Below, piece after piece: positions 1-64,000 of a DNA stretch of 64,000 nucleotides (position 1 is the first letter of the stretch; each line of letters begins with the position of its first letter). This DNA comes from Oligoflexales bacterium (GTDB lineage: Bacteria; Bdellovibrionota_B; Oligoflexia; Oligoflexales; Bog-1112), in the NCBI GenBank assembly GCA_045105515.1, contig JBGCDR010000131.1:1-64000 (forward strand). The letters run 5' to 3'. The translations under genes and the position numbers were made by a program. The notes below the pieces were generated by a model. The model had not been told where the DNA came from. It was given only the letters and a program-made list of their open reading frames with translations, and did no database searches.

Positions 1-173
1 GCCAGGCTATTCAGACATTAAAGCCCTAAAAATATACACTATTTAATCGTGGAATGAACCTGGCAAGTAAACGCTGATTGCAAAGACAGTCAAAATCCTT
101 ATGCAGCAAGGCTTTCAACTATTGATCCGCATTATAGTAAATCGCGAATGAATATTGAGTGGTCGGGAGATAA

Positions 174-1355
174 ATGATGAGAAATTTGATCGGTGTAGTC
201 TTACTAGTTTTGAGTTTTGAAAATCTGAATGCCAGTTCGCTGTTGCGTTACATTTCCTCTAAGGATAATGATGCTGATACCTTAGTAGGTGATCATACGG
301 AAATTATTTGCGATGCAGTAGCTTTTGTTGAAGAGGAATATGATGAATTTGATTACGAAAATAAACTGTCACATCTGATTCCTTTGTATGGGAAATCTGA
401 AGATTTAGAAAAAATTGAAGCCTCAAATAATGTGATCATGAAAGATCTTTATGCGCATATCGTCGAGGAATTTATGAATCAAGATGCTAACCCAATCGGT
501 CAGTTCATCTCATTACATGCAGTACTCGAAATGATGGAATTGGCCTTAATTAATGCTGATAGAGCACAAACTTTTTTCCAGGCTTTTGATTCGAAGCCAA
601 CAGTGCGAGAAAAAAAGAAGTGGCGAGAAGTACTATTGGGAAAAAAGAAAACTAAGGAAACCAAACGTTCTGAAAAAAAGGAGATTGAAGGAAAAGCACG
701 AGCTAGCGAAGATGAGAGGGTCTTCGTATTAAAATGGTATAAAAATCTAGAAAATTATCGCGATTTTCTTGATGGTAAGGATCAGGGACTAGAACCACTG
801 CGAAAAGTAAGCCTAACGCATATCGATCTTTTCATTCAATGTTTGGAAGTAGCCTTTTCTGCATCGCTTATTAGCTCGGAAACTCCTTACCTTGTTCAGG
901 CTCAAAAATTAGCCCGCGAGGCAGCAAAAGAATACCTAAGAGACTATCGGAACGATACTACCTCATGGGCTATACTCTGGAATTCTGTGGTCGATGGGAA
1001 GCTACTTCCATTAGAAATTGAGAGAGCAGCAGTTAGATCAAAGGTGACTTTTCTTTCTTTTATGTTCGAAAACAAGTATATCTTGGATATGTTGACTGGA
1101 GTAAATCACGAAATTTCACAGTTAGATAGATTTTTTAAGGCGAGGGCTGCAAAAAAGATCTTAGATAATTTACGTAAAGTTCAGAATGTTGAGGGAGCAG
1201 AAGATTATAAGATTTTGTTCGATATTATCACTACTAAATTGGAAGTTTATTGGAAAAATAATAGTATAAATATAGCACCAATACCAGAGGTAAGATTGCT
1301 AAAAGATGACCAAAATGATGAAGGTTTGGAGGATGGAAATCTAAAAAGCTTATAA
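174..1355 (+). CDS. Hypothetical secreted protein
   Basis: 393-aa ORF with N-terminal signal-peptide-like segment and GGGAG RBS; no family recognised. Confidence 0.75.
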   Translation: MMRNLIGVVLLVLSFENLNASSLLRYISSKDNDADTLVGDHTEIICDAVAFVEEEYDEFDYENKLSHLIPLYGKSEDLEKIEASNNVIMKDLYAHIVEEFMNQDANPIGQFISLHAVLEMMELALINADRAQTFFQAFDSKPTVREKKKWREVLLGKKKTKETKRSEKKEIEGKARASEDERVFVLKWYKNLENYRDFLDGKDQGLEPLRKVSLTHIDLFIQCLEVAFSASLISSETPYLVQAQKLAREAAKEYLRDYRNDTTSWAILWNSVVDGKLLPLEIERAAVRSKVTFLSFMFENKYILDMLTGVNHEISQLDRFFKARAAKKILDNLRKVQNVEGAEDYKILFDIITTKLEVYWKNNSINIAPIPEVRLLKDDQNDEGLEDGNLKSL

Positions 1356-1471
1356 GCTAAATATACCCCCATGCCTAGCCCTAAAGGGACGCCGAGGCAT
1401 CACCTGAAATTTATCTTAAGTGACATAATTAGCTTTGAGCTACTTTAATCAAACCCTTATAGGAGAGAAAT

Positions 1472-2203
1472 TTGAAGATTCAGTTTGTTCGTATATTATT
1501 GGTTTTGTTGGTAACTAATTGTTTTTTGGGAAAAGCATATTCGGTAGAAAAGACTTCACCCATTGTAAATTTTTATCCGAATTTTTTTCTTTATCCAGAG
1601 GCTTTTGTTCATCTAGGAATTGATAATTTTAGAAATGATATTAGGGAAGCTTTTCTCGACCTAGAAGATAAATATAATGTGATTGATGTGGGCTCTGGAA
1701 CTTTGCCTGCAGCCCACTATTTTGCCACTATCCGCCAATTGCAGCCAAGCAACATAGCATATAGTGATACTCAAAAAAACCTACTTTGGGGGTTGAGAAA
1801 TTATGCACAAGGCAACTCCCAATTTAAGGGTACAAGATTCCAATTTAAAAAGGTGGATTGGCAAGACAGAGAAACTGTAGAGGAAAAGTTCCCTAATAAG
1901 GCTGATGTAGTGATTATGTCTCATCCAAACTTGACAGGAGCTACTATTACTCGTATCCGCAATGGAATTAATAAAATTATCGAAGATCAAACAAACTGGG
2001 ATTTAGTATTTGAGAATGCGGTTTCAAGAATGAGATCCAAAGGCAGTTTGTTGGTGTTTCTCCAGAATTCAGATGAAATTATAAAATTGAAGCAACTAGT
2101 CAATGAAAGTGAGTTAGAAATTCGATTTGAAAAACAATTGAAAAAGGTCGGACTCTTTTATTATATGGCAGTTCTTAAAAATGCAGAAGATTTTGAAGAG
2201 TGA
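1472..2203 (+). CDS. Class I SAM-dependent methyltransferase-like protein with predicted signal peptide
   Basis: Motif I VIDVGSG; AGGAG RBS before TTG; hydrophobic N-terminus ending AYS. Confidence 0.6.
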   Translation: MKIQFVRILLVLLVTNCFLGKAYSVEKTSPIVNFYPNFFLYPEAFVHLGIDNFRNDIREAFLDLEDKYNVIDVGSGTLPAAHYFATIRQLQPSNIAYSDTQKNLLWGLRNYAQGNSQFKGTRFQFKKVDWQDRETVEEKFPNKADVVIMSHPNLTGATITRIRNGINKIIEDQTNWDLVFENAVSRMRSKGSLLVFLQNSDEIIKLKQLVNESELEIRFEKQLKKVGLFYYMAVLKNAEDFEE

Positions 2204-2544
2204 TAGCGATACTGGTCAAGATGCCTTATCGTTGGCAGACATCGATATGGAGGGTAGAGACCGAGGTGGAACTTAACGGTCGGTCATCTTCGGTACTGAT
2301 TTTTCTTCTTTCTCCGCTTCCTCATCACCTTTTAAGGTAGCCTCAATGATTCTGTATAGTATCATGCTATGGTAAATCTTTCTTGAACTTACTATTCCAA
2401 TGAGTTTTCCTATTAAATTTAACATGCTAAAATTAATGATTTTTATACTTACCGACTTAACAAAGTTGTTGATGTGACGAGAAGTCATATTGGAGACATA
2501 TAACTACAGCGCTAATATTATTGATAATTTCTAGGATAACCACA

Positions 2545-3615
2545 ATGAGAATCTTAATAGCCTTCACTATAATTCTTTCATCTTGTTCGACAAAGAATTT
2601 TGATAAAGAAATTAAAGATATTAGAGCTCCTTTTGATGGACAACGCTTTAACAATATTGAACCGTTCAAGGATAAAAGTTTTTGGGATGTAATGAGTTGG
2701 AGAATCTTTACTGAAAGATCTGAATGGGAAGTGGTTAAAAACCAAAAATTCAGTAAACCTAGTGTAAAACGTTCTAAAGAACTTATTTTAACTCTAATTG
2801 GTCATTCTAGCGTTTTAATTCAAATCGACGATGTCAACATTATAACCGATCCTCATTACTCCGAGCGAGCCTCACCAGTTTCTTTTGCAGGCCCAAAAAG
2901 AGTTATAAAACCTGCAATAAAATTTGAAGACCTACCACCTATAGACTTTGTGCTTATCAGCCACAACCATTATGATCACTTGGATATCGAGACCTTAAAG
3001 AGCTTAGATCAAGTTCATGCACCTGAATTTCTTGTTGGGCTTGGAAATAAAGCTCTTCTTGAGAATGAAGGCATAAAAAAAATTGTAGAAATGGACTGGT
3101 GGGATTTCCATAAAAATAATTCTTTAAAGATACACTTTACTCCGGTTCAACATTGGTCTGCGAGAGGAATTTTTGATAGAAGAACCACGCTTTGGGGAGG
3201 TTTCATTATCGAAGGAAGTAAAAAAATATTTTTTGCCGGAGATACTGGTTATGGAAAAGTATTTAAACAATTATATGATGATTATGGGCCGATGGATGTT
3301 GGTCTTATTCCTATTGGCGCATACGAACCCAGAGGATTTATGAAAAATGCCCATATTAACCCTGAGGAAGCAGTCAAAATTTTCTTAGACCTTAAAATAA
3401 AATATGGCTTTGGTATTCATTCTCGTACTTTTGCGGATCTTACGGATGAACCCCGAGACCAACCTCTTAAGGATCTTCGTACGGCAATGCAGAAATATAA
3501 AATAGAAGAAGGAAAATTTATCGCGCCGGATTTTGGAAAAGAATATAAGATTCATAATACTGCTAATAGCCTACATTTGTTTAATCCACCTTCATCTCGA
3601 ACGGTGGGGGAATAA
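2545..3615 (+). CDS. MBL-fold metallo-hydrolase (NAPE-PLD/RomA-like) lipoprotein
   Basis: SHNHYDHLD, HWS and AGDTGY motifs; lipobox LSSC; start moved to ATG 2545. Confidence 0.85.
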   Translation: MRILIAFTIILSSCSTKNFDKEIKDIRAPFDGQRFNNIEPFKDKSFWDVMSWRIFTERSEWEVVKNQKFSKPSVKRSKELILTLIGHSSVLIQIDDVNIITDPHYSERASPVSFAGPKRVIKPAIKFEDLPPIDFVLISHNHYDHLDIETLKSLDQVHAPEFLVGLGNKALLENEGIKKIVEMDWWDFHKNNSLKIHFTPVQHWSARGIFDRRTTLWGGFIIEGSKKIFFAGDTGYGKVFKQLYDDYGPMDVGLIPIGAYEPRGFMKNAHINPEEAVKIFLDLKIKYGFGIHSRTFADLTDEPRDQPLKDLRTAMQKYKIEEGKFIAPDFGKEYKIHNTANSLHLFNPPSSRTVGE

Positions 3616-3630
3616 GATGCCTACACCTAC

Positions 3631-4623
3631 TTAGGTAGCATTGAAGGTCACAAACTCTAGTGGTAAAGAGTTTTGCTCTGCTTGCATCTTAATTTTTTTA
3701 ATAGCGCGATTCACCCGGTAAAGATACTTTTTGGCGGTTTCTTGATGAAAGCCAAAGTGAATGTAGATAGGATTTGCAGGATTTTTTTGCCACTCTTCAA
3801 CGTTCTCACTAAAAACTTTTAGCATATCGTATTCTGACATGTAATCTGCTAAGCAGCCATTGTCTGGCATTTCTGTGACACTTGAATTTTCGGTGTTTAT
3901 CACATAGGGCTGAGAAATAGAACTTGCATCAGGCCAAAGTTGCTTAGTCCAAAGTGGGATGGCATAATCCTTTAGCTTTTCTTTAAAATGTAGGTTTGAT
4001 ATTTCAGAGCTATCATATAAGAATCCTTCCTGAGATAAAGCTTCCAAGACATTTGTTGAAGCCATCCAGCCCCCAGCTCTAAAACTTAGTGGGCGTGGAA
4101 ATCCTTGCTTACTCAAAATATCCAGGCTCTTTCCGATGATTTGCCTTAACTCAGTGGCTTGATATCGAGAAATAGGGACTTCGTGACCGCAATCACCTGT
4201 TCTGCATGCTTCGATCTGCTGCTGATGATATCTTTTCGGCGTCCACTTTGGAAAATGGCGATAGTTAACACCACTAGCCTCAATTAAACTCTTCCAAGCG
4301 TGGATATGTAAACCTAATTCATCTTGTTGACGCAGAACAGAGCGAATTTTTTTGCTAACTTCTTCGGGCACAGCACCCTTTTTAGTAAAATAAGCAGCAT
4401 TGAGAAAATGGAGTAGGGGAAGGTTTGGATGCTCTTGCCTAAACTTATCCATAATTTTTAAATTCTTGCTGTCTAGGTCTCTTCCTTCCCAGTCAACACT
4501 AATGGTAATGTAAATTTTAGCACTATTTGGTAAGGCAAATACATTTTTGTTTATGATGAAAAGTAATGTACATAAAAAAATGGCATACAAATAAAATGGT
4601 CTCAAATGGCTAAATGGCTTCAT
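3631..4623 (-). CDS. Polysaccharide deacetylase/NodB-like (CE4-related) secreted protein
   Basis: ISVDWEG, ELGLHIH, SFRAGGW and YDSS motifs; signal peptide. Confidence 0.7.
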   Translation of the reverse strand: MKPFSHLRPFYLYAIFLCTLLFIINKNVFALPNSAKIYITISVDWEGRDLDSKNLKIMDKFRQEHPNLPLLHFLNAAYFTKKGAVPEEVSKKIRSVLRQQDELGLHIHAWKSLIEASGVNYRHFPKWTPKRYHQQQIEACRTGDCGHEVPISRYQATELRQIIGKSLDILSKQGFPRPLSFRAGGWMASTNVLEALSQEGFLYDSSEISNLHFKEKLKDYAIPLWTKQLWPDASSISQPYVINTENSSVTEMPDNGCLADYMSEYDMLKVFSENVEEWQKNPANPIYIHFGFHQETAKKYLYRVNRAIKKIKMQAEQNSLPLEFVTFNAT

Positions 4624-4901
4624 AAAAACCTCTAAAAATAGTTTTAAAATTTAGAAACTATATTTATCTTTTCGAGGAAGATTACAATGTTTTTGTAATA
4701 GTGCTAGATTTAGCCGATATGGTAGGCTTTTTCATCGGGTATCCATGCGCAGGTTGCAGCTGCCAAAATAACCTTATTAGATTAATTAAGTGTCTTCGTA
4801 TACACGCCCTAAAATTTCAAGATTTAACCTATGAAAAATCCTCTTAAGCAAATGAAACTTATTTGTTTATAACCTTTAGTATTTTATAGCTAAGACTTAA
4901 G

Positions 4902-5651
4902 GTGTTTACTATTCATTTACAAGGATTTTTTATGTTTACTTTGAGCATACAAACTTATCAAAATTTAATCTTAGTTGGAAGTATTATAGCGGGCGCTAAA
5001 GCTAGCTTGGCAAAGGACATAGCGAGTTATTCTGATCTTTTTTGTAGTCAATTTGCTGAGCATGCAACTAAAGATGAGCTTATCCTCGATTTTCCTGAGC
5101 CAACTAAGGTAACAGATTTGGTCAAGTTCGTGAAAGGACATTCAAAAATTGATATAGCAATGGATCGGAATATCTCTGGTAGTATTCAAATTTTTGCTAA
5201 GGAAAAAAAAGATATCAGACTTAAGTGTGAAGAATTTTTGGCTGCACTAAAAAATCTTCACTTAACCGTAGTTCCTCAAAACGGAATCTATAGCGTAATG
5301 AAACTTAGAAATGCTCGAATATCAAGTATTCCTACTTTTTATCCTGGTGAAAAAATTCCAGAAACTAACCAACTAGTGCGAAAAATCATAAAATTAAGAT
5401 ATGGAAATATTAATTCATTAAAGTTGACATTAAGTCGAATGATCCAGCCAAGCCAAATCATTGCCGAGCCAGCAAGTAACACGTTCATAATTACGGAATC
5501 GGGAACTGTTATTAATAAGCTATTAAAGATGTTAGAGTTGTTTGACCGTCCTTGTGATTCTCAGTGCCGGAAAAGGATTAAAGAAATGAACTCAAACCAA
5601 AATAATGCATATGAAAAGAAAAATGCTGAAAAAAGTAAGCAGGTAAGTTAA
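4902..5651 (+). CDS. Stand-alone secretin (GspD-like) N-terminal domain protein
   Basis: N0/N1-like segments (IIKLRYGN...SNTFIITES...LELFD); no secretin barrel; start may be ATG 4932. Confidence 0.55.
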   Translation: MFTIHLQGFFMFTLSIQTYQNLILVGSIIAGAKASLAKDIASYSDLFCSQFAEHATKDELILDFPEPTKVTDLVKFVKGHSKIDIAMDRNISGSIQIFAKEKKDIRLKCEEFLAALKNLHLTVVPQNGIYSVMKLRNARISSIPTFYPGEKIPETNQLVRKIIKLRYGNINSLKLTLSRMIQPSQIIAEPASNTFIITESGTVINKLLKMLELFDRPCDSQCRKRIKEMNSNQNNAYEKKNAEKSKQVS

Positions 5652-5678
5652 GGGCCTTAAGGGTCATAGGAGCTTTTT

Positions 5679-6509
5679 ATGGAATACAAGTCAACAATCC
5701 AATGCCACTTGTATAACAAAGATCCAATCTTGAGGATTGAAAATGAAATAAGAAGTGCAAATTTGAAAGAACCATTACAAGTAGAAGAATTGCTTGAGTT
5801 CGACCAAATGCACTATTTAGGAACCGAAGCTATCGATAAAGCGATAGCGAGTATTTTTATAGAAAACAGTCACTTAGTATTGGATATTGGTTGCGGTTTT
5901 GGTGGGCCTGCAAGGTATTTAGCTAAAAAAGTTGGTTGCCAGGTTCATGGCATTGAAATTCAGGAGAAAATCGCTGAGTTTGCACAACAACTGAATATGA
6001 AGGTCAACATGCAGGAGCAGGTTCACATAAGAACAGGTAATTTCTTAAATTTGGAAATAACTCAAACTTATGACCGTATTATCTCTTATTTGGTTTTTCT
6101 TCATATTCCAGACAAGACAAAACTTTGGTCTCAACTTGCTGCAAGCCTTAAGGAAAAAGCCCAATTTTACGTCGAAGATTTTATACGTTTAAGGCAATTG
6201 GAACCCATCGAAGAAAAAATTCTAAAATCAGTAGTAGGAGCTGAAGGTATACAAGATTTAGAAACCTACCGATACAGCATTGAAAAGCAAGGGCTTGAAG
6301 TCAATGAATGCATAGATTTAAGCAAGATTTGGGCGACATGGACAAAAGAACGGGCAAATGCCTACCTTAAACAAGTGACTGAACAAGCGAAAAAACATGG
6401 AGTGGAGGCGGCTGAACATATGCTTGAATTTTTTCAAGTGGTTGCAAAACTTTTTGCAGAAGGTGCAATTGGTGGCATCGCAATACGTGGTATAAAAAAT
6501 CCTCAATAA
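5679..6509 (+). CDS. SAM-dependent methyltransferase (sarcosine/dimethylglycine N-methyltransferase-like)
   Basis: FDQMHYLG and VLDIGCGFGGPARYLA motifs. Confidence 0.8.
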   Translation: MEYKSTIQCHLYNKDPILRIENEIRSANLKEPLQVEELLEFDQMHYLGTEAIDKAIASIFIENSHLVLDIGCGFGGPARYLAKKVGCQVHGIEIQEKIAEFAQQLNMKVNMQEQVHIRTGNFLNLEITQTYDRIISYLVFLHIPDKTKLWSQLAASLKEKAQFYVEDFIRLRQLEPIEEKILKSVVGAEGIQDLETYRYSIEKQGLEVNECIDLSKIWATWTKERANAYLKQVTEQAKKHGVEAAEHMLEFFQVVAKLFAEGAIGGIAIRGIKNPQ

Positions 6510-6702
6510 TTTTTCTGTCTAAAAAACCAGAACCAGGGCCATAAGCAATAAACCAGATCCGAACTTCAAAGTTCTTCACTATGGATTAGAATTACTTGAA
6601 GAATGATGAGGGTGGTTAAAATTGTTGCAGTGCAAGTATATGAAGCTACTTTCTTGCCGATAAGCATTCTTTATTTTTTCTTTAAATGGTGAGATAAAGT
6701 AA

Positions 6703-8391
6703 TTGTGGCATGAAGTCCTTAGATCTCTAACAGGATGCAAATTTATGGATAAAGATAGCTTTCAGTCTTTTGGTGCCGACAACAATCCTGGTAAAAATTG
6801 TGAACAGCATAAGGTTGATATAAAAGCTAAATCCAAGGGAGGAAGCCTCACCTACGCCAATGATATTGTAGAAAGCGATCAAGCTTCAGGAAACCTAGCA
6901 GACATTAAACAGCTAAGCTTAGGTGCTTCCATATTGAGCTTGGGTTATGTTTTTTGGATCGTTGGCGGAATGGAAATGGTTGAACGTCTTGCCTATTATG
7001 GAGTCAAGGCAGTAGCAACTTTATATGCAAAAGATCCTGTTTCCAAGGGTGGGCTTGGAATAACTATGTCATCTTTTGGAACGATCTTGATGATTTGGGC
7101 CTTGGTACAATCGATCCTTCCCGTTTTTACCGGTGGAATCTCAGATCGGTATGGATACAAACAAACTATCTTTATTTCTACATTGATCAAAATTGCTGGC
7201 TATTTAGTGATGGCATTTTTTCCAACATATTCGGGTTTTTTCTGTGGAGCTGTGCTTCTTGCAGCAGGCACTGCTGTGTTTAAGCCTGGAATCCAAGGAA
7301 CTTTGGTGAAAGCAACTAGTCGAGAAAATAGCTCTATGGCTTGGGGGATTTTTTACCAAACTGTTAATATAGGTGGTTTCCTCGGCCCTCTTGTTGCTGG
7401 TTTGATGCGTAAAATGGCTTGGTCAAATGTGTTTCTCGCATGTGCTGGGATTATCTGTTTAAACTTTATTCTCTTATTAATGTACCGTGAGCCTGATAAG
7501 GAAGAACGTATTGAACGTAACAAGCTTATCAAGGCAGGTAAGATTGAAGAAACCAGCTTAGTTAGAGAGTCCTTGCAAGAGCTGGCGAAAACTCATGTAT
7601 GGGTCTATCTGCTGATTTTTTCTGGGTTTTGGTTTATGTTCAATGCTCTGTTTGATGTCTTACCAGCCCATATATCAGATTGGGTTGATACCACAGTGAT
7701 TGTACAAACTCTGTTTGGTAACGAAGGAACGGACAGTGCTATTGTCAAATTTTTTGTAGTTATGAACGAGGCTGGTACTGAAATCCTTCCAGAAGGAATG
7801 CTGAATTTAAACGCAGCTCTTATTATGATCAGTTGCTTCTTGTTTGCTTACCTTAGTGGAAAGATGCGAGCAACTACCAGTATGGTTATTGGTACCTTGT
7901 TTGCAACTTTGGCACTTTTTATAGCAGGAAGCTTTACTTCGGGCTGGTTAATGGTTTTTGGAATCTTAGTCTTTAGTGTTGGTGAAATGTTATCTAGTCC
8001 GAAGTTTAGCGAATATATAGGTAATTTTGCCCCAGAAGATAAAAAAGCTATGTACTTGGGTTTCTCCCAGATACCATTAGCGATTGGCTGGACTTTGGAG
8101 GGAAAGCTAGGTCCCATGTTGTATGATACCTTTGCTTCAAAAGAACGCTTTTCTCGTGAGCTTTTATTGGAAAGGGGATTGAGACCCGATCTAGTTGCAC
8201 GGATCCCTCAAGGAGAGGCATTCGATAACTTAGTGAACTTTACCGGTGAGACCCCTAAAGCTTTAACGAACTTACTATATCAAGGCCACAATGTAGGTTA
8301 TGTATGGTATATCATGGGAATTGTTGGTATTGTTTCAGCTGTGGGTATTTATATTTATGGTAAGTGGGTGCTTTCCATTACAAGGAAATAG
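6703..8391 (+). CDS. MFS proton-dependent oligopeptide (POT/PTR) transporter
   Basis: EMVERLAYYG (ExxERxxYYG signature), FYQTVNIG, multiple TM helices; true start may be ATG 6745. Confidence 0.85.
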   Translation: MWHEVLRSLTGCKFMDKDSFQSFGADNNPGKNCEQHKVDIKAKSKGGSLTYANDIVESDQASGNLADIKQLSLGASILSLGYVFWIVGGMEMVERLAYYGVKAVATLYAKDPVSKGGLGITMSSFGTILMIWALVQSILPVFTGGISDRYGYKQTIFISTLIKIAGYLVMAFFPTYSGFFCGAVLLAAGTAVFKPGIQGTLVKATSRENSSMAWGIFYQTVNIGGFLGPLVAGLMRKMAWSNVFLACAGIICLNFILLLMYREPDKEERIERNKLIKAGKIEETSLVRESLQELAKTHVWVYLLIFSGFWFMFNALFDVLPAHISDWVDTTVIVQTLFGNEGTDSAIVKFFVVMNEAGTEILPEGMLNLNAALIMISCFLFAYLSGKMRATTSMVIGTLFATLALFIAGSFTSGWLMVFGILVFSVGEMLSSPKFSEYIGNFAPEDKKAMYLGFSQIPLAIGWTLEGKLGPMLYDTFASKERFSRELLLERGLRPDLVARIPQGEAFDNLVNFTGETPKALTNLLYQGHNVGYVWYIMGIVGIVSAVGIYIYGKWVLSITRK

Positions 8392-8396
8392 CTGCT

Positions 8397-9107
8397 CTAG
8401 CGAATATTAAACTTCTTTTTTCGCTCTCTAATTTTTTTAAAGTCCCCAAGATGGCTTCCGTATTTTCCATCAGTCATAGCGCAGTAACCAAGCTCAGTGG
8501 GGATGTACCCAGGGTAATCATCCTCCCAGTTATTCCCACTTGTGTGTGAGTAGCCAAGATTGTGACCAACTTCATGAGCCAGGGTGTTAATCCAAACGTC
8601 GAGTTCTTTGGAATTAGAAGAGTGTTGGCGGTTGCTTGCTAGTTTTTCAGGATCAATGCTTATTTCTAAATTAAGAAGCTCATAGTTTTTTCGATCAATT
8701 TCTGCAATGCCTACTTTGGCCTTGCCTAAGACCCTTGCATCGAGTTTGCTCTTGATGAGCTTTATCTGAAAACGTTTAAATTTATTAAGGAAAGCTACCT
8801 GTCCTGACCATGTTTTTCTAAGCGAGTCTTTACTAAGCGTTCTCCGACGTATTTTACCCGATTTTCTTTCAAGGTAGACAGGACGAAATGACTCCCGGTA
8901 AATACAATTGGCTACCTGAGCTGTTATTAAGCGCGCAAACATTGTTTCACTCGCTTTTTGGACTGTATTTTTTTCCTTTTCATTCCATTCATTGCCAGCA
9001 AAATCAATTTTGACGGTCACCTGAGCACCATAAGATGGATAGGAAAATAGAAAAATCATTTTAATAAGGATGAGTTTATTAATTTTTATCAAAGCGGATG
9101 CCCCCAA
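8397..9107 (-). CDS. Secreted zinc metallopeptidase (metzincin-type motif)
   Basis: HEVGHNLGYSH = HExxHxxGxxH; signal-like N-terminus. Confidence 0.7.
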   Translation of the reverse strand: MGASALIKINKLILIKMIFLFSYPSYGAQVTVKIDFAGNEWNEKEKNTVQKASETMFARLITAQVANCIYRESFRPVYLERKSGKIRRRTLSKDSLRKTWSGQVAFLNKFKRFQIKLIKSKLDARVLGKAKVGIAEIDRKNYELLNLEISIDPEKLASNRQHSSNSKELDVWINTLAHEVGHNLGYSHTSGNNWEDDYPGYIPTELGYCAMTDGKYGSHLGDFKKIRERKKKFNIR

Positions 9108-10081
9108 AAACTTGCTTTAGGCCCTACAATTTGGCTTCCTGATTGGCGGATGCCATCACCGCGATCTTTTGTTAGCAGGAGTGGACCATCCAGATCTACA
9201 ATCTGTGCTTGATTTGCCAGCAAAAAAGCTGGGGCTATCGACAATGATGTGCATACCATACAGCCAAGCATAATACCGAATTTTGCGCGTTTAGCTGCTT
9301 CAAGCACAGAAAGGGCTTCGGTCAATCCCCCGGTTTTATCAAGCTTTATATTTACATAATCATACTTGTCCCGGCATTTGTCTATGTCTTCGAGGGTATG
9401 ACAAGATTCATCGGCGCAAATGGGTACTAAGCGAGCACATGTTTCTAAAGCTTGATCTGCTCCAGCCGGCAAGGGCTGTTCAACCAATTCGACTCTAAGG
9501 CGCTTCAATTCTGGTAAAAAATTACTTAGCTGCTCCAGCTCCCATGCTTCATTGGCATCAACTATAATCCTAGCCCATGGAGCTGCGTCCCGCACAGCCT
9601 CAACTCGTTTTAAATCGTCGGTGCCTTTGAGCTTTAATTTAAATAGGTCCCAGTCCTTCAGTTCTTCAACTCTCTTTGCCATGAGTTCGGCTTTATCAAT
9701 CCCTATTGTGTAAGCGGTGCCAACTTTTTGTGGAGGAGAAAGTTGCGCGAGTTCCCAAACAGGCTTTCCCTGTTTCTTTGCCTCATAATCCCATAGTGCG
9801 CAGTCGAGGGCATTACGAGCTGCTCCAGCAGGGAGTAATTCCAGTAGTTTTTGTCGGCTTGGGTCCTTGCTTATCTTAGGGCTTACCTCTTTAATACTTT
9901 TAAGGCACCCACTTACAGTCTCGCCATAACGTGGGTAAGGAACCCCTTCCCCACGACCTAGGAGCCTTCCCTGCTCATGGATTTCGACTAAGATCACTTC
10001 TGCAGTAGTTTTGCTGCCCCTTGAGATATTAAAAGAGCCTTTTATCGGCCATGATTCTGAGTAAGAGTGGATCGTCAGCAC
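9089..10081 (-). CDS. dgcA: N-acetyl-D-Glu racemase / L-Ala-D/L-Glu epimerase (enolase superfamily)
   Basis: KLK, DANE, EQP, DES, NIKLDKTGG and DLDG motifs; adjacent to DUF1611 gene. Confidence 0.85.
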   Translation of the reverse strand: MLTIHSYSESWPIKGSFNISRGSKTTAEVILVEIHEQGRLLGRGEGVPYPRYGETVSGCLKSIKEVSPKISKDPSRQKLLELLPAGAARNALDCALWDYEAKKQGKPVWELAQLSPPQKVGTAYTIGIDKAELMAKRVEELKDWDLFKLKLKGTDDLKRVEAVRDAAPWARIIVDANEAWELEQLSNFLPELKRLRVELVEQPLPAGADQALETCARLVPICADESCHTLEDIDKCRDKYDYVNIKLDKTGGLTEALSVLEAAKRAKFGIMLGCMVCTSLSIAPAFLLANQAQIVDLDGPLLLTKDRGDGIRQSGSQIVGPKASFWGHPL

Positions 10082-11082
10082 AATGCAATTAGCCTTTCAG
10101 TGAGTGGTGATACGTCAATCTTAGGGTCAATGGTGAGCAAGCCAGTTTCATCCCCTATTTTTTTCAGCATATCATCTCTGGCCTTTGGGTCTAACTTGGA
10201 TGTATTGACACTAATCCCGAGGCAGCTTACCTCGGGATTGGTAATCTTTGCTAGTCTCAAGGATAAATCAATGCAAGATTGCAAGTTTGGCATTGGATAG
10301 TGACTCAGGCCACGCATGTGAGTACGAACGGGCTCATGGCATATGACGATGACATCAGGTTGGGAACCATGAAGGAGGCCTAATGAGACTCCTGAAAATG
10401 AAGGGTGCATGATAGATCCCTGGCCTTCAATAATATCCCAGTGGGCAGATTGGTTTGTCGGGCTAAGCATTTCTGCAGCACCTGAAATGAAGTCGGCTAT
10501 AACAGCATCTATAGCTATGCCTTTACCAGCTATGATCATGCCTGTTTGGCCTGTAGCCCGAAAGTTGGCATCAATACCTCTTTTATTTAAGGAGTGGGTG
10601 AGGCACAAAGCAGTATACATTTTACCGATCGAACAATCGGTACCCATGGTTAAAAGCCTTTTGCCATGGCGTTTTATGCCCTTACCTATGGGCAAAGGCA
10701 AGGATGATTGCCTAATATCGATAATCTGCCTGTTTGCCTTTGCTGCTTCATTAGCAATAGCAGAAATTTGTGAAACTTGCTCATGAAGCCCGCTCACCAA
10801 ATTTAAGCCACTTTTCAGTGCATCGACCAAGGTCGAATGCCAACTAGACTTGATCCTACCGCCAGGTGCGGTGGTGCCAATGACTAATGATTTAGCGCCT
10901 AGTTGGCTAGCTTCTTTGATGCTTAGACGAGGTAAGTCTAAGTTGACTTTACATTCAGGCAAAGATATTTGCCCAAGGCATTTTTCAGGCACCCACTCGA
11001 ATAAAGCTTTTGCCGTTTTAATTGCAAGCTCGTCAGAGGCGTTTCCGAGGAACAAAAGATAGGGGCTTGGTAGCTCGATCAT
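10075..11082 (-). CDS. dgcN: D-glutamate N-acetyltransferase (DUF1611 family)
   Basis: PYLLFLG, GTDCSIGKM, ATGQTG and EGQGS motifs; coupled to dgcA. Confidence 0.85.
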   Translation of the reverse strand: MIELPSPYLLFLGNASDELAIKTAKALFEWVPEKCLGQISLPECKVNLDLPRLSIKEASQLGAKSLVIGTTAPGGRIKSSWHSTLVDALKSGLNLVSGLHEQVSQISAIANEAAKANRQIIDIRQSSLPLPIGKGIKRHGKRLLTMGTDCSIGKMYTALCLTHSLNKRGIDANFRATGQTGMIIAGKGIAIDAVIADFISGAAEMLSPTNQSAHWDIIEGQGSIMHPSFSGVSLGLLHGSQPDVIVICHEPVRTHMRGLSHYPMPNLQSCIDLSLRLAKITNPEVSCLGISVNTSKLDPKARDDMLKKIGDETGLLTIDPKIDVSPLTERLIALC

Positions 11083-11140
11083 AAAAAATCCGGTAGCTTG
11101 AAGCTTAGTATTTATCTACTTCGTTTGTGAAACCTATTCT

Positions 11141-12031
11141 TTACATTAAGTAACTTGAAGCGGATGCTCTTACAAATAAAGATTGATGACTTACTGGCTT
11201 GTTGTGACCGTGAAGGAGTGAAGAAAAGATATGCTCTGAGTTGAACTCATCGAGGTTTAGGTGAATTAATTCCATATTCAAATCAATTTTTTGAAACATT
11301 TTAATAATGTTTATCAGTTGGTGCTTACGTCTTTTGTACGCAAAATTGTCAGAAGTTAAAGAACGATCGTCTTGTAAAAAAGTTTCAGACTTTTCAGCAT
11401 CCAAGAGAATAATTTGGTCCGGCAGGTTACTAGAATAAATTGATTTTAGGGTAGCATATCTTTCTCCAAAATCTTTTCTCGCGATCTTTACCACTAATTT
11501 TCCAATATCAGCAAGGTATTTTATGGGGTGGATTGCATGGCATCTTGTACCAAGTACGGCAAGCCAAGAGTTTAATGCTTTTTGTTCTGCAGGTTGTAGT
11601 TCTCTCTCCAATGAGTAGAGTAAATCACTTAACTTTTCAGCGCCTCCTGCTGAATGCATATAGACAAGAAGGTCATCAAAGTCAAAAGTACTACTTATGA
11701 AACTCTCATCATTGTTGATGAGATAGTGGGGTCTATAGGTACTTAGGATATGCCTTTCAATGTCACCATAGAGGGTTCTTGCTAGAAAAAGGAAGATTGG
11801 CTCAAGCAGGTTCTGGTCTTTACTTTGTCTTGAATTAAGGGCTAGGAGGTTAGGGAGCTTGTTAAGTACCCTTGAAATACGTCCCATCGGGAGGTCAGGG
11901 TCTTTATGGTATCCAGGAAATGGTAAAAACTTGATGAAGCTCTGGATATTGCTATGATCTTGATTTAAAGCCTTCATGATAGCTTGATTGGTGCATTCAG
12001 AGCTTCCAAGTATGGCAATTTTTTTGGTCAT
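11141..12031 (-). CDS. Hypothetical protein
   Basis: 296-aa ORF; no confident family. Confidence 0.6.
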   Translation of the reverse strand: MTKKIAILGSSECTNQAIMKALNQDHSNIQSFIKFLPFPGYHKDPDLPMGRISRVLNKLPNLLALNSRQSKDQNLLEPIFLFLARTLYGDIERHILSTYRPHYLINNDESFISSTFDFDDLLVYMHSAGGAEKLSDLLYSLERELQPAEQKALNSWLAVLGTRCHAIHPIKYLADIGKLVVKIARKDFGERYATLKSIYSSNLPDQIILLDAEKSETFLQDDRSLTSDNFAYKRRKHQLINIIKMFQKIDLNMELIHLNLDEFNSEHIFSSLLHGHNKPVSHQSLFVRASASSYLM

Positions 12032-12389
12032 GTATTTCCCTACGAGCGTTCAATAAGTAGCAGAACCCTAAACTAAGATTTATTTTCGAGCCCATTCAAT
12101 AAACCATCTATATGGCGCTCTCTGTAAGGCTTTTACCTGCTTAAGATAAAAAATTCCATAGAAATATACATATTTCATTTTTATTCGATACCAGTTTTTT
12201 TATTCTGGATCTGTCTTTATCTTATGTTTGGTCACAAAAAAAATCAGAATTTTCAGAACCGATTATTATTGAATCCAAACAAAGACAAAAATGTCTTCTC
12301 CTTTTATCCTAAGATGGAACAACCCGAAGAACAAGGTTTTTTTAGGTGGGCAAACAGTGTGAAGTAAAGGAATAGTAAAGATTAAGTCT

Positions 12390-12554
12390 AACTCAAATCC
12401 GAAATAATACATTTCCCGTCATCCCCAAAGGCTTTCGTAGAAAGGCTTGTAAGATGATCTCCTTAAGGTAAATGGAAATTGTGGAAGAGCCCCGACGTCC
12501 CATCGGGACTGAGCATGATGGCATACTCAGGACTTTAAATTTCGGATTTGGGGT
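12390..12554. other. Structured intergenic element (candidate ncRNA or miniature repeat element)
   Basis: Terminal 12-bp inverted repeat CAAATCCGAAAT (12394-12405) / ATTTCGGATTTG (12539-12550) enclosing several hairpins. Confidence 0.4.
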
Positions 12555-12824
12555 CAAATTTTAAAGAAAAATGTTGGTGTACTGTTAATATTATGATGAC
12601 GAGAAAAGTAATTTATTGACCCAAATATCGTTATTATTTACGGAGAAGTCACGAGTCAATTTAGTCAATAAGTCCTATGTTTGAGACAAAATACCAATTT
12701 TTTGAGAGATTGAAATTAAAAATTTATTTTAATATGAGGCTAGCAAAAACCCAGTGACTGATTGAAAAGTGAGGAATTAGTCACTGAAAGGAACAATAGG
12801 AGTGCGTGCTCTTGTAGAAATTAA

Positions 12825-13286
12825 TTAGTCTAGGTGGTCATCGGTACTTGCGTGTTGGCACAAGGCGTGACCTTTTAGCCACTCACTTTCACCGTCTGTA
12901 TAGTATTCCTTCTTCCAAATTGGCGCCCTTTTTTTGAGTTCTTCTATTATGTATCTACAGAGCTTGAAGCTTTCATCACGATGAGGGCAAGAAGCTTTTA
13001 TAATCACACTGAGGTCCCCTACTTTCAGATCACCATAAGAGTGGATGACCCAAGTTTTTGCTGAACCCTCCCAATTTGACATAGCTTCTTGACAGATTTC
13101 AGCCAATACCTTGTCAGCTAGTTGCATGTGGATATCGTAGGATAAGCTTTTTACAATTCTGCCATGATTAATTTTTCTGACTCGTCCAAAGAACCATGCT
13201 TCAGCACCATGTAGATCTTCTGAAGAGTTTTCTAAATCATCGATGCTTAGGGGACCTTCTTTGAACTTAATATGAATGGAATTCAT
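12825..13286 (-). CDS. moaE: Molybdopterin synthase large subunit
   Basis: F-G-VR, HR, LKKRAPIWKKE motifs. Confidence 0.92.
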   Translation of the reverse strand: MNSIHIKFKEGPLSIDDLENSSEDLHGAEAWFFGRVRKINHGRIVKSLSYDIHMQLADKVLAEICQEAMSNWEGSAKTWVIHSYGDLKVGDLSVIIKASCPHRDESFKLCRYIIEELKKRAPIWKKEYYTDGESEWLKGHALCQHASTDDHLD

Positions 13287-13291
13287 AGATA

Positions 13292-13564
13292 TTAACCCCC
13301 ACTTACTGGAGGGAGGATAGATATTACCGTATCCGTAGCAATTGGGTCGTCATCTACCAGAATTCCTTGATCGCTGGCAATCGCACAGTGGGCGATAATT
13401 TTGTTTACTTCTTTGAAATTCAAGTCAAGTTCATTTTCTATCGCATAGATTAAGGCTGCTCGAAACTGTGCTACTGAGCAGGGAGCTTCGAGCGGAAGCT
13501 CCCATGTTTTTTTAGGTATTTTTTCCTTCAAGAATCCAAAAAATTCTATAGATATGGATGTCAT
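13292..13564 (-). CDS. moaD: Molybdopterin synthase sulfur carrier subunit
   Basis: Ubiquitin-like size, C-terminal LPPVSGG, operon context. Confidence 0.9.
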   Translation of the reverse strand: MTSISIEFFGFLKEKIPKKTWELPLEAPCSVAQFRAALIYAIENELDLNFKEVNKIIAHCAIASDQGILVDDDPIATDTVISILPPVSGG

Positions 13565-13587
13565 AGAGATCTCCTTGTTTCAAAGTT

Positions 13588-14844
13588 CTAAAACATAAAC
13601 TTTCGATCCTGACTAAGCAGGAATGTATCCACTAAGCTGCCTTTACATATGGTGTCTATGCCTTTATCTATTTTTACCCAGGCATTGTAGTCTCTAAGGG
13701 ATGATAGCATATGGGAACCTTGACCCTGGCAAACGCTTGTTTCAAGTACAGCTTCTGAAGTCACTTGAACTCTTGCCCGCAAAAAAGTTGTCAAGCCTTT
13801 AGGAGTGGAAATATCTTGATTCAATTTTGCCTTTACTGGCAAGGGAGTAGGTTGCCGGGCTAGATTTTTAAGAAAAGGTTCTACAAAGAAACTAAATCCA
13901 AGCATGGTTGAGATGGGGTTTCCTGGAAGTCCAAAGAAAGTACAAGGTTTCTTATTGGAGAAGCTTGCCACAAGTATAGGTTTACCTGGCTTCATTGATA
14001 CTTTATGGAAAACAGTAGTTCCTTTTAAATCTGAGACCATGCAAGGAATCATGTCATACTTACCTGCTGACACTCCACCAGTACTGATGATGATGTCACT
14101 TCCCAAATCAATAGCCTTGGAAATTGCAGAAAATAGCTGTTCGGCTCTATCTGGACTACTCACCTGGGATATTAATTCACAAGGAAGTTGCTTAAGTTTA
14201 GATTTCAGAAAAGGGGCCGAGCTATTGCGAATTTCACCCAATAGTGGGTTAGGGTTTGAATTGTTGCTTAGAATTTCCTCGCCAGTTGATATGATGGACA
14301 CCCGGATTGGTCTAGTGACCGTGACTTTGTTTTTACCTTGGCTTGCTAAAAGCATGATCTCTTCAGGAGAAAATGCAGAGCCTTGGCTTATTAGAAGGTC
14401 TCCTGGCTTTAAGTCCTCTCCTTTTTCTCGGATATTAACTCCCGGAAGGATGGCTTGCGTTACAAGGATTTGCCCAGCACCTTCCTTTACATCCTCGACT
14501 TTTACTACGGCATTGGCACCTTTTGGCACCCTAGCACCTGTCATTATCCTACAAGCTTCATTAGATCCTAAGGTTTCATTGAAAGGATTTCCGGCAGAGC
14601 TTTCACCAATTATGTTCAGTGAGCTAGGAGCCTCGATGCTAGCTTGGACTAAATCATTGCTTCTAACTGCAAACCCGTCCATTGATGAATTGTTAAATGC
14701 AGGATGGAATTCATGGGCATAGATATCTCTATCGCTTATTCGGGAATATGCTCGTTCTAGAGATATTTCATCTTTTTGTAGGGTTTTTCTTTGGTTTAGT
14801 GCCAAGGCATGGAGCTTTTCCTGAGCTTTCTCAAAACTGATCAT
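13588..14844 (-). CDS. moeA: Molybdopterin molybdotransferase
   Basis: SSMDGFA, IMTGA, STGGVSAG, MKPGKP and GLPGNP motifs. Confidence 0.93.
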   Translation of the reverse strand: MISFEKAQEKLHALALNQRKTLQKDEISLERAYSRISDRDIYAHEFHPAFNNSSMDGFAVRSNDLVQASIEAPSSLNIIGESSAGNPFNETLGSNEACRIMTGARVPKGANAVVKVEDVKEGAGQILVTQAILPGVNIREKGEDLKPGDLLISQGSAFSPEEIMLLASQGKNKVTVTRPIRVSIISTGEEILSNNSNPNPLLGEIRNSSAPFLKSKLKQLPCELISQVSSPDRAEQLFSAISKAIDLGSDIIISTGGVSAGKYDMIPCMVSDLKGTTVFHKVSMKPGKPILVASFSNKKPCTFFGLPGNPISTMLGFSFFVEPFLKNLARQPTPLPVKAKLNQDISTPKGLTTFLRARVQVTSEAVLETSVCQGQGSHMLSSLRDYNAWVKIDKGIDTICKGSLVDTFLLSQDRKFMF

Positions 14845-14855
14845 GTTTTATCCAT

Positions 14856-15875
14856 TCATCGAGAGTTGGTATTGTTGATGACTCGAATTGCATGTGGGAT
14901 CGAGGCTTTCAGGGCTACCATTCCTTCCTTAACAGCATTGGCACTACCTGGAAGGGCTATAATAAGACAGCTTTGCCTAAGCACTGCTATTGACCTGCTT
15001 AGATAGGAGTAAGGTGTAAATTGTGATCCATACGAACGCAGCAGTTCACCAATACCGGGGATCTCTTTCTCTGCAATTAACTTTAGTGCTTCAGGGGTTT
15101 GATCCCGTGGAGATAAACCAGTTCCGCCAGTGCAGATGATTAGCTGTGGTTCTTGCAGCTTCAGCATACTTTTTATGCTTGTTACAATTTCATTTAGCTC
15201 ATCCGAGATGAGTTCGCTGCCTAGGTGCTCAGCTCCAAGCTTTTTGATTTCTGTTGCAAGCAATGGGCCGCTGCGGTCTTCATAGATTCCTGAACTAGCT
15301 CGATCACTGATGCTTAAGGTACACACCCGAATTCCTTGCCAAGGAAGTGGTGAAATTGTTGAATCTTCAGGCTGTTCTTTTGCTGATTCATAAGACCATA
15401 CTCCTGACTTGCCACCTTCTTTGCGTAACAGTCTGATGTTTCCGATAGTTAGTAAAGGATCTACTTGCTTTGTAACATCGTAAATAGTCAATAGTGCGCC
15501 ATGAACTCCTGAGAGTGCTTCCATTTCAACCCCGGTTTTGCTGTGAGTCTTAGCTTCGCAAACTACTTTGACAGCTTGGTCTTTCTCAGAGACTTCACAA
15601 TGTATCGTGAGCTTTTCGAGAGGCAGGGGGTGGCATAACGGGATCAAGTCGGAGGTTTTTTTTGCTGCTAAGATACCTGCTGTTTCTGCCAATGCGAAGC
15701 AATCTCCTTTAGGTAAAGTTTTTAATTTGATCCGTTCTAATGTAGACGGGCGCATGTAGATATAGCCTTCGGCCGTAGCAATCCTTAAGTTTGAATTTTT
15801 ATCAGCCACATCAACCATATGGTAGTTTGCTTGCTTTTTAGCCCCCGATGGATGCGAAGTGTTTTGTGATTCCAT
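14856..15875 (-). CDS. moaCB: Bifunctional MoaC / MoaB(MogA) molybdenum cofactor biosynthesis protein
   Basis: MVDV, LIPLCHP and GVEMEAL (MoaC); SDR, DRSG, TGGTG and LPGS (MogA/MoaB). Confidence 0.9.
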   Translation of the reverse strand: MESQNTSHPSGAKKQANYHMVDVADKNSNLRIATAEGYIYMRPSTLERIKLKTLPKGDCFALAETAGILAAKKTSDLIPLCHPLPLEKLTIHCEVSEKDQAVKVVCEAKTHSKTGVEMEALSGVHGALLTIYDVTKQVDPLLTIGNIRLLRKEGGKSGVWSYESAKEQPEDSTISPLPWQGIRVCTLSISDRASSGIYEDRSGPLLATEIKKLGAEHLGSELISDELNEIVTSIKSMLKLQEPQLIICTGGTGLSPRDQTPEALKLIAEKEIPGIGELLRSYGSQFTPYSYLSRSIAVLRQSCLIIALPGSANAVKEGMVALKASIPHAIRVINNTNSR

Positions 15876-16824
15876 AATTTCCTTCTTGGAGATGATGTGA
15901 TCGCTCTTTTATATTGAGTAGCTCGTGGATTTTTGCGATCAGATGTACTTTATCCGCACTTCGCTGTAAGTGAGGGCGGAGTGAATGGTTTTTAGTGCCG
16001 AACAGGCAAAGTCTAAGTTCACCATGTGAAGTGATACGCAGACGATTACAAGTACTGCAAAAATCTTTTGAATAGGGTTCAATAAAACCAATTCTTCCTA
16101 GGTAAGATGGATGTATCAGTTCTACTGCTGGTCCTGAGTTTTTTTCTCTTGGTTTGATACTCCAGCCTTGGCTTAAAAGTGTATTTTTGACCTCTGAAGC
16201 CCGTACATGATGCTTGTTAAAATAATCCTTGTTGTCTGCTGCACGCATGAGTTCAATGAATCTTAAGCTAATTGGGCGATGCTTTATCCAATTGGCAAAA
16301 GTATCAATGCTCTGATCATTGATATTGCGCAATAAAACGGTATTAACCTTAATATGTGAAAAAGGCAATTCAAGGGCCATATTAAGCCCTTCCATAATGC
16401 CTTCAAGGCCCTTCATCTGGGTAACAGCATTAAATGTTGCTGGGTCGAGGCTGTCGATACTGATGTTTAAATGGTTAATCCCGGCATCATAGTAACTTTG
16501 AATCCTTTGCTTGAGGCGAAAGCCGTTAGTTGTCAGCGCTAATGTTTCAATCTTTGATTTGCTGGCAATGTATTGAGCTATTTTAAGAAAGTCTGGTCTA
16601 AGAGTTGGTTCCCCTCCTGTGATTCTAATCTTCTTAATTCCGAGATCATCAAAAGCATCTACAAGTCGCTTTATTTCATCAAGGGATAAGTGCTTTTCTT
16701 CTCCAGGTGCGCACTGGTAGCCATTGGGTAAGCAGTAATGGCATTTGAAATTACAGCGGTCTGTTATGGAAAGCCGGATGTAGGAAAAAGTTCTACCATA
16801 AGGATCTGTTAGGGACTCTTGCAT
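15838..16824 (-). CDS. moaA: GTP 3',8-cyclase (radical SAM)
   Basis: CNFKCHYC, FCSTCNRLR, C-terminal IGG; start moved to ATG 16824. Confidence 0.95.
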   Translation of the reverse strand: MQESLTDPYGRTFSYIRLSITDRCNFKCHYCLPNGYQCAPGEEKHLSLDEIKRLVDAFDDLGIKKIRITGGEPTLRPDFLKIAQYIASKSKIETLALTTNGFRLKQRIQSYYDAGINHLNISIDSLDPATFNAVTQMKGLEGIMEGLNMALELPFSHIKVNTVLLRNINDQSIDTFANWIKHRPISLRFIELMRAADNKDYFNKHHVRASEVKNTLLSQGWSIKPREKNSGPAVELIHPSYLGRIGFIEPYSKDFCSTCNRLRITSHGELRLCLFGTKNHSLRPHLQRSADKVHLIAKIHELLNIKERSHHLQEGNYGITKHFASIGG

Positions 16825-16970
16825 GGATTTGCCACCTGTCATCAAGGGACTGTTCTTGCTGAATAAAAAGTACAGAAGCGAGCTATAAATGCAAAGTTAA
16901 TTTTGTATGCACTTAAAGCTTTTCGATGCATTGTGTCTCTTAATTTGTTGAATTGGGCATACCAGACTAG

Positions 16971-17450
16971 CTAGCTTAAAGTCTTTGAGTCGGAGTGTTG
17001 AATTTTAATGGGACCAAAACTTGAGTGGAAATAAGCAGTTCCGAGCCAATTCGCGATAAATTGACTCTTTCTTCCTGCTAATATCTTTCTGATAATACTA
17101 ATAGAGCTTTTCAGGTCGACCTCTGCGGGGAGGGAAACATCAGCTGTCTGCTCGGCTCCTATTAGGATAGATTCTTGATGCTCACCCTTGGCAACTAGGG
17201 TTTCATTGATCCTGAGTTGATACTCCAAACGTTCCATTTTTAGTTCAAACTCATTGGGGTTGTGAACGTTAAGGTCGATAGAAACGCTTACCCGAGAAAA
17301 GGAAACATGCTTTACCCTAACTGACTTGAGATGTACTTCTGGATTTCTTAGTCCTAAGCCAACCAAAGCCTTTAAATGAGCACAAGAACTCAAGCAAAGA
17401 AGCAAGAAACCTAGGCTCATGCCGCTTACTATCCATTTATGCTTGAGCAT
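16971..17450 (-). CDS. LEA type 2 family lipoprotein
   Basis: Lipobox LSSC; NPNEF motif. Confidence 0.8.
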   Translation of the reverse strand: MLKHKWIVSGMSLGFLLLCLSSCAHLKALVGLGLRNPEVHLKSVRVKHVSFSRVSVSIDLNVHNPNEFELKMERLEYQLRINETLVAKGEHQESILIGAEQTADVSLPAEVDLKSSISIIRKILAGRKSQFIANWLGTAYFHSSFGPIKIQHSDSKTLS

Positions 17451-17471
17451 TCAGCACCTCAGTTTGCAAGT

Positions 17472-19049
17472 CTAAATTAAACTTAGGATCCTTTCTTGAC
17501 CTATTTCCTTCAAGAAACTCGGGAGCCTTGGGCCCTGATCGCGATTTATCAGTTTCTGATAAATTGCTTTGAACACTTCTTTTGGTTCAGCCTCTGTACT
17601 ATGGATCACTTTTTCCCAAATAGCGTCATTAAGAGCTTTTGGTTCTATGACTTCCAAGTCTAAAGACTGAATGAGTGATTTAAAAGCAAGCATAGCCTGT
17701 TCTTGCTTAGGGTTCAACGCTATGCTAACCGGAGTATGGTTAATTGCATATTTGAATTCATCGGGCGCATGGGATGCCAACCAACTTTTTGCCTTTGTTG
17801 CCCGGGTATAATACCTTGCAATGTCCACTTGGCTAGTAAGTTCGCTCTTGTAAAAACGTTCAAAGGTTCGTTCAGCATTGCCATCACAGATTTGTAGGCG
17901 GTTGCATAGAACGCGAAAGCTAGCCCTTTTTGGGGCAATCTCTGGAACATCAGCGGTCACTTGAGAAAGCTCATAAACCCGGCGATTCATAGGCCACTTA
18001 CCAGGTTTTGCTGGGCAAGGTGAGAATGCCAGCTGCTCAGAGCGGTCAAATTCATCATAAATTTTTATTACATCTTCATCAAAAGCTATCGAAAAGTCGT
18101 GGTTAGGGCGTTGATTTGCAAAAATCCAGCGCACAATCTCTGGCTCATACACTTCTAAAACTTCAGCCAGCGTGTAAAGCTCCCCCGAAGAGGAGGACAT
18201 TTTTCCAGCTCCACCCTTTATTTTCACAAAGTCATATTGGAGGTAAGTAGGGGCATCGAAGTCCCAGATTTCCTTTACAATAGTCTTGCCTGTGTCATAA
18301 GAACCTCCTTGTGAAGAGTGGTCCTTTCCTCCTGGCTCGAAATCTACTTTCTCAAAAAACCAGCGCATAGGCCAGTCTACTCTCCAGATGAGTTTAAGGC
18401 TTTTCGTTTCCCGTATATCGATGGTTTCAGCAAAACCACAGCTGCACTTATATGAGTAATTCCACTCACCCTCGTATTTCTGGAAATCTACGCTATCTTT
18501 CTCACATTTACTGCAGTAGATCGAAGTGGGAAGCCAATCTTCTGCAAGGCGAGAAGTACGATGCTCATTGAGGATTTCTTTGATTTTATCTTTATTTTCA
18601 AGAGCTTTTCTAATTTCACTTGCATACATGCCACTTGCATAACGCTGCTCTTGATAAAGGTACTCGGGGTCGATACCAACCTCATCTAGTTCTTTTTCGA
18701 ACAGGTTGATTCTGCCCTTAGCATAAGACTCAGCTTGTTCCCAGGGATCAGGGATTCGAGCGATAGGTTTTCTTAAGAATTGCTCGAAGCCTTCAGGTTT
18801 AGGAAGGTTTTTAGGGACTTTTCTGAAGGTGTCAAAATTATCCCAGCTATAAATAAACCTAACATTTTTATCTAAGGACTTTATGCCCCTAGCAACTAAA
18901 TCTACGGTAATTACTTCGCGAAAATTGCCCACATGGACTTTGCCGCTCGGCGTGATGCCACTTGCCAAGACATAGGTATCTTTTTCGTCTCTTGTCTTGA
19001 TAATACGAATGGCGGTTGTGTCAGCCCAATGGGGAGAAGTTGGTTTCAT
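17472..19049 (-). CDS. lysS: Lysine--tRNA ligase, class I
   Basis: HWAD, SGITPSGKVHVGNFRE, WRVDWPMRW, GKDH, KMSSS and GPRL motifs. Confidence 0.95.
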   Translation of the reverse strand: MKPTSPHWADTTAIRIIKTRDEKDTYVLASGITPSGKVHVGNFREVITVDLVARGIKSLDKNVRFIYSWDNFDTFRKVPKNLPKPEGFEQFLRKPIARIPDPWEQAESYAKGRINLFEKELDEVGIDPEYLYQEQRYASGMYASEIRKALENKDKIKEILNEHRTSRLAEDWLPTSIYCSKCEKDSVDFQKYEGEWNYSYKCSCGFAETIDIRETKSLKLIWRVDWPMRWFFEKVDFEPGGKDHSSQGGSYDTGKTIVKEIWDFDAPTYLQYDFVKIKGGAGKMSSSSGELYTLAEVLEVYEPEIVRWIFANQRPNHDFSIAFDEDVIKIYDEFDRSEQLAFSPCPAKPGKWPMNRRVYELSQVTADVPEIAPKRASFRVLCNRLQICDGNAERTFERFYKSELTSQVDIARYYTRATKAKSWLASHAPDEFKYAINHTPVSIALNPKQEQAMLAFKSLIQSLDLEVIEPKALNDAIWEKVIHSTEAEPKEVFKAIYQKLINRDQGPRLPSFLKEIGQERILSLI

Positions 19050-19288
19050 ATTAACACCTTAAAACTATCCGGAAAGCTCACTTCTAGGAATAATAATTTA
19101 CTACTTTTGCATTAGCAAAATAAGACACTTGCAAGCAAGTAAAGTTACACGATTCGTGTTCTCTTGCATAGTCCCGGCTTGTAATCAGCTTGTTCGGGTA
19201 GTCAGCAAAGATTTTCCTAAGGGTTTAAGAGGTAATTCCGATTACTTTTAGAAGGTTTGAACTGCAACGGATTAAGGCGATATATCCG

Positions 19289-20329
19289 ATGAGGGATGCT
19301 GAAGCTATTAGGGTACTCGCAGTAGACGATATGCCCGAAATCTTAGATTTATATGAAGAGCTTTTAGAGACAGAAAAAAAGGACGGTTCCAATTATGACT
19401 ATTGTACCGCAAGTTCTGCTACCGAAGCTTTAAGTCTTTTTGATGAATTCAAACCAGATATAGTTATTTTGGATGTTCATCTGAAAGACTCCTCAGGGCT
19501 TGAAATTTGTCGGCAAATTAGACAGATGACACGGAATAAAAATTATATCGGGATTATTTTTGTAACAGGCGACCAGTGTCCGAAACTAATGGAGTCTGGG
19601 CTAGATTTAGGTGCTGATGATTTTTGCGGTAAATCACAAACAGCAACGGAACTGACAGCTCGAATCCGCTCGGTAGTAAGGATAAAAAAAATGGCTGACT
19701 CGTTACAGTCAGCAAATGATAAATTAAGGTCAGCAAATGAGCGCCTTGCTAAGATCACAATCACTGATGATCTTTCTAAACTGTACAATATGAAATACTT
19801 CCAAAAGCGTTTGAATGAAGAATTTGTACGGGCAGACCGCTATCAAAAACATCTATCTCTCATCATGATTGATTTAGACCATTTCAAACAGGTCAACGAT
19901 AACCATGACCATCTTATGGGTTCTTTTGTCTTGTCAGAAACTGGTAAGCTCATCGGTGATTCGATACGCAGTTTAGATATTGCTGCACGGTTTGGTGGAG
20001 ATGAATTTATCATTCTCCTTCCTGAGACTGGACTGCAAGGAGCCCGAACATTTGCCGATCGCATCGGGCAAGGTATTGCTAAAATGATTTTTGATAATGG
20101 ACATTGTCAGGCTCGGGTAAGTGCTTCTATTGGAGTAGCAACTATGGGTCCTGGTATACCCTGTCGTTTTAAGAGTGCCAATGATCTTATGCGCGCTGCC
20201 GATCGGTTTTTGTATGAGGCCAAGGATTCTGGTCGGGGTTGTGTCTTTGATTTAAGTAATACAGTACGTTACAAGGATGCAGATGTTTTGGTCGAAAATC
20301 AGAATGAGTCTAAGGATAAAGCAAGTTAA
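19289..20329 (+). CDS. Response regulator with diguanylate cyclase domain (REC-GGDEF)
   Basis: Receiver AVDD/ILD; DLDHFKQVND; RFGGDEF with RxxD I-site (RSLD). Confidence 0.92.
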   Translation: MRDAEAIRVLAVDDMPEILDLYEELLETEKKDGSNYDYCTASSATEALSLFDEFKPDIVILDVHLKDSSGLEICRQIRQMTRNKNYIGIIFVTGDQCPKLMESGLDLGADDFCGKSQTATELTARIRSVVRIKKMADSLQSANDKLRSANERLAKITITDDLSKLYNMKYFQKRLNEEFVRADRYQKHLSLIMIDLDHFKQVNDNHDHLMGSFVLSETGKLIGDSIRSLDIAARFGGDEFIILLPETGLQGARTFADRIGQGIAKMIFDNGHCQARVSASIGVATMGPGIPCRFKSANDLMRAADRFLYEAKDSGRGCVFDLSNTVRYKDADVLVENQNESKDKAS

Positions 20330-20331
20330 TT

Positions 20332-20640
20332 TTATTCTAAGAATCTGAAACCCAAAAGAATCAGTCCCATATCTTGTTTACGCATCCATCTTACTTCAGA
20401 TAGGTAAGGCTGGAGATCTCCAATCTTTACCCGGCACTTGGTTCCAACGATGAGAAGATCAGGTTTACGAATGCACAGGCAGCAGCCACCCATAGCTGAT
20501 TCTTCAACTATGATTCCTACGTAGGTAGGCTCGAATTCCGTACGATCTGGGTCGGGGTCCACCATACCAAGCTCAAGATGGTTTGGTGGGTATCTTAAGT
20601 ATTTTCTTTTCTTGAAATTTTCATTGTCGCGGTCATTCAT
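20332..20640 (-). CDS. Small PilZ-like protein
   Basis: RKYLR (RxxxR) and ESAMGGC (variant of D/NxSxxG); EVRW...GFRF beta-barrel pattern. Confidence 0.6.
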   Translation of the reverse strand: MNDRDNENFKKRKYLRYPPNHLELGMVDPDPDRTEFEPTYVGIIVEESAMGGCCLCIRKPDLLIVGTKCRVKIGDLQPYLSEVRWMRKQDMGLILLGFRFLE

Positions 20641-20830
20641 AATTGGATTTCCAAATGTGAATAAGGAAGAATGCTTAAAAAGCTTGAAACAGTCACATTA
20701 ACAGTCATATTGACTAAGCGTAAGCGCATGGAGATTCCCCCACAAAAACCCATCCTATTTCGCCACGACATGACGATAGGGATCTACTCCAAACCCCATT
20801 TTATCATAAAGCTAAGTTCTAGTCTCAGTG

Positions 20831-21682
20831 TTAGCAGAAACTGAGACCTGGCTCTCTGATTTCAAGAGCCTTTAAAATACTAGACTTAAAGGAGAGGTAA
20901 GTGAGTTGGCCGGTAACCGCGCCTATGCCAGCTGGATTGCATTTCCTAAGCTCCAAGCTTAAGGGGCTACGACCTTCGCTGATCTTAGATTTTGCAATCC
21001 AGTACACCTCATGGTGATCCAAGTTTGGTGCTGCAATGAGTTCGCCTTGAACTTTATCAAGGCCCAAGCCTGATGCTAGTGCAGCAATGACCATAGTATT
21101 CACATTATTGGGGGCTAGCTTGCCTAATTCTCGGACCTTGCCAGAATACAAAATGCATGGTTTTTTCAGTTCTTCGATCTGGGTGTCGTAGTTGTCGGGC
21201 AGTGAACCAAGAAAATTGATGCTTTCTGGAGCCTTACGCATTTGAATGAAGAGAGAGTCAATGGCATCGAATTGGGCTAAATCCAGCAACTCATGTAAAC
21301 CTGGTAATGCTCCTTTTCCACATATAAGTGAGCGCTGCTTTTCTTCAGCAATCCCCAGAAGATTTTCTTCAAACTCAGAATCACAAAATACAGTTGGAGA
21401 ACCAATAAATAGATTTGCCAACTCTAAGAGCTGTTTTCCCCAAATCCTAATAATAGCTGGATGTGCTACCTCAACAATTAGGTCGGGATTGAAACCAGCA
21501 ATTTCATCGAGATGTTTGATATCTTGGATGCGAGGATCTAAGGATTCTTGTGGAATTGGAGTGCGATTCCAAACAAAACATACGTCCACCTTATTGCTTA
21601 GGTCTGGGGAATTTATAAATTCATTTACAAGGTACTGGCCTAATTTGCCATAGCCAAGAATTCCGATTTTCTTCTTAATCAT
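20831..21682 (-). CDS. Aspartate dehydrogenase domain protein (NadX/ASPDH-like)
   Basis: GYGKLG Rossmann motif; EVAHP; PNNVN. Confidence 0.75.
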   Translation of the reverse strand: MIKKKIGILGYGKLGQYLVNEFINSPDLSNKVDVCFVWNRTPIPQESLDPRIQDIKHLDEIAGFNPDLIVEVAHPAIIRIWGKQLLELANLFIGSPTVFCDSEFEENLLGIAEEKQRSLICGKGALPGLHELLDLAQFDAIDSLFIQMRKAPESINFLGSLPDNYDTQIEELKKPCILYSGKVRELGKLAPNNVNTMVIAALASGLGLDKVQGELIAAPNLDHHEVYWIAKSKISEGRSPLSLELRKCNPAGIGAVTGQLTYLSFKSSILKALEIREPGLSFC

Positions 21683-21685
21683 TAT

Positions 21686-22711
21686 TCAGTGCCCATCCTT
21701 TATATGTTTCGGGTTAGCAAGATAATCTGCTATTGCCTCTATGAGAATCGACTCTGAATCCACTATTTCAATTCCATTTTCAATTAATCTAGGGATGTAA
21801 TCCGATAATGCCAGAGGAATTTCGGTGCATGCTAAAATTATTGCCTTTGACTGGTAATGGGTGCAAAGTTCAGAAATAAATAAAAAGAACTGGCGATTTT
21901 CTTGAGAGCTTATGGCACTTGCTTTTATTTTCGTAATCCAGTGTTCTAATTTTTCTCGGTGGAGTTTATTTAAGTTGGTAAAAGTGATGCCTTGTTCTAA
22001 AAAAAGGTCCTGGTACAAACGGCTTTTGTTAGCCTGACTAGTGTCTAACACGAGGATTTTCGCCTCTTTATTTAACATGGGATGCTGTTTTATCCGATGG
22101 AGAACCGCATCGGGTAGGTGAAAGACACTAGTCTTAACAAGCCTAGAAAATTTCCCATGGTGAAGATGAGCTGTGTTACTAGCAAGAAAATAGTTTTCAT
22201 AATTTAGTGAACCAAAGTTATAAAGGCGTCCAATATAAGATAAGCCTCCTTTAATCTGCTCCCAAAGGGATCTTGGAGGAGGCATTGATAGCAAATGGAT
22301 CATAAATCTATGGTCAGAATTAGATGACTCCAAACGCTCGAGTAATTTTTCCATAATATTTGCATCGCTTAAAGGCCCAATCCCCCCTAAGATTCCGATC
22401 TTGATATTAGGAAGTGCTTGTTTCTTATGATTGAAGAACACCTTCAGTTCTATGATGGGTCTATCATATTCATTAGGTATTTGTTTGGCGATTTCTTCTT
22501 GAATCTTCTTATAAGTCTTTATTTTTTCTATCTGCTGCTCATAGATATCAAAGCTATAAGTGGCTTGGGATGGGAGCGTCCTGGCGACCTCTTTATAGAG
22601 GTGGTGTAATTCTGAAATTTGCGGATTATTCGGGTTTGAATTGCATGCTACTAAGAAAATGGTTGGAAACAAAACTCCTAAAATCGTCGAAAAACAAGTT
22701 CTAGGAGTCAT
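21686..22711 (-). CDS. Aspartate/glutamate racemase family lipoprotein
   Basis: GILGGIGP, SNTAH and LACTEIP motifs; lipobox LVAC. Confidence 0.75.
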   Translation of the reverse strand: MTPRTCFSTILGVLFPTIFLVACNSNPNNPQISELHHLYKEVARTLPSQATYSFDIYEQQIEKIKTYKKIQEEIAKQIPNEYDRPIIELKVFFNHKKQALPNIKIGILGGIGPLSDANIMEKLLERLESSNSDHRFMIHLLSMPPPRSLWEQIKGGLSYIGRLYNFGSLNYENYFLASNTAHLHHGKFSRLVKTSVFHLPDAVLHRIKQHPMLNKEAKILVLDTSQANKSRLYQDLFLEQGITFTNLNKLHREKLEHWITKIKASAISSQENRQFFLFISELCTHYQSKAIILACTEIPLALSDYIPRLIENGIEIVDSESILIEAIADYLANPKHIKDGH

Positions 22712-22726
22712 ATAAAACTTCCTTAT

Positions 22727-23992
22727 TTAGCCAAGGTGAGTGCGGTTGCCTAAGTATCCTTGCAAGCATTCAGGGATTTTAACCTTACCGTCTTTAGTTT
22801 GTAAGTTCTCAAGCATTGCTATGAGGATACGAGGTATTGCTAAAAAAGTATTGTTAAGAGTATAAACATGGTGCTTTTTCCCCTCAGCATCCTTATACCT
22901 GATATTGAGCCGACGTGATTGGAAGTCATAGAAACTAGAGCAACTGTGGGTTTCTCCATAGCTGTCACGTGATGGCATCCAGGTTTCAATATCGTGTTTT
23001 CGAACCTGCCCTTGTCCTAGGTCACCAGTGCAGACATAAACCACTCGGTATGGAAGGCCTAGGTCCTGGACCAAGGATTCTGCTAAACCTAGAAGCTCAG
23101 CATGAAGGGCGTCCGTTTCTTCCTTTTTACTGGTTCCCAGAATCACCATTTCAATTTTTTGAAATTGGTGGACTCGATAAAGGCCTTTTGTATCCTTTCC
23201 ATAAGTTCCAGCCTCGCGGCGAAAGCATGTGGTCTGGGCCATATATCGAATTGGTAAGTCTTTCTCATTTAACATTTCATTGCTATGAAAGCTGCAAACG
23301 GGGACTTCAGAGGTTCCTACTAAAGCCATCTTATCTTTTTCAACACAGTAAGCCTGATCCCTTCCTAAAGGAAAGTATCCCGTGCCTTCCATTGCTGCTT
23401 CATTAACCAATACAGGTACGGACATGGGCTCAAAGCCCTTAGCAATTAATTTGTCATAGCCATACCGTAGCAATGCCTGTTCTAGAAGAGCACCATCACC
23501 CTTTAAAACATAAGAACGGCTTCCAGATAATTTTACCCCTCTCTCAATGTCGACGATTCCCAGGTCTTTACCTAGAGCAATATGATCTTTGGGTTTAAAC
23601 TCAAACTTAGGAATTGTTCCCCATTTGCGCACCTCGACATTTTCCTGATCGTCTTTTCCTTTTGGAACGTCGTCCCTTGCAGGTTGGGCGACCAACATGA
23701 GCATGCTGTTGAGTTCGTCTTTTTTCTGTTTTAAATCTGTTTGCAGAGATTCCATCTCAGTTTTTATTGTCAGCACCTGTGCCTTTAGTTCTTCTCTCTT
23801 AGATGCCTCAGCTTTGCCAATCTCGCGCGAAATCTGGTTGCGTTGTGCTTGCAGGTTTTCCCAACTAGTTTGTAAGGGTTTGATTTGCCCATCTAATTCT
23901 AGTAGCTTGGAGATGTCTACAGGGAAGTTTTTTGCGTTGGTTGCTTCCTGAACTATCTCAGGATTTTCGCGAATAAATTTTATATCTAACAT
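22727..23992 (-). CDS. serS: Serine--tRNA ligase
   Basis: MLDIKFIR, GTSE, FRREAG, RVHQF.K.E and HSCS motifs. Confidence 0.96.
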   Translation of the reverse strand: MLDIKFIRENPEIVQEATNAKNFPVDISKLLELDGQIKPLQTSWENLQAQRNQISREIGKAEASKREELKAQVLTIKTEMESLQTDLKQKKDELNSMLMLVAQPARDDVPKGKDDQENVEVRKWGTIPKFEFKPKDHIALGKDLGIVDIERGVKLSGSRSYVLKGDGALLEQALLRYGYDKLIAKGFEPMSVPVLVNEAAMEGTGYFPLGRDQAYCVEKDKMALVGTSEVPVCSFHSNEMLNEKDLPIRYMAQTTCFRREAGTYGKDTKGLYRVHQFQKIEMVILGTSKKEETDALHAELLGLAESLVQDLGLPYRVVYVCTGDLGQGQVRKHDIETWMPSRDSYGETHSCSSFYDFQSRRLNIRYKDAEGKKHHVYTLNNTFLAIPRILIAMLENLQTKDGKVKIPECLQGYLGNRTHLG

Positions 23993-24247
23993 GCTTTCCT
24001 CGTTTTATGGACCCAATACGCACAACGTGCCCTCCATCTTGCAGATTAAACAGAAAGAGGCAAGGTCTACCTTTCGGTGGCAGATATTTAGTATTCAGAG
24101 TCTAATACTCCCACCCTCAAAGGTCGGCCCAAGAGCTTAGCGCGTGCGACTTTGAGCGTCAAATTGTTTGTCACTTGCACTACAAGTTCAGCTAGGAAAG
24201 CGATGGATTTTTGCAACAGGAAGTACTATCATGCCCCACTTTGAATA

Positions 24248-25360
24248 ATGAAAAACTGCCCGAGATCTGTATTAATGAGAGAAAATCCCTTTAAAAATCT
24301 AGGAATACCGGAAAATCCGATTATGTTGGCTCCTTTAGCTGGAGTCAGTGACCACCCTTTTAGGAGAGTTTGCCAGATTTTAGGGGCTGACTTGACTTAT
24401 GTTGAGATGATTTCCGCAACAGCACTTACATATAATAGCAAGCGAACCCTCGATATGCTTTGCCGCCATGAGTCTGAGCAAGTACTTGGTGTCCAAGTGA
24501 CCTCAAGAACTAGTGATGAAATGGCTAAGGCTGTTGAAATCATGAATCCCTATCCATTTGATACTGTTGATATCAATATGGGATGTCCAGTTAAAAAAGT
24601 TGTCAAGTCAGGGTGTGGAAGTGCCATTCTTAAGGATCCTGAGAGGGTTTATCAAACCACCCTAGCAGCTTGCCAAAACACTGATAAACCTGTGAGTGTA
24701 AAGATCAGGCTAGGTTGGGACCATCAAAATCTGACATGGCGAGAGGTTTCTCAGGCAGCTCAAGCAGCTGGAGCAAAATGGTTAACTGTACATGGTAGGA
24801 CGCGTAGCGACTCATACGGTGATCCGGTTAACTTGGAAAAAATAGCAGAGTTAAAGAATGGCCTAGACATTCCCGTCATAGGAAACGGAAACCTTTTTTC
24901 ACAAATGGATGCCGCTCTGATGAAAAGAGCCACCAAGGTTGATGGGCTCATGGTGAGTCGTGGAGCACTTGGAAATCCTTGGGTTTTTCAGGAGATCAAA
25001 GGAAACAGGGATTCTACAAGTTTAGAAGAGTGGTCTGAGACTGTGTTCAGGCATATAGACTGGCAAAGTGCGGCCTATGGGGATCGTGGCTTTGGTTCAG
25101 TGTGCATGCGTAAGCATATCCTCTGGTACGTAAGTGGCTGGCCTCATGCTCGCAAAATACGTGAGCAAATAGGCAATACCGAGTCTCTTTCTGCTGTTAA
25201 AACTGCACTTGATGAGTACGTGAAGCAACTGGGTTCTGAAGGGGTTTTTGAGCGATATCAAACCCAACAGCAAAGCCAAGATAATTCTCGTTTTCTTTGG
25301 AACCCGGTTTATGACATGGACCGCAAACTTGACCGTGGCATTGGTGACGATGGTTTGTGA
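24248..25360 (+). CDS. dusB: tRNA-dihydrouridine synthase (DusB-like)
   Basis: LAPLAG, DINMGCP, VKIRLGW, HGRTR and GNG motifs. Confidence 0.85.
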   Translation: MKNCPRSVLMRENPFKNLGIPENPIMLAPLAGVSDHPFRRVCQILGADLTYVEMISATALTYNSKRTLDMLCRHESEQVLGVQVTSRTSDEMAKAVEIMNPYPFDTVDINMGCPVKKVVKSGCGSAILKDPERVYQTTLAACQNTDKPVSVKIRLGWDHQNLTWREVSQAAQAAGAKWLTVHGRTRSDSYGDPVNLEKIAELKNGLDIPVIGNGNLFSQMDAALMKRATKVDGLMVSRGALGNPWVFQEIKGNRDSTSLEEWSETVFRHIDWQSAAYGDRGFGSVCMRKHILWYVSGWPHARKIREQIGNTESLSAVKTALDEYVKQLGSEGVFERYQTQQQSQDNSRFLWNPVYDMDRKLDRGIGDDGL

Positions 25361-25374
25361 TTAAGTGGACTTGT

Positions 25375-26856
25375 TTACTGCTTTAAAGGAAGCGAAAAGT
25401 CGAACCGCGTCCATTTTGAATTGGTGTCTAAGGTTAAACGGCCTCCATGACGTTTTGCTATTCCATCGGAAATGCTTAAGCCTAAGCCCATTGCCTCACC
25501 TATAGGCTTAGTTGTAAAGAACGGATTAAAAATCTTTTCTTGTTCGTCACTCGAAATCCCGTTCCCGCTATCAATGACAGAGATCTTAGCCTCGTTATTT
25601 ATTATCTTTGCCTCAATTTTTATCCACTTTTCCTCTGCTGATTGTACTGCGTATAAAGAATTGTTTAGCAAGTCGAAGATTACCTGACTTACCTCTGTGG
25701 GAATACATTCTATCTCAAAGTCTTTTTCATCTTTTAGCGAAAATTGAATTTTTAAGCCGAGGTACTTTGCCCGTCCATCACAAAGTTCTAGGGATCCTTC
25801 AACAATTTTAGTTACTGATTCATCGTGAAAATCTTCTCCCCCAGTTTCCCGAGCAAATCTTTTCAAACCTTTTATTATGTTGGATATACGCCAAGCATTT
25901 TTTTCAATTTTTTCATGGTAAGATTTGAGCTTACTCTTTTCATATTCTGGTACCTCTTCTGGAACCATCCGAATAGCTAAGTTTGCAGCATTGGAGATCA
26001 CTGCCAGAGGGTTATTTATTTCATGGGCTAAACCACCGGCCATTTCTCCTAGACTAGCAAGACGAGCAGAGTTAATAGCTGCTCCAGCTTGCATCTTAAG
26101 CTCTTTATGAGATGCTTGGTTATTTTTTATTATACATGTCATTATATCGTTGATTTTTTCTTTAAGTAACAGTAATTCGTTGCCGTTTGAACCTTTAATA
26201 TCCAAATGAAGCTTTTGATGTCTTTCGTCAATTGTGCTTGGATCAACTTTGTCTAGAAAATTAGACATTTTGAGGATATGCCGGAAAACAAAGTGATTAA
26301 ATATTAAAAGCATAATAAATGAGACTAATAATGTTGTGATCCCTTGAGTTAAGAAGAAATATAAAGCTTTATTAAAGAGCCGGCTGTAAATATTATCTAG
26401 TGTTATCGAAATTTCCAATCGTCCAACTTTTTTCTCTGTTTCTTTGTTAGTAACGAGAAGATCAAATCGATGAGTTTCAAGGCTACTCGTAGAAGTATTA
26501 TTTATTGCTTCTGAGATTATTAATCTATCTGATTCATCATAGATTTCAACTTTAGTGATATCTGTGATGTTGAGCAAACTTTTTACTTGGATTGTAATTT
26601 GCGACTCATCCTTATTCCATAAGGATTTTGATAAGCTCGCTTTGCTAGTTCGGTTTATTTGTTCAATCGTAGAGTTTAACAGTTCCTTTTCGATTTTGTA
26701 GTCCTTATAAAACGAAATCGATGTAAAAAATCCTGTTATTATTGAGCTAGATAATAGGATATATAAAACCAGAGTTTTCCCTAGTTTGCTTCCAAGTGTA
26801 GATGCGATTTTACTCAATTTTGCCATGAGGAAAAATCTTTGCCTTTTCAGTCTCAT
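25375..26856 (-). CDS. Membrane sensor histidine kinase
   Basis: Two TM helices; LAHEINNPL, DSGNGI, FFTTK and GLGL motifs. Confidence 0.9.
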   Translation of the reverse strand: MRLKRQRFFLMAKLSKIASTLGSKLGKTLVLYILLSSSIITGFFTSISFYKDYKIEKELLNSTIEQINRTSKASLSKSLWNKDESQITIQVKSLLNITDITKVEIYDESDRLIISEAINNTSTSSLETHRFDLLVTNKETEKKVGRLEISITLDNIYSRLFNKALYFFLTQGITTLLVSFIMLLIFNHFVFRHILKMSNFLDKVDPSTIDERHQKLHLDIKGSNGNELLLLKEKINDIMTCIIKNNQASHKELKMQAGAAINSARLASLGEMAGGLAHEINNPLAVISNAANLAIRMVPEEVPEYEKSKLKSYHEKIEKNAWRISNIIKGLKRFARETGGEDFHDESVTKIVEGSLELCDGRAKYLGLKIQFSLKDEKDFEIECIPTEVSQVIFDLLNNSLYAVQSAEEKWIKIEAKIINNEAKISVIDSGNGISSDEQEKIFNPFFTTKPIGEAMGLGLSISDGIAKRHGGRLTLDTNSKWTRFDFSLPLKQ

Positions 26857-27093
26857 CTCAAATTGACTTTAGCTTATATCCTGATTCGGTCCGAATTTGT
26901 GCATTCTTAAAATTTGCTTACCAGCTTAAATATTCTTATTTGTAAAAAAATATTCTTTTCTCTATATAATCATAAATTTACTATCTGTCATATAAGGACT
27001 TGCTGAATTGCATTGCAAAATAGTTAAAATCTCGACTCACTACAACAGCAGTTTTTTGGAATAATTAAAATAGCTTGGATTTGTTTATTATTT

Positions 27094-28371
27094 TTGGTAG
27101 GAATGCTTGGACCGTTTGTCCCACCTTTACTGAGCCCCGAGCAGCTGGGAGGCAACTTGGCATCACGATTTATAAGTTTTATTGGCTTGTTTGTAATGTT
27201 GGGTTTTGCATGGTTATTATCAAATAACAAGAAAAAAATGGACTTTCGGGTCATAGTAGGCGGGCTTTGTCTTCAGTTTATCTTGGCTACTTGCATCTTA
27301 AAATCGAAATTTGGACAAATGGTTTTCGTAATTGCAAAGGATGTCGTAACTACAATTATCAATCTTTCTGATAAGGGAGCCATTTTCTTATTTGGAAAGG
27401 ATTTTTCTGAGCACTTCTTTGCTTTTAAAGTTCTACCCACGATTATTTTCGTTTCTTCATTGTCCTACCTCCTTTTTTACTTTGGGGTCATGCAAAAGTT
27501 GGTATCTGGGATCGCATGGTTGATGGAAAAAATTATGAATATTTCAGGATCCGAAGGTTTGGTAACTGCAGCAAATATTTTTTGCGGACAAACCGAAGCT
27601 CCCCTTTTTGTAAAGCCTTATCTAAAAACTATGACTCGTGCAGAGATTCACACCATGATGACGGGAGGAATGGCAACAGCAGCAGGGGGAGTTCTTGCTG
27701 CATATGTTGGCTTTGGGATTTCAGCTGGTCATCTTTTGGCTGCTTCCCTGATGTCGGCTCCAGGCGCAATTGTTATCTCAAGGATCATTTATCCAGAGCT
27801 TGAAGAATCTCCTACTAGCGGCCATGTTGCTATTGCTTTAGAAATTCCCGAGTCGAATGCTTTTGAAGCAGCCTGCACGGGAGCTGCAGATGGTTTGAAA
27901 CTAGCCTTGAACGTAGGAGCAATGCTCATTGCCTTTATTGGTTTAGTTGCCTTAGGCAACTTGGGTTTAGAGCAGCTGGGAAACTTGGTTGGTATCCAAG
28001 GTTTCAGTTTAGAGATGATCTTAGGCAAGCTTTTTCAGCCGATTGCATTCCTTATGGGGATTGGCTGGGATGAGAGCTTTATTGTTGCCCAATTTCTTGG
28101 CGAGAAGATGGTACTTAACGAATTTATTGCTTATGTTCATTTGATGGAGCATGCAGAACTTGGAACCTTGTCAGAGCGCTCAATCACTATAGCTACTTAT
28201 GCATTATGTGGGTTTGCCAATTTTTCTTCCATTGCAATTCAGATTGGAGGAATGGGAGCATTAGAACCTAGTCGCAAGAAAGATTTCGCTGAATGTGGTT
28301 TTAAGGCCATGCTTGGAGGAACATTAGCTGCGTTTTCAACTGCTTGTGTTGCAGGGGTCCTTATAGCTTAG
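27094..28371 (+). CDS. nupC: NupC/CNT family Na+/H+ nucleoside transporter
   Basis: GQTEAP, NEFIAY and CGFANFSS motifs. Confidence 0.9.
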   Translation: MVGMLGPFVPPLLSPEQLGGNLASRFISFIGLFVMLGFAWLLSNNKKKMDFRVIVGGLCLQFILATCILKSKFGQMVFVIAKDVVTTIINLSDKGAIFLFGKDFSEHFFAFKVLPTIIFVSSLSYLLFYFGVMQKLVSGIAWLMEKIMNISGSEGLVTAANIFCGQTEAPLFVKPYLKTMTRAEIHTMMTGGMATAAGGVLAAYVGFGISAGHLLAASLMSAPGAIVISRIIYPELEESPTSGHVAIALEIPESNAFEAACTGAADGLKLALNVGAMLIAFIGLVALGNLGLEQLGNLVGIQGFSLEMILGKLFQPIAFLMGIGWDESFIVAQFLGEKMVLNEFIAYVHLMEHAELGTLSERSITIATYALCGFANFSSIAIQIGGMGALEPSRKKDFAECGFKAMLGGTLAAFSTACVAGVLIA

Positions 28372-28478
28372 GACCTAAGTAAAGATACTTACAAAAATTT
28401 TACGCGGTATAACTTGTTAATTTAACAGGAGAAAAAATTAATTATCCATCTAATCCCGCCTTTTTTTTATGTTTAGGC

Positions 28479-28506
28479 TAAATGAACAGGTAAGTCTTGC
28501 CGACAT
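28479..28506 (+). promoter_or_regulatory. Possible sigma-28 (FliA)-type promoter
   Basis: TAAA-N16-GCCGACAT just upstream of the 28512 ORF. Confidence 0.3.
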
Positions 28507-28511
28507 GATCC

Positions 28512-29306
28512 TTGATGAAACACGTAAAAGACATTCGGAATATGATGGAAGATGGGCAGCATGATAAAGCGCACGCAGCCCTCGACAACCTCCTTTCCCT
28601 GGGACCTGGAAACTTAGAGGCGCTCAAGCTGAAAAGCATATTGTTTGCCTCCGAAGGAAGATTCCTTGAAGAAGCTCGGATGTGGGAGAAGATTATTGAT
28701 CAAGACAATGAAGACCTTGATGCAATATACTTTTTCCAACGTCGGCACTTAGAAGAAAGGGAGAGCTTCTATTTTACTGATCATCTCCCAGCTGGTGGTA
28801 GACGCTTTCTGGCTCATCCTCGATCACTGATTAATGCTTCTTTGGGGGGGCTTTTAGGCTGTACCCTGTTTTTGCTTATTAGCAGCTATGCTCAAAAGTA
28901 CTATTTTTTGAGTTCTACTATTGTTTCAGCTGGCAGCTTTTTCTTGTTTGTGATCCTCCCTTGGTTATTTATTATTTACGCCTATTTTAAAGCCTTACGA
29001 GAAGTGCTCCTCACCTCAGAAGGCATCTGTCTGAATACCCGTTTGAAGAGTTATGATATGAAATGGGATGAAATATCAGAGGCTTATCTTGCGCGTAGCG
29101 GGGCCCATAATGAGGCTAAACTAGCACTTGTCTTGATTCCTAAGAATAAAGAGTACCCAGCAGTGGAAATTGATTTGTCTCGCGAATCAACTGCAATCAG
29201 AGCACGGACTTGTTTTATTGACGAGGTTGCCAGGCTCTTTCATGCACCAGTTCATACTAGTAAAGATGAGCTTGCCAATCTGCCAGAAGAGAAGGTGTGT
29301 TTCTGA
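28512..29306 (+). CDS. TPR-like N-terminus plus two-TM membrane protein
   Basis: Helical TPR-like repeat, two hydrophobic helices, PH-like C-terminal region. Confidence 0.6.
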   Translation: MMKHVKDIRNMMEDGQHDKAHAALDNLLSLGPGNLEALKLKSILFASEGRFLEEARMWEKIIDQDNEDLDAIYFFQRRHLEERESFYFTDHLPAGGRRFLAHPRSLINASLGGLLGCTLFLLISSYAQKYYFLSSTIVSAGSFFLFVILPWLFIIYAYFKALREVLLTSEGICLNTRLKSYDMKWDEISEAYLARSGAHNEAKLALVLIPKNKEYPAVEIDLSRESTAIRARTCFIDEVARLFHAPVHTSKDELANLPEEKVCF

Positions 29307-29361
29307 GTTTTTACCATTGCAAACTAGCTGAAAAAAAAATTAGTTTTTAACTCCCCCCCCC

Positions 29362-29389
29362 TTGACATTAGTTTTCTGGGAACTATGTT
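29362..29389 (+). promoter_or_regulatory. Putative groESL promoter
   Basis: TTGACA (29362) -16 bp- TATGTT (29384), preceded by a C-run as in heat-shock promoters. Confidence 0.5.
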
Positions 29390-29501
29390 GCTCCTACCAG
29401 TACAGAAAAGGTTGCAGTGAGCAGCCTTGAGAGATTGCCTTTCAAAGCTGTTTTGGCAATTGATATACATGTTAAAACGTACTTTAGTTTTAGGAGTTAG
29501 T

Positions 29502-29792
29502 ATGAAAATCAGACCTTTGCAAGATCGTATCTTAGTGAAGCGTGTTGAAACTGAGGAAAAAACTGCTGGCGGTATTATCATCCCTGATAATGCTAAAGAA
29601 AAGCCAATGGAAGGCCAAGTTATTGCTGTGGGTAACGGAAAGAAGTTGGATGACGGCTCTCTTGCAAAGCCAGACCTTAGCGTTGGCGACAGCATCCTTT
29701 TCAGCAAGTATGCTGGCTCTGAAGTCAAAATTGACGGCATTGAGCATCTTATCATGCGCGAAGATGATATCTTGGGCGTGCTTGAAAAGTAA
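29502..29792 (+). CDS. groES: Co-chaperonin GroES
   Basis: [12 protein letters not shown]...GGIIIPD...KYAG; AGGAG RBS before ATG 29502. Confidence 0.97.
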
Positions 29793-29829
29793 TCACTCGC
29801 GGCTTCATCTGATTCATTAAAACCAATAA

Positions 29830-31515
<1,686 letters not shown>

Positions 31516-31519
31516 GATT

Positions 31520-31633
31520 CCTGTTATAATAACAGGTACTTACAGAGCCGAAAATGCTCCCGGACACAAAAAACGGACACATATTTCTCTAATACTGAGT
31601 AATACCAACGTTTTTTGACCCCATCCGGACACA
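31520..31633. repeat. Att-proximal repeats: palindrome CCTGTTAT-A-ATAACAGG and three CGGACACA direct repeats (arm-type site candidates)
   Basis: Palindrome 31520-31536; CGGACACA at 31561, 31574 and 31626. Confidence 0.7.
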
Positions 31634-31713
31634 CTTTTTGACCTTTCGAGGTCAAAGAGAAAAGGGAGTCGAAAGACTCCCGAAAAAAGAATTTTAAGGG
31701 TTCCTTCTTGTCA

Positions 31714-33129
31714 CTATCTCTTGCTGGAGATGACAAGTCTGAGCCCTTTTTTGATGGCAACAACATTGCCAACTTGTTCGATACTCTCAGACTCTGCCAT
31801 TTCTGGCGGTTTTTCTGCAGATTGATCTTCTCCAACCTCCTCTTTTTGATCTCCCACAGAAGGCTCTTCCGATCGTTTTTTCTTCTCCTCTCTGGACCAT
31901 TGCAAAGACGCCGTTTCCTTGATGATATCGTTGTGGACGTATCGCATCGTCGTCTTGATATCGCTATGGCCAGCGATCTGCTGCACTTTAGGCAGAGGTA
32001 GAGCTCGCTCCATTCCATAGCCATTGGCGAGGTTGGTAAGGCAAGTGTGCCTGAGGCTATGAAAATGAATCTCTTTAGCTCCAGCCCAGCGACAAGTGCG
32101 AGGAAAGATTTTGATGGAGTTTTGATGGATATTGAAAAGTGGCTTTGCCTGATCAACAAAACGCAATCTGTGGAAAATCTCCCTAACATCGGCGTTGATC
32201 TCAATCCTACGTGGTTTTTTGCTTTTAGTCGTGTTTTTGCGAACTTTCTCTTTACGACTAAAGCTTCCTTTTACGATCAAGAAACCATTGTTAAGATCCA
32301 CATCCATATTCCGAAGAGCACCGATTTCCCCAAGGCGCATCCCTGTGCGTAAGGCCATCATCACAATATCTCGAATCTCCTGAGGATTTCTTATTTGCAG
32401 TTTCATCACATAACTGCTTTTTCCTCGATGACGATAACGGGTCGTTAACTTCTCGTAATGCCCACCAGACTCAATCCAATCAAAAAACTTATCCTCATCT
32501 TCTTGGCTCCAGTAATCGAATAGATTTTCTGGAGTGTCAGGGAGTTTAAATTCTTCAAAGGGATTTTGAATGAGGTAAGCAGGGCGACGTTTGCTAGCCC
32601 AAGTAGTGATCATACAGGCAACAGTTAAGATTTCTCTTTGATAGGAAAGAGCCAAAGAGTTGTCATCTAGGAAATCATCTCCACTCCAATTGTTTTTTCT
32701 AAGAGCTGTGTAGGATTTAGTTTGAGGAACCTTGTTGTTGATTTCTCGTGCTAAATTTTCGATATCGTCAATGCTCAGACGATCAGCCCTAACCTGACCG
32801 AAAACAGGAAGAATATGATTACGGAGGTGGGTGTCATAATTTTGCAGACAGGATCCAGAAAGTCTCCTCACATTTTTTCCATGTTCCATCCATTTTTCAG
32901 CTAGATCAGAGAAGGTCCATTTACGATTTGTCCCTGTTTTGGCATCAGCAAACCAGCGACTCAGATCATCACCTCTAGCAATGGCCAGGCGAAGAATCTC
33001 TGCTTCGGTTTTGGTAGGTACGACCTTATCCTTGTAGGAATCAGTCCCTTCATCATAAAATCTAACCTTCCATTTTCCCCTGACAGATCGGTAAATCTTA
33101 GGTTCTTTTTTGTCGTAATGAGTTCTCAT
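31714..33129 (-). CDS. int: Tyrosine recombinase/integrase
   Basis: TGMRLGE (R), HSLRH, AGH and TMRY catalytic set; N-terminal arm-binding and SAM-like regions. Confidence 0.93.
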   Translation of the reverse strand: MRTHYDKKEPKIYRSVRGKWKVRFYDEGTDSYKDKVVPTKTEAEILRLAIARGDDLSRWFADAKTGTNRKWTFSDLAEKWMEHGKNVRRLSGSCLQNYDTHLRNHILPVFGQVRADRLSIDDIENLAREINNKVPQTKSYTALRKNNWSGDDFLDDNSLALSYQREILTVACMITTWASKRRPAYLIQNPFEEFKLPDTPENLFDYWSQEDEDKFFDWIESGGHYEKLTTRYRHRGKSSYVMKLQIRNPQEIRDIVMMALRTGMRLGEIGALRNMDVDLNNGFLIVKGSFSRKEKVRKNTTKSKKPRRIEINADVREIFHRLRFVDQAKPLFNIHQNSIKIFPRTCRWAGAKEIHFHSLRHTCLTNLANGYGMERALPLPKVQQIAGHSDIKTTMRYVHNDIIKETASLQWSREEKKKRSEEPSVGDQKEEVGEDQSAEKPPEMAESESIEQVGNVVAIKKGLRLVISSKR

Positions 33130-33323
33130 TTATTTTCTACTCCTTTGATTGCGGTCAGTACTTCACTGACTTGAAATCGAAGGGAGCGACCAAATTTGTG
33201 GTATGGTATCCGTTCGTGCATTCGCCACTTGCGGATGGTATGGATCGAGACCCCTAAGGTCTTAGCCAATTCCGCGGCTGTGACAAATTTTTCGCTTATT
33301 CGATTGTCAAAGATCTTCGCCAT
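33126..33323 (-). CDS. xis: Excisionase-like HTH protein
   Basis: TAAELAKTLGVSIHTIRKW...IPYHKFGRSLRF; 4-bp overlap with int; likely start ATG 33323. Confidence 0.8.
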   Translation of the reverse strand: MAKIFDNRISEKFVTAAELAKTLGVSIHTIRKWRMHERIPYHKFGRSLRFQVSEVLTAIKGVENK

Positions 33324-33389
33324 AAGGCGAGCCCTCCATATACTCGTTTTGCTCAAAAAAGTACAATCTGATGGTCTAAGTTGTTGAAA

Positions 33390-34142
33390 TTATGTGGTGG
33401 TGGTTTCGAAGATATTGCCAATGCGTTTGATGTTACATCCTAATGCCGCCATTCTTTTGAGGATGAGGTCACAAGCATCTGGGCAAAGTTCAATACCGAG
33501 GGCCACCCGCTTGAGTTGCTCAGCGGCTTCGAAGACAGCACCAGATCCTGCAAAAAGATCGAGAACATAGTCATTATCATGGGTGTGATTTAATATCGGG
33601 ATTGTGTAAACGCCAACTGGCTTTTCAGTTGGATGAATACGCTCCTTAGGTTTTACAGAGGGAATATTCCAAACCGAAACTTGCTTGCGATCTCCGGTCC
33701 AGTGCTCAGTAACTTTGATTCCTTGCTTCACACAAACCAGGCATTGCTCATGTTTAAGGTGATAGAAGTTATGTTGCAGGGTGAAATGATGTTTTACCCA
33801 AACAATCATTTGTTTGACTTCATATCCCGCATCTTGAAGGGATCTGACCAGCACCTCATAGTGTCGAAAGGAAAACCAAACATAGAGAACTGGAGATTGA
33901 CTAGATTCAAAAGAACCACCCCAGGTCGCAATGTGGTCATACTTTACTTTGAGTCGATATAAACCTTTTTTGGATTTCGATTTGTAACCAATTCCATAGG
34001 GAGGATCGGTGACGCAAACTTTCGGCTCCCGGTTTTCTAGAAACTCAGTGACCATTTCTCTTTCCGTGCTATCACCACAAAGCAATCTATGCTTTCCCAT
34101 TTTCCAGATGTCACCAAATTTTACTTTGTATTCATTTGTCAT
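33390..34142 (-). CDS. Orphan N6-A/N4-C DNA methyltransferase
   Basis: TDPPY, HPTEKP and DLFAGSG motifs (beta-class order); GGAG RBS before ATG 34142. Confidence 0.88.
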   Translation of the reverse strand: MTNEYKVKFGDIWKMGKHRLLCGDSTEREMVTEFLENREPKVCVTDPPYGIGYKSKSKKGLYRLKVKYDHIATWGGSFESSQSPVLYVWFSFRHYEVLVRSLQDAGYEVKQMIVWVKHHFTLQHNFYHLKHEQCLVCVKQGIKVTEHWTGDRKQVSVWNIPSVKPKERIHPTEKPVGVYTIPILNHTHDNDYVLDLFAGSGAVFEAAEQLKRVALGIELCPDACDLILKRMAALGCNIKRIGNIFETTTT

Positions 34143-34204
34143 ATATACTCCTTTATATGTCATCCCAGCGCTGAAAGCACGTAGGGGGATCCTTTCCAAG
34201 CTAA

Positions 34205-34543
34205 CTAATCATCATCTTTAGGAAGTGCCTTAGAGATCAGGATCTTTAAGAACTGATCCTTCGAAATCGCACCATTTTTCTGGCAATACTTTTTGAATTC
34301 AATTTCCAAGTGATCCTGGCTTGAGTAAGTTGACTCCTTTATTTCTGTAATAAGACCCTCGTTAATGATACCGATCAGTTTTTTGATCACATCATCTGTT
34401 CTGACCCTTCGTCCCAAATTTTTTCGATTGCATTTACCGACAATTGATTTGAGCAATCGAGCTGTGTTTTTGCTGATTCGAATTGGAATTGTGTTTGGTG
34501 CAGTTGTTTTTGTTGATGGTTTTTCTGTGGAGTTAGAATCCAT
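34205..34543 (-). CDS. Small basic protein, possibly DNA-binding (RHH-like)
   Basis: TIPIRIS beta-strand followed by helices; GGAGG RBS. Confidence 0.55.
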   Translation of the reverse strand: MDSNSTEKPSTKTTAPNTIPIRISKNTARLLKSIVGKCNRKNLGRRVRTDDVIKKLIGIINEGLITEIKESTYSSQDHLEIEFKKYCQKNGAISKDQFLKILISKALPKDDD

Positions 34544-34570
34544 AATGACCTCCTTAGATGTTTATGTGAT

Positions 34571-34702
34571 GAGAAGAAGAGAGAGCAGAGAGAAAAGAGG
34601 GGAGACGAAGAATGAGACAAGGAAAGAGGTGAGGGAAAGAGGGAAGGAAGGAAATGGATAAGGGGAATGAAGGGAGTAGAAGAGGGGCGAAAAATGGCGA
34701 AA
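34571..34702 (+). repeat. Polypurine low-complexity tract
   Basis: ~130 bp mostly G/A on the + strand (GAGAAGAAGAGAGAGCAGAGAGAAAAGAGGGG...). Confidence 0.85.
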
Positions 34703-34808
34703 CAAGTAGTCAGTCAGGATTGAGATATAGAGTTATAATGAGCAATATCAACTGATTGTGTCATTTTTCTGAAATGGGTACCCACTTGCATTCCATAAGC
34801 AACCCACA

Positions 34809-35528
34809 TCACAAAGTTAGAGTCGCATTGTGATAATTCTTGAATTTCAATGAGTCATTTATTAGTAATCGATTGCTTACTTGGTAGAAGAATTTAGGTT
34901 GATCACTGTTGAATAATTTCCGTTCAATATCCATTACTTTACTACAAATCGACTGACTATCTGAAATGAATAAAACGAGTGGATAAATGTCAGAATTATA
35001 ATATTTTCTTAAAAAGCCATCATAGCGCTGTTCCATTTTAAGGGTGCATTCATACTCAATCGGTAACTCAACTGCTTCAGACTGGATAATTGTAGTAACG
35101 ATTGCATCAGAATTTAGTCTGCATGCTTCATTAGTACCCCATGTCTGGATCTCATTTTCGGTAGCATAGTGCTTAGTCATATTTGAGTTCAATAAACTAT
35201 GGCGAATATCTACCAGAGCAATATCATGATGCACCGAATCTGATTTAATTTCGATTCGTTTTTCATTCCCCTTTCTAACAAAATTCTCAAATGATTTTTT
35301 GGTATTGGAGACAATTCTTTTTCCTTTTAGTAGTAAGCGGCTTCTCTGGATATGTACCAACCTATTGTCTTCTAATTTTCTGATTCTATTACCAAGGCTT
35401 TCTTGAGTAATATCACTGAAGACATCTCTGGTGATCTGCTCATAGGTAGCTGCTTTAACAGCATGTAAATATTTGAAGAGCAAAATATCTCTTTCATCGA
35501 GGTACATTCCCACAATTTGTTGTTTCAT
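34809..35528 (-). CDS. Replication-relaxation (Replic_Relax / MOBC-like) relaxase
   Basis: N-terminal wHTH (LDERD...TYEQI...RIRKL); HHD; D-x16-E-x-E-x3-K-x3-R-Y motif. Confidence 0.7.
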   Translation of the reverse strand: MKQQIVGMYLDERDILLFKYLHAVKAATYEQITRDVFSDITQESLGNRIRKLEDNRLVHIQRSRLLLKGKRIVSNTKKSFENFVRKGNEKRIEIKSDSVHHDIALVDIRHSLLNSNMTKHYATENEIQTWGTNEACRLNSDAIVTTIIQSEAVELPIEYECTLKMEQRYDGFLRKYYNSDIYPLVLFISDSQSICSKVMDIERKLFNSDQPKFFYQVSNRLLINDSLKFKNYHNATLTL

Positions 35529-37060
35529 GTGTTCTCCTTAACTGCCCCGTATGCCCTCTTGTGTTGTTTTGCCACCTTGCTCTTTTCTGCCTCACCCAAC
35601 ATCGGACTAAACAGCTTCTTTTTCTCCTTCGCAAATTGATCTACAATTCCTAGGCATCTAGCTTTGATCGTCTTCTCATCAATAAAAGGAGCCTGAACGA
35701 TCACTTTCTTCGTTCCACAGTTCCAAACCCCTCGACCTGGTATATCAGGGAGGTCACATGCATCCTTTGTTCCCAGGACAATCAAGCTGCCTTGGAGGGA
35801 ATTCGCCCGAAACGCCATACGTCCTGAAATATTCTCAGACACCGAGGTAGGGATAACCTGCCGATCGAGCTTTTGTGTGGCAAGAATCAAATGGATGCTG
35901 GCGGCTCGAGACAGCTTAGAGATGGAATCAGCAAGCTGCCTTGCTTCAAGTGCCGATTGGTATTCTGGATCATTTCTGGGCCGATTCATATACAGAACAG
36001 AGCATTCATCGACACCAACCACGATCCTATCCTTGTGGTCTTTCTCTGGAATGATTTGCTTACGGCTCTTGGCCTCCAGATACCTAAATCTGTCTTTCAT
36101 CTCCTTTTCCACTCGCCTCAAAACCACCAAGGCATCGTCCATGGTCTTTACTACCTTGACGTTGGGACATTTCACAAAGTCGATCATCTCTACGCCGCCT
36201 TTGAGATCAATCAGATACATTTGCAAATGTGGTGATGATTCCAAGAGCCCCATAATAATTTGCTTAAATTGAACCGATTTACCACTGCCTGTGGTGCCTG
36301 CAATGATCATGTGGGGCAATTCATCGATGCGCTGTGTAACGACTCCTTCACCCGACATTCCAAGGAAGAATCCCTCCTTTGGCAAGACATGAGATGCAAC
36401 AAGGTCCGTGTATTTTACTTTCTCTGGAAATTTCATCGTACTAAAGGTTACAACGATCTGCCCTTGGTGCCTGCCATGTTTGATGGATTCGACATTTGTT
36501 CTAAAGAACGACTCCAAATGGCTCTTCTTATCGTTGAAGTTTTCGAGACTGACGCCATTTGCATCAAAAATATAGCTCTTGCGATGTTTGTCATGCCTTT
36601 CGATACGAATCAGTTTTGGTGTGTCTTTCCTACCGTTCTGTATCCCAATCATTTCGAAAAGCTTCTGGTACTTCGTTCTCGTAGCTCTTGCCCACCCCCC
36701 TAAAACAAGAACTAACGGGCTGAAGAACATAAGGAACAGCACAATCCAGTGATACAAGATGGCAATTTCATACATCCACCCGAGGCGCTCCATTGTGATA
36801 AGATTTGGCTCTAATTCATGAATCCAAACGATATGGATGCCATTTGCTGCTAGATAAAAACTGTAATAAAGCAAAGCTATAAGGCTACCCCAGGAGAATG
36901 GGAACCACCTAGAGATGAGAGATTTTAGAAAAACCCACGTACCTATACTCGATACAACAATGAATTCTTGTAGGAACTCATTGACTGCAATTGTTAGTGC
37001 ATCAGGCTGAGACCCTGATTTGTTTTGAAACTTGTCTTTGCTATTAGGATATTTGTCCAT
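35525..37060 (-). CDS. FtsK/SpoIIIE-family membrane ATPase (TcpA-like coupling protein)
   Basis: N-terminal TMs; PHMIIAGTTGSGKS, IDLKGG, VDE and RAASIHLILATQ motifs; no gamma domain. Confidence 0.85.
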   Translation of the reverse strand: MDKYPNSKDKFQNKSGSQPDALTIAVNEFLQEFIVVSSIGTWVFLKSLISRWFPFSWGSLIALLYYSFYLAANGIHIVWIHELEPNLITMERLGWMYEIAILYHWIVLFLMFFSPLVLVLGGWARATRTKYQKLFEMIGIQNGRKDTPKLIRIERHDKHRKSYIFDANGVSLENFNDKKSHLESFFRTNVESIKHGRHQGQIVVTFSTMKFPEKVKYTDLVASHVLPKEGFFLGMSGEGVVTQRIDELPHMIIAGTTGSGKSVQFKQIIMGLLESSPHLQMYLIDLKGGVEMIDFVKCPNVKVVKTMDDALVVLRRVEKEMKDRFRYLEAKSRKQIIPEKDHKDRIVVGVDECSVLYMNRPRNDPEYQSALEARQLADSISKLSRAASIHLILATQKLDRQVIPTSVSENISGRMAFRANSLQGSLIVLGTKDACDLPDIPGRGVWNCGTKKVIVQAPFIDEKTIKARCLGIVDQFAKEKKKLFSPMLGEAEKSKVAKQHKRAYGAVKENT

Positions 37061-37069
37061 ACATCACAC

Positions 37070-38596
37070 CTACACCTTTCTTGCTATAGCTGAAGCTGCT
37101 CCAGAGCTACCACCTGTAGCTGCCCCAACTCCAATATCTTTGGCATCAGTAACTACTTGAGGCGCTTGTTCAGTTTGTGAATCAGTTAAGAATGAAGAGA
37201 AAAGACCGTAGCCGAGGATCAGTGTTGGGAGTGGACCTACAAGAATTTGTAGCCAAGAGTAGAGCGCATAGAATTGATAGAGCTTTGCAGTCACAAAACT
37301 AGCTGAATACAATGAAATTCCATCAGATACCTCTCCCCATTCCATCATAAGGTCATTTGAAACGGCAATACTGGTCATTAAATGGTAAAGTAGGGTCCAA
37401 ATTGGAGTCCACAAAAGGACGGAGACATACAAAGCAAACCAAGCAATGATCACCTTCCAGCGGCCTGCTATGACAAAGAATATGAGCCAAGGGAACAGAA
37501 AGATAAGAAACATCTTTACCATTCCTTTGAGATGAGGGGCTCTTTGAAGATACTCGGAGAATTTCTCGGCTCGCTCTGCGGTTAATGCAGCGCCAACTTG
37601 ATCCCTTTGCCCCAATGTGGACAGAAAACCATCCCACGACCAAAAGCGACTCCAACCGTGGATAATTTTGGCCAACGTACCTCGGACCTCAGAACCTTTT
37701 TGAATGCCTAGACTATCCTCAGTCTGTGCTAGGTAATGGTTTACTAGAGCATTTGAGGCGATGAGATTACGCTCATCGGTCTCAGTGATCTCGGTACGTC
37801 TGATGGAATATTTCCCTGAATAGTTTCGATAGAACTTAGCTCCTTTCCTCTCTGCATAGGACCAAAGGTCTGAACGCACCAAATTTTTCAGGGTGAGGCA
37901 ATTAATCTTGCTTCCATCGTCCAGAGTGATGGGGATGTGCTTCAATTCCTGATCGATTACACCGTTAAGGCCAAAAAACTCGTCAATTTTATCTTTTCTA
38001 GCTGACATTCCAAGCATGGGAAGAATCTTGTCAAAGCAGCTATCTGTATAAACATCAATTTTGTCTCTTAGAGCAGGGTCTTCAATGGTTTGAGAACCTG
38101 CGTAAAGAATAGCTTTGTAGAATGCGCTTGGAGCCTCTAACTGGGAATTAGTGGTGGCAAACAGCCTGTCTACGATTTTGCTACCAAACGCTGATATCTC
38201 CTCTGCTGATCGGGTAAGTAGGTCAAAGATAAAACTAACCTTGTAGGTTTCCTGGATGGGGTTATAACGGGATGATATGTAGCTGTTATTGTGCCAGGAG
38301 TTACGATTGTAGTCTTTGACGCTAGTTTGGCTATTTACCCGCAAAAGAGAAACACCGATCAGAAAGCACGCAATAACCTTTATAAAAAAACTGATTCCAA
38401 CTGTCCTGCCGCCACGAAACCCAAAGGGCATGTATTTGGAAAAGTAGCGCCATGTTCCTACTAGGAAAGTTGCACCAAGGATCAGCAGTAACAGACCCAA
38501 TAATATAGATTCTGAAGTGATAATTTCAATGGATGCCTGATGTAGGTACATTCCTATGTAGGTGTAGTATGCTTCATAGGCAGTTGTGCTAAACAT
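37070..38596 (-). CDS. traG: TraG_N / VirB6-like polytopic membrane protein
   Basis: Multiple TM helices flanking a periplasmic region; follows TraH-like gene; GGAGG RBS before ATG 38596. Confidence 0.6.
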   Translation of the reverse strand: MFSTTAYEAYYTYIGMYLHQASIEIITSESILLGLLLLILGATFLVGTWRYFSKYMPFGFRGGRTVGISFFIKVIACFLIGVSLLRVNSQTSVKDYNRNSWHNNSYISSRYNPIQETYKVSFIFDLLTRSAEEISAFGSKIVDRLFATTNSQLEAPSAFYKAILYAGSQTIEDPALRDKIDVYTDSCFDKILPMLGMSARKDKIDEFFGLNGVIDQELKHIPITLDDGSKINCLTLKNLVRSDLWSYAERKGAKFYRNYSGKYSIRRTEITETDERNLIASNALVNHYLAQTEDSLGIQKGSEVRGTLAKIIHGWSRFWSWDGFLSTLGQRDQVGAALTAERAEKFSEYLQRAPHLKGMVKMFLIFLFPWLIFFVIAGRWKVIIAWFALYVSVLLWTPIWTLLYHLMTSIAVSNDLMMEWGEVSDGISLYSASFVTAKLYQFYALYSWLQILVGPLPTLILGYGLFSSFLTDSQTEQAPQVVTDAKDIGVGAATGGSSGAASAIARKV

Positions 38597-38604
38597 AATG
38601 CCTC

Positions 38605-39906
38605 CTATTGACTGCAACCAATCCCGTCGCCACAATCCATGAAGATGCTATCAACATGACGATTGCTCCTTTGGTCTTGACCGGTGTTCAATTCACGTTT
38701 GGAGGCAATTTTGCGATATTTTGCCCCCTCTTTGTTGATTTGATATAGGACTTTGTTTAAGGGTGTTCGACTTTGATTTTCAATAGAGAGAGTCAGCTCG
38801 ATCTGATCCTTGAATGCCTGACGTTTACGGGCTACATGAGCTTGCTTTTTTGTGGGTAAGTGGGGGTTGGTTCCGATTTTCCCAGCAATAAAGTCAAGAG
38901 TTTTGCTCATATCTTCGTTAAAATTTCCAAGAGCAAGAGCTTCTGATAGTTTGCGGCAGGCTACTCGTCTTTTTTTGTAAGGAAGGTAGCTTAGGGAAAG
39001 AAGTGTTTGTCTGTCTAAAGTGACTCGATTGCCACCGCTAACATCTTTTAAATCTCGATTGGATACTACACTGTAGATATTGGCTCTGGGACCACCTTCA
39101 TTGATTAATTTAGGTAAAAGTCTTTGACACAGGGTTTCATATTTGCTTTCTTTAACCTCCATCAGGTAAGTGCGTGGACTAAATTGGATTCGACGAGGAC
39201 CATAGTCTACCGATACATTACCCCTTTTAACAATGTCATCACCGATAAAGGCTTTAGTTAGGTTGACGATTCGCTTGGCTTCTTTTCCTGTAAAACCTGC
39301 CCATTTCGCAGTGGATTCGATGATCCGATTGTCGTCTTTCTTCTTACCAGTACCAGCCCAGTCTGTTATGTTGTAACTCCCATAGTTGCCGCAACTCTCC
39401 ATGGATTTCTCAAAGTTGCCACCTGTTCGACTAATTGAATTACGAACACATTTAGAGCGTTCCTCATAGAAATCGGAAACCCTTCCGTCGACATATTTGT
39501 TGATGGCCTTACACTGATTGAGGCGCAATTGTGCTAAGAAATTTGCCCTAAGTCTGAACTGCTTGAGGATGGCACACCACGTCGGACTCATATAGCAAGT
39601 CAGCAGCATGGGAGACGAAGCAATGATGTTTCGACCAAGAGCACCGAGATACTTTGTATCCAAAATGTTTTTTAGTGCTGCCCGCATCGTATTGCGAACA
39701 TCAATGCGTCCACAATCTGATGCTATACCAATATCAACTTCCAGGCTGACGGTTCGGTAACGATCAAAGACCGTGTCTTCTAACTCACCAAATGAGCCTA
39801 ATAGGTAGTCCTCAGGTTCAAGTCGATTGGTGGAACGGTAGTCGATATTCCCGGCGAAGATGCTGCTGGGAATGAGGAGCACAAGAAAGACAAAAATTCT
39901 CCCCAT
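38605..39906 (-). CDS. traH: TraH-like periplasmic conjugation protein
   Basis: Signal peptide; CGRID motif; Cys pattern; position before traG. Confidence 0.5.
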   Translation of the reverse strand: MGRIFVFLVLLIPSSIFAGNIDYRSTNRLEPEDYLLGSFGELEDTVFDRYRTVSLEVDIGIASDCGRIDVRNTMRAALKNILDTKYLGALGRNIIASSPMLLTCYMSPTWCAILKQFRLRANFLAQLRLNQCKAINKYVDGRVSDFYEERSKCVRNSISRTGGNFEKSMESCGNYGSYNITDWAGTGKKKDDNRIIESTAKWAGFTGKEAKRIVNLTKAFIGDDIVKRGNVSVDYGPRRIQFSPRTYLMEVKESKYETLCQRLLPKLINEGGPRANIYSVVSNRDLKDVSGGNRVTLDRQTLLSLSYLPYKKRRVACRKLSEALALGNFNEDMSKTLDFIAGKIGTNPHLPTKKQAHVARKRQAFKDQIELTLSIENQSRTPLNKVLYQINKEGAKYRKIASKRELNTGQDQRSNRHVDSIFMDCGDGIGCSQ

Positions 39907-40130
39907 ATTTACCTCCTATAATTTGAATGTTGTTGTTTTTCGGTTGTGTAGGATGTCCCGTAGAGCGTGTTCGAGTTATTGTTTAGATGTTAAGAATCTG
40001 TTGTAGCGGCTTCTAGGGGATGGTCTTTTTGTAGCCAGGAGTTTTGTCGGTTTTGACCATGAACCAGGCAATTGGCTGAGATCCAGGGCCTAGTAGCTTC
40101 TTTTTGGTCAGGTTATTATGAAAAATTTGA

Positions 40131-40784
40131 CTAAGGGGTTGGAGTAAAAATTTGAGTATATATTTTTTTTGCAGCATCTTTCATTGAAATCTTGTCTGTA
40201 TTAATGGTTATGTCGACATCGTCGCTACCAGGTAATGGAAATTCCTCCAAAACTCCCCGAGCAAGGCCTATAAACTCTCCACCTCTTTTCTTCTCTCTTT
40301 CCTGAGCGACTTTTAAAGAACAGTCAATGAGCACGGTGGTTACTTTTCCTCTGTTGATCTCCTGAATTCCATTCTTCAGCTCCAGATTGCTTACAACACC
40401 TTCAATTATTACTCCAATTTCATCATTTACAATTATATTTGCGGTAGGAAATACCTTTGCTCTAACATATGCAGTATGGCGGCCGATTATGGGGGTTATT
40501 TTCGGACCATTTTTATCATTCGTTTTATGAAACATGAGGCCTTCTTTCTTATCACCTCTACTGGTCCATTGCGTTGGAAGGATGTCGTTAAACCCATCCA
40601 CAGACAATAGGACATAAGGCCGATTTTTATTCGCCAATAACGACTGTAAGGATCTGGCGGTTGATGACTTCCCGCAACTGCTATTTCCTAGAATGATGAT
40701 AATTTTTTCGGAACTCTCCAGGTTCAGTGTTTTTGTGAACGTACAAGAGTACAAAAGTATTAGTGGTAAGAACCAGATTATATT
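40131..40784 (-). pseudogene. Chloramphenicol-phosphotransferase-like P-loop kinase, split by IS (5' codons at 42453-42476)
   Basis: GNSSCGKS Walker A, LSVD, RE..RG and GLAR motifs; removing the IS restores MRHNHPNIIWFLPLILLYSC... Confidence 0.8.
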
Positions 40785-42452
40785 GTCGCTGGTGCGTAAT
40801 ATAAAATATTTTAAATAGATAAACGTGGATCGCGGAGATTTTGTAATGGCTACAAATAGGGGTTTTTAAAAAAAGTACTTAATTAAATTCAAATATTGTG
40901 CTGCATCTATAGAGATGGAAAATAACATAAAGCACCAAAATTATGAGTATCTCTCGTCTAGGTTTAAACGACAAGACCGAAACTTCTGCAATAACAATTT
41001 TTCCCAGCAGCAATCATCCTCTGATCAAGATAGCGCAGATTATTCCTTGGGGGGAGATGGGAGAAATCGTTATTGCAGATCTAAAAAAGACTACCAAAAA
41101 AGGTTTTTAAACCTTGGCAACAAGCTCTACCTACGGGTTCATTTAGCCCTTTACCTTTTGCAGAAGATGACCGACAAAACCGATCGAGCACTCGAATGGG
41201 AAGTCAACGACAATGCAGTTTATCAAATATTTTGTGGATTAAATGTAACCCCCTTAAAACGGTGTCCCGATCATACGAATATCCAAAGATTTCGCTCTCG
41301 ATTAAGTCCAGAAATTCAAAGAAAATTAGCCAACATGCTTCCCAAAGTTGCCACGGAACTTGGGTTTGCAGATCCTTCAAAAGCAGATTTCGACTCAACA
41401 ATACAAGAGCCAAACATGGCATATCCATCAGATGCGAATATGTTAATGCAACTTGCTGGCCATGCCCACAAATTTGCAGAATATTTCAAAAATCATATGC
41501 CAATAACCAAGAAAGTAATCAATCCTATCTTGATAAACATCAAGAAAGTAAAAGGAAAATTGAAGGAATACCTTTTTATAGCCAAGAAGAAGTCCGAAGA
41601 AAAAAAAGAAAAGTTAAAAGAGTTTATAGAGCTTGCGAGTCAAGAAATCAGCAAGGTTTCTCAAGTGCATCTAACCGAGAAATGTATGGAGCGCATGCCG
41701 CAGGGGGTTTCTCAGTCCTTCAGAAAGGTGAAAGAGCTCTCAAAAAAAATGTTCGAACAAGCTCATTATTACTTGGAGCACGGAAAAGCCTGCAAAGACC
41801 GACTATATTCGCTACATGCAATAGCAGTTACTTGTTTCAACAAGAACAAACTCGGGAAAAAATGGCAATTTGGTCGAGCATTTCAATTGGCTCGAGTAAA
41901 GGGAAATTTTATGTTTGTAGGCAAATGTACGAATGTACTCATGACAGACAAAAGCTCTGTAATTCCAATGATAGAGGAGCATCAACGTCTTTTTGGAAAA
42001 AATCGACTCGAATCCGCCTCATGGGACAAAGGATATTTCAAGGGTACAAACAAGAAATTTTTAGACAATTTAGAGTCCTTAAAGGACTTTGCATTACAGA
42101 AGCCTGGACAAGCTATAGAAGCTATAGATCAAAAGAAACAAGAGGCATACCTCCACCTAGTCAATCGACGATCTGGAGTGGAACCTTGTATCGGGCATGT
42201 GAAAAATGGAGGGCAATTAAAACGAAGCAGAATGAAATCCGACAAAACAACTCTCGCAGCTGGATATGGGGCTGTTACGGGATACAATCTCCGTATGTTA
42301 ATCCGTCATCAGTTAGGAAAAAAAATCAGTTCAATGTAGAAAGTGACGAGATAGAAAAACATTCAGAATTAAAAAAGTGGAAAAGAAGGAGTTAAAATGA
42401 AAAGACCTTAGAAGTACTGATAATAATGGGTTTTATATTACGCACCAGCGAC
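40785..42452 (+). mobile_element. Insertion sequence (IS5-like DDE), 1668 bp
   Basis: Perfect 22-bp IR GTCGCTGGTGCGTAATATAAAA (40785-40806 / 42431-42452); 6-bp TSD TATATT (40779-40784 / 42453-42458). Confidence 0.93.
40943..42339 (+). CDS. DDE transposase encoded across a -1 frameshift
   Basis: ORF A 40943-41110 (HPLIKIAQIIPW) joins in the -1 frame to a body with DST, DKGY and R..VEP.IGH.K motifs. Confidence 0.8.
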
Positions 42453-42538
42453 TATATTAGGATGGTTGTGTCTCATGAAACGGTCCTTTCAGTCATTTAC
42501 CTACAGCTCCACAAGATGCTTTGTTCAGATTGAGTATA

Positions 42539-45115
42539 TCAGTTGGATTCTTTTTCTGAAAGAACAAGGAATTGCAAAGCATCCCATTTATTAGGATGCT
42601 TTTTGAAAGCTTCCAATACTGCCATCGTGTCCGGTGCATTTGAGGGACTCATCCAGCGATCGTACTTGGTTTGCCTGTAGCGAAATGCTCCCTGTTTGGT
42701 CTTGCTCTTGTTCATGTAATAGATGTCGGCATACTGACCCTTCTTTGTCCTGAGGGAGCGGATGATTTCCTTGTTGGCTCCATCGAGCAAAGATGATTTT
42801 TCAGAAATGTAGTCCACATTGTCAGAACTCATTTGCATAAACACAAAGTTATCTGCAACGCCCCAAAAAGCCTTTCCAACCTCAAGATCGAAGTAATTTT
42901 GTGGTCTAGGTGTTAACGTGATCAACCAACATCCGCGTTTACGCATGGTCTCTGCAAAATCGATCGCGAAGTCGCGAAAAGCTGGATTATTACGCCCAAG
43001 CATGGCGAATTCTTCCATCACAAGAATACCTTGTCTCCCCTGATTCTGCGGCAGGCTCAAAATGCATCGGATTTCTTCGATAACAGCCATGGTCATTAGA
43101 GTTTGTAGGGTTGGATCGTTGTCCAAGGCATCGAGGTCATAGACATAGAACAGGGTTTGTTTATCCAGACTTTCCGATTTTCCAAGAGTAAAAAATGATG
43201 CATAGGTGCCATCACCGTAAAAGGGTTTTAGCTTTGAAACAAGGGTTTCAATAAGTTCTTTATCTCGACTATTTTTTCCTTGTACTAAACTCCCAAGTTC
43301 CACTACAAAATCATTCATATCGATGGCCACTGGCTGGTTATTCTTTTGTTTGACGAACTCCCCGTCCACAAATTCAAGGCCATGCCTATCAAATTTCTTG
43401 AGGTAGGCAATTTTCAGTGCTTTATTAATCAAGGTCTGATGCTCACTTTCCACTGCGAAACTTGGAGAAGTGAGTTTGAGAGCCATGGTGATCATTTTTG
43501 TTAGGAAAGCGATCTTTTCTTCGTTGTAGATCCCTCTAAAAGGTGAAAATGGAATCTGTTGATCTCTTTTAAATATCGTCAAATCACCGTCGTAGTATTG
43601 GCTCAACATTCCATAGGAAGATTTTTTATCAATGATAAATACAATGGGTTCAGGATCAATCTTCTTGATGGATTGTAGCCAATCTACCACAAAGGCGGAT
43701 TTACCAGATCCAGTATCAGCAAGGATCACCGTGTGGTTAGATGTTTCATTTTCCAGAAGAGAAAAGGGTATGAGGTTGTTTTCTCTTGAAAGATGAATTC
43801 CAATTGGTTGTTGAAACCCTCTAAAGGAATCGAAGAGAGGAATAAAGTTAGCACAATCCGATCTTAGGATTCGAATGGCTCTACGAGTAGAAAAATCAGC
43901 GTCAGGTGTATAGTTTAGGGGCAAAGCATTGGCCCACAAACCTAAGCCGATATCTGTTTCCTCAATGATTTCACATTCAAGATGATTGTGAAAAATGTGG
44001 CAAATCTTGCGGGTTTTGTCCTCCAATTTTTCATCGGTTTCACCATCGACGATAATGCAAAAGGTCATGTGTAAAACTCGATCATCCCGAGCAAGCCTTT
44101 CTTGAACGTTTCTTATTTCCTCCTTTTGAACCTTTGCCTTCGGTGTTGCGGCATTCTCAAGAAAAAATTCTTTCGTTCCAAGAAATTTTTTTACGCTTTG
44201 AGGGCTAGGGAATGAAATATTGATGGCAATACGGAATGGAAAATCAAGACCTACAAAATAGGCCATACCACCAGGATAAGCGTAAGAAGGAGATGTTTTT
44301 AGGCTGAGAACCCGTGATCTAATGCCTTCAGTTTCAATTCCTTGATATTCTAGCTTTGGCGTGCTGAAAATGAGTTGTTCTGATATGGGGAGATTTTTAT
44401 TGAGTGGGGCAAAACTCCTTTTAAAGCAAGATTTAGGATTAAAAAACCGTCTTAAATTGTGAACCAAGGCTTCATCATCCAAGGTGCTAATCGATAGCTC
44501 AGAGTTTTCTTGAAAATCCTTGAGTAAATGATTGAAGCTGTCCAGTTCTGCTCGTAATCTTTCGGTCTCCTTCTTCAAGAGCTTATGGTCATCACTAAGA
44601 TCCTTTAACTTGATAGAAGTGCCTTTCTGCAAGAAATATCGAACTGATACTAGCAAGTTGCGCTTGAGCGGGCTTGTAGGAGAAGAGCTAGAGCAAGCTT
44701 CCATCAAGAGTTTTGATTTTTCCCCATACAGCAGTTTTGATACTGGATGAGATTTTTTAAAGCTAGTATCCAGTCCGGCAATTTCAGGATCAAGAGGCGA
44801 ATAGTAGGAGCAATCGTAGAGAATCTGTAACGCACAGTTTTCTCGCAATGAAAACCAGTTCTTGATGGAATCAACCGCTCTAATGATCTGTTTTTCTGTC
44901 ATGGGCTCATGTTCAAGAAGCTTAATTTTAAAAACAGCACCTAAGGAACCGTCTTTCATTTGAAAAATCTTATATGCTGGAAGGTAGTCTTCATATGGAA
45001 GCAGAGCTCCAAGGGATTCAGGCCGTTCAAATAGCCCCTTGGTAAAACTTTCACGTTTGTTGAGCGCAGCCTCGATTTCTTTTGGTAGGCTTGTTTTAGT
45101 CATGCCTACCTCCAT
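42539..45115 (-). CDS. traC: TraC/VirB4-like T4SS ATPase
   Basis: LLPY N-terminus; ADTGSGKS, IIDKKSSY, EEF and MRKRG motifs; 858 aa. Confidence 0.88.
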   Translation of the reverse strand: MEVGMTKTSLPKEIEAALNKRESFTKGLFERPESLGALLPYEDYLPAYKIFQMKDGSLGAVFKIKLLEHEPMTEKQIIRAVDSIKNWFSLRENCALQILYDCSYYSPLDPEIAGLDTSFKKSHPVSKLLYGEKSKLLMEACSSSSPTSPLKRNLLVSVRYFLQKGTSIKLKDLSDDHKLLKKETERLRAELDSFNHLLKDFQENSELSISTLDDEALVHNLRRFFNPKSCFKRSFAPLNKNLPISEQLIFSTPKLEYQGIETEGIRSRVLSLKTSPSYAYPGGMAYFVGLDFPFRIAINISFPSPQSVKKFLGTKEFFLENAATPKAKVQKEEIRNVQERLARDDRVLHMTFCIIVDGETDEKLEDKTRKICHIFHNHLECEIIEETDIGLGLWANALPLNYTPDADFSTRRAIRILRSDCANFIPLFDSFRGFQQPIGIHLSRENNLIPFSLLENETSNHTVILADTGSGKSAFVVDWLQSIKKIDPEPIVFIIDKKSSYGMLSQYYDGDLTIFKRDQQIPFSPFRGIYNEEKIAFLTKMITMALKLTSPSFAVESEHQTLINKALKIAYLKKFDRHGLEFVDGEFVKQKNNQPVAIDMNDFVVELGSLVQGKNSRDKELIETLVSKLKPFYGDGTYASFFTLGKSESLDKQTLFYVYDLDALDNDPTLQTLMTMAVIEEIRCILSLPQNQGRQGILVMEEFAMLGRNNPAFRDFAIDFAETMRKRGCWLITLTPRPQNYFDLEVGKAFWGVADNFVFMQMSSDNVDYISEKSSLLDGANKEIIRSLRTKKGQYADIYYMNKSKTKQGAFRYRQTKYDRWMSPSNAPDTMAVLEAFKKHPNKWDALQFLVLSEKESN

Positions 45116-45461
45116 GGATATGCCCTGGTGCTTTTTTCTTTCTGGGCTTTTTGATGACGAGAGGCTTTAGTTTTTCAGCTACTTGCCAGTGTGACCTTGT
45201 TACAACGGTTCGAACCCATCCACCGCGAAAATAATCACCATTGGGTAGCTCATGGGGGTGCACCCAGATATCAGCGATATGAGGCTTAGTCCTAACAGGC
45301 ACCAACAAGGGGTGGTCCACCTCATCAAGAGCCTCTTTGATTTGACCTACATTGTCGTAGTCTGATCGCTTTTCAAGAAGGTTAAGGCTGGGCGCTCTGT
45401 TCATCGCGCATGAGTTTAGAGCTAGGATTGCTGTGCATCCTAGTAGCTTGAAGTGAATCAT
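45096..45461 (-). CDS. traV: TraV-like lipoprotein
   Basis: Lipobox LNSC; P.RT.P..A.IWV.P...NGD motif. Confidence 0.75.
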   Translation of the reverse strand: MIHFKLLGCTAILALNSCAMNRAPSLNLLEKRSDYDNVGQIKEALDEVDHPLLVPVRTKPHIADIWVHPHELPNGDYFRGGWVRTVVTRSHWQVAEKLKPLVIKKPRKKKAPGHIHGGRHD

Positions 45462-45470
45462 CGGTGACCC

Positions 45471-46706
45471 CTATTTTAAAAGATTGCTAAGAAATGAGAT
45501 CCCACCTCGTTGGTCGAAATGGCGATTAAAATACCAATTGGGAAGAGAAACTGGCTCTTGAATGATGAGCCAAACTTCTTGGCCTGAGCCTACATTGATG
45601 GTTGGAAGGAGTTTTTCTGCATGTTTGAGATACCAGTTAGTAACTGTTGCCGCTGCGTTGCTAGCACCAGAAGCTGCTATATATCGGCCTTGGGAGCCGG
45701 TGATGTTCATCGTAGAGCCGCCATTTGAACCCATTGTCGTGGTAGTCTGGGCCTGACTCACAGCTTTGCCGATGCCATCGACGACTGATGCCAGAAAGGC
45801 CATACTTGCCACTCTGTCCTGTTTACTATTGAGTGCACCCATCACAGCAAAGGAGTTGTCTTTGCCATCCGCAATATAGCCGCTCAACTTCCTCTCAAAC
45901 GACCTCCCTGATTTAGAGACGCAAGAAATTTTGGTGGCCTGCATTTCAACCCGTTCAATGGACATGTTGCCAGTAGACTTTGCAATAATGAAGCACCCCG
46001 ACAGATCAATACGACTCTTATTTGGTCCAATAAAGGCATAATCAGCCTGAAGAAGCACTGGGAGTGCCTTGCCTTCGGGGGCTTCAATTCCAGTGAGCAG
46101 CTTTGCTTTCACGAAGGATCCCGAAGGAAGCCTAACTCCAAGCTTGGCTGGTGTTTTACTTGCTTGAACCGGAAAAGAAATGATTTCTGGGCCTTTTCTC
46201 TTTGTGCGCTTGCGCCTCTTTGAGGATTTCGAGGCAGAGGTGACAGTCGATGGTCCGTTAGAAACAATTGTCGTAGGAAAATTCTTCAAAGCATTTGAAA
46301 ATTCTGGTGTTGAGAGAGGAGAAAGTGCTTCCCTTTGTTTAGTCCCCATATCCGTGGTAAGTGGCTCTTTATTTTCTGCTCTGGGAGTATCCCGTTTGTT
46401 AGCAAGTAATTTTTCATATTTGGCTATGATCGCTGTTATGGATTCCAGTTTTTCCTCAAGATCCTCGACCTTATCGTTGTAAATTTTGTCCTTTCTTTTG
46501 TAGAGGTCATTGTTTCTAGAAATGACCCTTCCTGAGTTGAAACTATGCTCCTTATTTTGGTATGTGATAATCTTAGTGTCATGGTGTTTGCTGAATAGAT
46601 ATGTAGCTAAAAGTAGTATAAATCCTAAGGCCAAGAGTAAAATACCAGGTTTCTCACGGACTTTTAGAATCGCCTGCAGTAGGTCAGACTTATTAAGATA
46701 TTTCAT
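45471..46706 (-). CDS. traB: TraB/VirB10-like T4SS core protein
   Basis: Single TM, coiled coil; LPSGSFVKAKLLTGIEA and DLSGCFI motifs. Confidence 0.85.
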   Translation of the reverse strand: MKYLNKSDLLQAILKVREKPGILLLALGFILLLATYLFSKHHDTKIITYQNKEHSFNSGRVISRNNDLYKRKDKIYNDKVEDLEEKLESITAIIAKYEKLLANKRDTPRAENKEPLTTDMGTKQREALSPLSTPEFSNALKNFPTTIVSNGPSTVTSASKSSKRRKRTKRKGPEIISFPVQASKTPAKLGVRLPSGSFVKAKLLTGIEAPEGKALPVLLQADYAFIGPNKSRIDLSGCFIIAKSTGNMSIERVEMQATKISCVSKSGRSFERKLSGYIADGKDNSFAVMGALNSKQDRVASMAFLASVVDGIGKAVSQAQTTTTMGSNGGSTMNITGSQGRYIAASGASNAAATVTNWYLKHAEKLLPTINVGSGQEVWLIIQEPVSLPNWYFNRHFDQRGGISFLSNLLK

Positions 46707-46715
46707 GATGACCTC

Positions 46716-47498
46716 TTACTTACTATTTGTGATAGGAGCTACAGGTAAACTGATGGAATAGTAAACCGAAGTGGGCTTGGCTACGATTCGCAATAGTGTC
46801 GAATTGAGCTGAGGCTCTTGTTTTTGCTTTGGGTAAAGGATATTGGAATCAGATTGCGATAATAAGGCTACATTGGGTCTCCCCAAGGTAAGACTCTTGA
46901 CATCAAGGGCATAGGTTTTGTCTTTGCTGTTGTTGGTCACTTTAAAAATATACCCGTGGAACTTTGGTCCAGTGTAAACCTTTACTAAACGAGCGGTAAT
47001 ACCATCAATTCCAGTCCTAACCGTTTGACTAAGAGTGCGTGCTTTGTAGCCAATGACGCGATCCACTCGGATCATAGCCTTCATCAACTCGACCTCGGAA
47101 ACACTGCCTCCTCGACTCGATCTTGCAATAGGATCAATGCGGAGGCTTTTGGCCTTGAGATCATAGAAAGTATTGGTTGTTTCATGAAGTTTAGAAACTA
47201 CTGTGTTGAGCTTGGCATTGACCACCACATCATTTGCTAAGATGAAAGTAACGTTACTACGAGCCTTCTTTGAACGAGGCTTAATGGAAAGGATTCGGTA
47301 ATCTGGCTTATTGGGATCTGCTGGCTTGATCTCAAATTTACTGGCCTGGGTGATCGTCTTAACTTCCTCGTCAAAGCGAAGAAGCGTCGAAACTCCATAG
47401 GATATACTGATATTTTCCCTTTCAGAACCATAGTAAATAGTTTTTGCTTGAACCGAGGAACAGAGCAGCATTGCTAGTAACGGAATGACTTTTGTCAT
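46716..47498 (-). CDS. traK: TraK/VirB9-like protein
   Basis: Signal peptide; ELMKAM motif; position between traE and traB. Confidence 0.65.
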   Translation of the reverse strand: MTKVIPLLAMLLCSSVQAKTIYYGSERENISISYGVSTLLRFDEEVKTITQASKFEIKPADPNKPDYRILSIKPRSKKARSNVTFILANDVVVNAKLNTVVSKLHETTNTFYDLKAKSLRIDPIARSSRGGSVSEVELMKAMIRVDRVIGYKARTLSQTVRTGIDGITARLVKVYTGPKFHGYIFKVTNNSKDKTYALDVKSLTLGRPNVALLSQSDSNILYPKQKQEPQLNSTLLRIVAKPTSVYYSISLPVAPITNSK

Positions 47499-47510
47499 AC
47501 CTACTCCTTA

Positions 47511-48224
47511 CTATTGAGGTTTTGAGATCGTTTTGCGGGTCTGAAAGCTTTCTAACTTAGACCAAGACAAGGAGGTTATTTGAAGATACCAGCGTTTTTC
47601 TCGATCTGGTGGCACCAACTTGATGGTCATTTCAACAACTTGATCTTCATGTCCTAGGGATTGTCCAGAAGCATAGAAATCAGCTCGAACGAATGCTGTA
47701 ATAGAGTAATAGCCATCAGAATTGGAAATGATCTTCTTGCTTTTAACTCGGAAAATTTGTGCTAGATCTTCATGCTTTGTCTGCTGAATCCACTCCTTGG
47801 AATCGGCAGCAAACTGAATTTTGAGTTCAGGACTCATGAACCGCTTCAAGGACTCATATTGTTCCGTGATGATATGGGCATTGATATTTCCAAGGGTGCT
47901 CAAGAAATCATTCACAGCATCGTTGACATACGAATCTGGCACAGACTGAGGAGTAGCTGTAGTAAAATCCAGAACCCCAGGGGCTAAAATGTATTCCTTT
48001 ACCCGTAACTGTTTGTATAGTGATGATATTTCCATCCTTGAAATTGCAAAATAGCCAATAAAGAGCAGAGCCAGCAGACCCAGGAGGTAAGTGAGGATAA
48101 GCTTTTCTCGAAGAAGTGCTGCTCGATAAGAAATGTACTTAGGTAATGATTGAAAATTGGTCTTTGATTTGTTTGGTGGATCGCTTGTTTGTTTATGGAA
48201 GTTTTTTTCTTTTGGTCCAATCAT
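47511..48224 (-). CDS. traE: TraE/VirB8-like protein
   Basis: Single TM then NTF2-like pattern; position after traL. Confidence 0.65.
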   Translation of the reverse strand: MIGPKEKNFHKQTSDPPNKSKTNFQSLPKYISYRAALLREKLILTYLLGLLALLFIGYFAISRMEISSLYKQLRVKEYILAPGVLDFTTATPQSVPDSYVNDAVNDFLSTLGNINAHIITEQYESLKRFMSPELKIQFAADSKEWIQQTKHEDLAQIFRVKSKKIISNSDGYYSITAFVRADFYASGQSLGHEDQVVEMTIKLVPPDREKRWYLQITSLSWSKLESFQTRKTISKPQ

Positions 48225-48232
48225 TTAGGCTC

Positions 48233-48544
48233 CTAATCTGAGTATTTTTTCTTTCCCCCTGGATTGATAATACCGGGAAGATTCATTCCAAAATTCTTGT
48301 AGGGGTAGTGAAAGTAGATCCCTTTTTTGTTTCGTCTTCTGACATAGGGGCCGACACCTAACGTAAAGATCATTGATAGCAGCATCAGCTGCCAGGAATT
48401 GATGACGATGCCAAATAACAACAATGCCGCTAGGGCGGCGAAGACTTCCCCAAGTTCGAAATAATCAAAGACTGTTATGGGCTTGTCGACAGTTTGTGAT
48501 ACTTTCGTGGAGTACTTCTGCCTCATTGAATCGTAGTTATGCAT
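48233..48544 (-). CDS. traL: TraL/VirB3-like protein
   Basis: VDKPITVFDYFELGE, two TMs, G..FHY..K.FG pattern. Confidence 0.7.
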   Translation of the reverse strand: MHNYDSMRQKYSTKVSQTVDKPITVFDYFELGEVFAALAALLLFGIVINSWQLMLLSMIFTLGVGPYVRRRNKKGIYFHYPYKNFGMNLPGIINPGGKKKYSD

Positions 48545-48698
48545 TTAATCTCCTGTACGGGAATGGGATCCTCCATGTATTTATATGGGCATCTTTCTGG
48601 CTCTTGAAAAGCTTGAGTAGACGTGGTTTAGTTTAAAATTGGTTTAAACGATTGCGGTGAAGTTTTTGCCAGAAAACACTGCCGATGGGTGAGCAAAC

Positions 48699-49679
48699 AT
48701 GAAAAAAAAGTTTTTAGGCGTTAGCTATTTTGTGCTTTTTGGGCTTGTTGCAGCATATGCATTTGAGCGATGGGCGGTGCGATCAGAACTTGAAACATTA
48801 AAAGTAAAAGGGGAACTGATTAAAGTTGAGGGTGCTTCGATGCATATTCAATGTCTTGGATCTGGGAGTCCAACAATAATTCTTGAGTCAGGACTGGGTT
48901 CTGACATGACATCTTGGGATAATATAGTTGGTCCAGTTAGCAAAATGACAAGAGTTTGCAGGTATGATAGGTCTGGGTATGGTTTAAGTGAAGCCAATCC
49001 TTCAGAAGCAACGATCGAGAATCAATCTCATCGTTTAAAAGAGCTTTTAAATGCTGCTAGCATAAAGGGACCCAAGATTCTAGTCGGTCACTCGGCCGGA
49101 GGACTCTACGCTCGTCATTTTGCTACGCTCGAACCAGCTGTTGTCGGTATGGTTCTCGTTGATGCTTCTGCAAGCCTTTCAAAAGAAGACTTCGAAAAAT
49201 TTTTCACAATACCAACTTCTTCCAAGATCAAAGGAAGACTTAATTTGATTGCCTCAAAGTTTGCATTAATCAGAGTGAAAAGTTGGTTTTTACCCAACCC
49301 TAAAGATATTCATCCAAAATGGTATCCAAATCAGAACATCTTTAGCAGTCGATACATTGAAGCTTTGTTTCAAGATGACAATATTTACTTAAGCGTTCTA
49401 TCCGCACCAGAGCCAGATCTTCACAATATTCCAATCGTAGTGATCTCAAGAGGGAAGAACATGATGAATAATGGCTCAAAAAAGAGCGTATTTGATATTG
49501 CTTGGGATGGTTGGCAAAAAAAACTACTCAATCTTTCATCGCATAGTTCGCAAATTATTGCTGAAGAGAGTGGGCATGGGATTCAAGACAATCAACCCGA
49601 ACTCATAGTAAATGCGATAGAGAGCCTTCTGAAAGAGGGTGCAACACCTCCAAGAGCGATAAACCACTTGAATCCTTGA
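48699..49679 (+). CDS. Alpha/beta hydrolase (cargo)
   Basis: YDRSGYG, GHSAGG and SGH motifs; N-terminal TM. Confidence 0.88.
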   Translation: MKKKFLGVSYFVLFGLVAAYAFERWAVRSELETLKVKGELIKVEGASMHIQCLGSGSPTIILESGLGSDMTSWDNIVGPVSKMTRVCRYDRSGYGLSEANPSEATIENQSHRLKELLNAASIKGPKILVGHSAGGLYARHFATLEPAVVGMVLVDASASLSKEDFEKFFTIPTSSKIKGRLNLIASKFALIRVKSWFLPNPKDIHPKWYPNQNIFSSRYIEALFQDDNIYLSVLSAPEPDLHNIPIVVISRGKNMMNNGSKKSVFDIAWDGWQKKLLNLSSHSSQIIAEESGHGIQDNQPELIVNAIESLLKEGATPPRAINHLNP

Positions 49680-49704
49680 GATCAAATAAGAAAGAAGAAA
49701 TGGC

Positions 49705-50202
49705 ATGGAAATAAGATTAGAAAATAGTGGCGATCATGAATCCATTCGAAATGTGAATGACAACGCTTTTGAAACATCCTCAGAATCTGAAATCGTGGAC
49801 AAACTACGATCTTTAGGTGAATTGTTACTGTCTTTGGTAGCAGTAGTTGATGGTGAAATTGTGGGTCATATAGCATTTAGCCCCATGAATATGAATGGTT
49901 TCAAGACGAAGTTTGTTGGACTCGGGCCAATGGCTGTTATCAGATCCCAACAGCGTTATGGAGTCGGATCCGCACTTGTAAAGGAAGGGATCAAAAATCT
50001 TAAGGAGCAGGGGTATTCAGCTGCTTTTGTGTTGGGGCATCCAGAATACTATCCTCGTTTCGGTTTTAAGCCTTCTTTTTCAAATTTTGAAATAAAGTCT
50101 AAGTACGATGTTCCTGATAACGTATTTATGGCATTTGAACTACAAGAGGGTGCCCTCTCGGGAGTATCTGGACTGGTTCAATACTCCAAAGCCTTTGGAT
50201 GA
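49705..50202 (+). CDS. GNAT N-acetyltransferase (YhbS-like, cargo)
   Basis: LGPMAV...QRYGVGSAL and VLGHPEYYPRFGF motifs. Confidence 0.9.
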   Translation: MEIRLENSGDHESIRNVNDNAFETSSESEIVDKLRSLGELLLSLVAVVDGEIVGHIAFSPMNMNGFKTKFVGLGPMAVIRSQQRYGVGSALVKEGIKNLKEQGYSAAFVLGHPEYYPRFGFKPSFSNFEIKSKYDVPDNVFMAFELQEGALSGVSGLVQYSKAFG

Positions 50203-50243
50203 CAATTACTTATTGAGCGGACGAAAAGCATACAGAATGAATC

Positions 50244-50617
50244 CTATTTCATGCTGTGGAAAATAGACCCTCCTCCTCCATCTGACATATCAAAGATGTT
50301 TTTAATCCACATAGGGACCGTTCCCATGATGATGGCTCCCATGATGCAAACGATGGCCATTGCAAAGCGCTGTTCCTTGAGGTTCCATCCAGCGCCAAGA
50401 ATAGCCATGCCTGCTAAGATCCTGGCACCAAATTTAAAGAGAAAGCTGTCTACGATATGAAGGAGCGTCCCGGCTGCGGTCAGCTTACTAATGTCATCGG
50501 ACCCAGGAATCGTGCCAGCAGCTAAGGCAATACCTGCATGGAGAAGTCCAAAGATAAAGATCATAGTTAAGGATGGAAACGACCATCCTAACGAAGGAAT
50601 TTTTTTTTTTTTGCCAT
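50244..50617 (-). CDS. traA: TraA/VirB2-like pilin, frameshifted at an A13 tract in the leader
   Basis: Signal peptide ending ALA plus two hydrophobic helices; RBS-linked ATG 50617 is out of frame with the body by one base. Confidence 0.6.
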
Positions 50618-50626
50618 AGGGCGCTC

Positions 50627-51355
50627 CTATTTGGTTGATAAAGTATTAAGAATGCTCTTGGCTTTTTGGTATCCATTGATTCGATAGACTAGCTTTTTGC
50701 TAGTATCAGCCACAAAGAGCACAGGCCAGGAATTGATCTTCTTTCTAGAAATTTCCTGAGCACTCGCTTTGACCACCGCAAATGGAACTGGAAAATTGGG
50801 TTTCTTGCTGTCGATTTGCCTTACTTCTACGAAGTAGCCCATTTTTTGTAAATCTCTTGCTGTAACCATCATCCGTTCACAATGAGGACAGGTAGAATCG
50901 AAATAGAGGCGAAATCTAAAACGTTTAAGATCCAAATCTATGGGTTTTATTTTGCTTAATTTTTCAGTAAGGATTTCTCTTTCTTTTGGTTTGAGAGTCT
51001 TTGAATTTTTGGCCAAGTATGTTTTCATGTGATCGTGAAGCTTTACCATCAGAGTGTTCTTCTTCTCAATCAAGGCAAACCAACGCTTGATATTCTGATC
51101 AGTTGGATTTCTTGCCAATTCCATAAACGGTTTAGGTGGTTTATGATCTCCTTCCTCAAAAAATTCGTCGTGCTTAGGGTTGGTGTATTTTTCCCAGTCA
51201 AATTGCTTTTCTTGTGGTATCTTTGGCTCTATCTTAGTCGGTGACGGTTTGGCTGATGTTTTTTCATTCCAATAGTCAATTCTTCCTCCAAAATAGTCAA
51301 AGCCCAGAGCCGTAGAACAAAAAAGCAGCATTACAATGAGCCATGGTCTTCGCAT
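50627..51355 (-). CDS. Periplasmic thioredoxin-fold conjugation protein (TraF/TrbB/TrbC-like)
   Basis: Signal peptide; CPHC and WP motifs. Confidence 0.65.
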   Translation of the reverse strand: MRRPWLIVMLLFCSTALGFDYFGGRIDYWNEKTSAKPSPTKIEPKIPQEKQFDWEKYTNPKHDEFFEEGDHKPPKPFMELARNPTDQNIKRWFALIEKKNTLMVKLHDHMKTYLAKNSKTLKPKEREILTEKLSKIKPIDLDLKRFRFRLYFDSTCPHCERMMVTARDLQKMGYFVEVRQIDSKKPNFPVPFAVVKASAQEISRKKINSWPVLFVADTSKKLVYRINGYQKAKSILNTLSTK

Positions 51356-51369
51356 ATTTCCCCCTTTTG

Positions 51370-52890
51370 CTAGGTAATTGCTTCAATTTCACTTTCATCA
51401 ATGACTCCTTTCTGGGCAAGAGCAATACACTCATCCTTCAAGGTTGTAGGCATTCTTTTGTCTCCTAAGTCTGATTTTTCCAGATATTCAATGATTGCTA
51501 TACGCCCTGTGATTCCCCCAGTGCATTGCACGCATCCATCAGGATTTGCTCGAAATAGCCCATTTTCTAATTTTATCCTGCATTTTGGACAAATGCGTCG
51601 AACAAGGCGTTGTGCAACCGATAGGCGTAGATTGGTTTTGATCGTAAATTCGTCAACACCAAGGTTAAGCAAGCGATCCACAACTTCCCTGGCTCCATTT
51701 GCGTGAACTGTGGAGAGGACCAAGTGGCCTGTTGAAGCGAGTTTCATGCTGAGATCTGCTGTTTCTTCATCTCTTATCTCTCCTAGAAGGATAATATCTG
51801 GATCTTGGCGCATAAGTGCTTTTTGAAAGTCATTGAAGTCCTCCTTAGTTTCTACATTTGATTGGGTGATGCGTTCTAGACTCTTTTCGACTGGGTTTTC
51901 TAGAGTTGAAATGTTTTTACCGAGTCGATCCATTTCTTCTAGCAGTGCATATAGGGTCGTTGTTTTTCCACTTCCCGTCGGGCCAGAAATGATGATCAAA
52001 CCTTCTCGTTTTAGAATGTTGCACTTGAGCATCTCGATTTTATCTTTACTTAAGCCAATATCTTGCAAGCTCAATTTTTGTTCCTGGTACTGGATGCGTA
52101 ATACGATCTTTTCACTGCCACCTGCTGTGGGCATAGAATTTGCCCGCACATCGATGGCCATGGACTTAAAACATGCCCTCGCATCTTGAGGTTTTGAAAT
52201 AATTGCTAGGTCCAGGTTTAGTATCCATTTGAGTTTGTTGGTGATTGGTTCAGTGTGTTCAGCCTCTATGACCTTCCAGTCTTGTAGCGCTCCATGGGTA
52301 CGAAACCGGATTAGGAATTTATCTGCAAATGGTTCGAAATGAATATCACTGGCCTTTAGTTTGCAGGCAGCTATAAAGCACTGATGAATGAGCTGTGTGT
52401 AAGGGTTTTCTTCAGAAATTCTTTGGTCACAAGTTAGATCACCCGCAAGGACGATGTTTGATTTTTGTTTCTTATCGTCATGATTCTCTCCCTGTAAAAG
52501 TCGAAATACAGACCCTTTGACCCTAAGAAGGGTCACTTCTAGCTCGAAGAATGCCTCAACAGACTGAATAGTCACATCCGAAAAATGATCAGCTACTAGA
52601 GTTAACCTCCTTGTGGTTAAATCAATTGCTATAACGTTGAACGGATTCAACTGTTCTTGAAGCGTTAAAGGTACTTTGGACTTCTCTGTCTCCAGTTCTT
52701 TGAATGATTTGTTGCACTCTGGCTTAATGAACTGAATCAATAGACTGTCGAGGGTTTGTTGATTTATGTAGCCCAATTCGACCATCAGCCTACCAACCTT
52801 CTCTTTGCGGTACTGATAGATCTTTAGGATAGTTCGCAGTTGCTCTTTTGTGCAATGATGTTTTGAATGAACGAATTCAGCAAATTTCAT
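51370..52890 (-). CDS. GspE/PilB-family secretion ATPase with degenerate MshEN-like N-terminus
   Basis: ASDIHFEP, GPTGSGKTTTLY, RQDPDIILLGEIRD, TGHLVLST and CPKC/CVQC motifs; TGATG coupling to upstream gene. Confidence 0.9.
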   Translation of the reverse strand: MKFAEFVHSKHHCTKEQLRTILKIYQYRKEKVGRLMVELGYINQQTLDSLLIQFIKPECNKSFKELETEKSKVPLTLQEQLNPFNVIAIDLTTRRLTLVADHFSDVTIQSVEAFFELEVTLLRVKGSVFRLLQGENHDDKKQKSNIVLAGDLTCDQRISEENPYTQLIHQCFIAACKLKASDIHFEPFADKFLIRFRTHGALQDWKVIEAEHTEPITNKLKWILNLDLAIISKPQDARACFKSMAIDVRANSMPTAGGSEKIVLRIQYQEQKLSLQDIGLSKDKIEMLKCNILKREGLIIISGPTGSGKTTTLYALLEEMDRLGKNISTLENPVEKSLERITQSNVETKEDFNDFQKALMRQDPDIILLGEIRDEETADLSMKLASTGHLVLSTVHANGAREVVDRLLNLGVDEFTIKTNLRLSVAQRLVRRICPKCRIKLENGLFRANPDGCVQCTGGITGRIAIIEYLEKSDLGDKRMPTTLKDECIALAQKGVIDESEIEAIT

Positions 52891-53918
52891 CAAAAACCCC
52901 TGCATGCTGCTTTAATTCCGGCCAACCATAGATAGGCAAGACCACCAGTTCCTGCATCAATGGTGCAATTGGAGCGTTGCCAAACAACATATAGGAACTT
53001 AGTGGGTTTACCTGAGAACCTTCCTAGTTCATTGACAGCATTGACTCTCAATACAGCAATATTTTGTCCCTCCTTAAAACTGCTCGATAACTGTGGATAG
53101 ATCATTTGCCATTTGTCACTCCAGTTACTGGAAACGCTTCGAAAGACATCACCCCCAAGGCTTTTTATTCTAGAAGCAATCATCAGCGATGCTGTGGTTT
53201 GATCAGAGGATATGGTGGTTCCGGTTCTGGGTAGGTGAATGCCCCAACCTGTGCATACAGGTGCATCTGTTGGCGGATACTTCCACATGCGACCCATCCA
53301 TGGGTTTGAGCACATGGGTTCGATGCCACCACCGGTTACTCCCCAGTGCCCAGTAGCAGAAGAAGCGGCCCCCTTTAACAAACATGCCTTGGGGCTGGCT
53401 GCCCAGGCTTTGAATTGAGGATGCCACATATCAGCAAAACCAGTACGCCAGTTACTACTTAAATGCTCGCTTGCTGCTGAGAAGCAGAACAGATCGGGCA
53501 CCCCACCGCCACAGGGGAGCCCTGCAAAGACTTCCTGAGTGAATGGAACATTGATGACGTGGGCATGGTAGGAGAAGGCTCCGTTATCGCTCTCAGCAGC
53601 AAAGGGAAGCCATCCCCCCATACGCTTCAATTGGAAATTGACTCCCGGCAATCCATAAAACATGGTTTCTCTGGGATGATTAACAACCTCAATAAAATAT
53701 TTCGGCAAATTATAGCTTACATGAGCACAAGGCCATGGTGGTAAAGGAAACGGGCTTGGGCACATAGCAAACTTAACTCGGAGACCAAATTCGCGGCTAA
53801 ATAATGGAGTATTAACCACGTCACAAACATTAGGAAAATTAAAGGCACTTGTCAGCGTGCTAATGTTTAACAAACCTACAATGGCACCGACTCTCGCTAA
53901 CCTGCTTTTTAAGGGCAT
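52890..53918 (-). CDS. traU: TraU-like cysteine-rich periplasmic protein
   Basis: Signal peptide; many Cys; WG..PRTG, WQMIYP and VWQR..C motifs. Confidence 0.7.
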   Translation of the reverse strand: MPLKSRLARVGAIVGLLNISTLTSAFNFPNVCDVVNTPLFSREFGLRVKFAMCPSPFPLPPWPCAHVSYNLPKYFIEVVNHPRETMFYGLPGVNFQLKRMGGWLPFAAESDNGAFSYHAHVINVPFTQEVFAGLPCGGGVPDLFCFSAASEHLSSNWRTGFADMWHPQFKAWAASPKACLLKGAASSATGHWGVTGGGIEPMCSNPWMGRMWKYPPTDAPVCTGWGIHLPRTGTTISSDQTTASLMIASRIKSLGGDVFRSVSSNWSDKWQMIYPQLSSSFKEGQNIAVLRVNAVNELGRFSGKPTKFLYVVWQRSNCTIDAGTGGLAYLWLAGIKAACRGF

Positions 53919-54310
53919 GATCTTTGCCTTTTTTTGACCGCTATTCCTCCAGATTTAACAAGATTGTCTATGATTTTCTTGCGAAGCTTAGTCAGAGCTT
54001 CGGTTAATCTTTTTTTGACCAAAGCTTCATCGAGCCCCAAATCTTTCGCAATTTCGGAGCAGGTATAGTCTTCCCAGTAACGTAAACGTATGATTTCTTG
54101 TTCTTTGGAAGGCAATTCTTTTAGAATGTGGTGTAGGTCATTTTTTAGCTTAGGGCTCACCAAAAATCTGATGTTTTGATCATAATCGTCCTGCTGATTT
54201 TCTTTACGTAAATACTGATCAAGGGCTTGTTTGTCAGTAAGGCGGTTCAATGATGCTTGATCCATGTAAGATACCGGTGAATTCAAGTTATGCATGTAAG
54301 CCTCCCGCAA
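53909..54310 (-). CDS. Sigma-70 region 4-only HTH protein
   Basis: LPSKEQEIIRLRYWEDYTCSEIAKDLG...AL.KLR. Confidence 0.8.
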   Translation of the reverse strand: MREAYMHNLNSPVSYMDQASLNRLTDKQALDQYLRKENQQDDYDQNIRFLVSPKLKNDLHHILKELPSKEQEIIRLRYWEDYTCSEIAKDLGLDEALVKKRLTEALTKLRKKIIDNLVKSGGIAVKKRQRSCP

Positions 54311-54701
54311 TTAGTGAAAGTTTTTGATCTTCGTTTCTATAGGAAATATTAATCTTGTATGTGAATCGAGAGTTGGACGGGACAAGACATCCATTCTTAG
54401 CGTGAAGATGTTGATGGTTGTAGGACCATAGGACACGCTCTATTTCTTCACCAAGATGTTTTGCGTTTAAGTCACCAGCTACTGAAGCTTCTACTCGGAT
54501 CTGTTGGTCTCCTCTTCGACTGATGAGTGAGATTAAAAATTCAACTTTGGGGTGCTTTTTCCTCATCTGAAAGAAGTCACGATCAAAAAACATCATCAGC
54601 TCATTCATGCTGAGATCCTTGGTCTCTTTGAAGTAGACACCTTCACAACTCACCGACAGCGGTAAATTATTCCGGATCTGCACAACGGTTCGCATGGGCA
54701 C
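54288..54701 (-). CDS. Hypothetical protein
   Basis: 137-aa ORF with GGAGG RBS, first gene of the tra region. Confidence 0.65.
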   Translation of the reverse strand: MPMRTVVQIRNNLPLSVSCEGVYFKETKDLSMNELMMFFDRDFFQMRKKHPKVEFLISLISRRGDQQIRVEASVAGDLNAKHLGEEIERVLWSYNHQHLHAKNGCLVPSNSRFTYKINISYRNEDQKLSLIAGGLHA

Positions 54702-54842
54702 CTCCTCTTGAGATCTACGATATTTCTCCCTACCTACGGTAGGGTGGCTTTTTTTTGGGTGTCCACCCTCATCTTTGACTTGATGAACCTTAATAATGAC
54801 AGGGACATTGGGCTAAATCTTGGTGGTTGATCTCTCGGAGGG

Positions 54843-54874
54843 AAAAATGGAGTCGGGAGGGCAAAGCCCGACCC
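54843..54874 (-). terminator. Possible intrinsic terminator after the 54889 gene
   Basis: Minus-strand GGGTCGGG...CCCGACTC stem followed by CATTTTT. Confidence 0.4.
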
Positions 54875-54888
54875 TTTCAATAAAAGAG

Positions 54889-55404
54889 CTATCCAGCAGA
54901 TGCTTCTATGTCGTCATTGTTGCCCTTTGCTAAAAGTTCCTGTTGAGCTTTCAAAAGTTCTTTGGCGCTAATTCTTGCTGACAAATTTTCTACAAAAAAC
55001 GTTCCTAGCTTTTTTAGTGCTCGATCCCTTGTGTTGGTTATGGCAGTACGAGATACCTTAGTTTCCTTTGCTAGTTGCCTCTGGCTTTTTCCCTCCCAGA
55101 AGATGGCGTCCAAAATTTGTTGTTCCTTCTTGGAAAGGCGCTTGAGGTACTGTCTAATTTGCTTCTGTAGTCTAGGGTAATGATCCTCAGTATCCATTTC
55201 CTTCACTATTTCCCCGAATCCACGGGAGCAGTTTTCGATGTGATTAGGAGAATGGAGAAGAGCCTCCTGTCGTGATACATCGACCTCAGCTTGCAAAAAT
55301 TCTTCCCAAGTCGATAGGCTCCAATTGCGTTTGAGTTCCATGAGTTTGGCATTTGGATAAACGTTACCATCTGCATCCAACCAAGGTTTACGATCTATGC
55401 TCAT
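54889..55404 (-). CDS. Sigma-70 region 4-type HTH regulator
   Basis: LSKKEQQIL..IFWEGKSQRQLA...VSR.AI...DRALKKL; AGGAGG RBS. Confidence 0.8.
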   Translation of the reverse strand: MSIDRKPWLDADGNVYPNAKLMELKRNWSLSTWEEFLQAEVDVSRQEALLHSPNHIENCSRGFGEIVKEMDTEDHYPRLQKQIRQYLKRLSKKEQQILDAIFWEGKSQRQLAKETKVSRTAITNTRDRALKKLGTFFVENLSARISAKELLKAQQELLAKGNNDDIEASAG

Positions 55405-55465
55405 ATGAACCTCCTGTTGTTCTAAAGTTTGACTCCCAGTTACCGTGTGGGAATCAATTCTTTGT

Positions 55466-55564
55466 TATGAATTTTTTATATGGAATCTTCTTGCAAACAA
55501 ATGGGTAATTCATATAGATTTGACCGAACGCCAAGCTGGTTTTGTGTAATTCATATAAAACCAG
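55466..55564. promoter_or_regulatory. Operator-like repeats in divergent promoter region
   Basis: GTAATTCATATA at 55505 and 55546; inverted partial copy TATGAATT at 55466; CTGGTTTT/AAAACCAG inverted repeat. Confidence 0.55.
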
Positions 55565-55583
55565 TTTAGAAACGTAGATACAG

Positions 55584-56075
55584 GTGCTTATGAAGGAATT
55601 GATTAAACAGCGAGTTCAGAATCAACTCAGGCAGTTTTTGAAAGACTACCGTAATATCAATGGATTAAGCGCCGAACAGGCTGCGGAGCAACTTGAAGTA
55701 GAGATTGCAACTTACCGCATTCTTGAAGGCCGCAAGCCCGCGAACCGGGTCGTTTCGGTCCTTGAATACCTAGAAAAGATTGCGGCGCTCAATAAAATGA
55801 GCCTATCTTCTTTCATCAACTACCTCGAAAGATCTGGCCGCACTGAAAGCGGCGTTAATCGCATGAAACGCAAACTCTTTGAGTGGGAGAAGGATCTTTT
55901 AGAAAAATTTGATTTTGTTGGGATTCCACTTCGCAATCGGTTTATGAAGGGGTTTTTAAGCAAGGACAAAGGCGAAGTTAAGGAAATCTTAACCTGTCTA
56001 ACTCGAATAGTGTCACTGCCCGCATCAAAGCGTAAGGTGCTTTTTGAATTAGTGCGTGAAATGGGGACTAAATGA
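55584..56075 (+). CDS. XRE/Cro-CI-like HTH regulator
   Basis: LKDYR...LSAEQAAEQL.V...TYRILE.GR pattern. Confidence 0.75.
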   Translation: MLMKELIKQRVQNQLRQFLKDYRNINGLSAEQAAEQLEVEIATYRILEGRKPANRVVSVLEYLEKIAALNKMSLSSFINYLERSGRTESGVNRMKRKLFEWEKDLLEKFDFVGIPLRNRFMKGFLSKDKGEVKEILTCLTRIVSLPASKRKVLFELVREMGTK

Positions 56076-56443
56076 GAAGACGTAAAATCATCATTGTCGA
56101 TGATGAAAAAGACTACAGAGAAGGCTTATCGGAGTTTTTGGCCAGAGATGCAGATGTTATAAGCTATTCTCACCCTGATGAATTCGCTGAATCCCATAGT
56201 GATGCAAGCTCCCTTGAGGGGGTATATCTCATTATTCTTGACTACCGTTTTGACAACTTCGATGCTCATGATAAGGATCTCATGACCTATATTCGAGATG
56301 ATCTTGCCTATCGAAATAGGCTCGTTTTATGGAGTCTTGAGGATGATTTCCCCGAAGATTTTAAAGAACAATTTGATGGCATTTTGCAAAAAAAACTTAT
56401 GACTTTACCCGAGATTGAACAATGTATGGAATCAAAAAAATAA
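56072..56443 (+). CDS. Single-domain response regulator (receiver only)
   Basis: IIIVDDE, IILD, WS and K positions; 123 aa. Confidence 0.75.
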   Translation: MRRRKIIIVDDEKDYREGLSEFLARDADVISYSHPDEFAESHSDASSLEGVYLIILDYRFDNFDAHDKDLMTYIRDDLAYRNRLVLWSLEDDFPEDFKEQFDGILQKKLMTLPEIEQCMESKK

Positions 56444-57561
56444 CCCTAGCAGTGAGTTTGATTATGATGACAGCAATTGCTTCAGCTAAAACAAAATATT
56501 TGGTTGTCGGTGAAAAAATCATATCCAACAACCCATGGCGTAATGAACTAATCAAAGGACAATACCGTTTTGCAGTTTCAGAAGCGATGCAGGCTCACAA
56601 GAAAAAGTATCCCAAAAGTAGCTTACAGTTATTAGAGAGCTTTGATGATGGGCCAAATGAGGGCTTTGAACTTGCAGAAAAAAGGGACGCCCTTGGAGTT
56701 GTTGGGTATCTTTATTCTATGGATGCTTTTGAGGCTTCACAGGTAGCCTTAAAGCGGAAGATTCCATATTTGTCCCCTGTGTCACCTCTGGATTCGCTCA
56801 AGAATTCATTTGCTTACTCCATGGCAAATTCTCATACGCAACTTCTTCAAAAATATAAGGAAATTGCTCAGACGAAAGAGTTTAGTAATCCATCCATCGT
56901 CCTTTTGCCTGAGACTTTTTTGCCAAATTATGAGTACGAAAAGCTCTATAGAAAAGCGTTTAAGGTGACGGATACTCTTAAAGGCAATTCCTCTGAGTTG
57001 TGGCAAAAACTTGAAGATCAGCTGAAAAAGTCTCCAGAGAACCAGATCATTAATGTTCTTTTTGCAGGCTTTGCTTTTGAGCAAATGGAACTCGCAGCAA
57101 TGCTAAGTACCGGATCCTATGCAGATCGAATCAAAATTATAGCCCATTCTCAGTGGTATTATTGCCACAAAATTCTGGGAGAGAATTTTACCAAAAATTC
57201 AAAAAATATCTACGTAGTCACCGATTACTTTGATGTGCCAGTACTGCCTCAGATAAAAGAAGAGCCTCCAACATTTAGTCTTGCAGCGTATGACAGCCTC
57301 AATAAGATTTTAACATCAGCACCGAAAATAAAAGGCAATAGCCCAGAAGAGCCTATTGTATACGTACTGAGAGACATGATCGCTTATGCTCTTGAAGTAG
57401 CTGAAAATAGTAAAGATCGGGTTGAATTTGGCTATAAATATGGATCAGGACAGTATGAAGGTGCTTCAGGTTTTTATGAATTCAAGGACAAAGTGTCTAC
57501 ACGAAAGGTTTATTTAGGAAAATGGGACAACGACAGGATAAAGCCTATCAAAAAAATATAG
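56422..57561 (+). CDS. Periplasmic binding protein type I (LivJ-like)
   Basis: Signal peptide; GVVG..YS, IPYLSP and YEGASG...F motifs. Confidence 0.65.
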   Translation: MYGIKKITLAVSLIMMTAIASAKTKYLVVGEKIISNNPWRNELIKGQYRFAVSEAMQAHKKKYPKSSLQLLESFDDGPNEGFELAEKRDALGVVGYLYSMDAFEASQVALKRKIPYLSPVSPLDSLKNSFAYSMANSHTQLLQKYKEIAQTKEFSNPSIVLLPETFLPNYEYEKLYRKAFKVTDTLKGNSSELWQKLEDQLKKSPENQIINVLFAGFAFEQMELAAMLSTGSYADRIKIIAHSQWYYCHKILGENFTKNSKNIYVVTDYFDVPVLPQIKEEPPTFSLAAYDSLNKILTSAPKIKGNSPEEPIVYVLRDMIAYALEVAENSKDRVEFGYKYGSGQYEGASGFYEFKDKVSTRKVYLGKWDNDRIKPIKKI

Positions 57562-58847
57562 CTGAATACCTGCGAGCCCAGTTTAACCGACATGCAATCT
57601 TAACTGGTATTCTCCTTGTATTTATCAGCATTGTTGTTTTTGCTGCGTCCATAAAATTTTCAACAGATCGCTACATTGGTCGGATTTGTGAGGAAATGAG
57701 CCGTAGTGCGCGAATTTTGGTAGAAACATCACAGCTTGATTCTTATGAATCATATCATAAAGAAATTGCTGGTAAGCTTCAAAATGAATTTGGAATTAAA
57801 AATCTAGAAATCACGAAAGATAAGCCAAATAATAGCTGGAGCCAATATTCGCTAGGGCATTGTTTTGTAGAATGGCTACCTAGCTTGCAAGCAGCTTTCT
57901 ATTCCCCCACGCACTGGGCTGGTAATAAAGTATTTGTTAGAGGAATTATTGACATACAATTTTTTCGTAGTGATTTAATTTTACTTATAATTGCGATATG
58001 TCTAGCTTTGGTCGCTTGCTATTTCTTTGGAACGAGATCACTTCTTAGAGGCATTCGGGACAATATTTCTAGTCCTTTGCACGAAGTGTGGGAGGGAGTC
58101 AAGTCCGGGAATAAGCCAAAAAATCTTGAAATAAAGGAACTTCGAGATCTTTGGGCTTCCTTAGTTGAATACAAAGAGCTCACCCTTATTCGTCACAGGA
58201 TGCTTCTTGCTAAAGAATATTATCACGAGCTGAAGTCTCCAGCCTATTACCAATACAATCAGCTTAAACGGTTGACTCTCATCAATGATCCAAACAAGCA
58301 GCAAGAGATGATCTCTGGAACTCTGCTTAGGGCCGATGAGTTAATTGGTAAAATGGAGAAAGCTCTAAAGAAGATAGCCACAGACGATTATGCCAAGCAC
58401 CCAAAGCAGGTTGATCTAAGAAAAATAATTGACCCTAAAATGAAAAATGTCACGATTCATGGCAAATCTTTTGCTTTTGGAGATAAGACGCTGCTTTGCA
58501 CCCTTTTGGAGAATCTTCATAGCAATGCTATGGACTCCTGTGGTGATCAGAAATTGATTCGGACAGTTATTAGCAACAGAAATCAAGATGTGGTCGTGTC
58601 GATTACGAATCCAGTACCAAATGGCACAGAAATAAGCATTGAAAAAGTTTTTACTAGCGGATTTACAAGCAAAACCGAGGGGACAGGCATTGGACTAAGT
58701 TTATGCAAGCACATAGTTGAGCTTCATAAAGGAACAATCGAAGCCAATTTTCATAAAAATAAATCCACATTTGAAATCAAATTTCAACTACCCGCAAGCA
58801 AGAGGAATGAAAATGCACCAACAGAGCGAAATATTTTACCATCCTGA
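57522..58847 (+). CDS. Sensor histidine kinase
   Basis: Two TMs; HELKSP, ENLHSNA and FTSK.EGTGIGL motifs. Confidence 0.85.
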   Translation: MGQRQDKAYQKNIAEYLRAQFNRHAILTGILLVFISIVVFAASIKFSTDRYIGRICEEMSRSARILVETSQLDSYESYHKEIAGKLQNEFGIKNLEITKDKPNNSWSQYSLGHCFVEWLPSLQAAFYSPTHWAGNKVFVRGIIDIQFFRSDLILLIIAICLALVACYFFGTRSLLRGIRDNISSPLHEVWEGVKSGNKPKNLEIKELRDLWASLVEYKELTLIRHRMLLAKEYYHELKSPAYYQYNQLKRLTLINDPNKQQEMISGTLLRADELIGKMEKALKKIATDDYAKHPKQVDLRKIIDPKMKNVTIHGKSFAFGDKTLLCTLLENLHSNAMDSCGDQKLIRTVISNRNQDVVVSITNPVPNGTEISIEKVFTSGFTSKTEGTGIGLSLCKHIVELHKGTIEANFHKNKSTFEIKFQLPASKRNENAPTERNILPS

Positions 58848-59556
58848 ACTCCGTCTTGTGGAAGATAGAATTGGAATTCATGTGGTTAAAACCATTGTAG
58901 ACGAAACACAACCAACACTCTTGTATCTTCCTGGACTCTCCAACGAGGCTATCGAGGGCTTTAATAGTTTAGCTCCATGCCTAGAAAAAGGGTTTAACGT
59001 AGCAAGTATGAGTTTCAGAGGCCGTGGTCAGAGTTCAACCCCCAAAATGGGCTACTCTATGGAAGACCACGCAGAGGACTTTGCCCTTGTTGTTGATACT
59101 TTAAAGGCTAAAAAATTGATCGTCGTGGCAACAAGTATTAGCACCTTATATGCAGCCCGACACCTTGTTGAAGATGGTGGTGATAAAGTTGCAGGTATGG
59201 TGATTGTGGATCACCCCCTGCATGTCAAAAAATTGAAACAAGGTTGGGCAGAAGAATTTTCAAAGCTTACGGTCAATGGTGTGCCTGTGACGAAGACTAT
59301 GCGTCGATCTGCAATGGATTGCGTAGAGAAAGAGTCTGAGGCTTATGACCTTTATTTTTCCTTTATGGAGTTGGAAATACCGACGCTAGTTTTGTACCCA
59401 ACTATTCCAAAGGGAATTATTGGAGAAAACGACATTGAAAGATTTAAGCATCAGGGTGCAAAATTGGTTGAGTTTGAGGATTCGAACCATTTTATTAGGT
59501 TGAGGCAACCTGAAAAGTATTGCAAAGAAATTATGGCGTTTGCAGAGTCTATTTAG
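58813..59556 (+). CDS. Alpha/beta hydrolase with atypical nucleophile elbow
   Basis: LYLPG, SFRGRGQS, ATSIS in place of GxSxG, and NH; AGAGGA RBS. Confidence 0.75.
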   Translation: MHQQSEIFYHPELRLVEDRIGIHVVKTIVDETQPTLLYLPGLSNEAIEGFNSLAPCLEKGFNVASMSFRGRGQSSTPKMGYSMEDHAEDFALVVDTLKAKKLIVVATSISTLYAARHLVEDGGDKVAGMVIVDHPLHVKKLKQGWAEEFSKLTVNGVPVTKTMRRSAMDCVEKESEAYDLYFSFMELEIPTLVLYPTIPKGIIGENDIERFKHQGAKLVEFEDSNHFIRLRQPEKYCKEIMAFAESI

Positions 59557-60121
59557 GAAAAGACTAGGATTAGTATTGAAAACAGGTAATAAAAGCATTG
59601 ATTTTGGTCTTGGAGACGTTGATCTACATAAAGACTTCCTATCACTGAATAGGACAGTATTGAATCCCCTAAGGCTAAAGCCTGAAAACATTCAGGTGGA
59701 TCAGGAAAGTCAGGAATATGGGGCTCTTCGTTTTGATCTTGAGGGTAAGAAAATAAAATTTAGAGTAGGAAAGACAACTCCTACTAAAGTAGGACACTTT
59801 GTAACTCTGTGGAAGCGTGTAGGTGGCGTGACTGCTCCCCACGAAAGCACTGATGAAGTCGATTTCTTTGTTATAGGCACAAGACACAAAGAAAACATAG
59901 GTTTTTTTCTGTTCTCAAAGGAAGTGCTGATTCAAAAGAAGATATTCTCAAATAACGGCACAGGTGGAAAAAGAGGAATTCGTGTTTATTCACCTTGGGT
60001 ATTGACGACAAGTAAGCAGGCGAAAAGTACTCAGATCTGGCAAGGGAAATATTTTTGTGATTTTTCTAGTCGAGCCTCTGGGACGGACAACTTTAAGGCA
60101 ATTTGGAGCGAAGGTGAATAA
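59540..60121 (+). CDS. MepB family protein
   Basis: ES.EYGA, FRVGKTTPTKVGHFVTLWKR and GKRGIRVY.PW motifs; start uncertain. Confidence 0.8.
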   Translation: MQSLFRKRLGLVLKTGNKSIDFGLGDVDLHKDFLSLNRTVLNPLRLKPENIQVDQESQEYGALRFDLEGKKIKFRVGKTTPTKVGHFVTLWKRVGGVTAPHESTDEVDFFVIGTRHKENIGFFLFSKEVLIQKKIFSNNGTGGKRGIRVYSPWVLTTSKQAKSTQIWQGKYFCDFSSRASGTDNFKAIWSEGE

Positions 60122-61178
60122 GCAAAATATTATAGACAAGTTAAAAACCTATAATCTTGGACTTAAGCGAGGTACAGTTGGTTTAAAACCATATCAGGAT
60201 TCATGGTCTGACGCTTTTGTTTTTGTGTGTGATCTTATCATAAAAGCAACGCCAGGATCTGAAGTTTGTCATGTTGGAAGTACTTCAGTCAAGGGTTGCT
60301 CTGCCAAACCGATACTTGACGTGTTGATATTTCATTCAGCTCATATCAACTTTGCTAAAGAGACTAAAGCTCTGGAAAATATTGGTTTCAAAGCTAAAGG
60401 CGAATACGGAATTTCTGGAAGAACATTTTGCACTTTTTACGATTTAGATGAAAAATTTGACTTTATACATATCCATGCGTTTCCCAAAAGGCACTCTAAT
60501 GGAATGAAGCTCTTAGATTTCAAGGAGAATCTTTTAGGGAATTCCCAAAATATCGAAAAATATAATTCTTATAAGGCTTCTCTTGTTGAGTCTGGAGTTT
60601 CTCGCAAGGAGTATCCAGATGCAAAAACAGGTTTCATCAAAGGTATCCTAGAACCTAAAAAAAATAAAATCATCCATTTTGCTAAAACTAAGCGAGAGCA
60701 GTCAGACTCTGTTAAAACATGGTTGACTAAACCTCACATTACGGAATGGCTGCATAGCGAGGGGCTCAACAATACTTTTGTAAGCTTAGATGAAAGTTTT
60801 ATTGGTGACTCAGATATGGAGCATTGGATTGCCTATGAAGATGGCAATCCTTTTGGATACTTAATTACTTCTGAAGTAGATAAAAACTTTAGTGATGTCT
60901 CTGGAATTGACTCAGATTGTGGAAAAGCCATTACTCTTGATCTTTTCATCTTTGACGAGGATTACCTTGGTAGAGGTTATGGAACGAGAATGATCAAAGA
61001 ATTCTTGCTCTCTATGTTCCCTAATATTACAGATGTTCTGATTGACCCTGAAATTCGTAATGAACGAGCCATCCATGTTTATAAGAAGGTTGGGTTCAAA
61101 ATCATCAAGGAGTTTATAGCCTCTTGGCATCCTGTGCCTCACTATCAGATGCATTTACGAATAGCAGACTGGAGTTGA
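60114..61178 (+). CDS. GrpB-like domain fused to GNAT acetyltransferase
   Basis: HVGSTSV...AKPILD (GrpB); YLGRGYG...IDP...N.RA..VY.KVGF (GNAT); GTG start 60114. Confidence 0.8.
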   Translation: MNKQNIIDKLKTYNLGLKRGTVGLKPYQDSWSDAFVFVCDLIIKATPGSEVCHVGSTSVKGCSAKPILDVLIFHSAHINFAKETKALENIGFKAKGEYGISGRTFCTFYDLDEKFDFIHIHAFPKRHSNGMKLLDFKENLLGNSQNIEKYNSYKASLVESGVSRKEYPDAKTGFIKGILEPKKNKIIHFAKTKREQSDSVKTWLTKPHITEWLHSEGLNNTFVSLDESFIGDSDMEHWIAYEDGNPFGYLITSEVDKNFSDVSGIDSDCGKAITLDLFIFDEDYLGRGYGTRMIKEFLLSMFPNITDVLIDPEIRNERAIHVYKKVGFKIIKEFIASWHPVPHYQMHLRIADWS

Positions 61179-61181
61179 ATC

Positions 61182-62090
61182 ATGGTCGTGATCCCGGCAG
61201 ATATTGATATTGACGAAGAAATAGCCATGAGTGCAATTTCTAATGAATTTTCGCTTTCGGTTGATTCAATAAAATTGCTGGGTGAAGGTTGGGACAACCT
61301 TGTTTTCTTGGTCAATGAAGCTTTTGTATTTCGATTCTCTAGGCGGAAAGTGGCTATTCCCTTGATTGAAAGGGAAATTCGAGTTTTAGCAAAGGTTGCA
61401 TCAAAATTACCATTAGCTATTCCTCAACCTCAATATTGTTCGAGGGGCACAGAAGTCTATCCTCATGCGTTCTATGGGCATAGGATTATTCCCGGAGTTA
61501 CAGGGTGTCAAATTGACTTTCAGGAAGATGAATACAAAGCAGCTGCTTCAAAATTAGGTATGCTTCTTTCAGTTCTGCATGGGGTGGATTTAGCAGAATT
61601 GCGATCAGTTGAAGACCCCATGGTTCCAGTTTTCGACCGAACAGATACGAAACAGATGTTTGCAACCTTTGATCAGCGTTTTGATTCGGTGTGCAAAACA
61701 TTTTTATCTTTGAACACAGAAACAAAAATATCTGAGATTAAAAATGCCGCTAAAAACTATAGATCTGATCAAAGCAAAAGCTCCTTAGTTCATGGTGATC
61801 TGTATCATCGCCACCTTGTTTTCAATGGTGAAAATAAACTTACGGGTGTTATTGACTGGGGTGATTGTTGCATTTCAGATCCAGTTGTTGACCTTGGTGT
61901 AGTTTACCAGTTTTTACCTCTTCGGGTTCATACCCACTTTTGGAATGCTTACGGTGAAGTTTCATTAGAGGCTCGAAATTACGCGAGGTTTTTAGGCCTG
62001 TATTCTGCAATCGCGCTGCTTTGGTTTGGACACGATCGAGGTGATAAGAGGCTTGTTGATACCGCCCTTAATACCGTTGATATGATTTAG
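61182..62090 (+). CDS. APH-family (aminoglycoside phosphotransferase-like) kinase
   Basis: GEGWDN, HGDL and IDWGD...DP..D motifs. Confidence 0.85.
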   Translation: MVVIPADIDIDEEIAMSAISNEFSLSVDSIKLLGEGWDNLVFLVNEAFVFRFSRRKVAIPLIEREIRVLAKVASKLPLAIPQPQYCSRGTEVYPHAFYGHRIIPGVTGCQIDFQEDEYKAAASKLGMLLSVLHGVDLAELRSVEDPMVPVFDRTDTKQMFATFDQRFDSVCKTFLSLNTETKISEIKNAAKNYRSDQSKSSLVHGDLYHRHLVFNGENKLTGVIDWGDCCISDPVVDLGVVYQFLPLRVHTHFWNAYGEVSLEARNYARFLGLYSAIALLWFGHDRGDKRLVDTALNTVDMI

Positions 62091-62102
62091 AAGGAAAAGG
62101 AC

Positions 62103-62312
62103 ATGAAGGCATCTAAAGCTGCCCAGGAGAGGTGGGATAAAATCCCCTCTGAAGTGCGAATGAAAATTTTAAATAACGTTTGGTGTGGGAACTGTAGAAA
62201 GTCTGTAAATATCGATGTCGATAAGATGAGTACAGACAAATTTGGACTGATATTGAACGGGAAATGCATGAACTGCGATGGACCTGTAGCTCGTGTTATT
62301 GAAAAGGATTAA
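62103..62312 (+). CDS. Small zinc-ribbon protein
   Basis: WCGNC...GKCMNC...VARVIE; AAGGA RBS. Confidence 0.7.
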   Translation: MKASKAAQERWDKIPSEVRMKILNNVWCGNCRKSVNIDVDKMSTDKFGLILNGKCMNCDGPVARVIEKD

Positions 62313-62315
62313 GAC

Positions 62316-62702
62316 ATGATAGATCATACTGGACTAAAAGTAAGCAATCCAACGGCGAGCCGCAAATTTTACGAAGAGGCCCTAGCACCTCTTGGTTATA
62401 AGATGATGATGGAAATACCCAAGGAGCATGTTGATGGCATGGTTGTCCTTGGATATGGTGTCCCTCCTAAACCAGATTTTTGGGTCGCTGAGGGGGCGCC
62501 AAATTCACCACGTTTACATGTTGCTTTTAGGGCTTCTAGCCACAAAGAAGTGGATGGATTTTATAAAGCAGCCCTTGCAGCTGGTGGAAAAGACAATGGT
62601 GCTCCTGGTCCAAGGCCTCATTATCATGAGAACTACTACGGAGCTTTTGTGTTGGACCCAGATGGGCATAATATCGAAGCTGTTTGTCATGAGTCTCAAT
62701 AA
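62316..62702 (+). CDS. VOC/glyoxalase family protein
   Basis: MIDH, HVAF, GG.DNGAPGPRPHYH and DPDGHNIEAV motifs. Confidence 0.92.
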   Translation: MIDHTGLKVSNPTASRKFYEEALAPLGYKMMMEIPKEHVDGMVVLGYGVPPKPDFWVAEGAPNSPRLHVAFRASSHKEVDGFYKAALAAGGKDNGAPGPRPHYHENYYGAFVLDPDGHNIEAVCHESQ

Positions 62703-62795
62703 AGAAAGAGCCTAGCCAAGAGGCTACTAAGACGAGATTATAAATATTTTGTGGCATTAGACTTGACCCAGCCAAGAAGCCTTTACCATGATTAA

Positions 62796-64000
62796 CTAAT
62801 CAGTTTCTCCCATGATATTTTTTAAAACTACAACGATTAAGCTGTATGTTATGCTCATCATATCTTTCATTTGAGTCCTTTCGCTCATTGTTAGACGCTT
62901 GGTGTATGCAGTTCCCTTTTCCGCATAGGGATGACTACCTGGAAGGATATTTCGACGGTCATTGATTTTTCCCAATAATTCCACTAGCTGCGGATGGTGT
63001 TTTGCAAAACTCTTTCCAGGGTCTAGGAAATGACCATATTTTTCTTTAAATGACACATTATTTTTATTCTTTAAAGCTATTGCTCCTGGAATATTTTTCT
63101 GATTCAACACGACTTGAATATTATAGATTAGTAAGTGATTGAAACTGTTCATACATCCTAACCATTTGTCGCGAGATGAATCGAAACAAACATTAGCTTG
63201 CTTTAGTAAACTTACAGCATGACCATAATCAGAACCTAGTAGGGTTTTCCACTTTTTTGTTGGATCGGTTTTAAAGTGCTTCTTCAAAATGATGGAAATA
63301 GGGTCACGTTTTTTCGAAGGTGTACCACAGATGCCAAGTTCCGAGAACGTCGATGCTACTTGTGAATTGTGAATCGCACTAGTAGGGAACGATATATTTA
63401 GACGAGCCAGATTGGAGGATAACATAATTCCTGGTTCAGGAAGACTTCTAGATAGAAAACGTTTGACTATAGGAGTCTCCTGCCCAAAATATTTATCATT
63501 TATAAGAGGAGCTAGAATCGCTTGTATCAAGGCATAATTTTCATAAAGGAGCCAGTTTGTTAAATTTGTTCCATAGATATTATCATGGCAGACAAGGAAA
63601 TTATGAATACCAAGCCTTGCTGAGAACGAAACTTTTCTTTCTTTTAATAAATCGGTAGCTCTTCTTCTTAGGGTTGTGCGATCGCCTGCTGGTATATGCT
63701 CGAGGGCTACAGATAAAAATTGCCAACACTGCCCTTGGACGTAATCATAAGGACTACTTTTGAGGTTTTCTTGGATGGCTAAAATCACGGACTTAGTCGA
63801 AATATGATTAGTTAAGAAAGAGAGAAATGCATCCACATGTTCTGGAAGAGACTGCCAGATTTTAAGAACTTTTAAACGAATTTTTGATGAAGGCATGCTG
63901 TGAAAAAGTACATATCGCAATTGTGATTTATTGATCAACATCCCAGTTTCGTTAAAACATCGATCAAATATCTCCTCTGCTTCCCCCTTTTCTAATTCCT
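62796..64000 (-). CDS. C-terminal part of a large alpha-helical protein with HEPN-like motif (possible defence protein); 5' end outside window
   Basis: Frame stays open to the window end (…ELEKGEAEEIFDRCFNETGMLINK); helical repeats; RNILPGSH (R-x6-H) near the C-terminus. Confidence 0.6.
   Translation of the reverse strand, partial: ELEKGEAEEIFDRCFNETGMLINKSQLRYVLFHSMPSSKIRLKVLKIWQSLPEHVDAFLSFLTNHISTKSVILAIQENLKSSPYDYVQGQCWQFLSVALEHIPAGDRTTLRRRATDLLKERKVSFSARLGIHNFLVCHDNIYGTNLTNWLLYENYALIQAILAPLINDKYFGQETPIVKRFLSRSLPEPGIMLSSNLARLNISFPTSAIHNSQVASTFSELGICGTPSKKRDPISIILKKHFKTDPTKKWKTLLGSDYGHAVSLLKQANVCFDSSRDKWLGCMNSFNHLLIYNIQVVLNQKNIPGAIALKNKNNVSFKEKYGHFLDPGKSFAKHHPQLVELLGKINDRRNILPGSHPYAEKGTAYTKRLTMSERTQMKDMMSITYSLIVVVLKNIMGETD

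Follow-up and report, generated by a model that had tools for sequence, protein, structure and literature searches.

The 64,000-nucleotide stretch of Oligoflexales DNA studied here (the window) carries a new combination of conjugation genes: a reduced F-like secretion machine, a pilus-type ATPase and a DNA-handling pair of Gram-positive type, a set that is missing from the available sections of current conjugation reviews. With a probability of roughly 0.7, the transfer region and the integration genes constitute an integrative conjugative element (ICE), which begins at ~31.6 kb, beside groEL, and ends at about 69 kb on the contig; apparently, this Bdellovibrionota element is integrated, self-transmissible DNA. 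A first-pass annotation had proposed a chimeric system of an undescribed class. Neither a description of such an element nor a described ICE family of the same architecture was found in the literature searched, but the idea of a single chimera has to be given up: the architecture is that of a conserved family, which is spread through one order of Bdellovibrionota.

Organization and integrity of the element

ORF calls together with Pfam and NCBIfam searches reveal a minus-strand module at 31.7-55.4 kb of the window, reaching from an integrase to sigma-r4 regulators. Its first part encodes a tyrosine integrase, an excisionase, a DNA methylase, a small ORF, a MOB_C/Replic_Relax-like nuclease and a TcpA/FtsK-like ATPase; the middle part TraG_N, TraH, TraC, TraV, TraB, TraK, TraE, a TraL-like protein and a pilin-like ORF; and the end a TrbB/TraF thioredoxin, a PilB/GspE ATPase, TraU and the sigma-r4 regulators. 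Integrase, excisionase, relaxase-like, coupler-like and VirB4 genes are combined in a single unit, the combination by which an ICE is recognized. Unless indicated otherwise, all genes described below lie on the minus strand.

The tyrosine integrase gene (31714..33129; Phage_integrase 1.6e-21) adjoins the 3' end of groEL (29854-31515), and groEL-adjacent integrases are also found in L006, G058:C19 and G007. It is followed by the gene of an excisionase-like HTH_17 protein (33126..33356; PF12728 7.5e-9), which is kept beside int in C105, L006 and L010, and by that of an N6/N4 DNA methyltransferase (33390..34199; PF01555 6e-23; PADLOC MTase_II 2.9e-43), which belongs to the backbone in most copies (C64, C439, C105, C48, L008, L010 and L011). 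At the other end of the module, two sigma-70 region-4-only proteins flanking orf137 (53909..55404; kept in C64, C439, C350 and C323) probably have a regulatory role. A divergent plus-strand module composed of an HTH protein, orf123, orf379 and a HATPase_c protein (55584..58847; kept in C64, C439, C323 and C144) may serve sensory or regulatory purposes.

Two insertions interrupt the transfer genes. A CPT-like kinase and an IS5-family transposase (40131..42339; 40131-40754 on the minus and 40915-42339 on the plus strand) separate traH from traC, which adjoin each other directly in C64 and C439, where CPT and IS5 are absent. The second insertion, an alpha/beta hydrolase and a GNAT acetyltransferase on the plus strand (48699..50202), separates the pilin gene from traL and is absent from this position in C64, C439, C350 and C150. 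Because the operon carries this cargo as well as IS5 between traH and traC, the expression of this copy may suffer. One could even regard it as a family member in decay that can no longer be transmitted, in view of IS5 and CPT, the opposite-strand cargo, the defence RT further right that is split by another IS, and an att repeat of at least 13 bp that was sought and not found. We consider this unlikely, since none of the 18 backbone ORFs is truncated or has an internal stop, and the insertions sit in intergenic positions. No excision joint was present in the contigs of three runs, and no RNA holder was seen.

The F-like machine and its additional ATPase

The order of the transfer genes, A-L-E-K-B-V-C together with H-G, is that of the annotated F plasmid. 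The initial description of a co-oriented block in F order holds for the order and for the minus-strand location of the genes, but not for contiguity, which the two insertions break. TraC, the VirB4 ATPase (42539..45115), is F-like and highly divergent (PF11130 2.8e-24; TIGR02746 3.4e-56, which is under that model's cutoff). Its best VirB4 HMM is the TraC-F-type model with 190.6 bits, compared with 109 for VirB4_CagE and 92 for the G-type model, all of them under cutoffs. The best plasmid matches are the TraC proteins of F, IncC and IncHI with 20-24% identity, and plasmid BLAST matches are nearly all TraC/TrhC. A quick tree of 16 rows, in which MPF_F is sampled by these three references, places the ICE clade (97) outside the F+IncC+IncHI clade (99) on very long branches; according to the AU test, a single clade of ICE and MPF_F is not rejected (p 0.108).

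The F-specific components TraU, TraH, TraV, TraK, TraE, TraL, TraG_N and TrbB/TraF are present, several of them recognized weakly or in orthologs only. TraU (52890..53918; PF06834 1e-9) and a TrbB/TraF-family thioredoxin (50627..51355; TIGR02738 9.9e-6) with a CPHC motif account for the traU and CxxC thioredoxin genes reported at first; a genome search with PF13728 picks up the thioredoxin gene in contigs C350 and C439. The TraH-like protein (38605..39906) matches PF06122 in all seven orthologs examined (E 2e-6 to 3.6e-3), the element's own match being 3.6e-3. The genes for TraV (6.6e-6), the VirB10-like TraB (PRK13729 1.1e-27), TraK, TraE (6e-4) and a TraL-like protein occupy 45096..48544; TraK_C matches the element at 7.8e-4 and three of four orthologs, and TraL matches three of four orthologs (E 0.017-0.062). 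The TraG N-terminal-like polytopic membrane protein (37070..38635) comprises only the N-terminal part, as had been claimed: it has 521 aa versus 938 aa in F TraG and is without the C-terminal half, and TraG_N is detected in 2/7 orthologs (2.7e-5, 2.2e-4). Upstream of traL, as in F, orf106 (50244..50564) is a pilin candidate with TraA/VirB2-like topology, called from topology alone (a signal peptide and two hydrophobic segments); a family search gave nothing significant, with a TrbC/VirB2 match in one of four orthologs at E 0.14.

In agreement with the first-pass annotation, which recognized no VirD4/TraD, TraI, TraN or TraW, every ORF of the element, as well as the contig outside the window, was compared with Pfam and gave no match to VirD4, TraI, TraN or TraW; TrbC had no match among the element ORFs. 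Instead of traI, traD, traN or traW, the contig to the right of the window contains a defence RT split by an IS, along with a PrimPol-helicase and an HTH protein. Family searches of the whole 90.9%-complete genome returned zero homologs for PF02534 (VirD4), PF06986 (TraN), PF12477 (TraW_N) and PF03432 (MOB_P relaxase). The element resembles the MPF_F systems of the F plasmid, IncC and IncHI in its gene order and in its TraU and TrbB/TraF proteins, whereas it differs from them by the absence of TraN, TraW, TrbC, the C-terminal half of TraG, TraD and TraI, and by a TraC that groups apart from the three sampled references.

A further difference concerns a hexameric ATPase of the GspE/PilB class (51370..52905; T2SSE 1.4e-87), as neither a T2SSE-family nor a VirB11-family gene appears in the annotated F tra region. 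The protein scores ~1e-85 with GspE and PilB versus 5e-15 with VirB11; its Walker A motif and the tetra-Cys residues C439, C442, C458 and C461 are invariant in 5/5 sequences. Its gene lies between traU and trbB in 7/7 elements: the PilB-type ATPase is a constant part of the F-like machine. Chromosomal PilB homologs are only 39% identical to it over the core. The compact element backbone contains no genes for a PilC/GspF platform, a secretin or a type IV pilin. Like VirB11, TrbB, TraJ and the pilus ATPases of R64 and PAPI-1, the protein is a hexameric ATPase of the secretion superfamily encoded within a conjugation module; it differs in scoring as GspE/PilB instead of VirB11 and in having the tetra-Cys motif. 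F-type pili are devoid of VirB11, and the constant presence of this ATPase in an F-like system is, next to the DNA-handling pair, a second unexplained feature, which bears on the powering of such pili. For PAPI-1, transfer requires a type IV pilus according to the available part of one review (PMC12857230).

The host phylum has predatory members. This fact, the extra PilB-type motor and the reduced F-like set without the mating-pair stabilizers TraN and TraG-C could also suggest a T4SS that serves chiefly protein secretion, killing or DNA release/uptake in a predatory or host-associated bacterium. We give this reading hardly any credence, because integrase, excisionase, relaxase and coupler genes are linked to the machine in all copies, several paralogous copies with variable cargo exist, and the backbone is without conserved effector-like genes.

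Putative coupler, relaxase-like nuclease and candidate oriT

The putative coupling ATPase (35525..37060) is TcpA/FtsK-like. PF01580 (FtsK_SpoIIIE) matches at 4.1e-21, the N-terminal part is hydrophobic (stretches judged by eye), and phmmer against the PDB ranks pCW3 TcpA first (3.8e-24), followed by FtsK (~1e-12), with no match to TrwB. The best plasmid matches are TcpA proteins of C. perfringens (27% identity). In a tree of 26 rows, the couplers form a clade to themselves (95/98) and do not cluster with VirD4/TraD, represented by F TraD and a Myxococcus VirD4. The ICE clade, a pair-only clade and a Firmicute+FtsK clade form a polytomy, which does not decide between TcpA and FtsK as the sister of the coupler.

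As noted at first sight, the coupler gene overlaps a relaxase-like gene, namely by ATGA. The latter (34809..35528) encodes a MOB_C/Replic_Relax-like putative relaxase of 239 aa with an N-terminal winged helix and a C-terminal PD-(D/E)xK-like nuclease domain. In its AF2 model (pLDDT 92), the wHTH is matched at Z 11 and residues 101-234 resemble the LlaBIII nuclease domain at a moderate Z of 9.0; Foldseek found no PDB match at E 1e-3. D141 is invariant, E158 and K164 nearly so (kept in at least 90% of the 131 members). The model argues for a PD-(D/E)xK fold in which acidic and lysine residues are conserved, combined with a DNA-binding domain. PF13814 (Replic_Relax) matches 61/131 members of the relaxase family at E 0.01 (best 3.8e-13) and 9/23 at E 1, but not the window's own protein at E 0.01; neighbors in the ESM Atlas are Replic_Relax / MobC clusters. 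The available text of one study equates PF13814 with MobC (PMC5357655). In common with the MOB_C relaxases (pAD1 TraX, CloDF13 MobC) and PF13814, the protein has a winged helix followed by a PD-(D/E)xK-like nuclease domain; unlike these, it lies under Pfam significance itself, and nicking is a prediction from its sequence and model.

Modeled as a complex, coupler and relaxase reach ipSAE values of 0.60, 0.64 and 0.64 versus 0.00 for the best control, and the model passes a mark that is reached by 116/157 solved complexes and 2/215 mismatched pairs, a calibration that is only approximate here because our own alignments were used. At least 79% of the contacts agree between runs, with a partner pLDDT of at least 82. 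In the predicted interface, the coupler tail (489-510), whose residue Y504 is invariant, would bind to the relaxase nuclease domain.

The relaxase gene is followed by a small conserved gene, orf112 (34205..34543), which occupies this position in four other copies of the same genome (C64, C439, C105 and C48), in 6/8 loci of other genomes (missing from the short L007 and L009), and also in the VirD4-type sister element discussed below. It has no family match, an AF2 model made from its sequence alone is of low quality (pLDDT 59), and it may be a relaxosome accessory. The intergenic region 34544..34808 (minus strand) is a candidate oriT, judged by its sequence features: a palindrome/repeat specific to this copy, GGGTACCC at 34772-34787, precedes the motif CTGACTGACTACT at 34705-34717, which is conserved in an alignment of five copies. 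CTGACTGACTACT is found a single time in the window, where 0.03 occurrences would be expected, and four times in the 6.29 Mb genome, each time in the relaxase-orf112 intergenic spot of an ICE copy; it is also found in L011 and L006.

We hypothesize that integrase and excisionase would excise the element, and that the 239-aa nuclease would bind the repeats peculiar to each copy, which lie immediately downstream of the nuclease gene, and cleave at or near CTGACTGACTACT as a MOB_C-type relaxase. The membrane-anchored, hexameric TcpA/FtsK-like ATPase might then capture the relaxase via its C-terminal tail and pass the DNA to the reduced F-like T4SS, i.e. the TraA-like pilin, TraL, E, K, B, V, C, H, the TraG N-domain, TraU and TrbB/TraF. 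The GspE/PilB-class ATPase could stand in for the VirB11 of other T4SS, bind beneath TraC, and contribute to powering assembly or transfer. A bolder version is speculative and in our opinion quite improbable: a separate diderm conjugation class outside MPF_F, whose F-like channel would be permanently coupled to the GspE/PilB-type motor and whose TcpA branch would pump double-stranded DNA by means of an FtsK-type translocase and a restriction-endonuclease-type nuclease. Double-stranded DNA transfer has been suggested before for pCW3 TcpA. With this family, one could determine if the DNA moved by an FtsK-like coupler is single- or double-stranded; if true, the duplex reading would represent the first double-stranded route through a Gram-negative T4SS.

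Distribution, module exchange and known systems

The host genome, a metagenome bin (90.9% complete, 4.8% contamination), possesses about five related copies with intact paralogs (5 TraC, 5 TcpA-like and 5 relaxase genes); given this contamination, the five copies may derive from more than one strain. Of 131 genomes of the phylum, 17 contain the TraC lineage, 16 the relaxase and nine both. The order relax-tcpA-...-traC is repeated in G058:C1 and G055:C98. The T4SS is F-like and the relatives of the element are Oligoflexales / Bdellovibrionota, unlike the MPF_FA systems of Firmicutes.

A sister ICE, G058:C19, shares the TraU-PilB-TrbB-pilin-L-E-K-B-V-C-H-G_N machine, the orf112-xis-int tail and the groEL site. 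Unlike the window element, it has a MobC/NikA-like protein and a PF03432 MOB_P relaxase in the TcpA+MOB_C slot, VirD4 domains upstream of TraU, and a PilB of 390 aa without N-terminal domain. Its TraC is sister to that of a TcpA-type element in the same genome (100 SH-aLRT). As the same machine occurs here with VirD4 and MOB_P, the DNA-processing module was exchanged: on a shared machine, TcpA+MOB_C and VirD4+MOB_P are alternative modules for this task. This natural swap renders coupler-channel specificity directly testable.

In G047 (several copies), G048 and G044, the TcpA+relaxase pair has no TraC close by, which indicates that the pair can exist as a separate mobilizable unit. Overlapping FtsK+Replic_Relax pairs also occur on the Firmicute plasmids pMU3262 (Thermoanaerobacterium) and pE81-53 (Bacillus cytotoxicus), the latter typed as MOBC by MOB-suite. 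They resemble our pair as two-gene units of FtsK/SpoIIIE and replication-relaxation proteins with overlapping reading frames, but their couplers are only 22-32% identical, the relaxases are without tblastn similarity, and no F-like T4SS is present, pMU3262 having a Tad-like pilus cluster nearby. These pairs, without a nearby TraC or an F-like T4SS, and the name of the Pfam family, replication-relaxation, would fit an embedded mobilizable or replication/segregation cassette, with the F-like machine being MOB-less or serving another substrate. We regard this as very unlikely, because the pair has a fixed slot between traG_N and orf112-xis-int in all copies seen, TraC, coupler and relaxase counts in the genome are 5/5/5, neither VirD4 (PF02534) nor MOB_P (PF03432) is found in this genome, and a canonical relaxase occupies the same slot in the sister element.

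With pCW3 Tcp and the Tn916/ICEBs1-type MPF_FA systems, the element has in common an FtsK-like coupler with a hydrophobic N-terminus and, as described in the accessible text for TcpA elements, a coupler gene directly upstream of a non-HUH relaxase gene (PMC5357655). It differs from MPF_FA TcpA systems by its diderm host, its F-like channel and a relaxase that is MOB_C-like instead of MOB_T/MOB_M. The sections available of two reviews limit TcpA to Firmicutes, as a subset of MPF_FA systems, and assign Gram-negative T4SS couplers to the VirD4 family (PMC3548315; PMC12857230); for streptococcal IMEs, the available text reports MobC paired with VirD4, and TcpA never with MobC (PMC5357655). The element family, residing in a diderm, breaks both rules of the reviews, VirD4-family couplers in Gram-negatives and TcpA in Firmicute MPF_FA systems only. 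Since these elements are present in multiple copies in one genome, with variable cargo and defence genes, they are probably one of the principal ways in which genes move within a little-studied phylum.

Gene content and distribution of the transfer block

According to the ORF calls, the transfer genes of the block (34809..53918) are all encoded on the minus strand, and their order, A-L-E-K-B-V-C and H-G, is that of the annotated F plasmid, as the first-pass annotation had described. Pfam and NCBIfam searches identify TraC/VirB4 (PF11130, 2.8e-24; TIGR02746, 3.4e-56, under the equivalog cutoff), TraV, TraK_C, TraE, TraU and TraH, and Pfam assigns an FtsK_SpoIIIE ATPase domain (4.1e-21) to the coupler gene; TraB carries a VirB10-type domain (PRK13729, 1.1e-27), and a thioredoxin of the TrbB/TraF kind has a CPHC motif. 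Weak family calls were rechecked with the orthologous proteins of paralogous copies and of further genomes: TraH is matched in 7 of 7, TraK_C in 3 of 4, TraL in 3 of 4 (E 0.017-0.062) and TraG_N in 2 of 7 (2.7e-5, 2.2e-4). A family search with the 106-aa ORF before traL gave no significant match; its signal peptide, two hydrophobic segments and position make it a candidate pilin. A PHROGs search on 11 unassigned ORFs returned nothing useful, its single weak match being to the relaxase. The small conserved protein orf112 (34205..34543, minus strand), modeled by AF2 from the single sequence, reaches pLDDT 59, and this poor model was set aside.

The genome itself (6.29 Mb, 461 contigs, 90.9% complete, 4.8% contamination) contains five genes each for the TcpA-like protein, the matching relaxase and TraC, with copies on contigs C131 (the window), C64, C439, C350/C48, C21/C105 and others. 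The backbone is compact, with no space for additional genes. Because it is unbroken in C64 and C439, the CPT-like kinase with an IS5 element (40131-42339) and the hydrolase with a GNAT gene (48699-50202) are insertions in the window copy. Scanning a single genome of each species located the relaxase gene at eight loci, five of which are labelled Oligoflexales, Bacteriovoracaceae or Deltaproteobacteria MAGs; one locus (L011) repeats an Oligoflexales MAG, and two (L010, L012) are uncultured-bacterium records. The longer loci keep the order traB-V-C-H-G_N-tcpA-relax-orf112-(MTase)-xis-int. Within the phylum, the relaxase occurs in 16 of 131 genomes and 12 of 55 genera (E 1e-10), and the TraC lineage in 17 of 131 genomes and 13 of 55 genera, all within the order of the window (E 1e-100); nine genomes possess both, eight TraC only and seven the relaxase only. 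The gene block is a conserved family and no accident. It is a real and conserved ICE family, probably conjugative, for which we infer each mechanistic step. Our search of freely accessible papers on ICEs and T4SSs of Bdellovibrionota, on TcpA with MOBC in diderms and on replication-relaxation proteins with FtsK found no description of this architecture.

The putative coupler and relaxase as an exchangeable module

The coupler (35525..37060, minus strand) had been proposed to be FtsK/TcpA-like and not a VirD4 or TraD, and the homology searches bear this out. In a phmmer search against all PDB sequences, the pCW3 TcpA entries rank first (6o1x/y/z/w; 3.8e-24, residues 129-462), followed by FtsK (~1e-12 to 1e-15) and then EccC, with neither TrwB nor any other VirD4 at E 0.01. 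Among 72,556 plasmids, tblastn matches 785 records, mostly from Bacillus, Clostridium and Enterococcus, the best being C. perfringens TcpA (27% identical across 80% of the query length). The tree topology (26 rows, 501 columns) places the ICE proteins in a clade of their own (95/98), separate from the chromosomal FtsK of related genomes (100/100) and apart from F TraD and a Myxococcus VirD4, both on branches longer than 5; the ICE clade, the clade of pairs without a T4SS, the Firmicute TcpA-like proteins and FtsK have no supported branching order. The FtsK references came from related genomes; the 90.9% complete genome of the window has no chromosomal FtsK with PF01580. No member of the VirD4 family is matched anywhere in it, in agreement with the first reading. 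In the literature, TcpA homologues are confined to Firmicutes (PMC3548315); PMC12857230 limits TcpA to some of the MPF_FA systems and assigns the couplers of all Gram-negative T4SSs to the VirD4 family.

The end of the coupler gene, ATGA, is also the start of the next gene and is preceded by an AAGGAG box, so the overlap noted earlier is present. This next gene encodes the 239-aa relaxase candidate (34809..35528, minus strand), which has no Pfam match of its own. Its family, drawn from 1.84 billion representatives, comprises 1228, 539 and 209 clusters of 50% identity at E 1e-3, 1e-10 and 1e-30, respectively. Replic_Relax (PF13814), which a table in PMC5357655 equates with the CONJscan MobC, is matched by 61 of 131 diverse members at E 0.01 (best 3.8e-13), and its neighbours in the ESM Atlas are clusters named Replication-relaxation and MobC family (0.96-0.97). 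The AlphaFold model, built on 23 sequences and confident (pLDDT 92), predicts a MarR-like winged helix in residues 1-90 (Z up to 11.1) and, in residues 101-234, a domain that aligns with the nuclease domain of LlaBIII, a Type ISP enzyme (Z 9.0 over 112 residues, rmsd 2.9); MOB_C is described as PD-(D/E)xK-related in PMC12857230. Foldseek gave no match at E 1e-3, restriction enzymes and Can2/YaeQ nucleases being listed with non-significant E-values only, and nothing was matched by tblastn against the 72,556 plasmids or by the family profile against PDB sequences. D141 is invariant among the 131 members, of which at least 90% share each of D14, K25, R48, S96, H101, D102, E124, N125, E158, K164 and R168.

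A complex model, which passes the test of the modelling tool, supports binding between the two proteins. For the soluble part of the coupler with the relaxase, ipSAE is 0.60, 0.64 and 0.64 against 0.00 for the best control. Of 157 solved complexes, 116 score as high, compared with 2 of 215 mismatched pairs; these counts are approximate as a calibration because the model was built on our own alignments. Contacts agree between runs by at least 79%, and partner pLDDT is at least 82. The predicted interface places the C-terminal tail of the coupler (489-510) on the nuclease domain of the relaxase, and tail residue Y504 is invariant in 8 of 8 sequences.

A sister ICE on contig G058:C19 of another Bdellovibrionota genome shares the TraU-PilB-TrbB-pilin-TraL-E-K-B-V-C-H-G_N machine, the orf112-xis-int tail and the groEL site. 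Unlike the window ICE, however, it has a MobC/NikA-like protein and a PF03432 relaxase in the relaxase slot, and VirD4 domains (TrwB_AAD_bind, TraG-D_C, T4SS-DNA_transf) upstream of TraU; the TcpA/MOB_C pair is thus specific to its branch. The TraC of this ICE and the TraC of a TcpA-type element in the same genome are sisters (100 SH-aLRT). The same machine is therefore found with either DNA-processing module, which means that the module was exchanged. This exchange is the strongest argument in the analysis that TcpA and MOB_C would do the job of VirD4 and a relaxase. The genome of the window contains no MOB_P relaxase. In streptococcal IMEs, MobC is accompanied by VirD4, and no canonical relaxase is paired with TcpA (PMC5357655). 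A side observation concerns the open frame L051:2483-5476 on G058:C19: its 997 aa include the VirD4 domains (~206-642) and then a TraU domain (700-971), either as a VirD4-TraU fusion or as two genes without an intervening stop in the ORF call.

The pair also occurs elsewhere. An FtsK/SpoIIIE gene overlaps a replication-relaxation family gene in two of four Firmicute plasmid matches examined, pMU3262 of Thermoanaerobacterium and pE81-53 of Bacillus cytotoxicus (MOB-suite type MOBC); the remaining two are pCW3-like and typed MOBM. On pMU3262 (NC_017998.1, 78.6-88.6 kb), the pair lies ~5 kb from a Tad/Flp-like pilus cluster with CpaB, an AAA ATPase and a T2SS/T4P/T4SS-family ATPase, another pairing of this module with a secretion-superfamily ATPase. 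Three genomes of the same phylum contain pairs with no TraC of the ICE lineage nearby (G047:C1, e.g. 128465-130301 and 1633841-1635629; G048:C1; G044:C6), with several pairs in a single-contig genome of 2.2 Mb; such pairs may form mobilisable elements served in trans by the ICE machine.

A candidate oriT is the 265-bp gap that follows the relaxase gene. This gap contains copy-specific palindromes or repeats, and ~50 nt past them the motif CTGACT(G/A)A(C/A)T(A/G)CT, which is kept among otherwise diverged copies. The motif occurs once in the window (0.03 expected) and four times in the whole genome, each time in the post-relaxase gap of an ICE copy; L011 and L006 have it too. As the pattern was derived from the same copies, it is informative only through its absence elsewhere.

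Relationship to F-type systems and the PilB-type ATPase

What is more difficult to settle is the membership in MPF_F. In favour of it are the F-specific accessory families of the block and the top score of the F-type TraC model. Against membership count the lack of TraN, TraW_N and VirD4 in genome-wide family searches, which had been anticipated for TraN and TraW, a TraG-like protein of half the length of that of F, and a GspE/PilB-type secretion ATPase, of which the annotated F tra region lists none. Moreover, a quick VirB4 tree (16 rows, very long branches) places the ICE TraC clade (97) outside the F+IncC+IncHI clade (99), but an AU test does not reject ICE TraC joined with MPF_F (p 0.108). 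The Myxococcus plasmid pYRE, a TraC match, was rejected as a relative; it carries a different VirD4-type system.

The additional ATPase is of the GspE/PilB class (T2SSE 1.4e-87; GspE and PilB ~1e-85 vs VirB11 5e-15). Its gene lies between traU and trbB in all seven elements with this interval visible. The ICE copies share 57-65% identity and retain Walker A and the invariant cysteines C439, C442, C458 and C461; chromosomal PilB homologues of the host have 39% identity, in the core only. The backbone contains no PilC/GspF-type platform, secretin or type IV pilin gene. A VirB11-like role is proposed for the ATPase. Its N-terminus matches the MshE-like c-di-GMP motif weakly and with a loose fit (23.9 bits vs a cutoff of 38).

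Extent, integration site and accessory genes

To the left of the block, orf112 is followed by genes for a DNA methylase, an HTH_17 excisionase and a tyrosine integrase, the last of which abuts groEL; to the right of TraU lie two proteins with only sigma-70 region 4 and orf137. Beyond the sigma-70 region-4 proteins is a divergent module of HTH, orf123, orf379 and HATPase_c genes (55584-58847), and then cargo (hydrolase, MepB, GrpB-GNAT, APH-family kinase, glyoxalase). The contig extends 12.9 kb beyond the window, with a split UG19-class defence reverse transcriptase, a PrimPol-DUF3987 helicase, an HTH_3 protein and then ordinary genes; canonical traI, traD, traN and traW, which might have lain in this part, are absent from it. 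Based on the gene content on both sides, including these 12.9 kb, the element spans ~31.6-69 kb. Synteny with the groEL regions of four relatives gave no right boundary, and a search for att repeats yielded just chance 13-mers. No tRNA lies within the window, hence there is no tRNA att site.

Three public DNA runs, probably of the source samples, include the stretch as contigs that break where groEL ends in its GGM repeat (31485-31508), a sequence common to other organisms. No RNA run was listed for the stretch. These contigs contain no joint removing the element, which is not informative on excision either way, and their depth, alike on element and flank, is equally neutral. The run contigs also fragment over the coupler gene (35100-38000), with variant letters, as would fit a second copy in these samples, the 95%-identical one on contig C105.

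Integration has recurred on the 3' side of groEL, with related integrases abutting this gene in four genomes (window 29854-33129; L006; L052 on G058:C19; L055 on G007:C1). In G007, the inserted unit consists of just a PrimPol-helicase, xis and int, which suggests a small satellite-like element that has its site and integrase in common with the ICE.

The UG19-class gene (PADLOC RT_UG19) lies on the minus strand in two pieces, at contig positions 62796-64508 (profile positions 135-558, E 7.7e-83) and 65546-65956 (2-134, E 4.6e-48), with a DDE_Tnp_4 IS (64613-65508) inserted between them. Cargo at 40131-40754, 49705-50202 and 60057-62702 resembles antibiotic-modifying families, i.e. a CPT-like kinase, GNAT acetyltransferases, an APH-family kinase and a glyoxalase/bleomycin-resistance-family protein, all far under equivalog cutoffs. 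The divergent module is conserved together with the transfer operon in at least three further copies; it includes a 123-aa protein whose N-terminus appears receiver-like by eye and a 441-aa protein with a HATPase_c domain only, and it may sense a signal for transfer.

What the first reader, a model, noticed from the sequence alone, without database searches (positions are those of the whole stretch)
51370..52890. Orphan PilB/GspE-type ATPase translationally coupled inside the tra operon
Seen: a complete T2SS/T4P extension ATPase (Walker boxes, His box, tetracysteine) overlaps traU (TGATG) and precedes the thioredoxin and pilin genes. No PilC/GspF, prepilin peptidase, type IV pilins or secretin is visible in the element. 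Its N-terminus (KVGRLMVELGYINQQTLDSLL) resembles a degenerate MshEN c-di-GMP-binding motif. Inference: it may take a VirB11-like role in an F-type T4SS, or borrow the host T4P/T2SS for mating contact, possibly under c-di-GMP control.
Basis: partly seen in the sequence, partly recalled or inferred. Interest (0 to 1): 0.75.

Follow-up and report, generated by a model that had tools for sequence, protein, structure and literature searches.

The report
Pilus-type motor repurposed for conjugation
A family of mobile DNA elements in predatory-type bacteria keeps, at a fixed place inside an F-like mating machine, a motor enzyme of the kind that normally builds type IV pili; it has lost the residues predicted to grip the pilus platform and likely serves the mating machine itself, although F-type machines are described as lacking such a motor.

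Summary
Confirmed. The 506-aa PilB/GspE-class ATPase overlaps traU, keeps its catalytic motifs, and lies in an F-like ICE integrated at groEL. It is a core gene: it follows traU in 78 of 80 genome loci and 63 of 66 metagenome loci (the rest end at contig edges or are broken), with three different relaxase/coupling modules and no T4P/T2SS gene nearby. These ATPases form their own clade (100/99), apart from host PilB, GspE, PilT. The N2D residues that a published model places against the PilC/GspF platform (R219, E230, R232) are nearly invariant in canonical motors but almost absent here, which argues against borrowing host pili. A second lineage of F-type plasmids in cultured Proteobacteria carries a similar orphan ATPase and makes the idea testable. 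The scan noted this family before on other DNA (e1-2192334, e1-4964674). Not found in print in eight searches.

The parts
51370..52890 (-). PilB/GspE-class ATPase, 506 aa: MshEN/GSPII-like N1D (about 1-135), N2D (about 160-270), RecA-like CTD with tetracysteine insert
52729..52887 (-). Degenerate tandem MshEN motif, residues 2-54 (24+5+24); 10 of 14 scored positions kept, G11/G18/Q32/Q61 lost
52189..52263 (-). N2D helix alpha2 and alpha2-beta4 loop (residues 210-234): predicted platform-binding face with canonical R219, E230, R232 replaced by K, I, S
52890..53918 (-). traU; its stop overlaps the ATPase start (TGATG)
   Evidence: PF06834 1e-9
50627..51355 (-). Thioredoxin-fold TraF/TrbB-like protein, next gene after the ATPase in most loci that reach it
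50244..50564 (-). Pilin-like small hydrophobic protein (TraA position; inferred, no family hit)
45096..48544 (-). traL, traE, traK, traB, traV
   Evidence: traL, traE, traK, traV weak, under cut-off
42539..45115 (-). traC / VirB4, 858 aa, proposed docking partner
   Evidence: (TIGR02746 3e-56, under cut-off)
37070..39906 (-). TraH-like (38605-39906; PF06122 E 0.004) and TraG-position membrane protein (37070-38635; no family hit, inferred from position)
34809..37060 (-). FtsK/SpoIIIE-type putative coupling protein (35525-37060) and putative relaxase (34809-35528; a 34% identical relative hits Replic_Relax at E 4e-4)
31714..33129 (-). Tyrosine integrase
31495..31519 (+). 25-bp att core at the groEL 3' end; identical copies lie beside related integrases on contigs C105 and C404
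53909..55404 (-). Upstream regulatory genes: two sigma-70 region-4-only proteins and one unknown, conserved in the genome's copies

Best explanation
The ATPase is a core gene of a Bdellovibrionota-wide family of F-like conjugation operons, and it likely acts as the machine's own VirB11-type traffic motor, a hexamer that would dock under TraC (VirB4) to drive pilus assembly or the switch to DNA transfer. Shown: fixed position traU-ATPase-thioredoxin-pilin-traL-E-K-B-V-C-H-G; intact catalytic motifs; own clade among extension ATPases; no platform gene in the loci; loss of residues on the predicted platform-binding face. Inferred: hexamer and ATP turnover (from family); origin by capture of an extension ATPase from a T4P/T2SS, as MPF_I captured a PilT-like one (TraJ/DotB); re-use of the N2D alpha2 face, which by topology carries the VirB4-contact residues of pKM101 VirB11. 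The MshEN domain is a dispensable add-on, probably a weak or non-binder in this copy.
For: Next gene after traU in 78 of 80 genome loci, the other 2 ending at the contig edge, and 63 of 66 metagenome loci; start within 30 nt of the traU stop in 129 of 135, overlapping in 102; in all 5 copies in this genome. Kept across VirB4s down to about 22% identity and three DNA-processing modules. ATPase and TraC trees agree (rho 0.87, 27 of 58 splits, 61 pairs; linkage alone predicts this). Clade 100/99 for 18 rows, apart from host PilB, GspE, MshE, PilT. No PilC/GspF/GspD/GspG/GspK/GspL hit or prepilin motif in 10,253 ORFs of 187 loci; the queries do hit host pil/gsp control loci. D199/R219/E230/R232 in 25, 25, 25, 23 of 25 outside GspE/PilB versus 0, 6, 0, 0 of 119 family members, while R249, R265, K221, D236 are 119 of 119; same pattern in 59 canonical versus 67 context-checked members. 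The model puts 219 in alpha2 and 230/232 in the alpha2-beta4 loop, the PulF interface in PMC10790770. VirB11 and DotB dock on VirB4 without a platform protein.
Against: No direct evidence of TraC binding. The profile alignment of VirB11's N-domain to this N2D is not significant (probability 0.1%), so the 'same helix' mapping is by eye. The TraC stretch matching the VirB11-contact helix of pKM101 is not more conserved than its flanks (0.59 versus about 0.65). The platform interface itself comes from an AlphaFold model, and the lost residues could have other roles. Canonical F-type systems work without VirB11, so the need for one is unexplained. Exceptions to the fixed order: L043 lacks the whole traU-traK block, L058/L059/L066 are rearranged, L039 has traU about 34 kb away, L042 has a split ATPase and L200 broken tra genes. 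Loci are related and partly duplicated (131 unique ATPases), and most were found with a traU query from one sub-lineage.
Confidence: 0.55

Rival explanations
1. It is T4SS-dedicated but works through another partner: an inner-membrane part (TraL, TraE, the TraG-position protein, TraB's cytoplasmic tail), the pilin pool, or the coupling protein/relaxosome, for example to power pilus retraction in a machine with no recognisable TraW, TrbC, TrbI or TraN.
For: All linkage, tree and interface-loss results fit equally. TraW, TrbC, TraN and TrbI were not found in the window, and the fixed gene order leaves no conserved unassigned gene in the operon. In many relatives the coupling-protein-like gene is fused to traU directly upstream.
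Against: The ATPase is kept while coupling protein and relaxase are swapped three ways, against a relaxosome partner. EbN1 plasmid 1 has both the ATPase and TraW/TrbC/TraN, so it is not a simple replacement. The phmmer search for TraW/TrbC/TraN is insensitive (it also missed TraU and TraH).
Confidence: 0.27
2. It acts on the host's type IV pilus or T2SS, either driving it for mating contact or damping it, for instance by mixed hexamers with host PilB/GspE.
For: The host has pilB-pilT-pilC and a gsp cluster; all 41 class genomes searched have PilB/GspE-family matches. Inter-subunit and catalytic residues are kept; the long form keeps an N1D fold. PilU shows that a motor can join a pilus machine without touching PilC.
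Against: Predicted platform-binding residues are lost; about two thirds of members lack N1D, the stator-binding domain; the clade tracks TraC and is not nested in host PilB or GspE; the gene is translationally coupled inside the tra operon.
Confidence: 0.12
3. It is a passenger or relic with no role in transfer.
For: Canonical F-type plasmids lack it: 3 of 4 checked have no PF00437 hit over cut-off, the fourth has two about 50 and 170 kb from traC. One split copy exists (L042).
Against: Invariant catalytic residues in 61 diverse members, mean core identity 48% versus 44% for TraC, fixed coupled position in 141 of 146 loci.
Confidence: 0.03

Closest known systems
PilB / GspE / MshE extension ATPases (Geobacter PilB 5TSG/5TSH, Thermus PilF 5OIU, Vibrio GspE 4KSR)
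   Same: Closest by sequence (E 1.5e-61) and fold (Z 37.9, rmsd 2.5, 341 aligned); N1D-N2D-CTD layout, tetracysteine, His box.
   Different: No platform, pilin, peptidase, stator or secretin gene alongside; predicted platform-binding residues lost; N1D absent in most members; own clade; below PilB and GspE model cut-offs.
VirB11 / TrwD / TraG(pKM101) of MPF_T systems
   Same: Same ATPase superfamily, encoded in a T4SS operon, no platform protein.
   Different: Distant in sequence and fold (TIGR02788 55 bits, cut-off 250; HP0525 Z about 19.5); here the T4SS is F-like, and the ATPase has a zinc motif and sometimes MshEN. Docking on VirB4 untested.
TraJ (R64) / DotB of MPF_I and Dot/Icm
   Same: Precedent for a pilus-derived ATPase taken into a T4SS (PMC4027160, passages: TraJ closer to PilT).
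   Different: Those derive from the retraction (PilT) branch; this one from the extension branch.
MPF_F T4SS (F, SXT/IncC-like)
   Same: TraL, E, K, B, V, C, U, an F/TrbB-like thioredoxin, H-like and G-position genes.
   Different: Carries a VirB11-superfamily ATPase; TraW, TrbC, TraN, TrbI not found; VirB4s form a branch apart from proteobacterial MPF_F; FtsK-type, VirD4-TraU-fused or VirD4 coupling proteins.
Orphan GspE/PulE genes of proteobacterial MPF_F plasmids (EbN1 plasmid 1, pBVIE01, RPME01, Pseudomonas VLB120-like; 24 PLSDB records)
   Same: Extension-type ATPase followed by a thioredoxin/DsbA gene in an F-type tra region, no platform gene in the 4 regions read; D199 and R219 also changed.
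   Different: Separate ATPase clade (99/100; union with ours neither shown nor rejected, p-AU 0.198); no N1D in EbN1; VirB4s nest among ATPase-less F-types; E230/R232 changes are milder. Annotated in databases, no functional study found.
Conjugative type IVb thin pili (R64 PilQ, PAPI-1)
   Same: Extension ATPase on a conjugative element.
   Different: Those come with a full pil operon including PilR platform and PilN secretin; this has none.

Membership tests
PilT/VirB11 secretion ATPase superfamily (PF00437) | N2D + RecA-like CTD with Walker A, Asp box, Walker B, His box, arginine fingers | tested here: met
   Asp box reads ENPVE in this copy
Extension ATPases (PilB/GspE/MshE) | Tetracysteine zinc motif and extra N1D (GSPII) domain | tested here: met
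   CxxC x2 invariant; N1D fold; PF05157 itself not hit; N1D absent in most relatives
PilB or GspE proper | Score over curated cut-off and grouping with PilB or GspE clades | tested here: not met
   286 versus 676 bits (PilB), 280 versus 630 (GspE); separate clade
PilB or GspE proper | Encoded with, and conserved face for, a PilC/GspF platform | tested here: not met
   no platform gene in 187 loci; R219/E230/R232 lost; the face is defined by a published AlphaFold model
VirB11 family | Sequence membership (TIGR02788) and VirB11 clade | tested here: not met
   55 bits versus cut-off 250; fold ranks VirB11 entries far below PilB. No VirB11 row was put in the trees.
VirB11 family (works like) | Docks on the VirB4 C-terminal domain and is needed for pilus assembly or transfer | not tested
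TraJ/DotB (MPF_I) | PilT-like branch, no zinc motif, MPF_I context | tested here: not met
MshEN c-di-GMP receptor | Two 24-residue motifs with 5-residue spacer | tested here: met
   residues 2-54
MshEN c-di-GMP receptor | Ligand residues R9, L10, G11, L25, L29, Q32 and R38, L39, G40, L54, L58, Q61; model cut-off | tested here: not met
   this copy: G11A, Q32Y, Q61F, G18H, R to K twice; 24 versus 38 bits. Family (39 long forms): G11 37, Q32 30, G18 13, Q61 0
MshEN c-di-GMP receptor | Measured c-di-GMP binding | not testable with these tools
   needs ITC or DRaCALA
MPF_F T4SS | F-type TraC, TraL/E/K/B/V core, TraU, TraF-like, TraH | tested here: met
   several hits weak and under cut-off
MPF_F T4SS | TraW, TrbC, TraN, recognisable TraG | tested here: inconclusive
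   not found, but the single-sequence search also missed known TraU/TraH homologues
ICE | Integrase, att repeat, T4SS, coupling protein, relaxase | tested here: met
   relaxase assignment rests on a weak hit in a relative; excision not seen

The most novel reading that the evidence does not exclude
A phylum-wide branch of F-like T4SSs has re-acquired a third ATPase by capturing a type IV pilus extension motor, erasing its platform-binding face and docking it on VirB4; proteobacterial F-type megaplasmids did so separately. This would be a third route (after VirB11 and TraJ/DotB) to the T4SS traffic ATPase, with some members gated by c-di-GMP through a variant MshEN motif, tying DNA transfer to the predator's life-cycle signal.
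Probability: 0.4. Interest if true: 0.8.

Novelty: new variant of a known kind. Interest (0 to 1): 0.6.

Why it matters
[quoted passage not shown] Why F-type machines do without it, and what powers their pilus dynamics, is open. Here are natural F-like machines that keep such a motor without exception, and one lineage sits in cultured, non-pathogenic Proteobacteria, so knock-out and binding tests are possible. It also shows how a pilus motor changes partner at residue level, and it flags a mis-annotation trap (databases name these TadA, PilB or GspE). The ICE family itself is common in Bdellovibrionota (34 of 131 genomes have TraC hits) and is absent from the PLSDB plasmid set as close relatives.

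Tried and rejected
Mapping pKM101 VirB11/VirB4 contact residues onto these proteins by profile alignment: N-domain alignment not significant; TraC contact stretch not especially conserved. TraC folded alone (pLDDT 87) gave no interface information. Viral contigs: no traU relative, no pKM101-like VirB11. Sequencing runs: no RNA holder listed; contigs laid on the att site gave only groEL-end repeats of other organisms, no excision joint. Promoter scan below chance. TraG-position protein versus EbN1 TraG: no similarity. A first MshEN regex found nothing and was rewritten; the final one requires [LIVF]G[RKE], so counts for L39, G40, R41 are by construction, one row with unknown residues was dropped, and about five long forms were missed. 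Trees left out long branches (CpaF, TraJ, PilQ and two plasmid type IVb ATPases, one ICE row); they are in the quick tree. The idea that the ATPase replaces TraW/TrbC was weakened by EbN1. The G. lovleyi F-type island paper (PMC3403914, passages) does not mention such an ATPase. Literature searches without a description of this association: (listings and abstract starts only); some searches were for mechanism. Subscription papers and supplements were not seen and may list these genes.

Full report
Observation. It hits PF00437 at 1e-87 and the PilB and GspE models equally, both under cut-off. An AlphaFold model (pLDDT 90.7, 47-row alignment) shows N1D, N2D and CTD and matches PilB/PilF best (Z 37.9), then GspE, BfpD, PilT, DotB, with VirB11 near Z 19.5. 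All catalytic motifs and both CxxC pairs are present.

Setting. The window is contig C131 of a 461-contig genome. Homologue and record names point to Bdellovibrionota, Oligoflexales-like. The gene lies in an ICE: integrase beside the groEL 3' end, methylase, putative relaxase, FtsK-type protein, TraG-position and TraH-like genes, traC-V-B-K-E-L, pilin-like, thioredoxin, ATPase, traU, sigma-region-4 genes. A 25-bp groEL-end core recurs beside related integrases on C105 and C404, which suggests a tandem array; the far end is not on C131. The genome holds five copies of the module, each with the ATPase after traU, 57-65% identical to this one. The host has its own pilB-pilT-pilC and gsp cluster on other contigs.

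Co-occurrence. In 131 genomes of the phylum, 34 have TraC hits and 26 TraU hits, and ATPase hits fall next to traU. Of 40 regions fetched, the ATPase is in the standard place wherever the contig reaches it, including systems whose VirB4 is only 22-27% identical; exceptions are L043 (traU-traK block missing), L058/L059/L066 (rearranged), L039 (traU far away), L042 (ATPase split); two regions were host pilB loci. A traU scan of all species genomes gave 80 loci, nearly all titled Bdellovibrionota or unassigned (a few MAG titles name other phyla; one of these, L139/L145/L147, has the coordinates of G088 from the phylum search): 78 have the ATPase next, 2 end at the edge. Metagenomes: 63 of 66 (57 by core hit, 6 by N-terminal part at the contig edge), 2 at the edge, 1 broken fragment. 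These are kin and partly duplicates (131 unique ATPases). The DNA-processing module varies (FtsK + Replic_Relax-like; VirD4-TraU fusion + MOBP-like; VirD4 + MOBF) while the ATPase stays. No platform, secretin, stator or prepilin gene was found in 10,253 ORFs of 187 loci, with positive controls.

Phylogeny. The ATPases form one clade (SH 92 on 40 rows, quick; 100/99 on 18 rows, careful) inside the extension branch, apart from host PilB, host GspE, MshE and PilT/TraJ. The donor is unresolved. ATPase and TraC trees agree (rho 0.87), as expected for genes inherited together.

Changed partner face. Guilvout et al. (PMC10790770, passages and one section) model the platform protein against N2D helix alpha2 and the alpha2-beta4 loop. 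In my model these are residues 210-223 and 224-234. Canonical R219, E230, R232 and D199 are present in 95-100% of 59 platform-associated motors and in 4%, 1%, 1%, 24% of 67 ICE ATPases; in an independent set, 25, 25, 23, 25 of 25 versus 6, 0, 0, 0 of 119, while arginine fingers and K221/D236 are 119 of 119. The enzyme core is under selection, the platform face is not kept. This is the main argument against use of the host pilus or T2SS. In pKM101, VirB11 residues Q8, R54, N55, K58 bind VirB4's C-terminal domain (PMC9259494, passages); R54-K58 lie in a helix after three strands, by eye the counterpart of alpha2, but the profile alignment is not significant, and the matching TraC stretch is not specially conserved.

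c-di-GMP. Residues 2-54 have the exact 24+5+24 spacing of MshEN (PMC5013675, passages), and the Atlas returns MshEN clusters. About 40-45 of 131 unique members have this domain; long and short forms switch at least 6 times on either tree. Among 39 long forms G11 is kept in 37, Q32 in 30, G18 in 13, Q61 in none; this copy ties for lowest (10 of 14) with G11A and Q32Y. G11I abolished binding in MshE, and Gly-to-Ala at that motif position cost 10-30 fold in PilF GSPII-A (PMC12002112, passages). So binding is unlikely here and possible in some relatives.

A second lineage. A plasmid search turned up a GspE/PulE gene between traN and traG on a Pseudomonas MPF_F plasmid; 24 PLSDB records carry close relatives, and in the four regions read it precedes a thioredoxin/DsbA gene with no platform gene. 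These ATPases are their own clade; a union with ours is not rejected (p-AU 0.198). Their VirB4s nest among F-type plasmids lacking the ATPase, apart from the Bdellovibrionota VirB4s (quick tree; control), which favours two associations. Of 84 homologues, 72 could be scored: D199 1, R219 0 (Lys 70), E230 22, R232 17 (no context for these).

Known versus new. Reviews say F-type T4SSs lack VirB11 and that MPF_I uses a PilT-like TraJ (PMC12857230, PMC4027160, PMC3548315; passages); T4SS ATPases work without a platform (PMC6858323, passage); N1D binds the stator (PMC11656802, passages); PilU joins without touching PilC (bioRxiv 2025.10.30.685630, passages); DotB sits under DotO (bioRxiv 2023.03.22.533729, passages). 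None of eight searches listed a paper on a PilB/GspE-type ATPase as a core part of an F-like T4SS. The scan's own notes report the same family on another piece of this genome and in another genome; my linkage, tree and interface results preceded reading them. Verdict: real, a new variant of a known kind; T4SS-dedicated role about 0.8, TraC as partner 0.55. Gene names for pilin and TraG, and the RT remark below, rest on position or recall, not on a family hit.

Noticed in passing
L033:1484-4477, L037:1192-4191 and many of L083-L146: A VirD4-like coupling protein is fused in one ~1000-aa ORF to TraU (cytoplasmic ATPase plus periplasmic protein) in a large sub-lineage.
   Followed up: partly
window 31495-31519; G000 C105:14147-14171, C404:8178-8202: Three related integrases share a groEL 3'-end att core, suggesting a tandem array of elements at the single groEL gene.
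   Followed up: partly
window 34809-37060: FtsK/TcpA-type protein and Replic_Relax-like protein stand in for VirD4 and a HUH relaxase in a Gram-negative ICE.
   Followed up: partly
L242, L243, L244, L245: Proteobacterial MPF_F plasmids carry lytic transglycosylase, small unknown gene, orphan GspE/PulE, DsbA as a cassette in the tra region.
   Followed up: yes
window 53909-58847: Two sigma-70 region-4-only genes upstream of traU and a divergent HTH, receiver, periplasmic-binding-like and histidine kinase set; kinase and sigma-54 response regulator families recur in about 40 related loci.
   Followed up: no
window 40131-42339 and 48699-50202: Insertions inside the tra operon: an IS5/ISNCY-like transposase and a CPT-like kinase between traC and traH; a hydrolase and a GNAT on the opposite strand between pilin and traL. 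They may disturb co-transcription in this copy.
   Followed up: no
window 58717-62702: Cargo with distant likeness to aminoglycoside acetyl- and phosphotransferases, GrpB, MepB and glyoxalase, all under resistance-family cut-offs.
   Followed up: no
window 62796-64000, continuing on C131 to about 65956: ORF with a recalled reverse-transcriptase-like motif just beyond the window edge, apparently interrupted by a small transposase pair; no family hit for the part inside the window.
   Followed up: no
G000 C34:47171-48877 and C36:49193-51019: Host PilB lacks an MshEN motif by eye while host GspE keeps a near-canonical one.
   Followed up: no
window 4902-5651: Stand-alone secretin-N fragment similar to host GspD, outside the ICE.
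   Followed up: no
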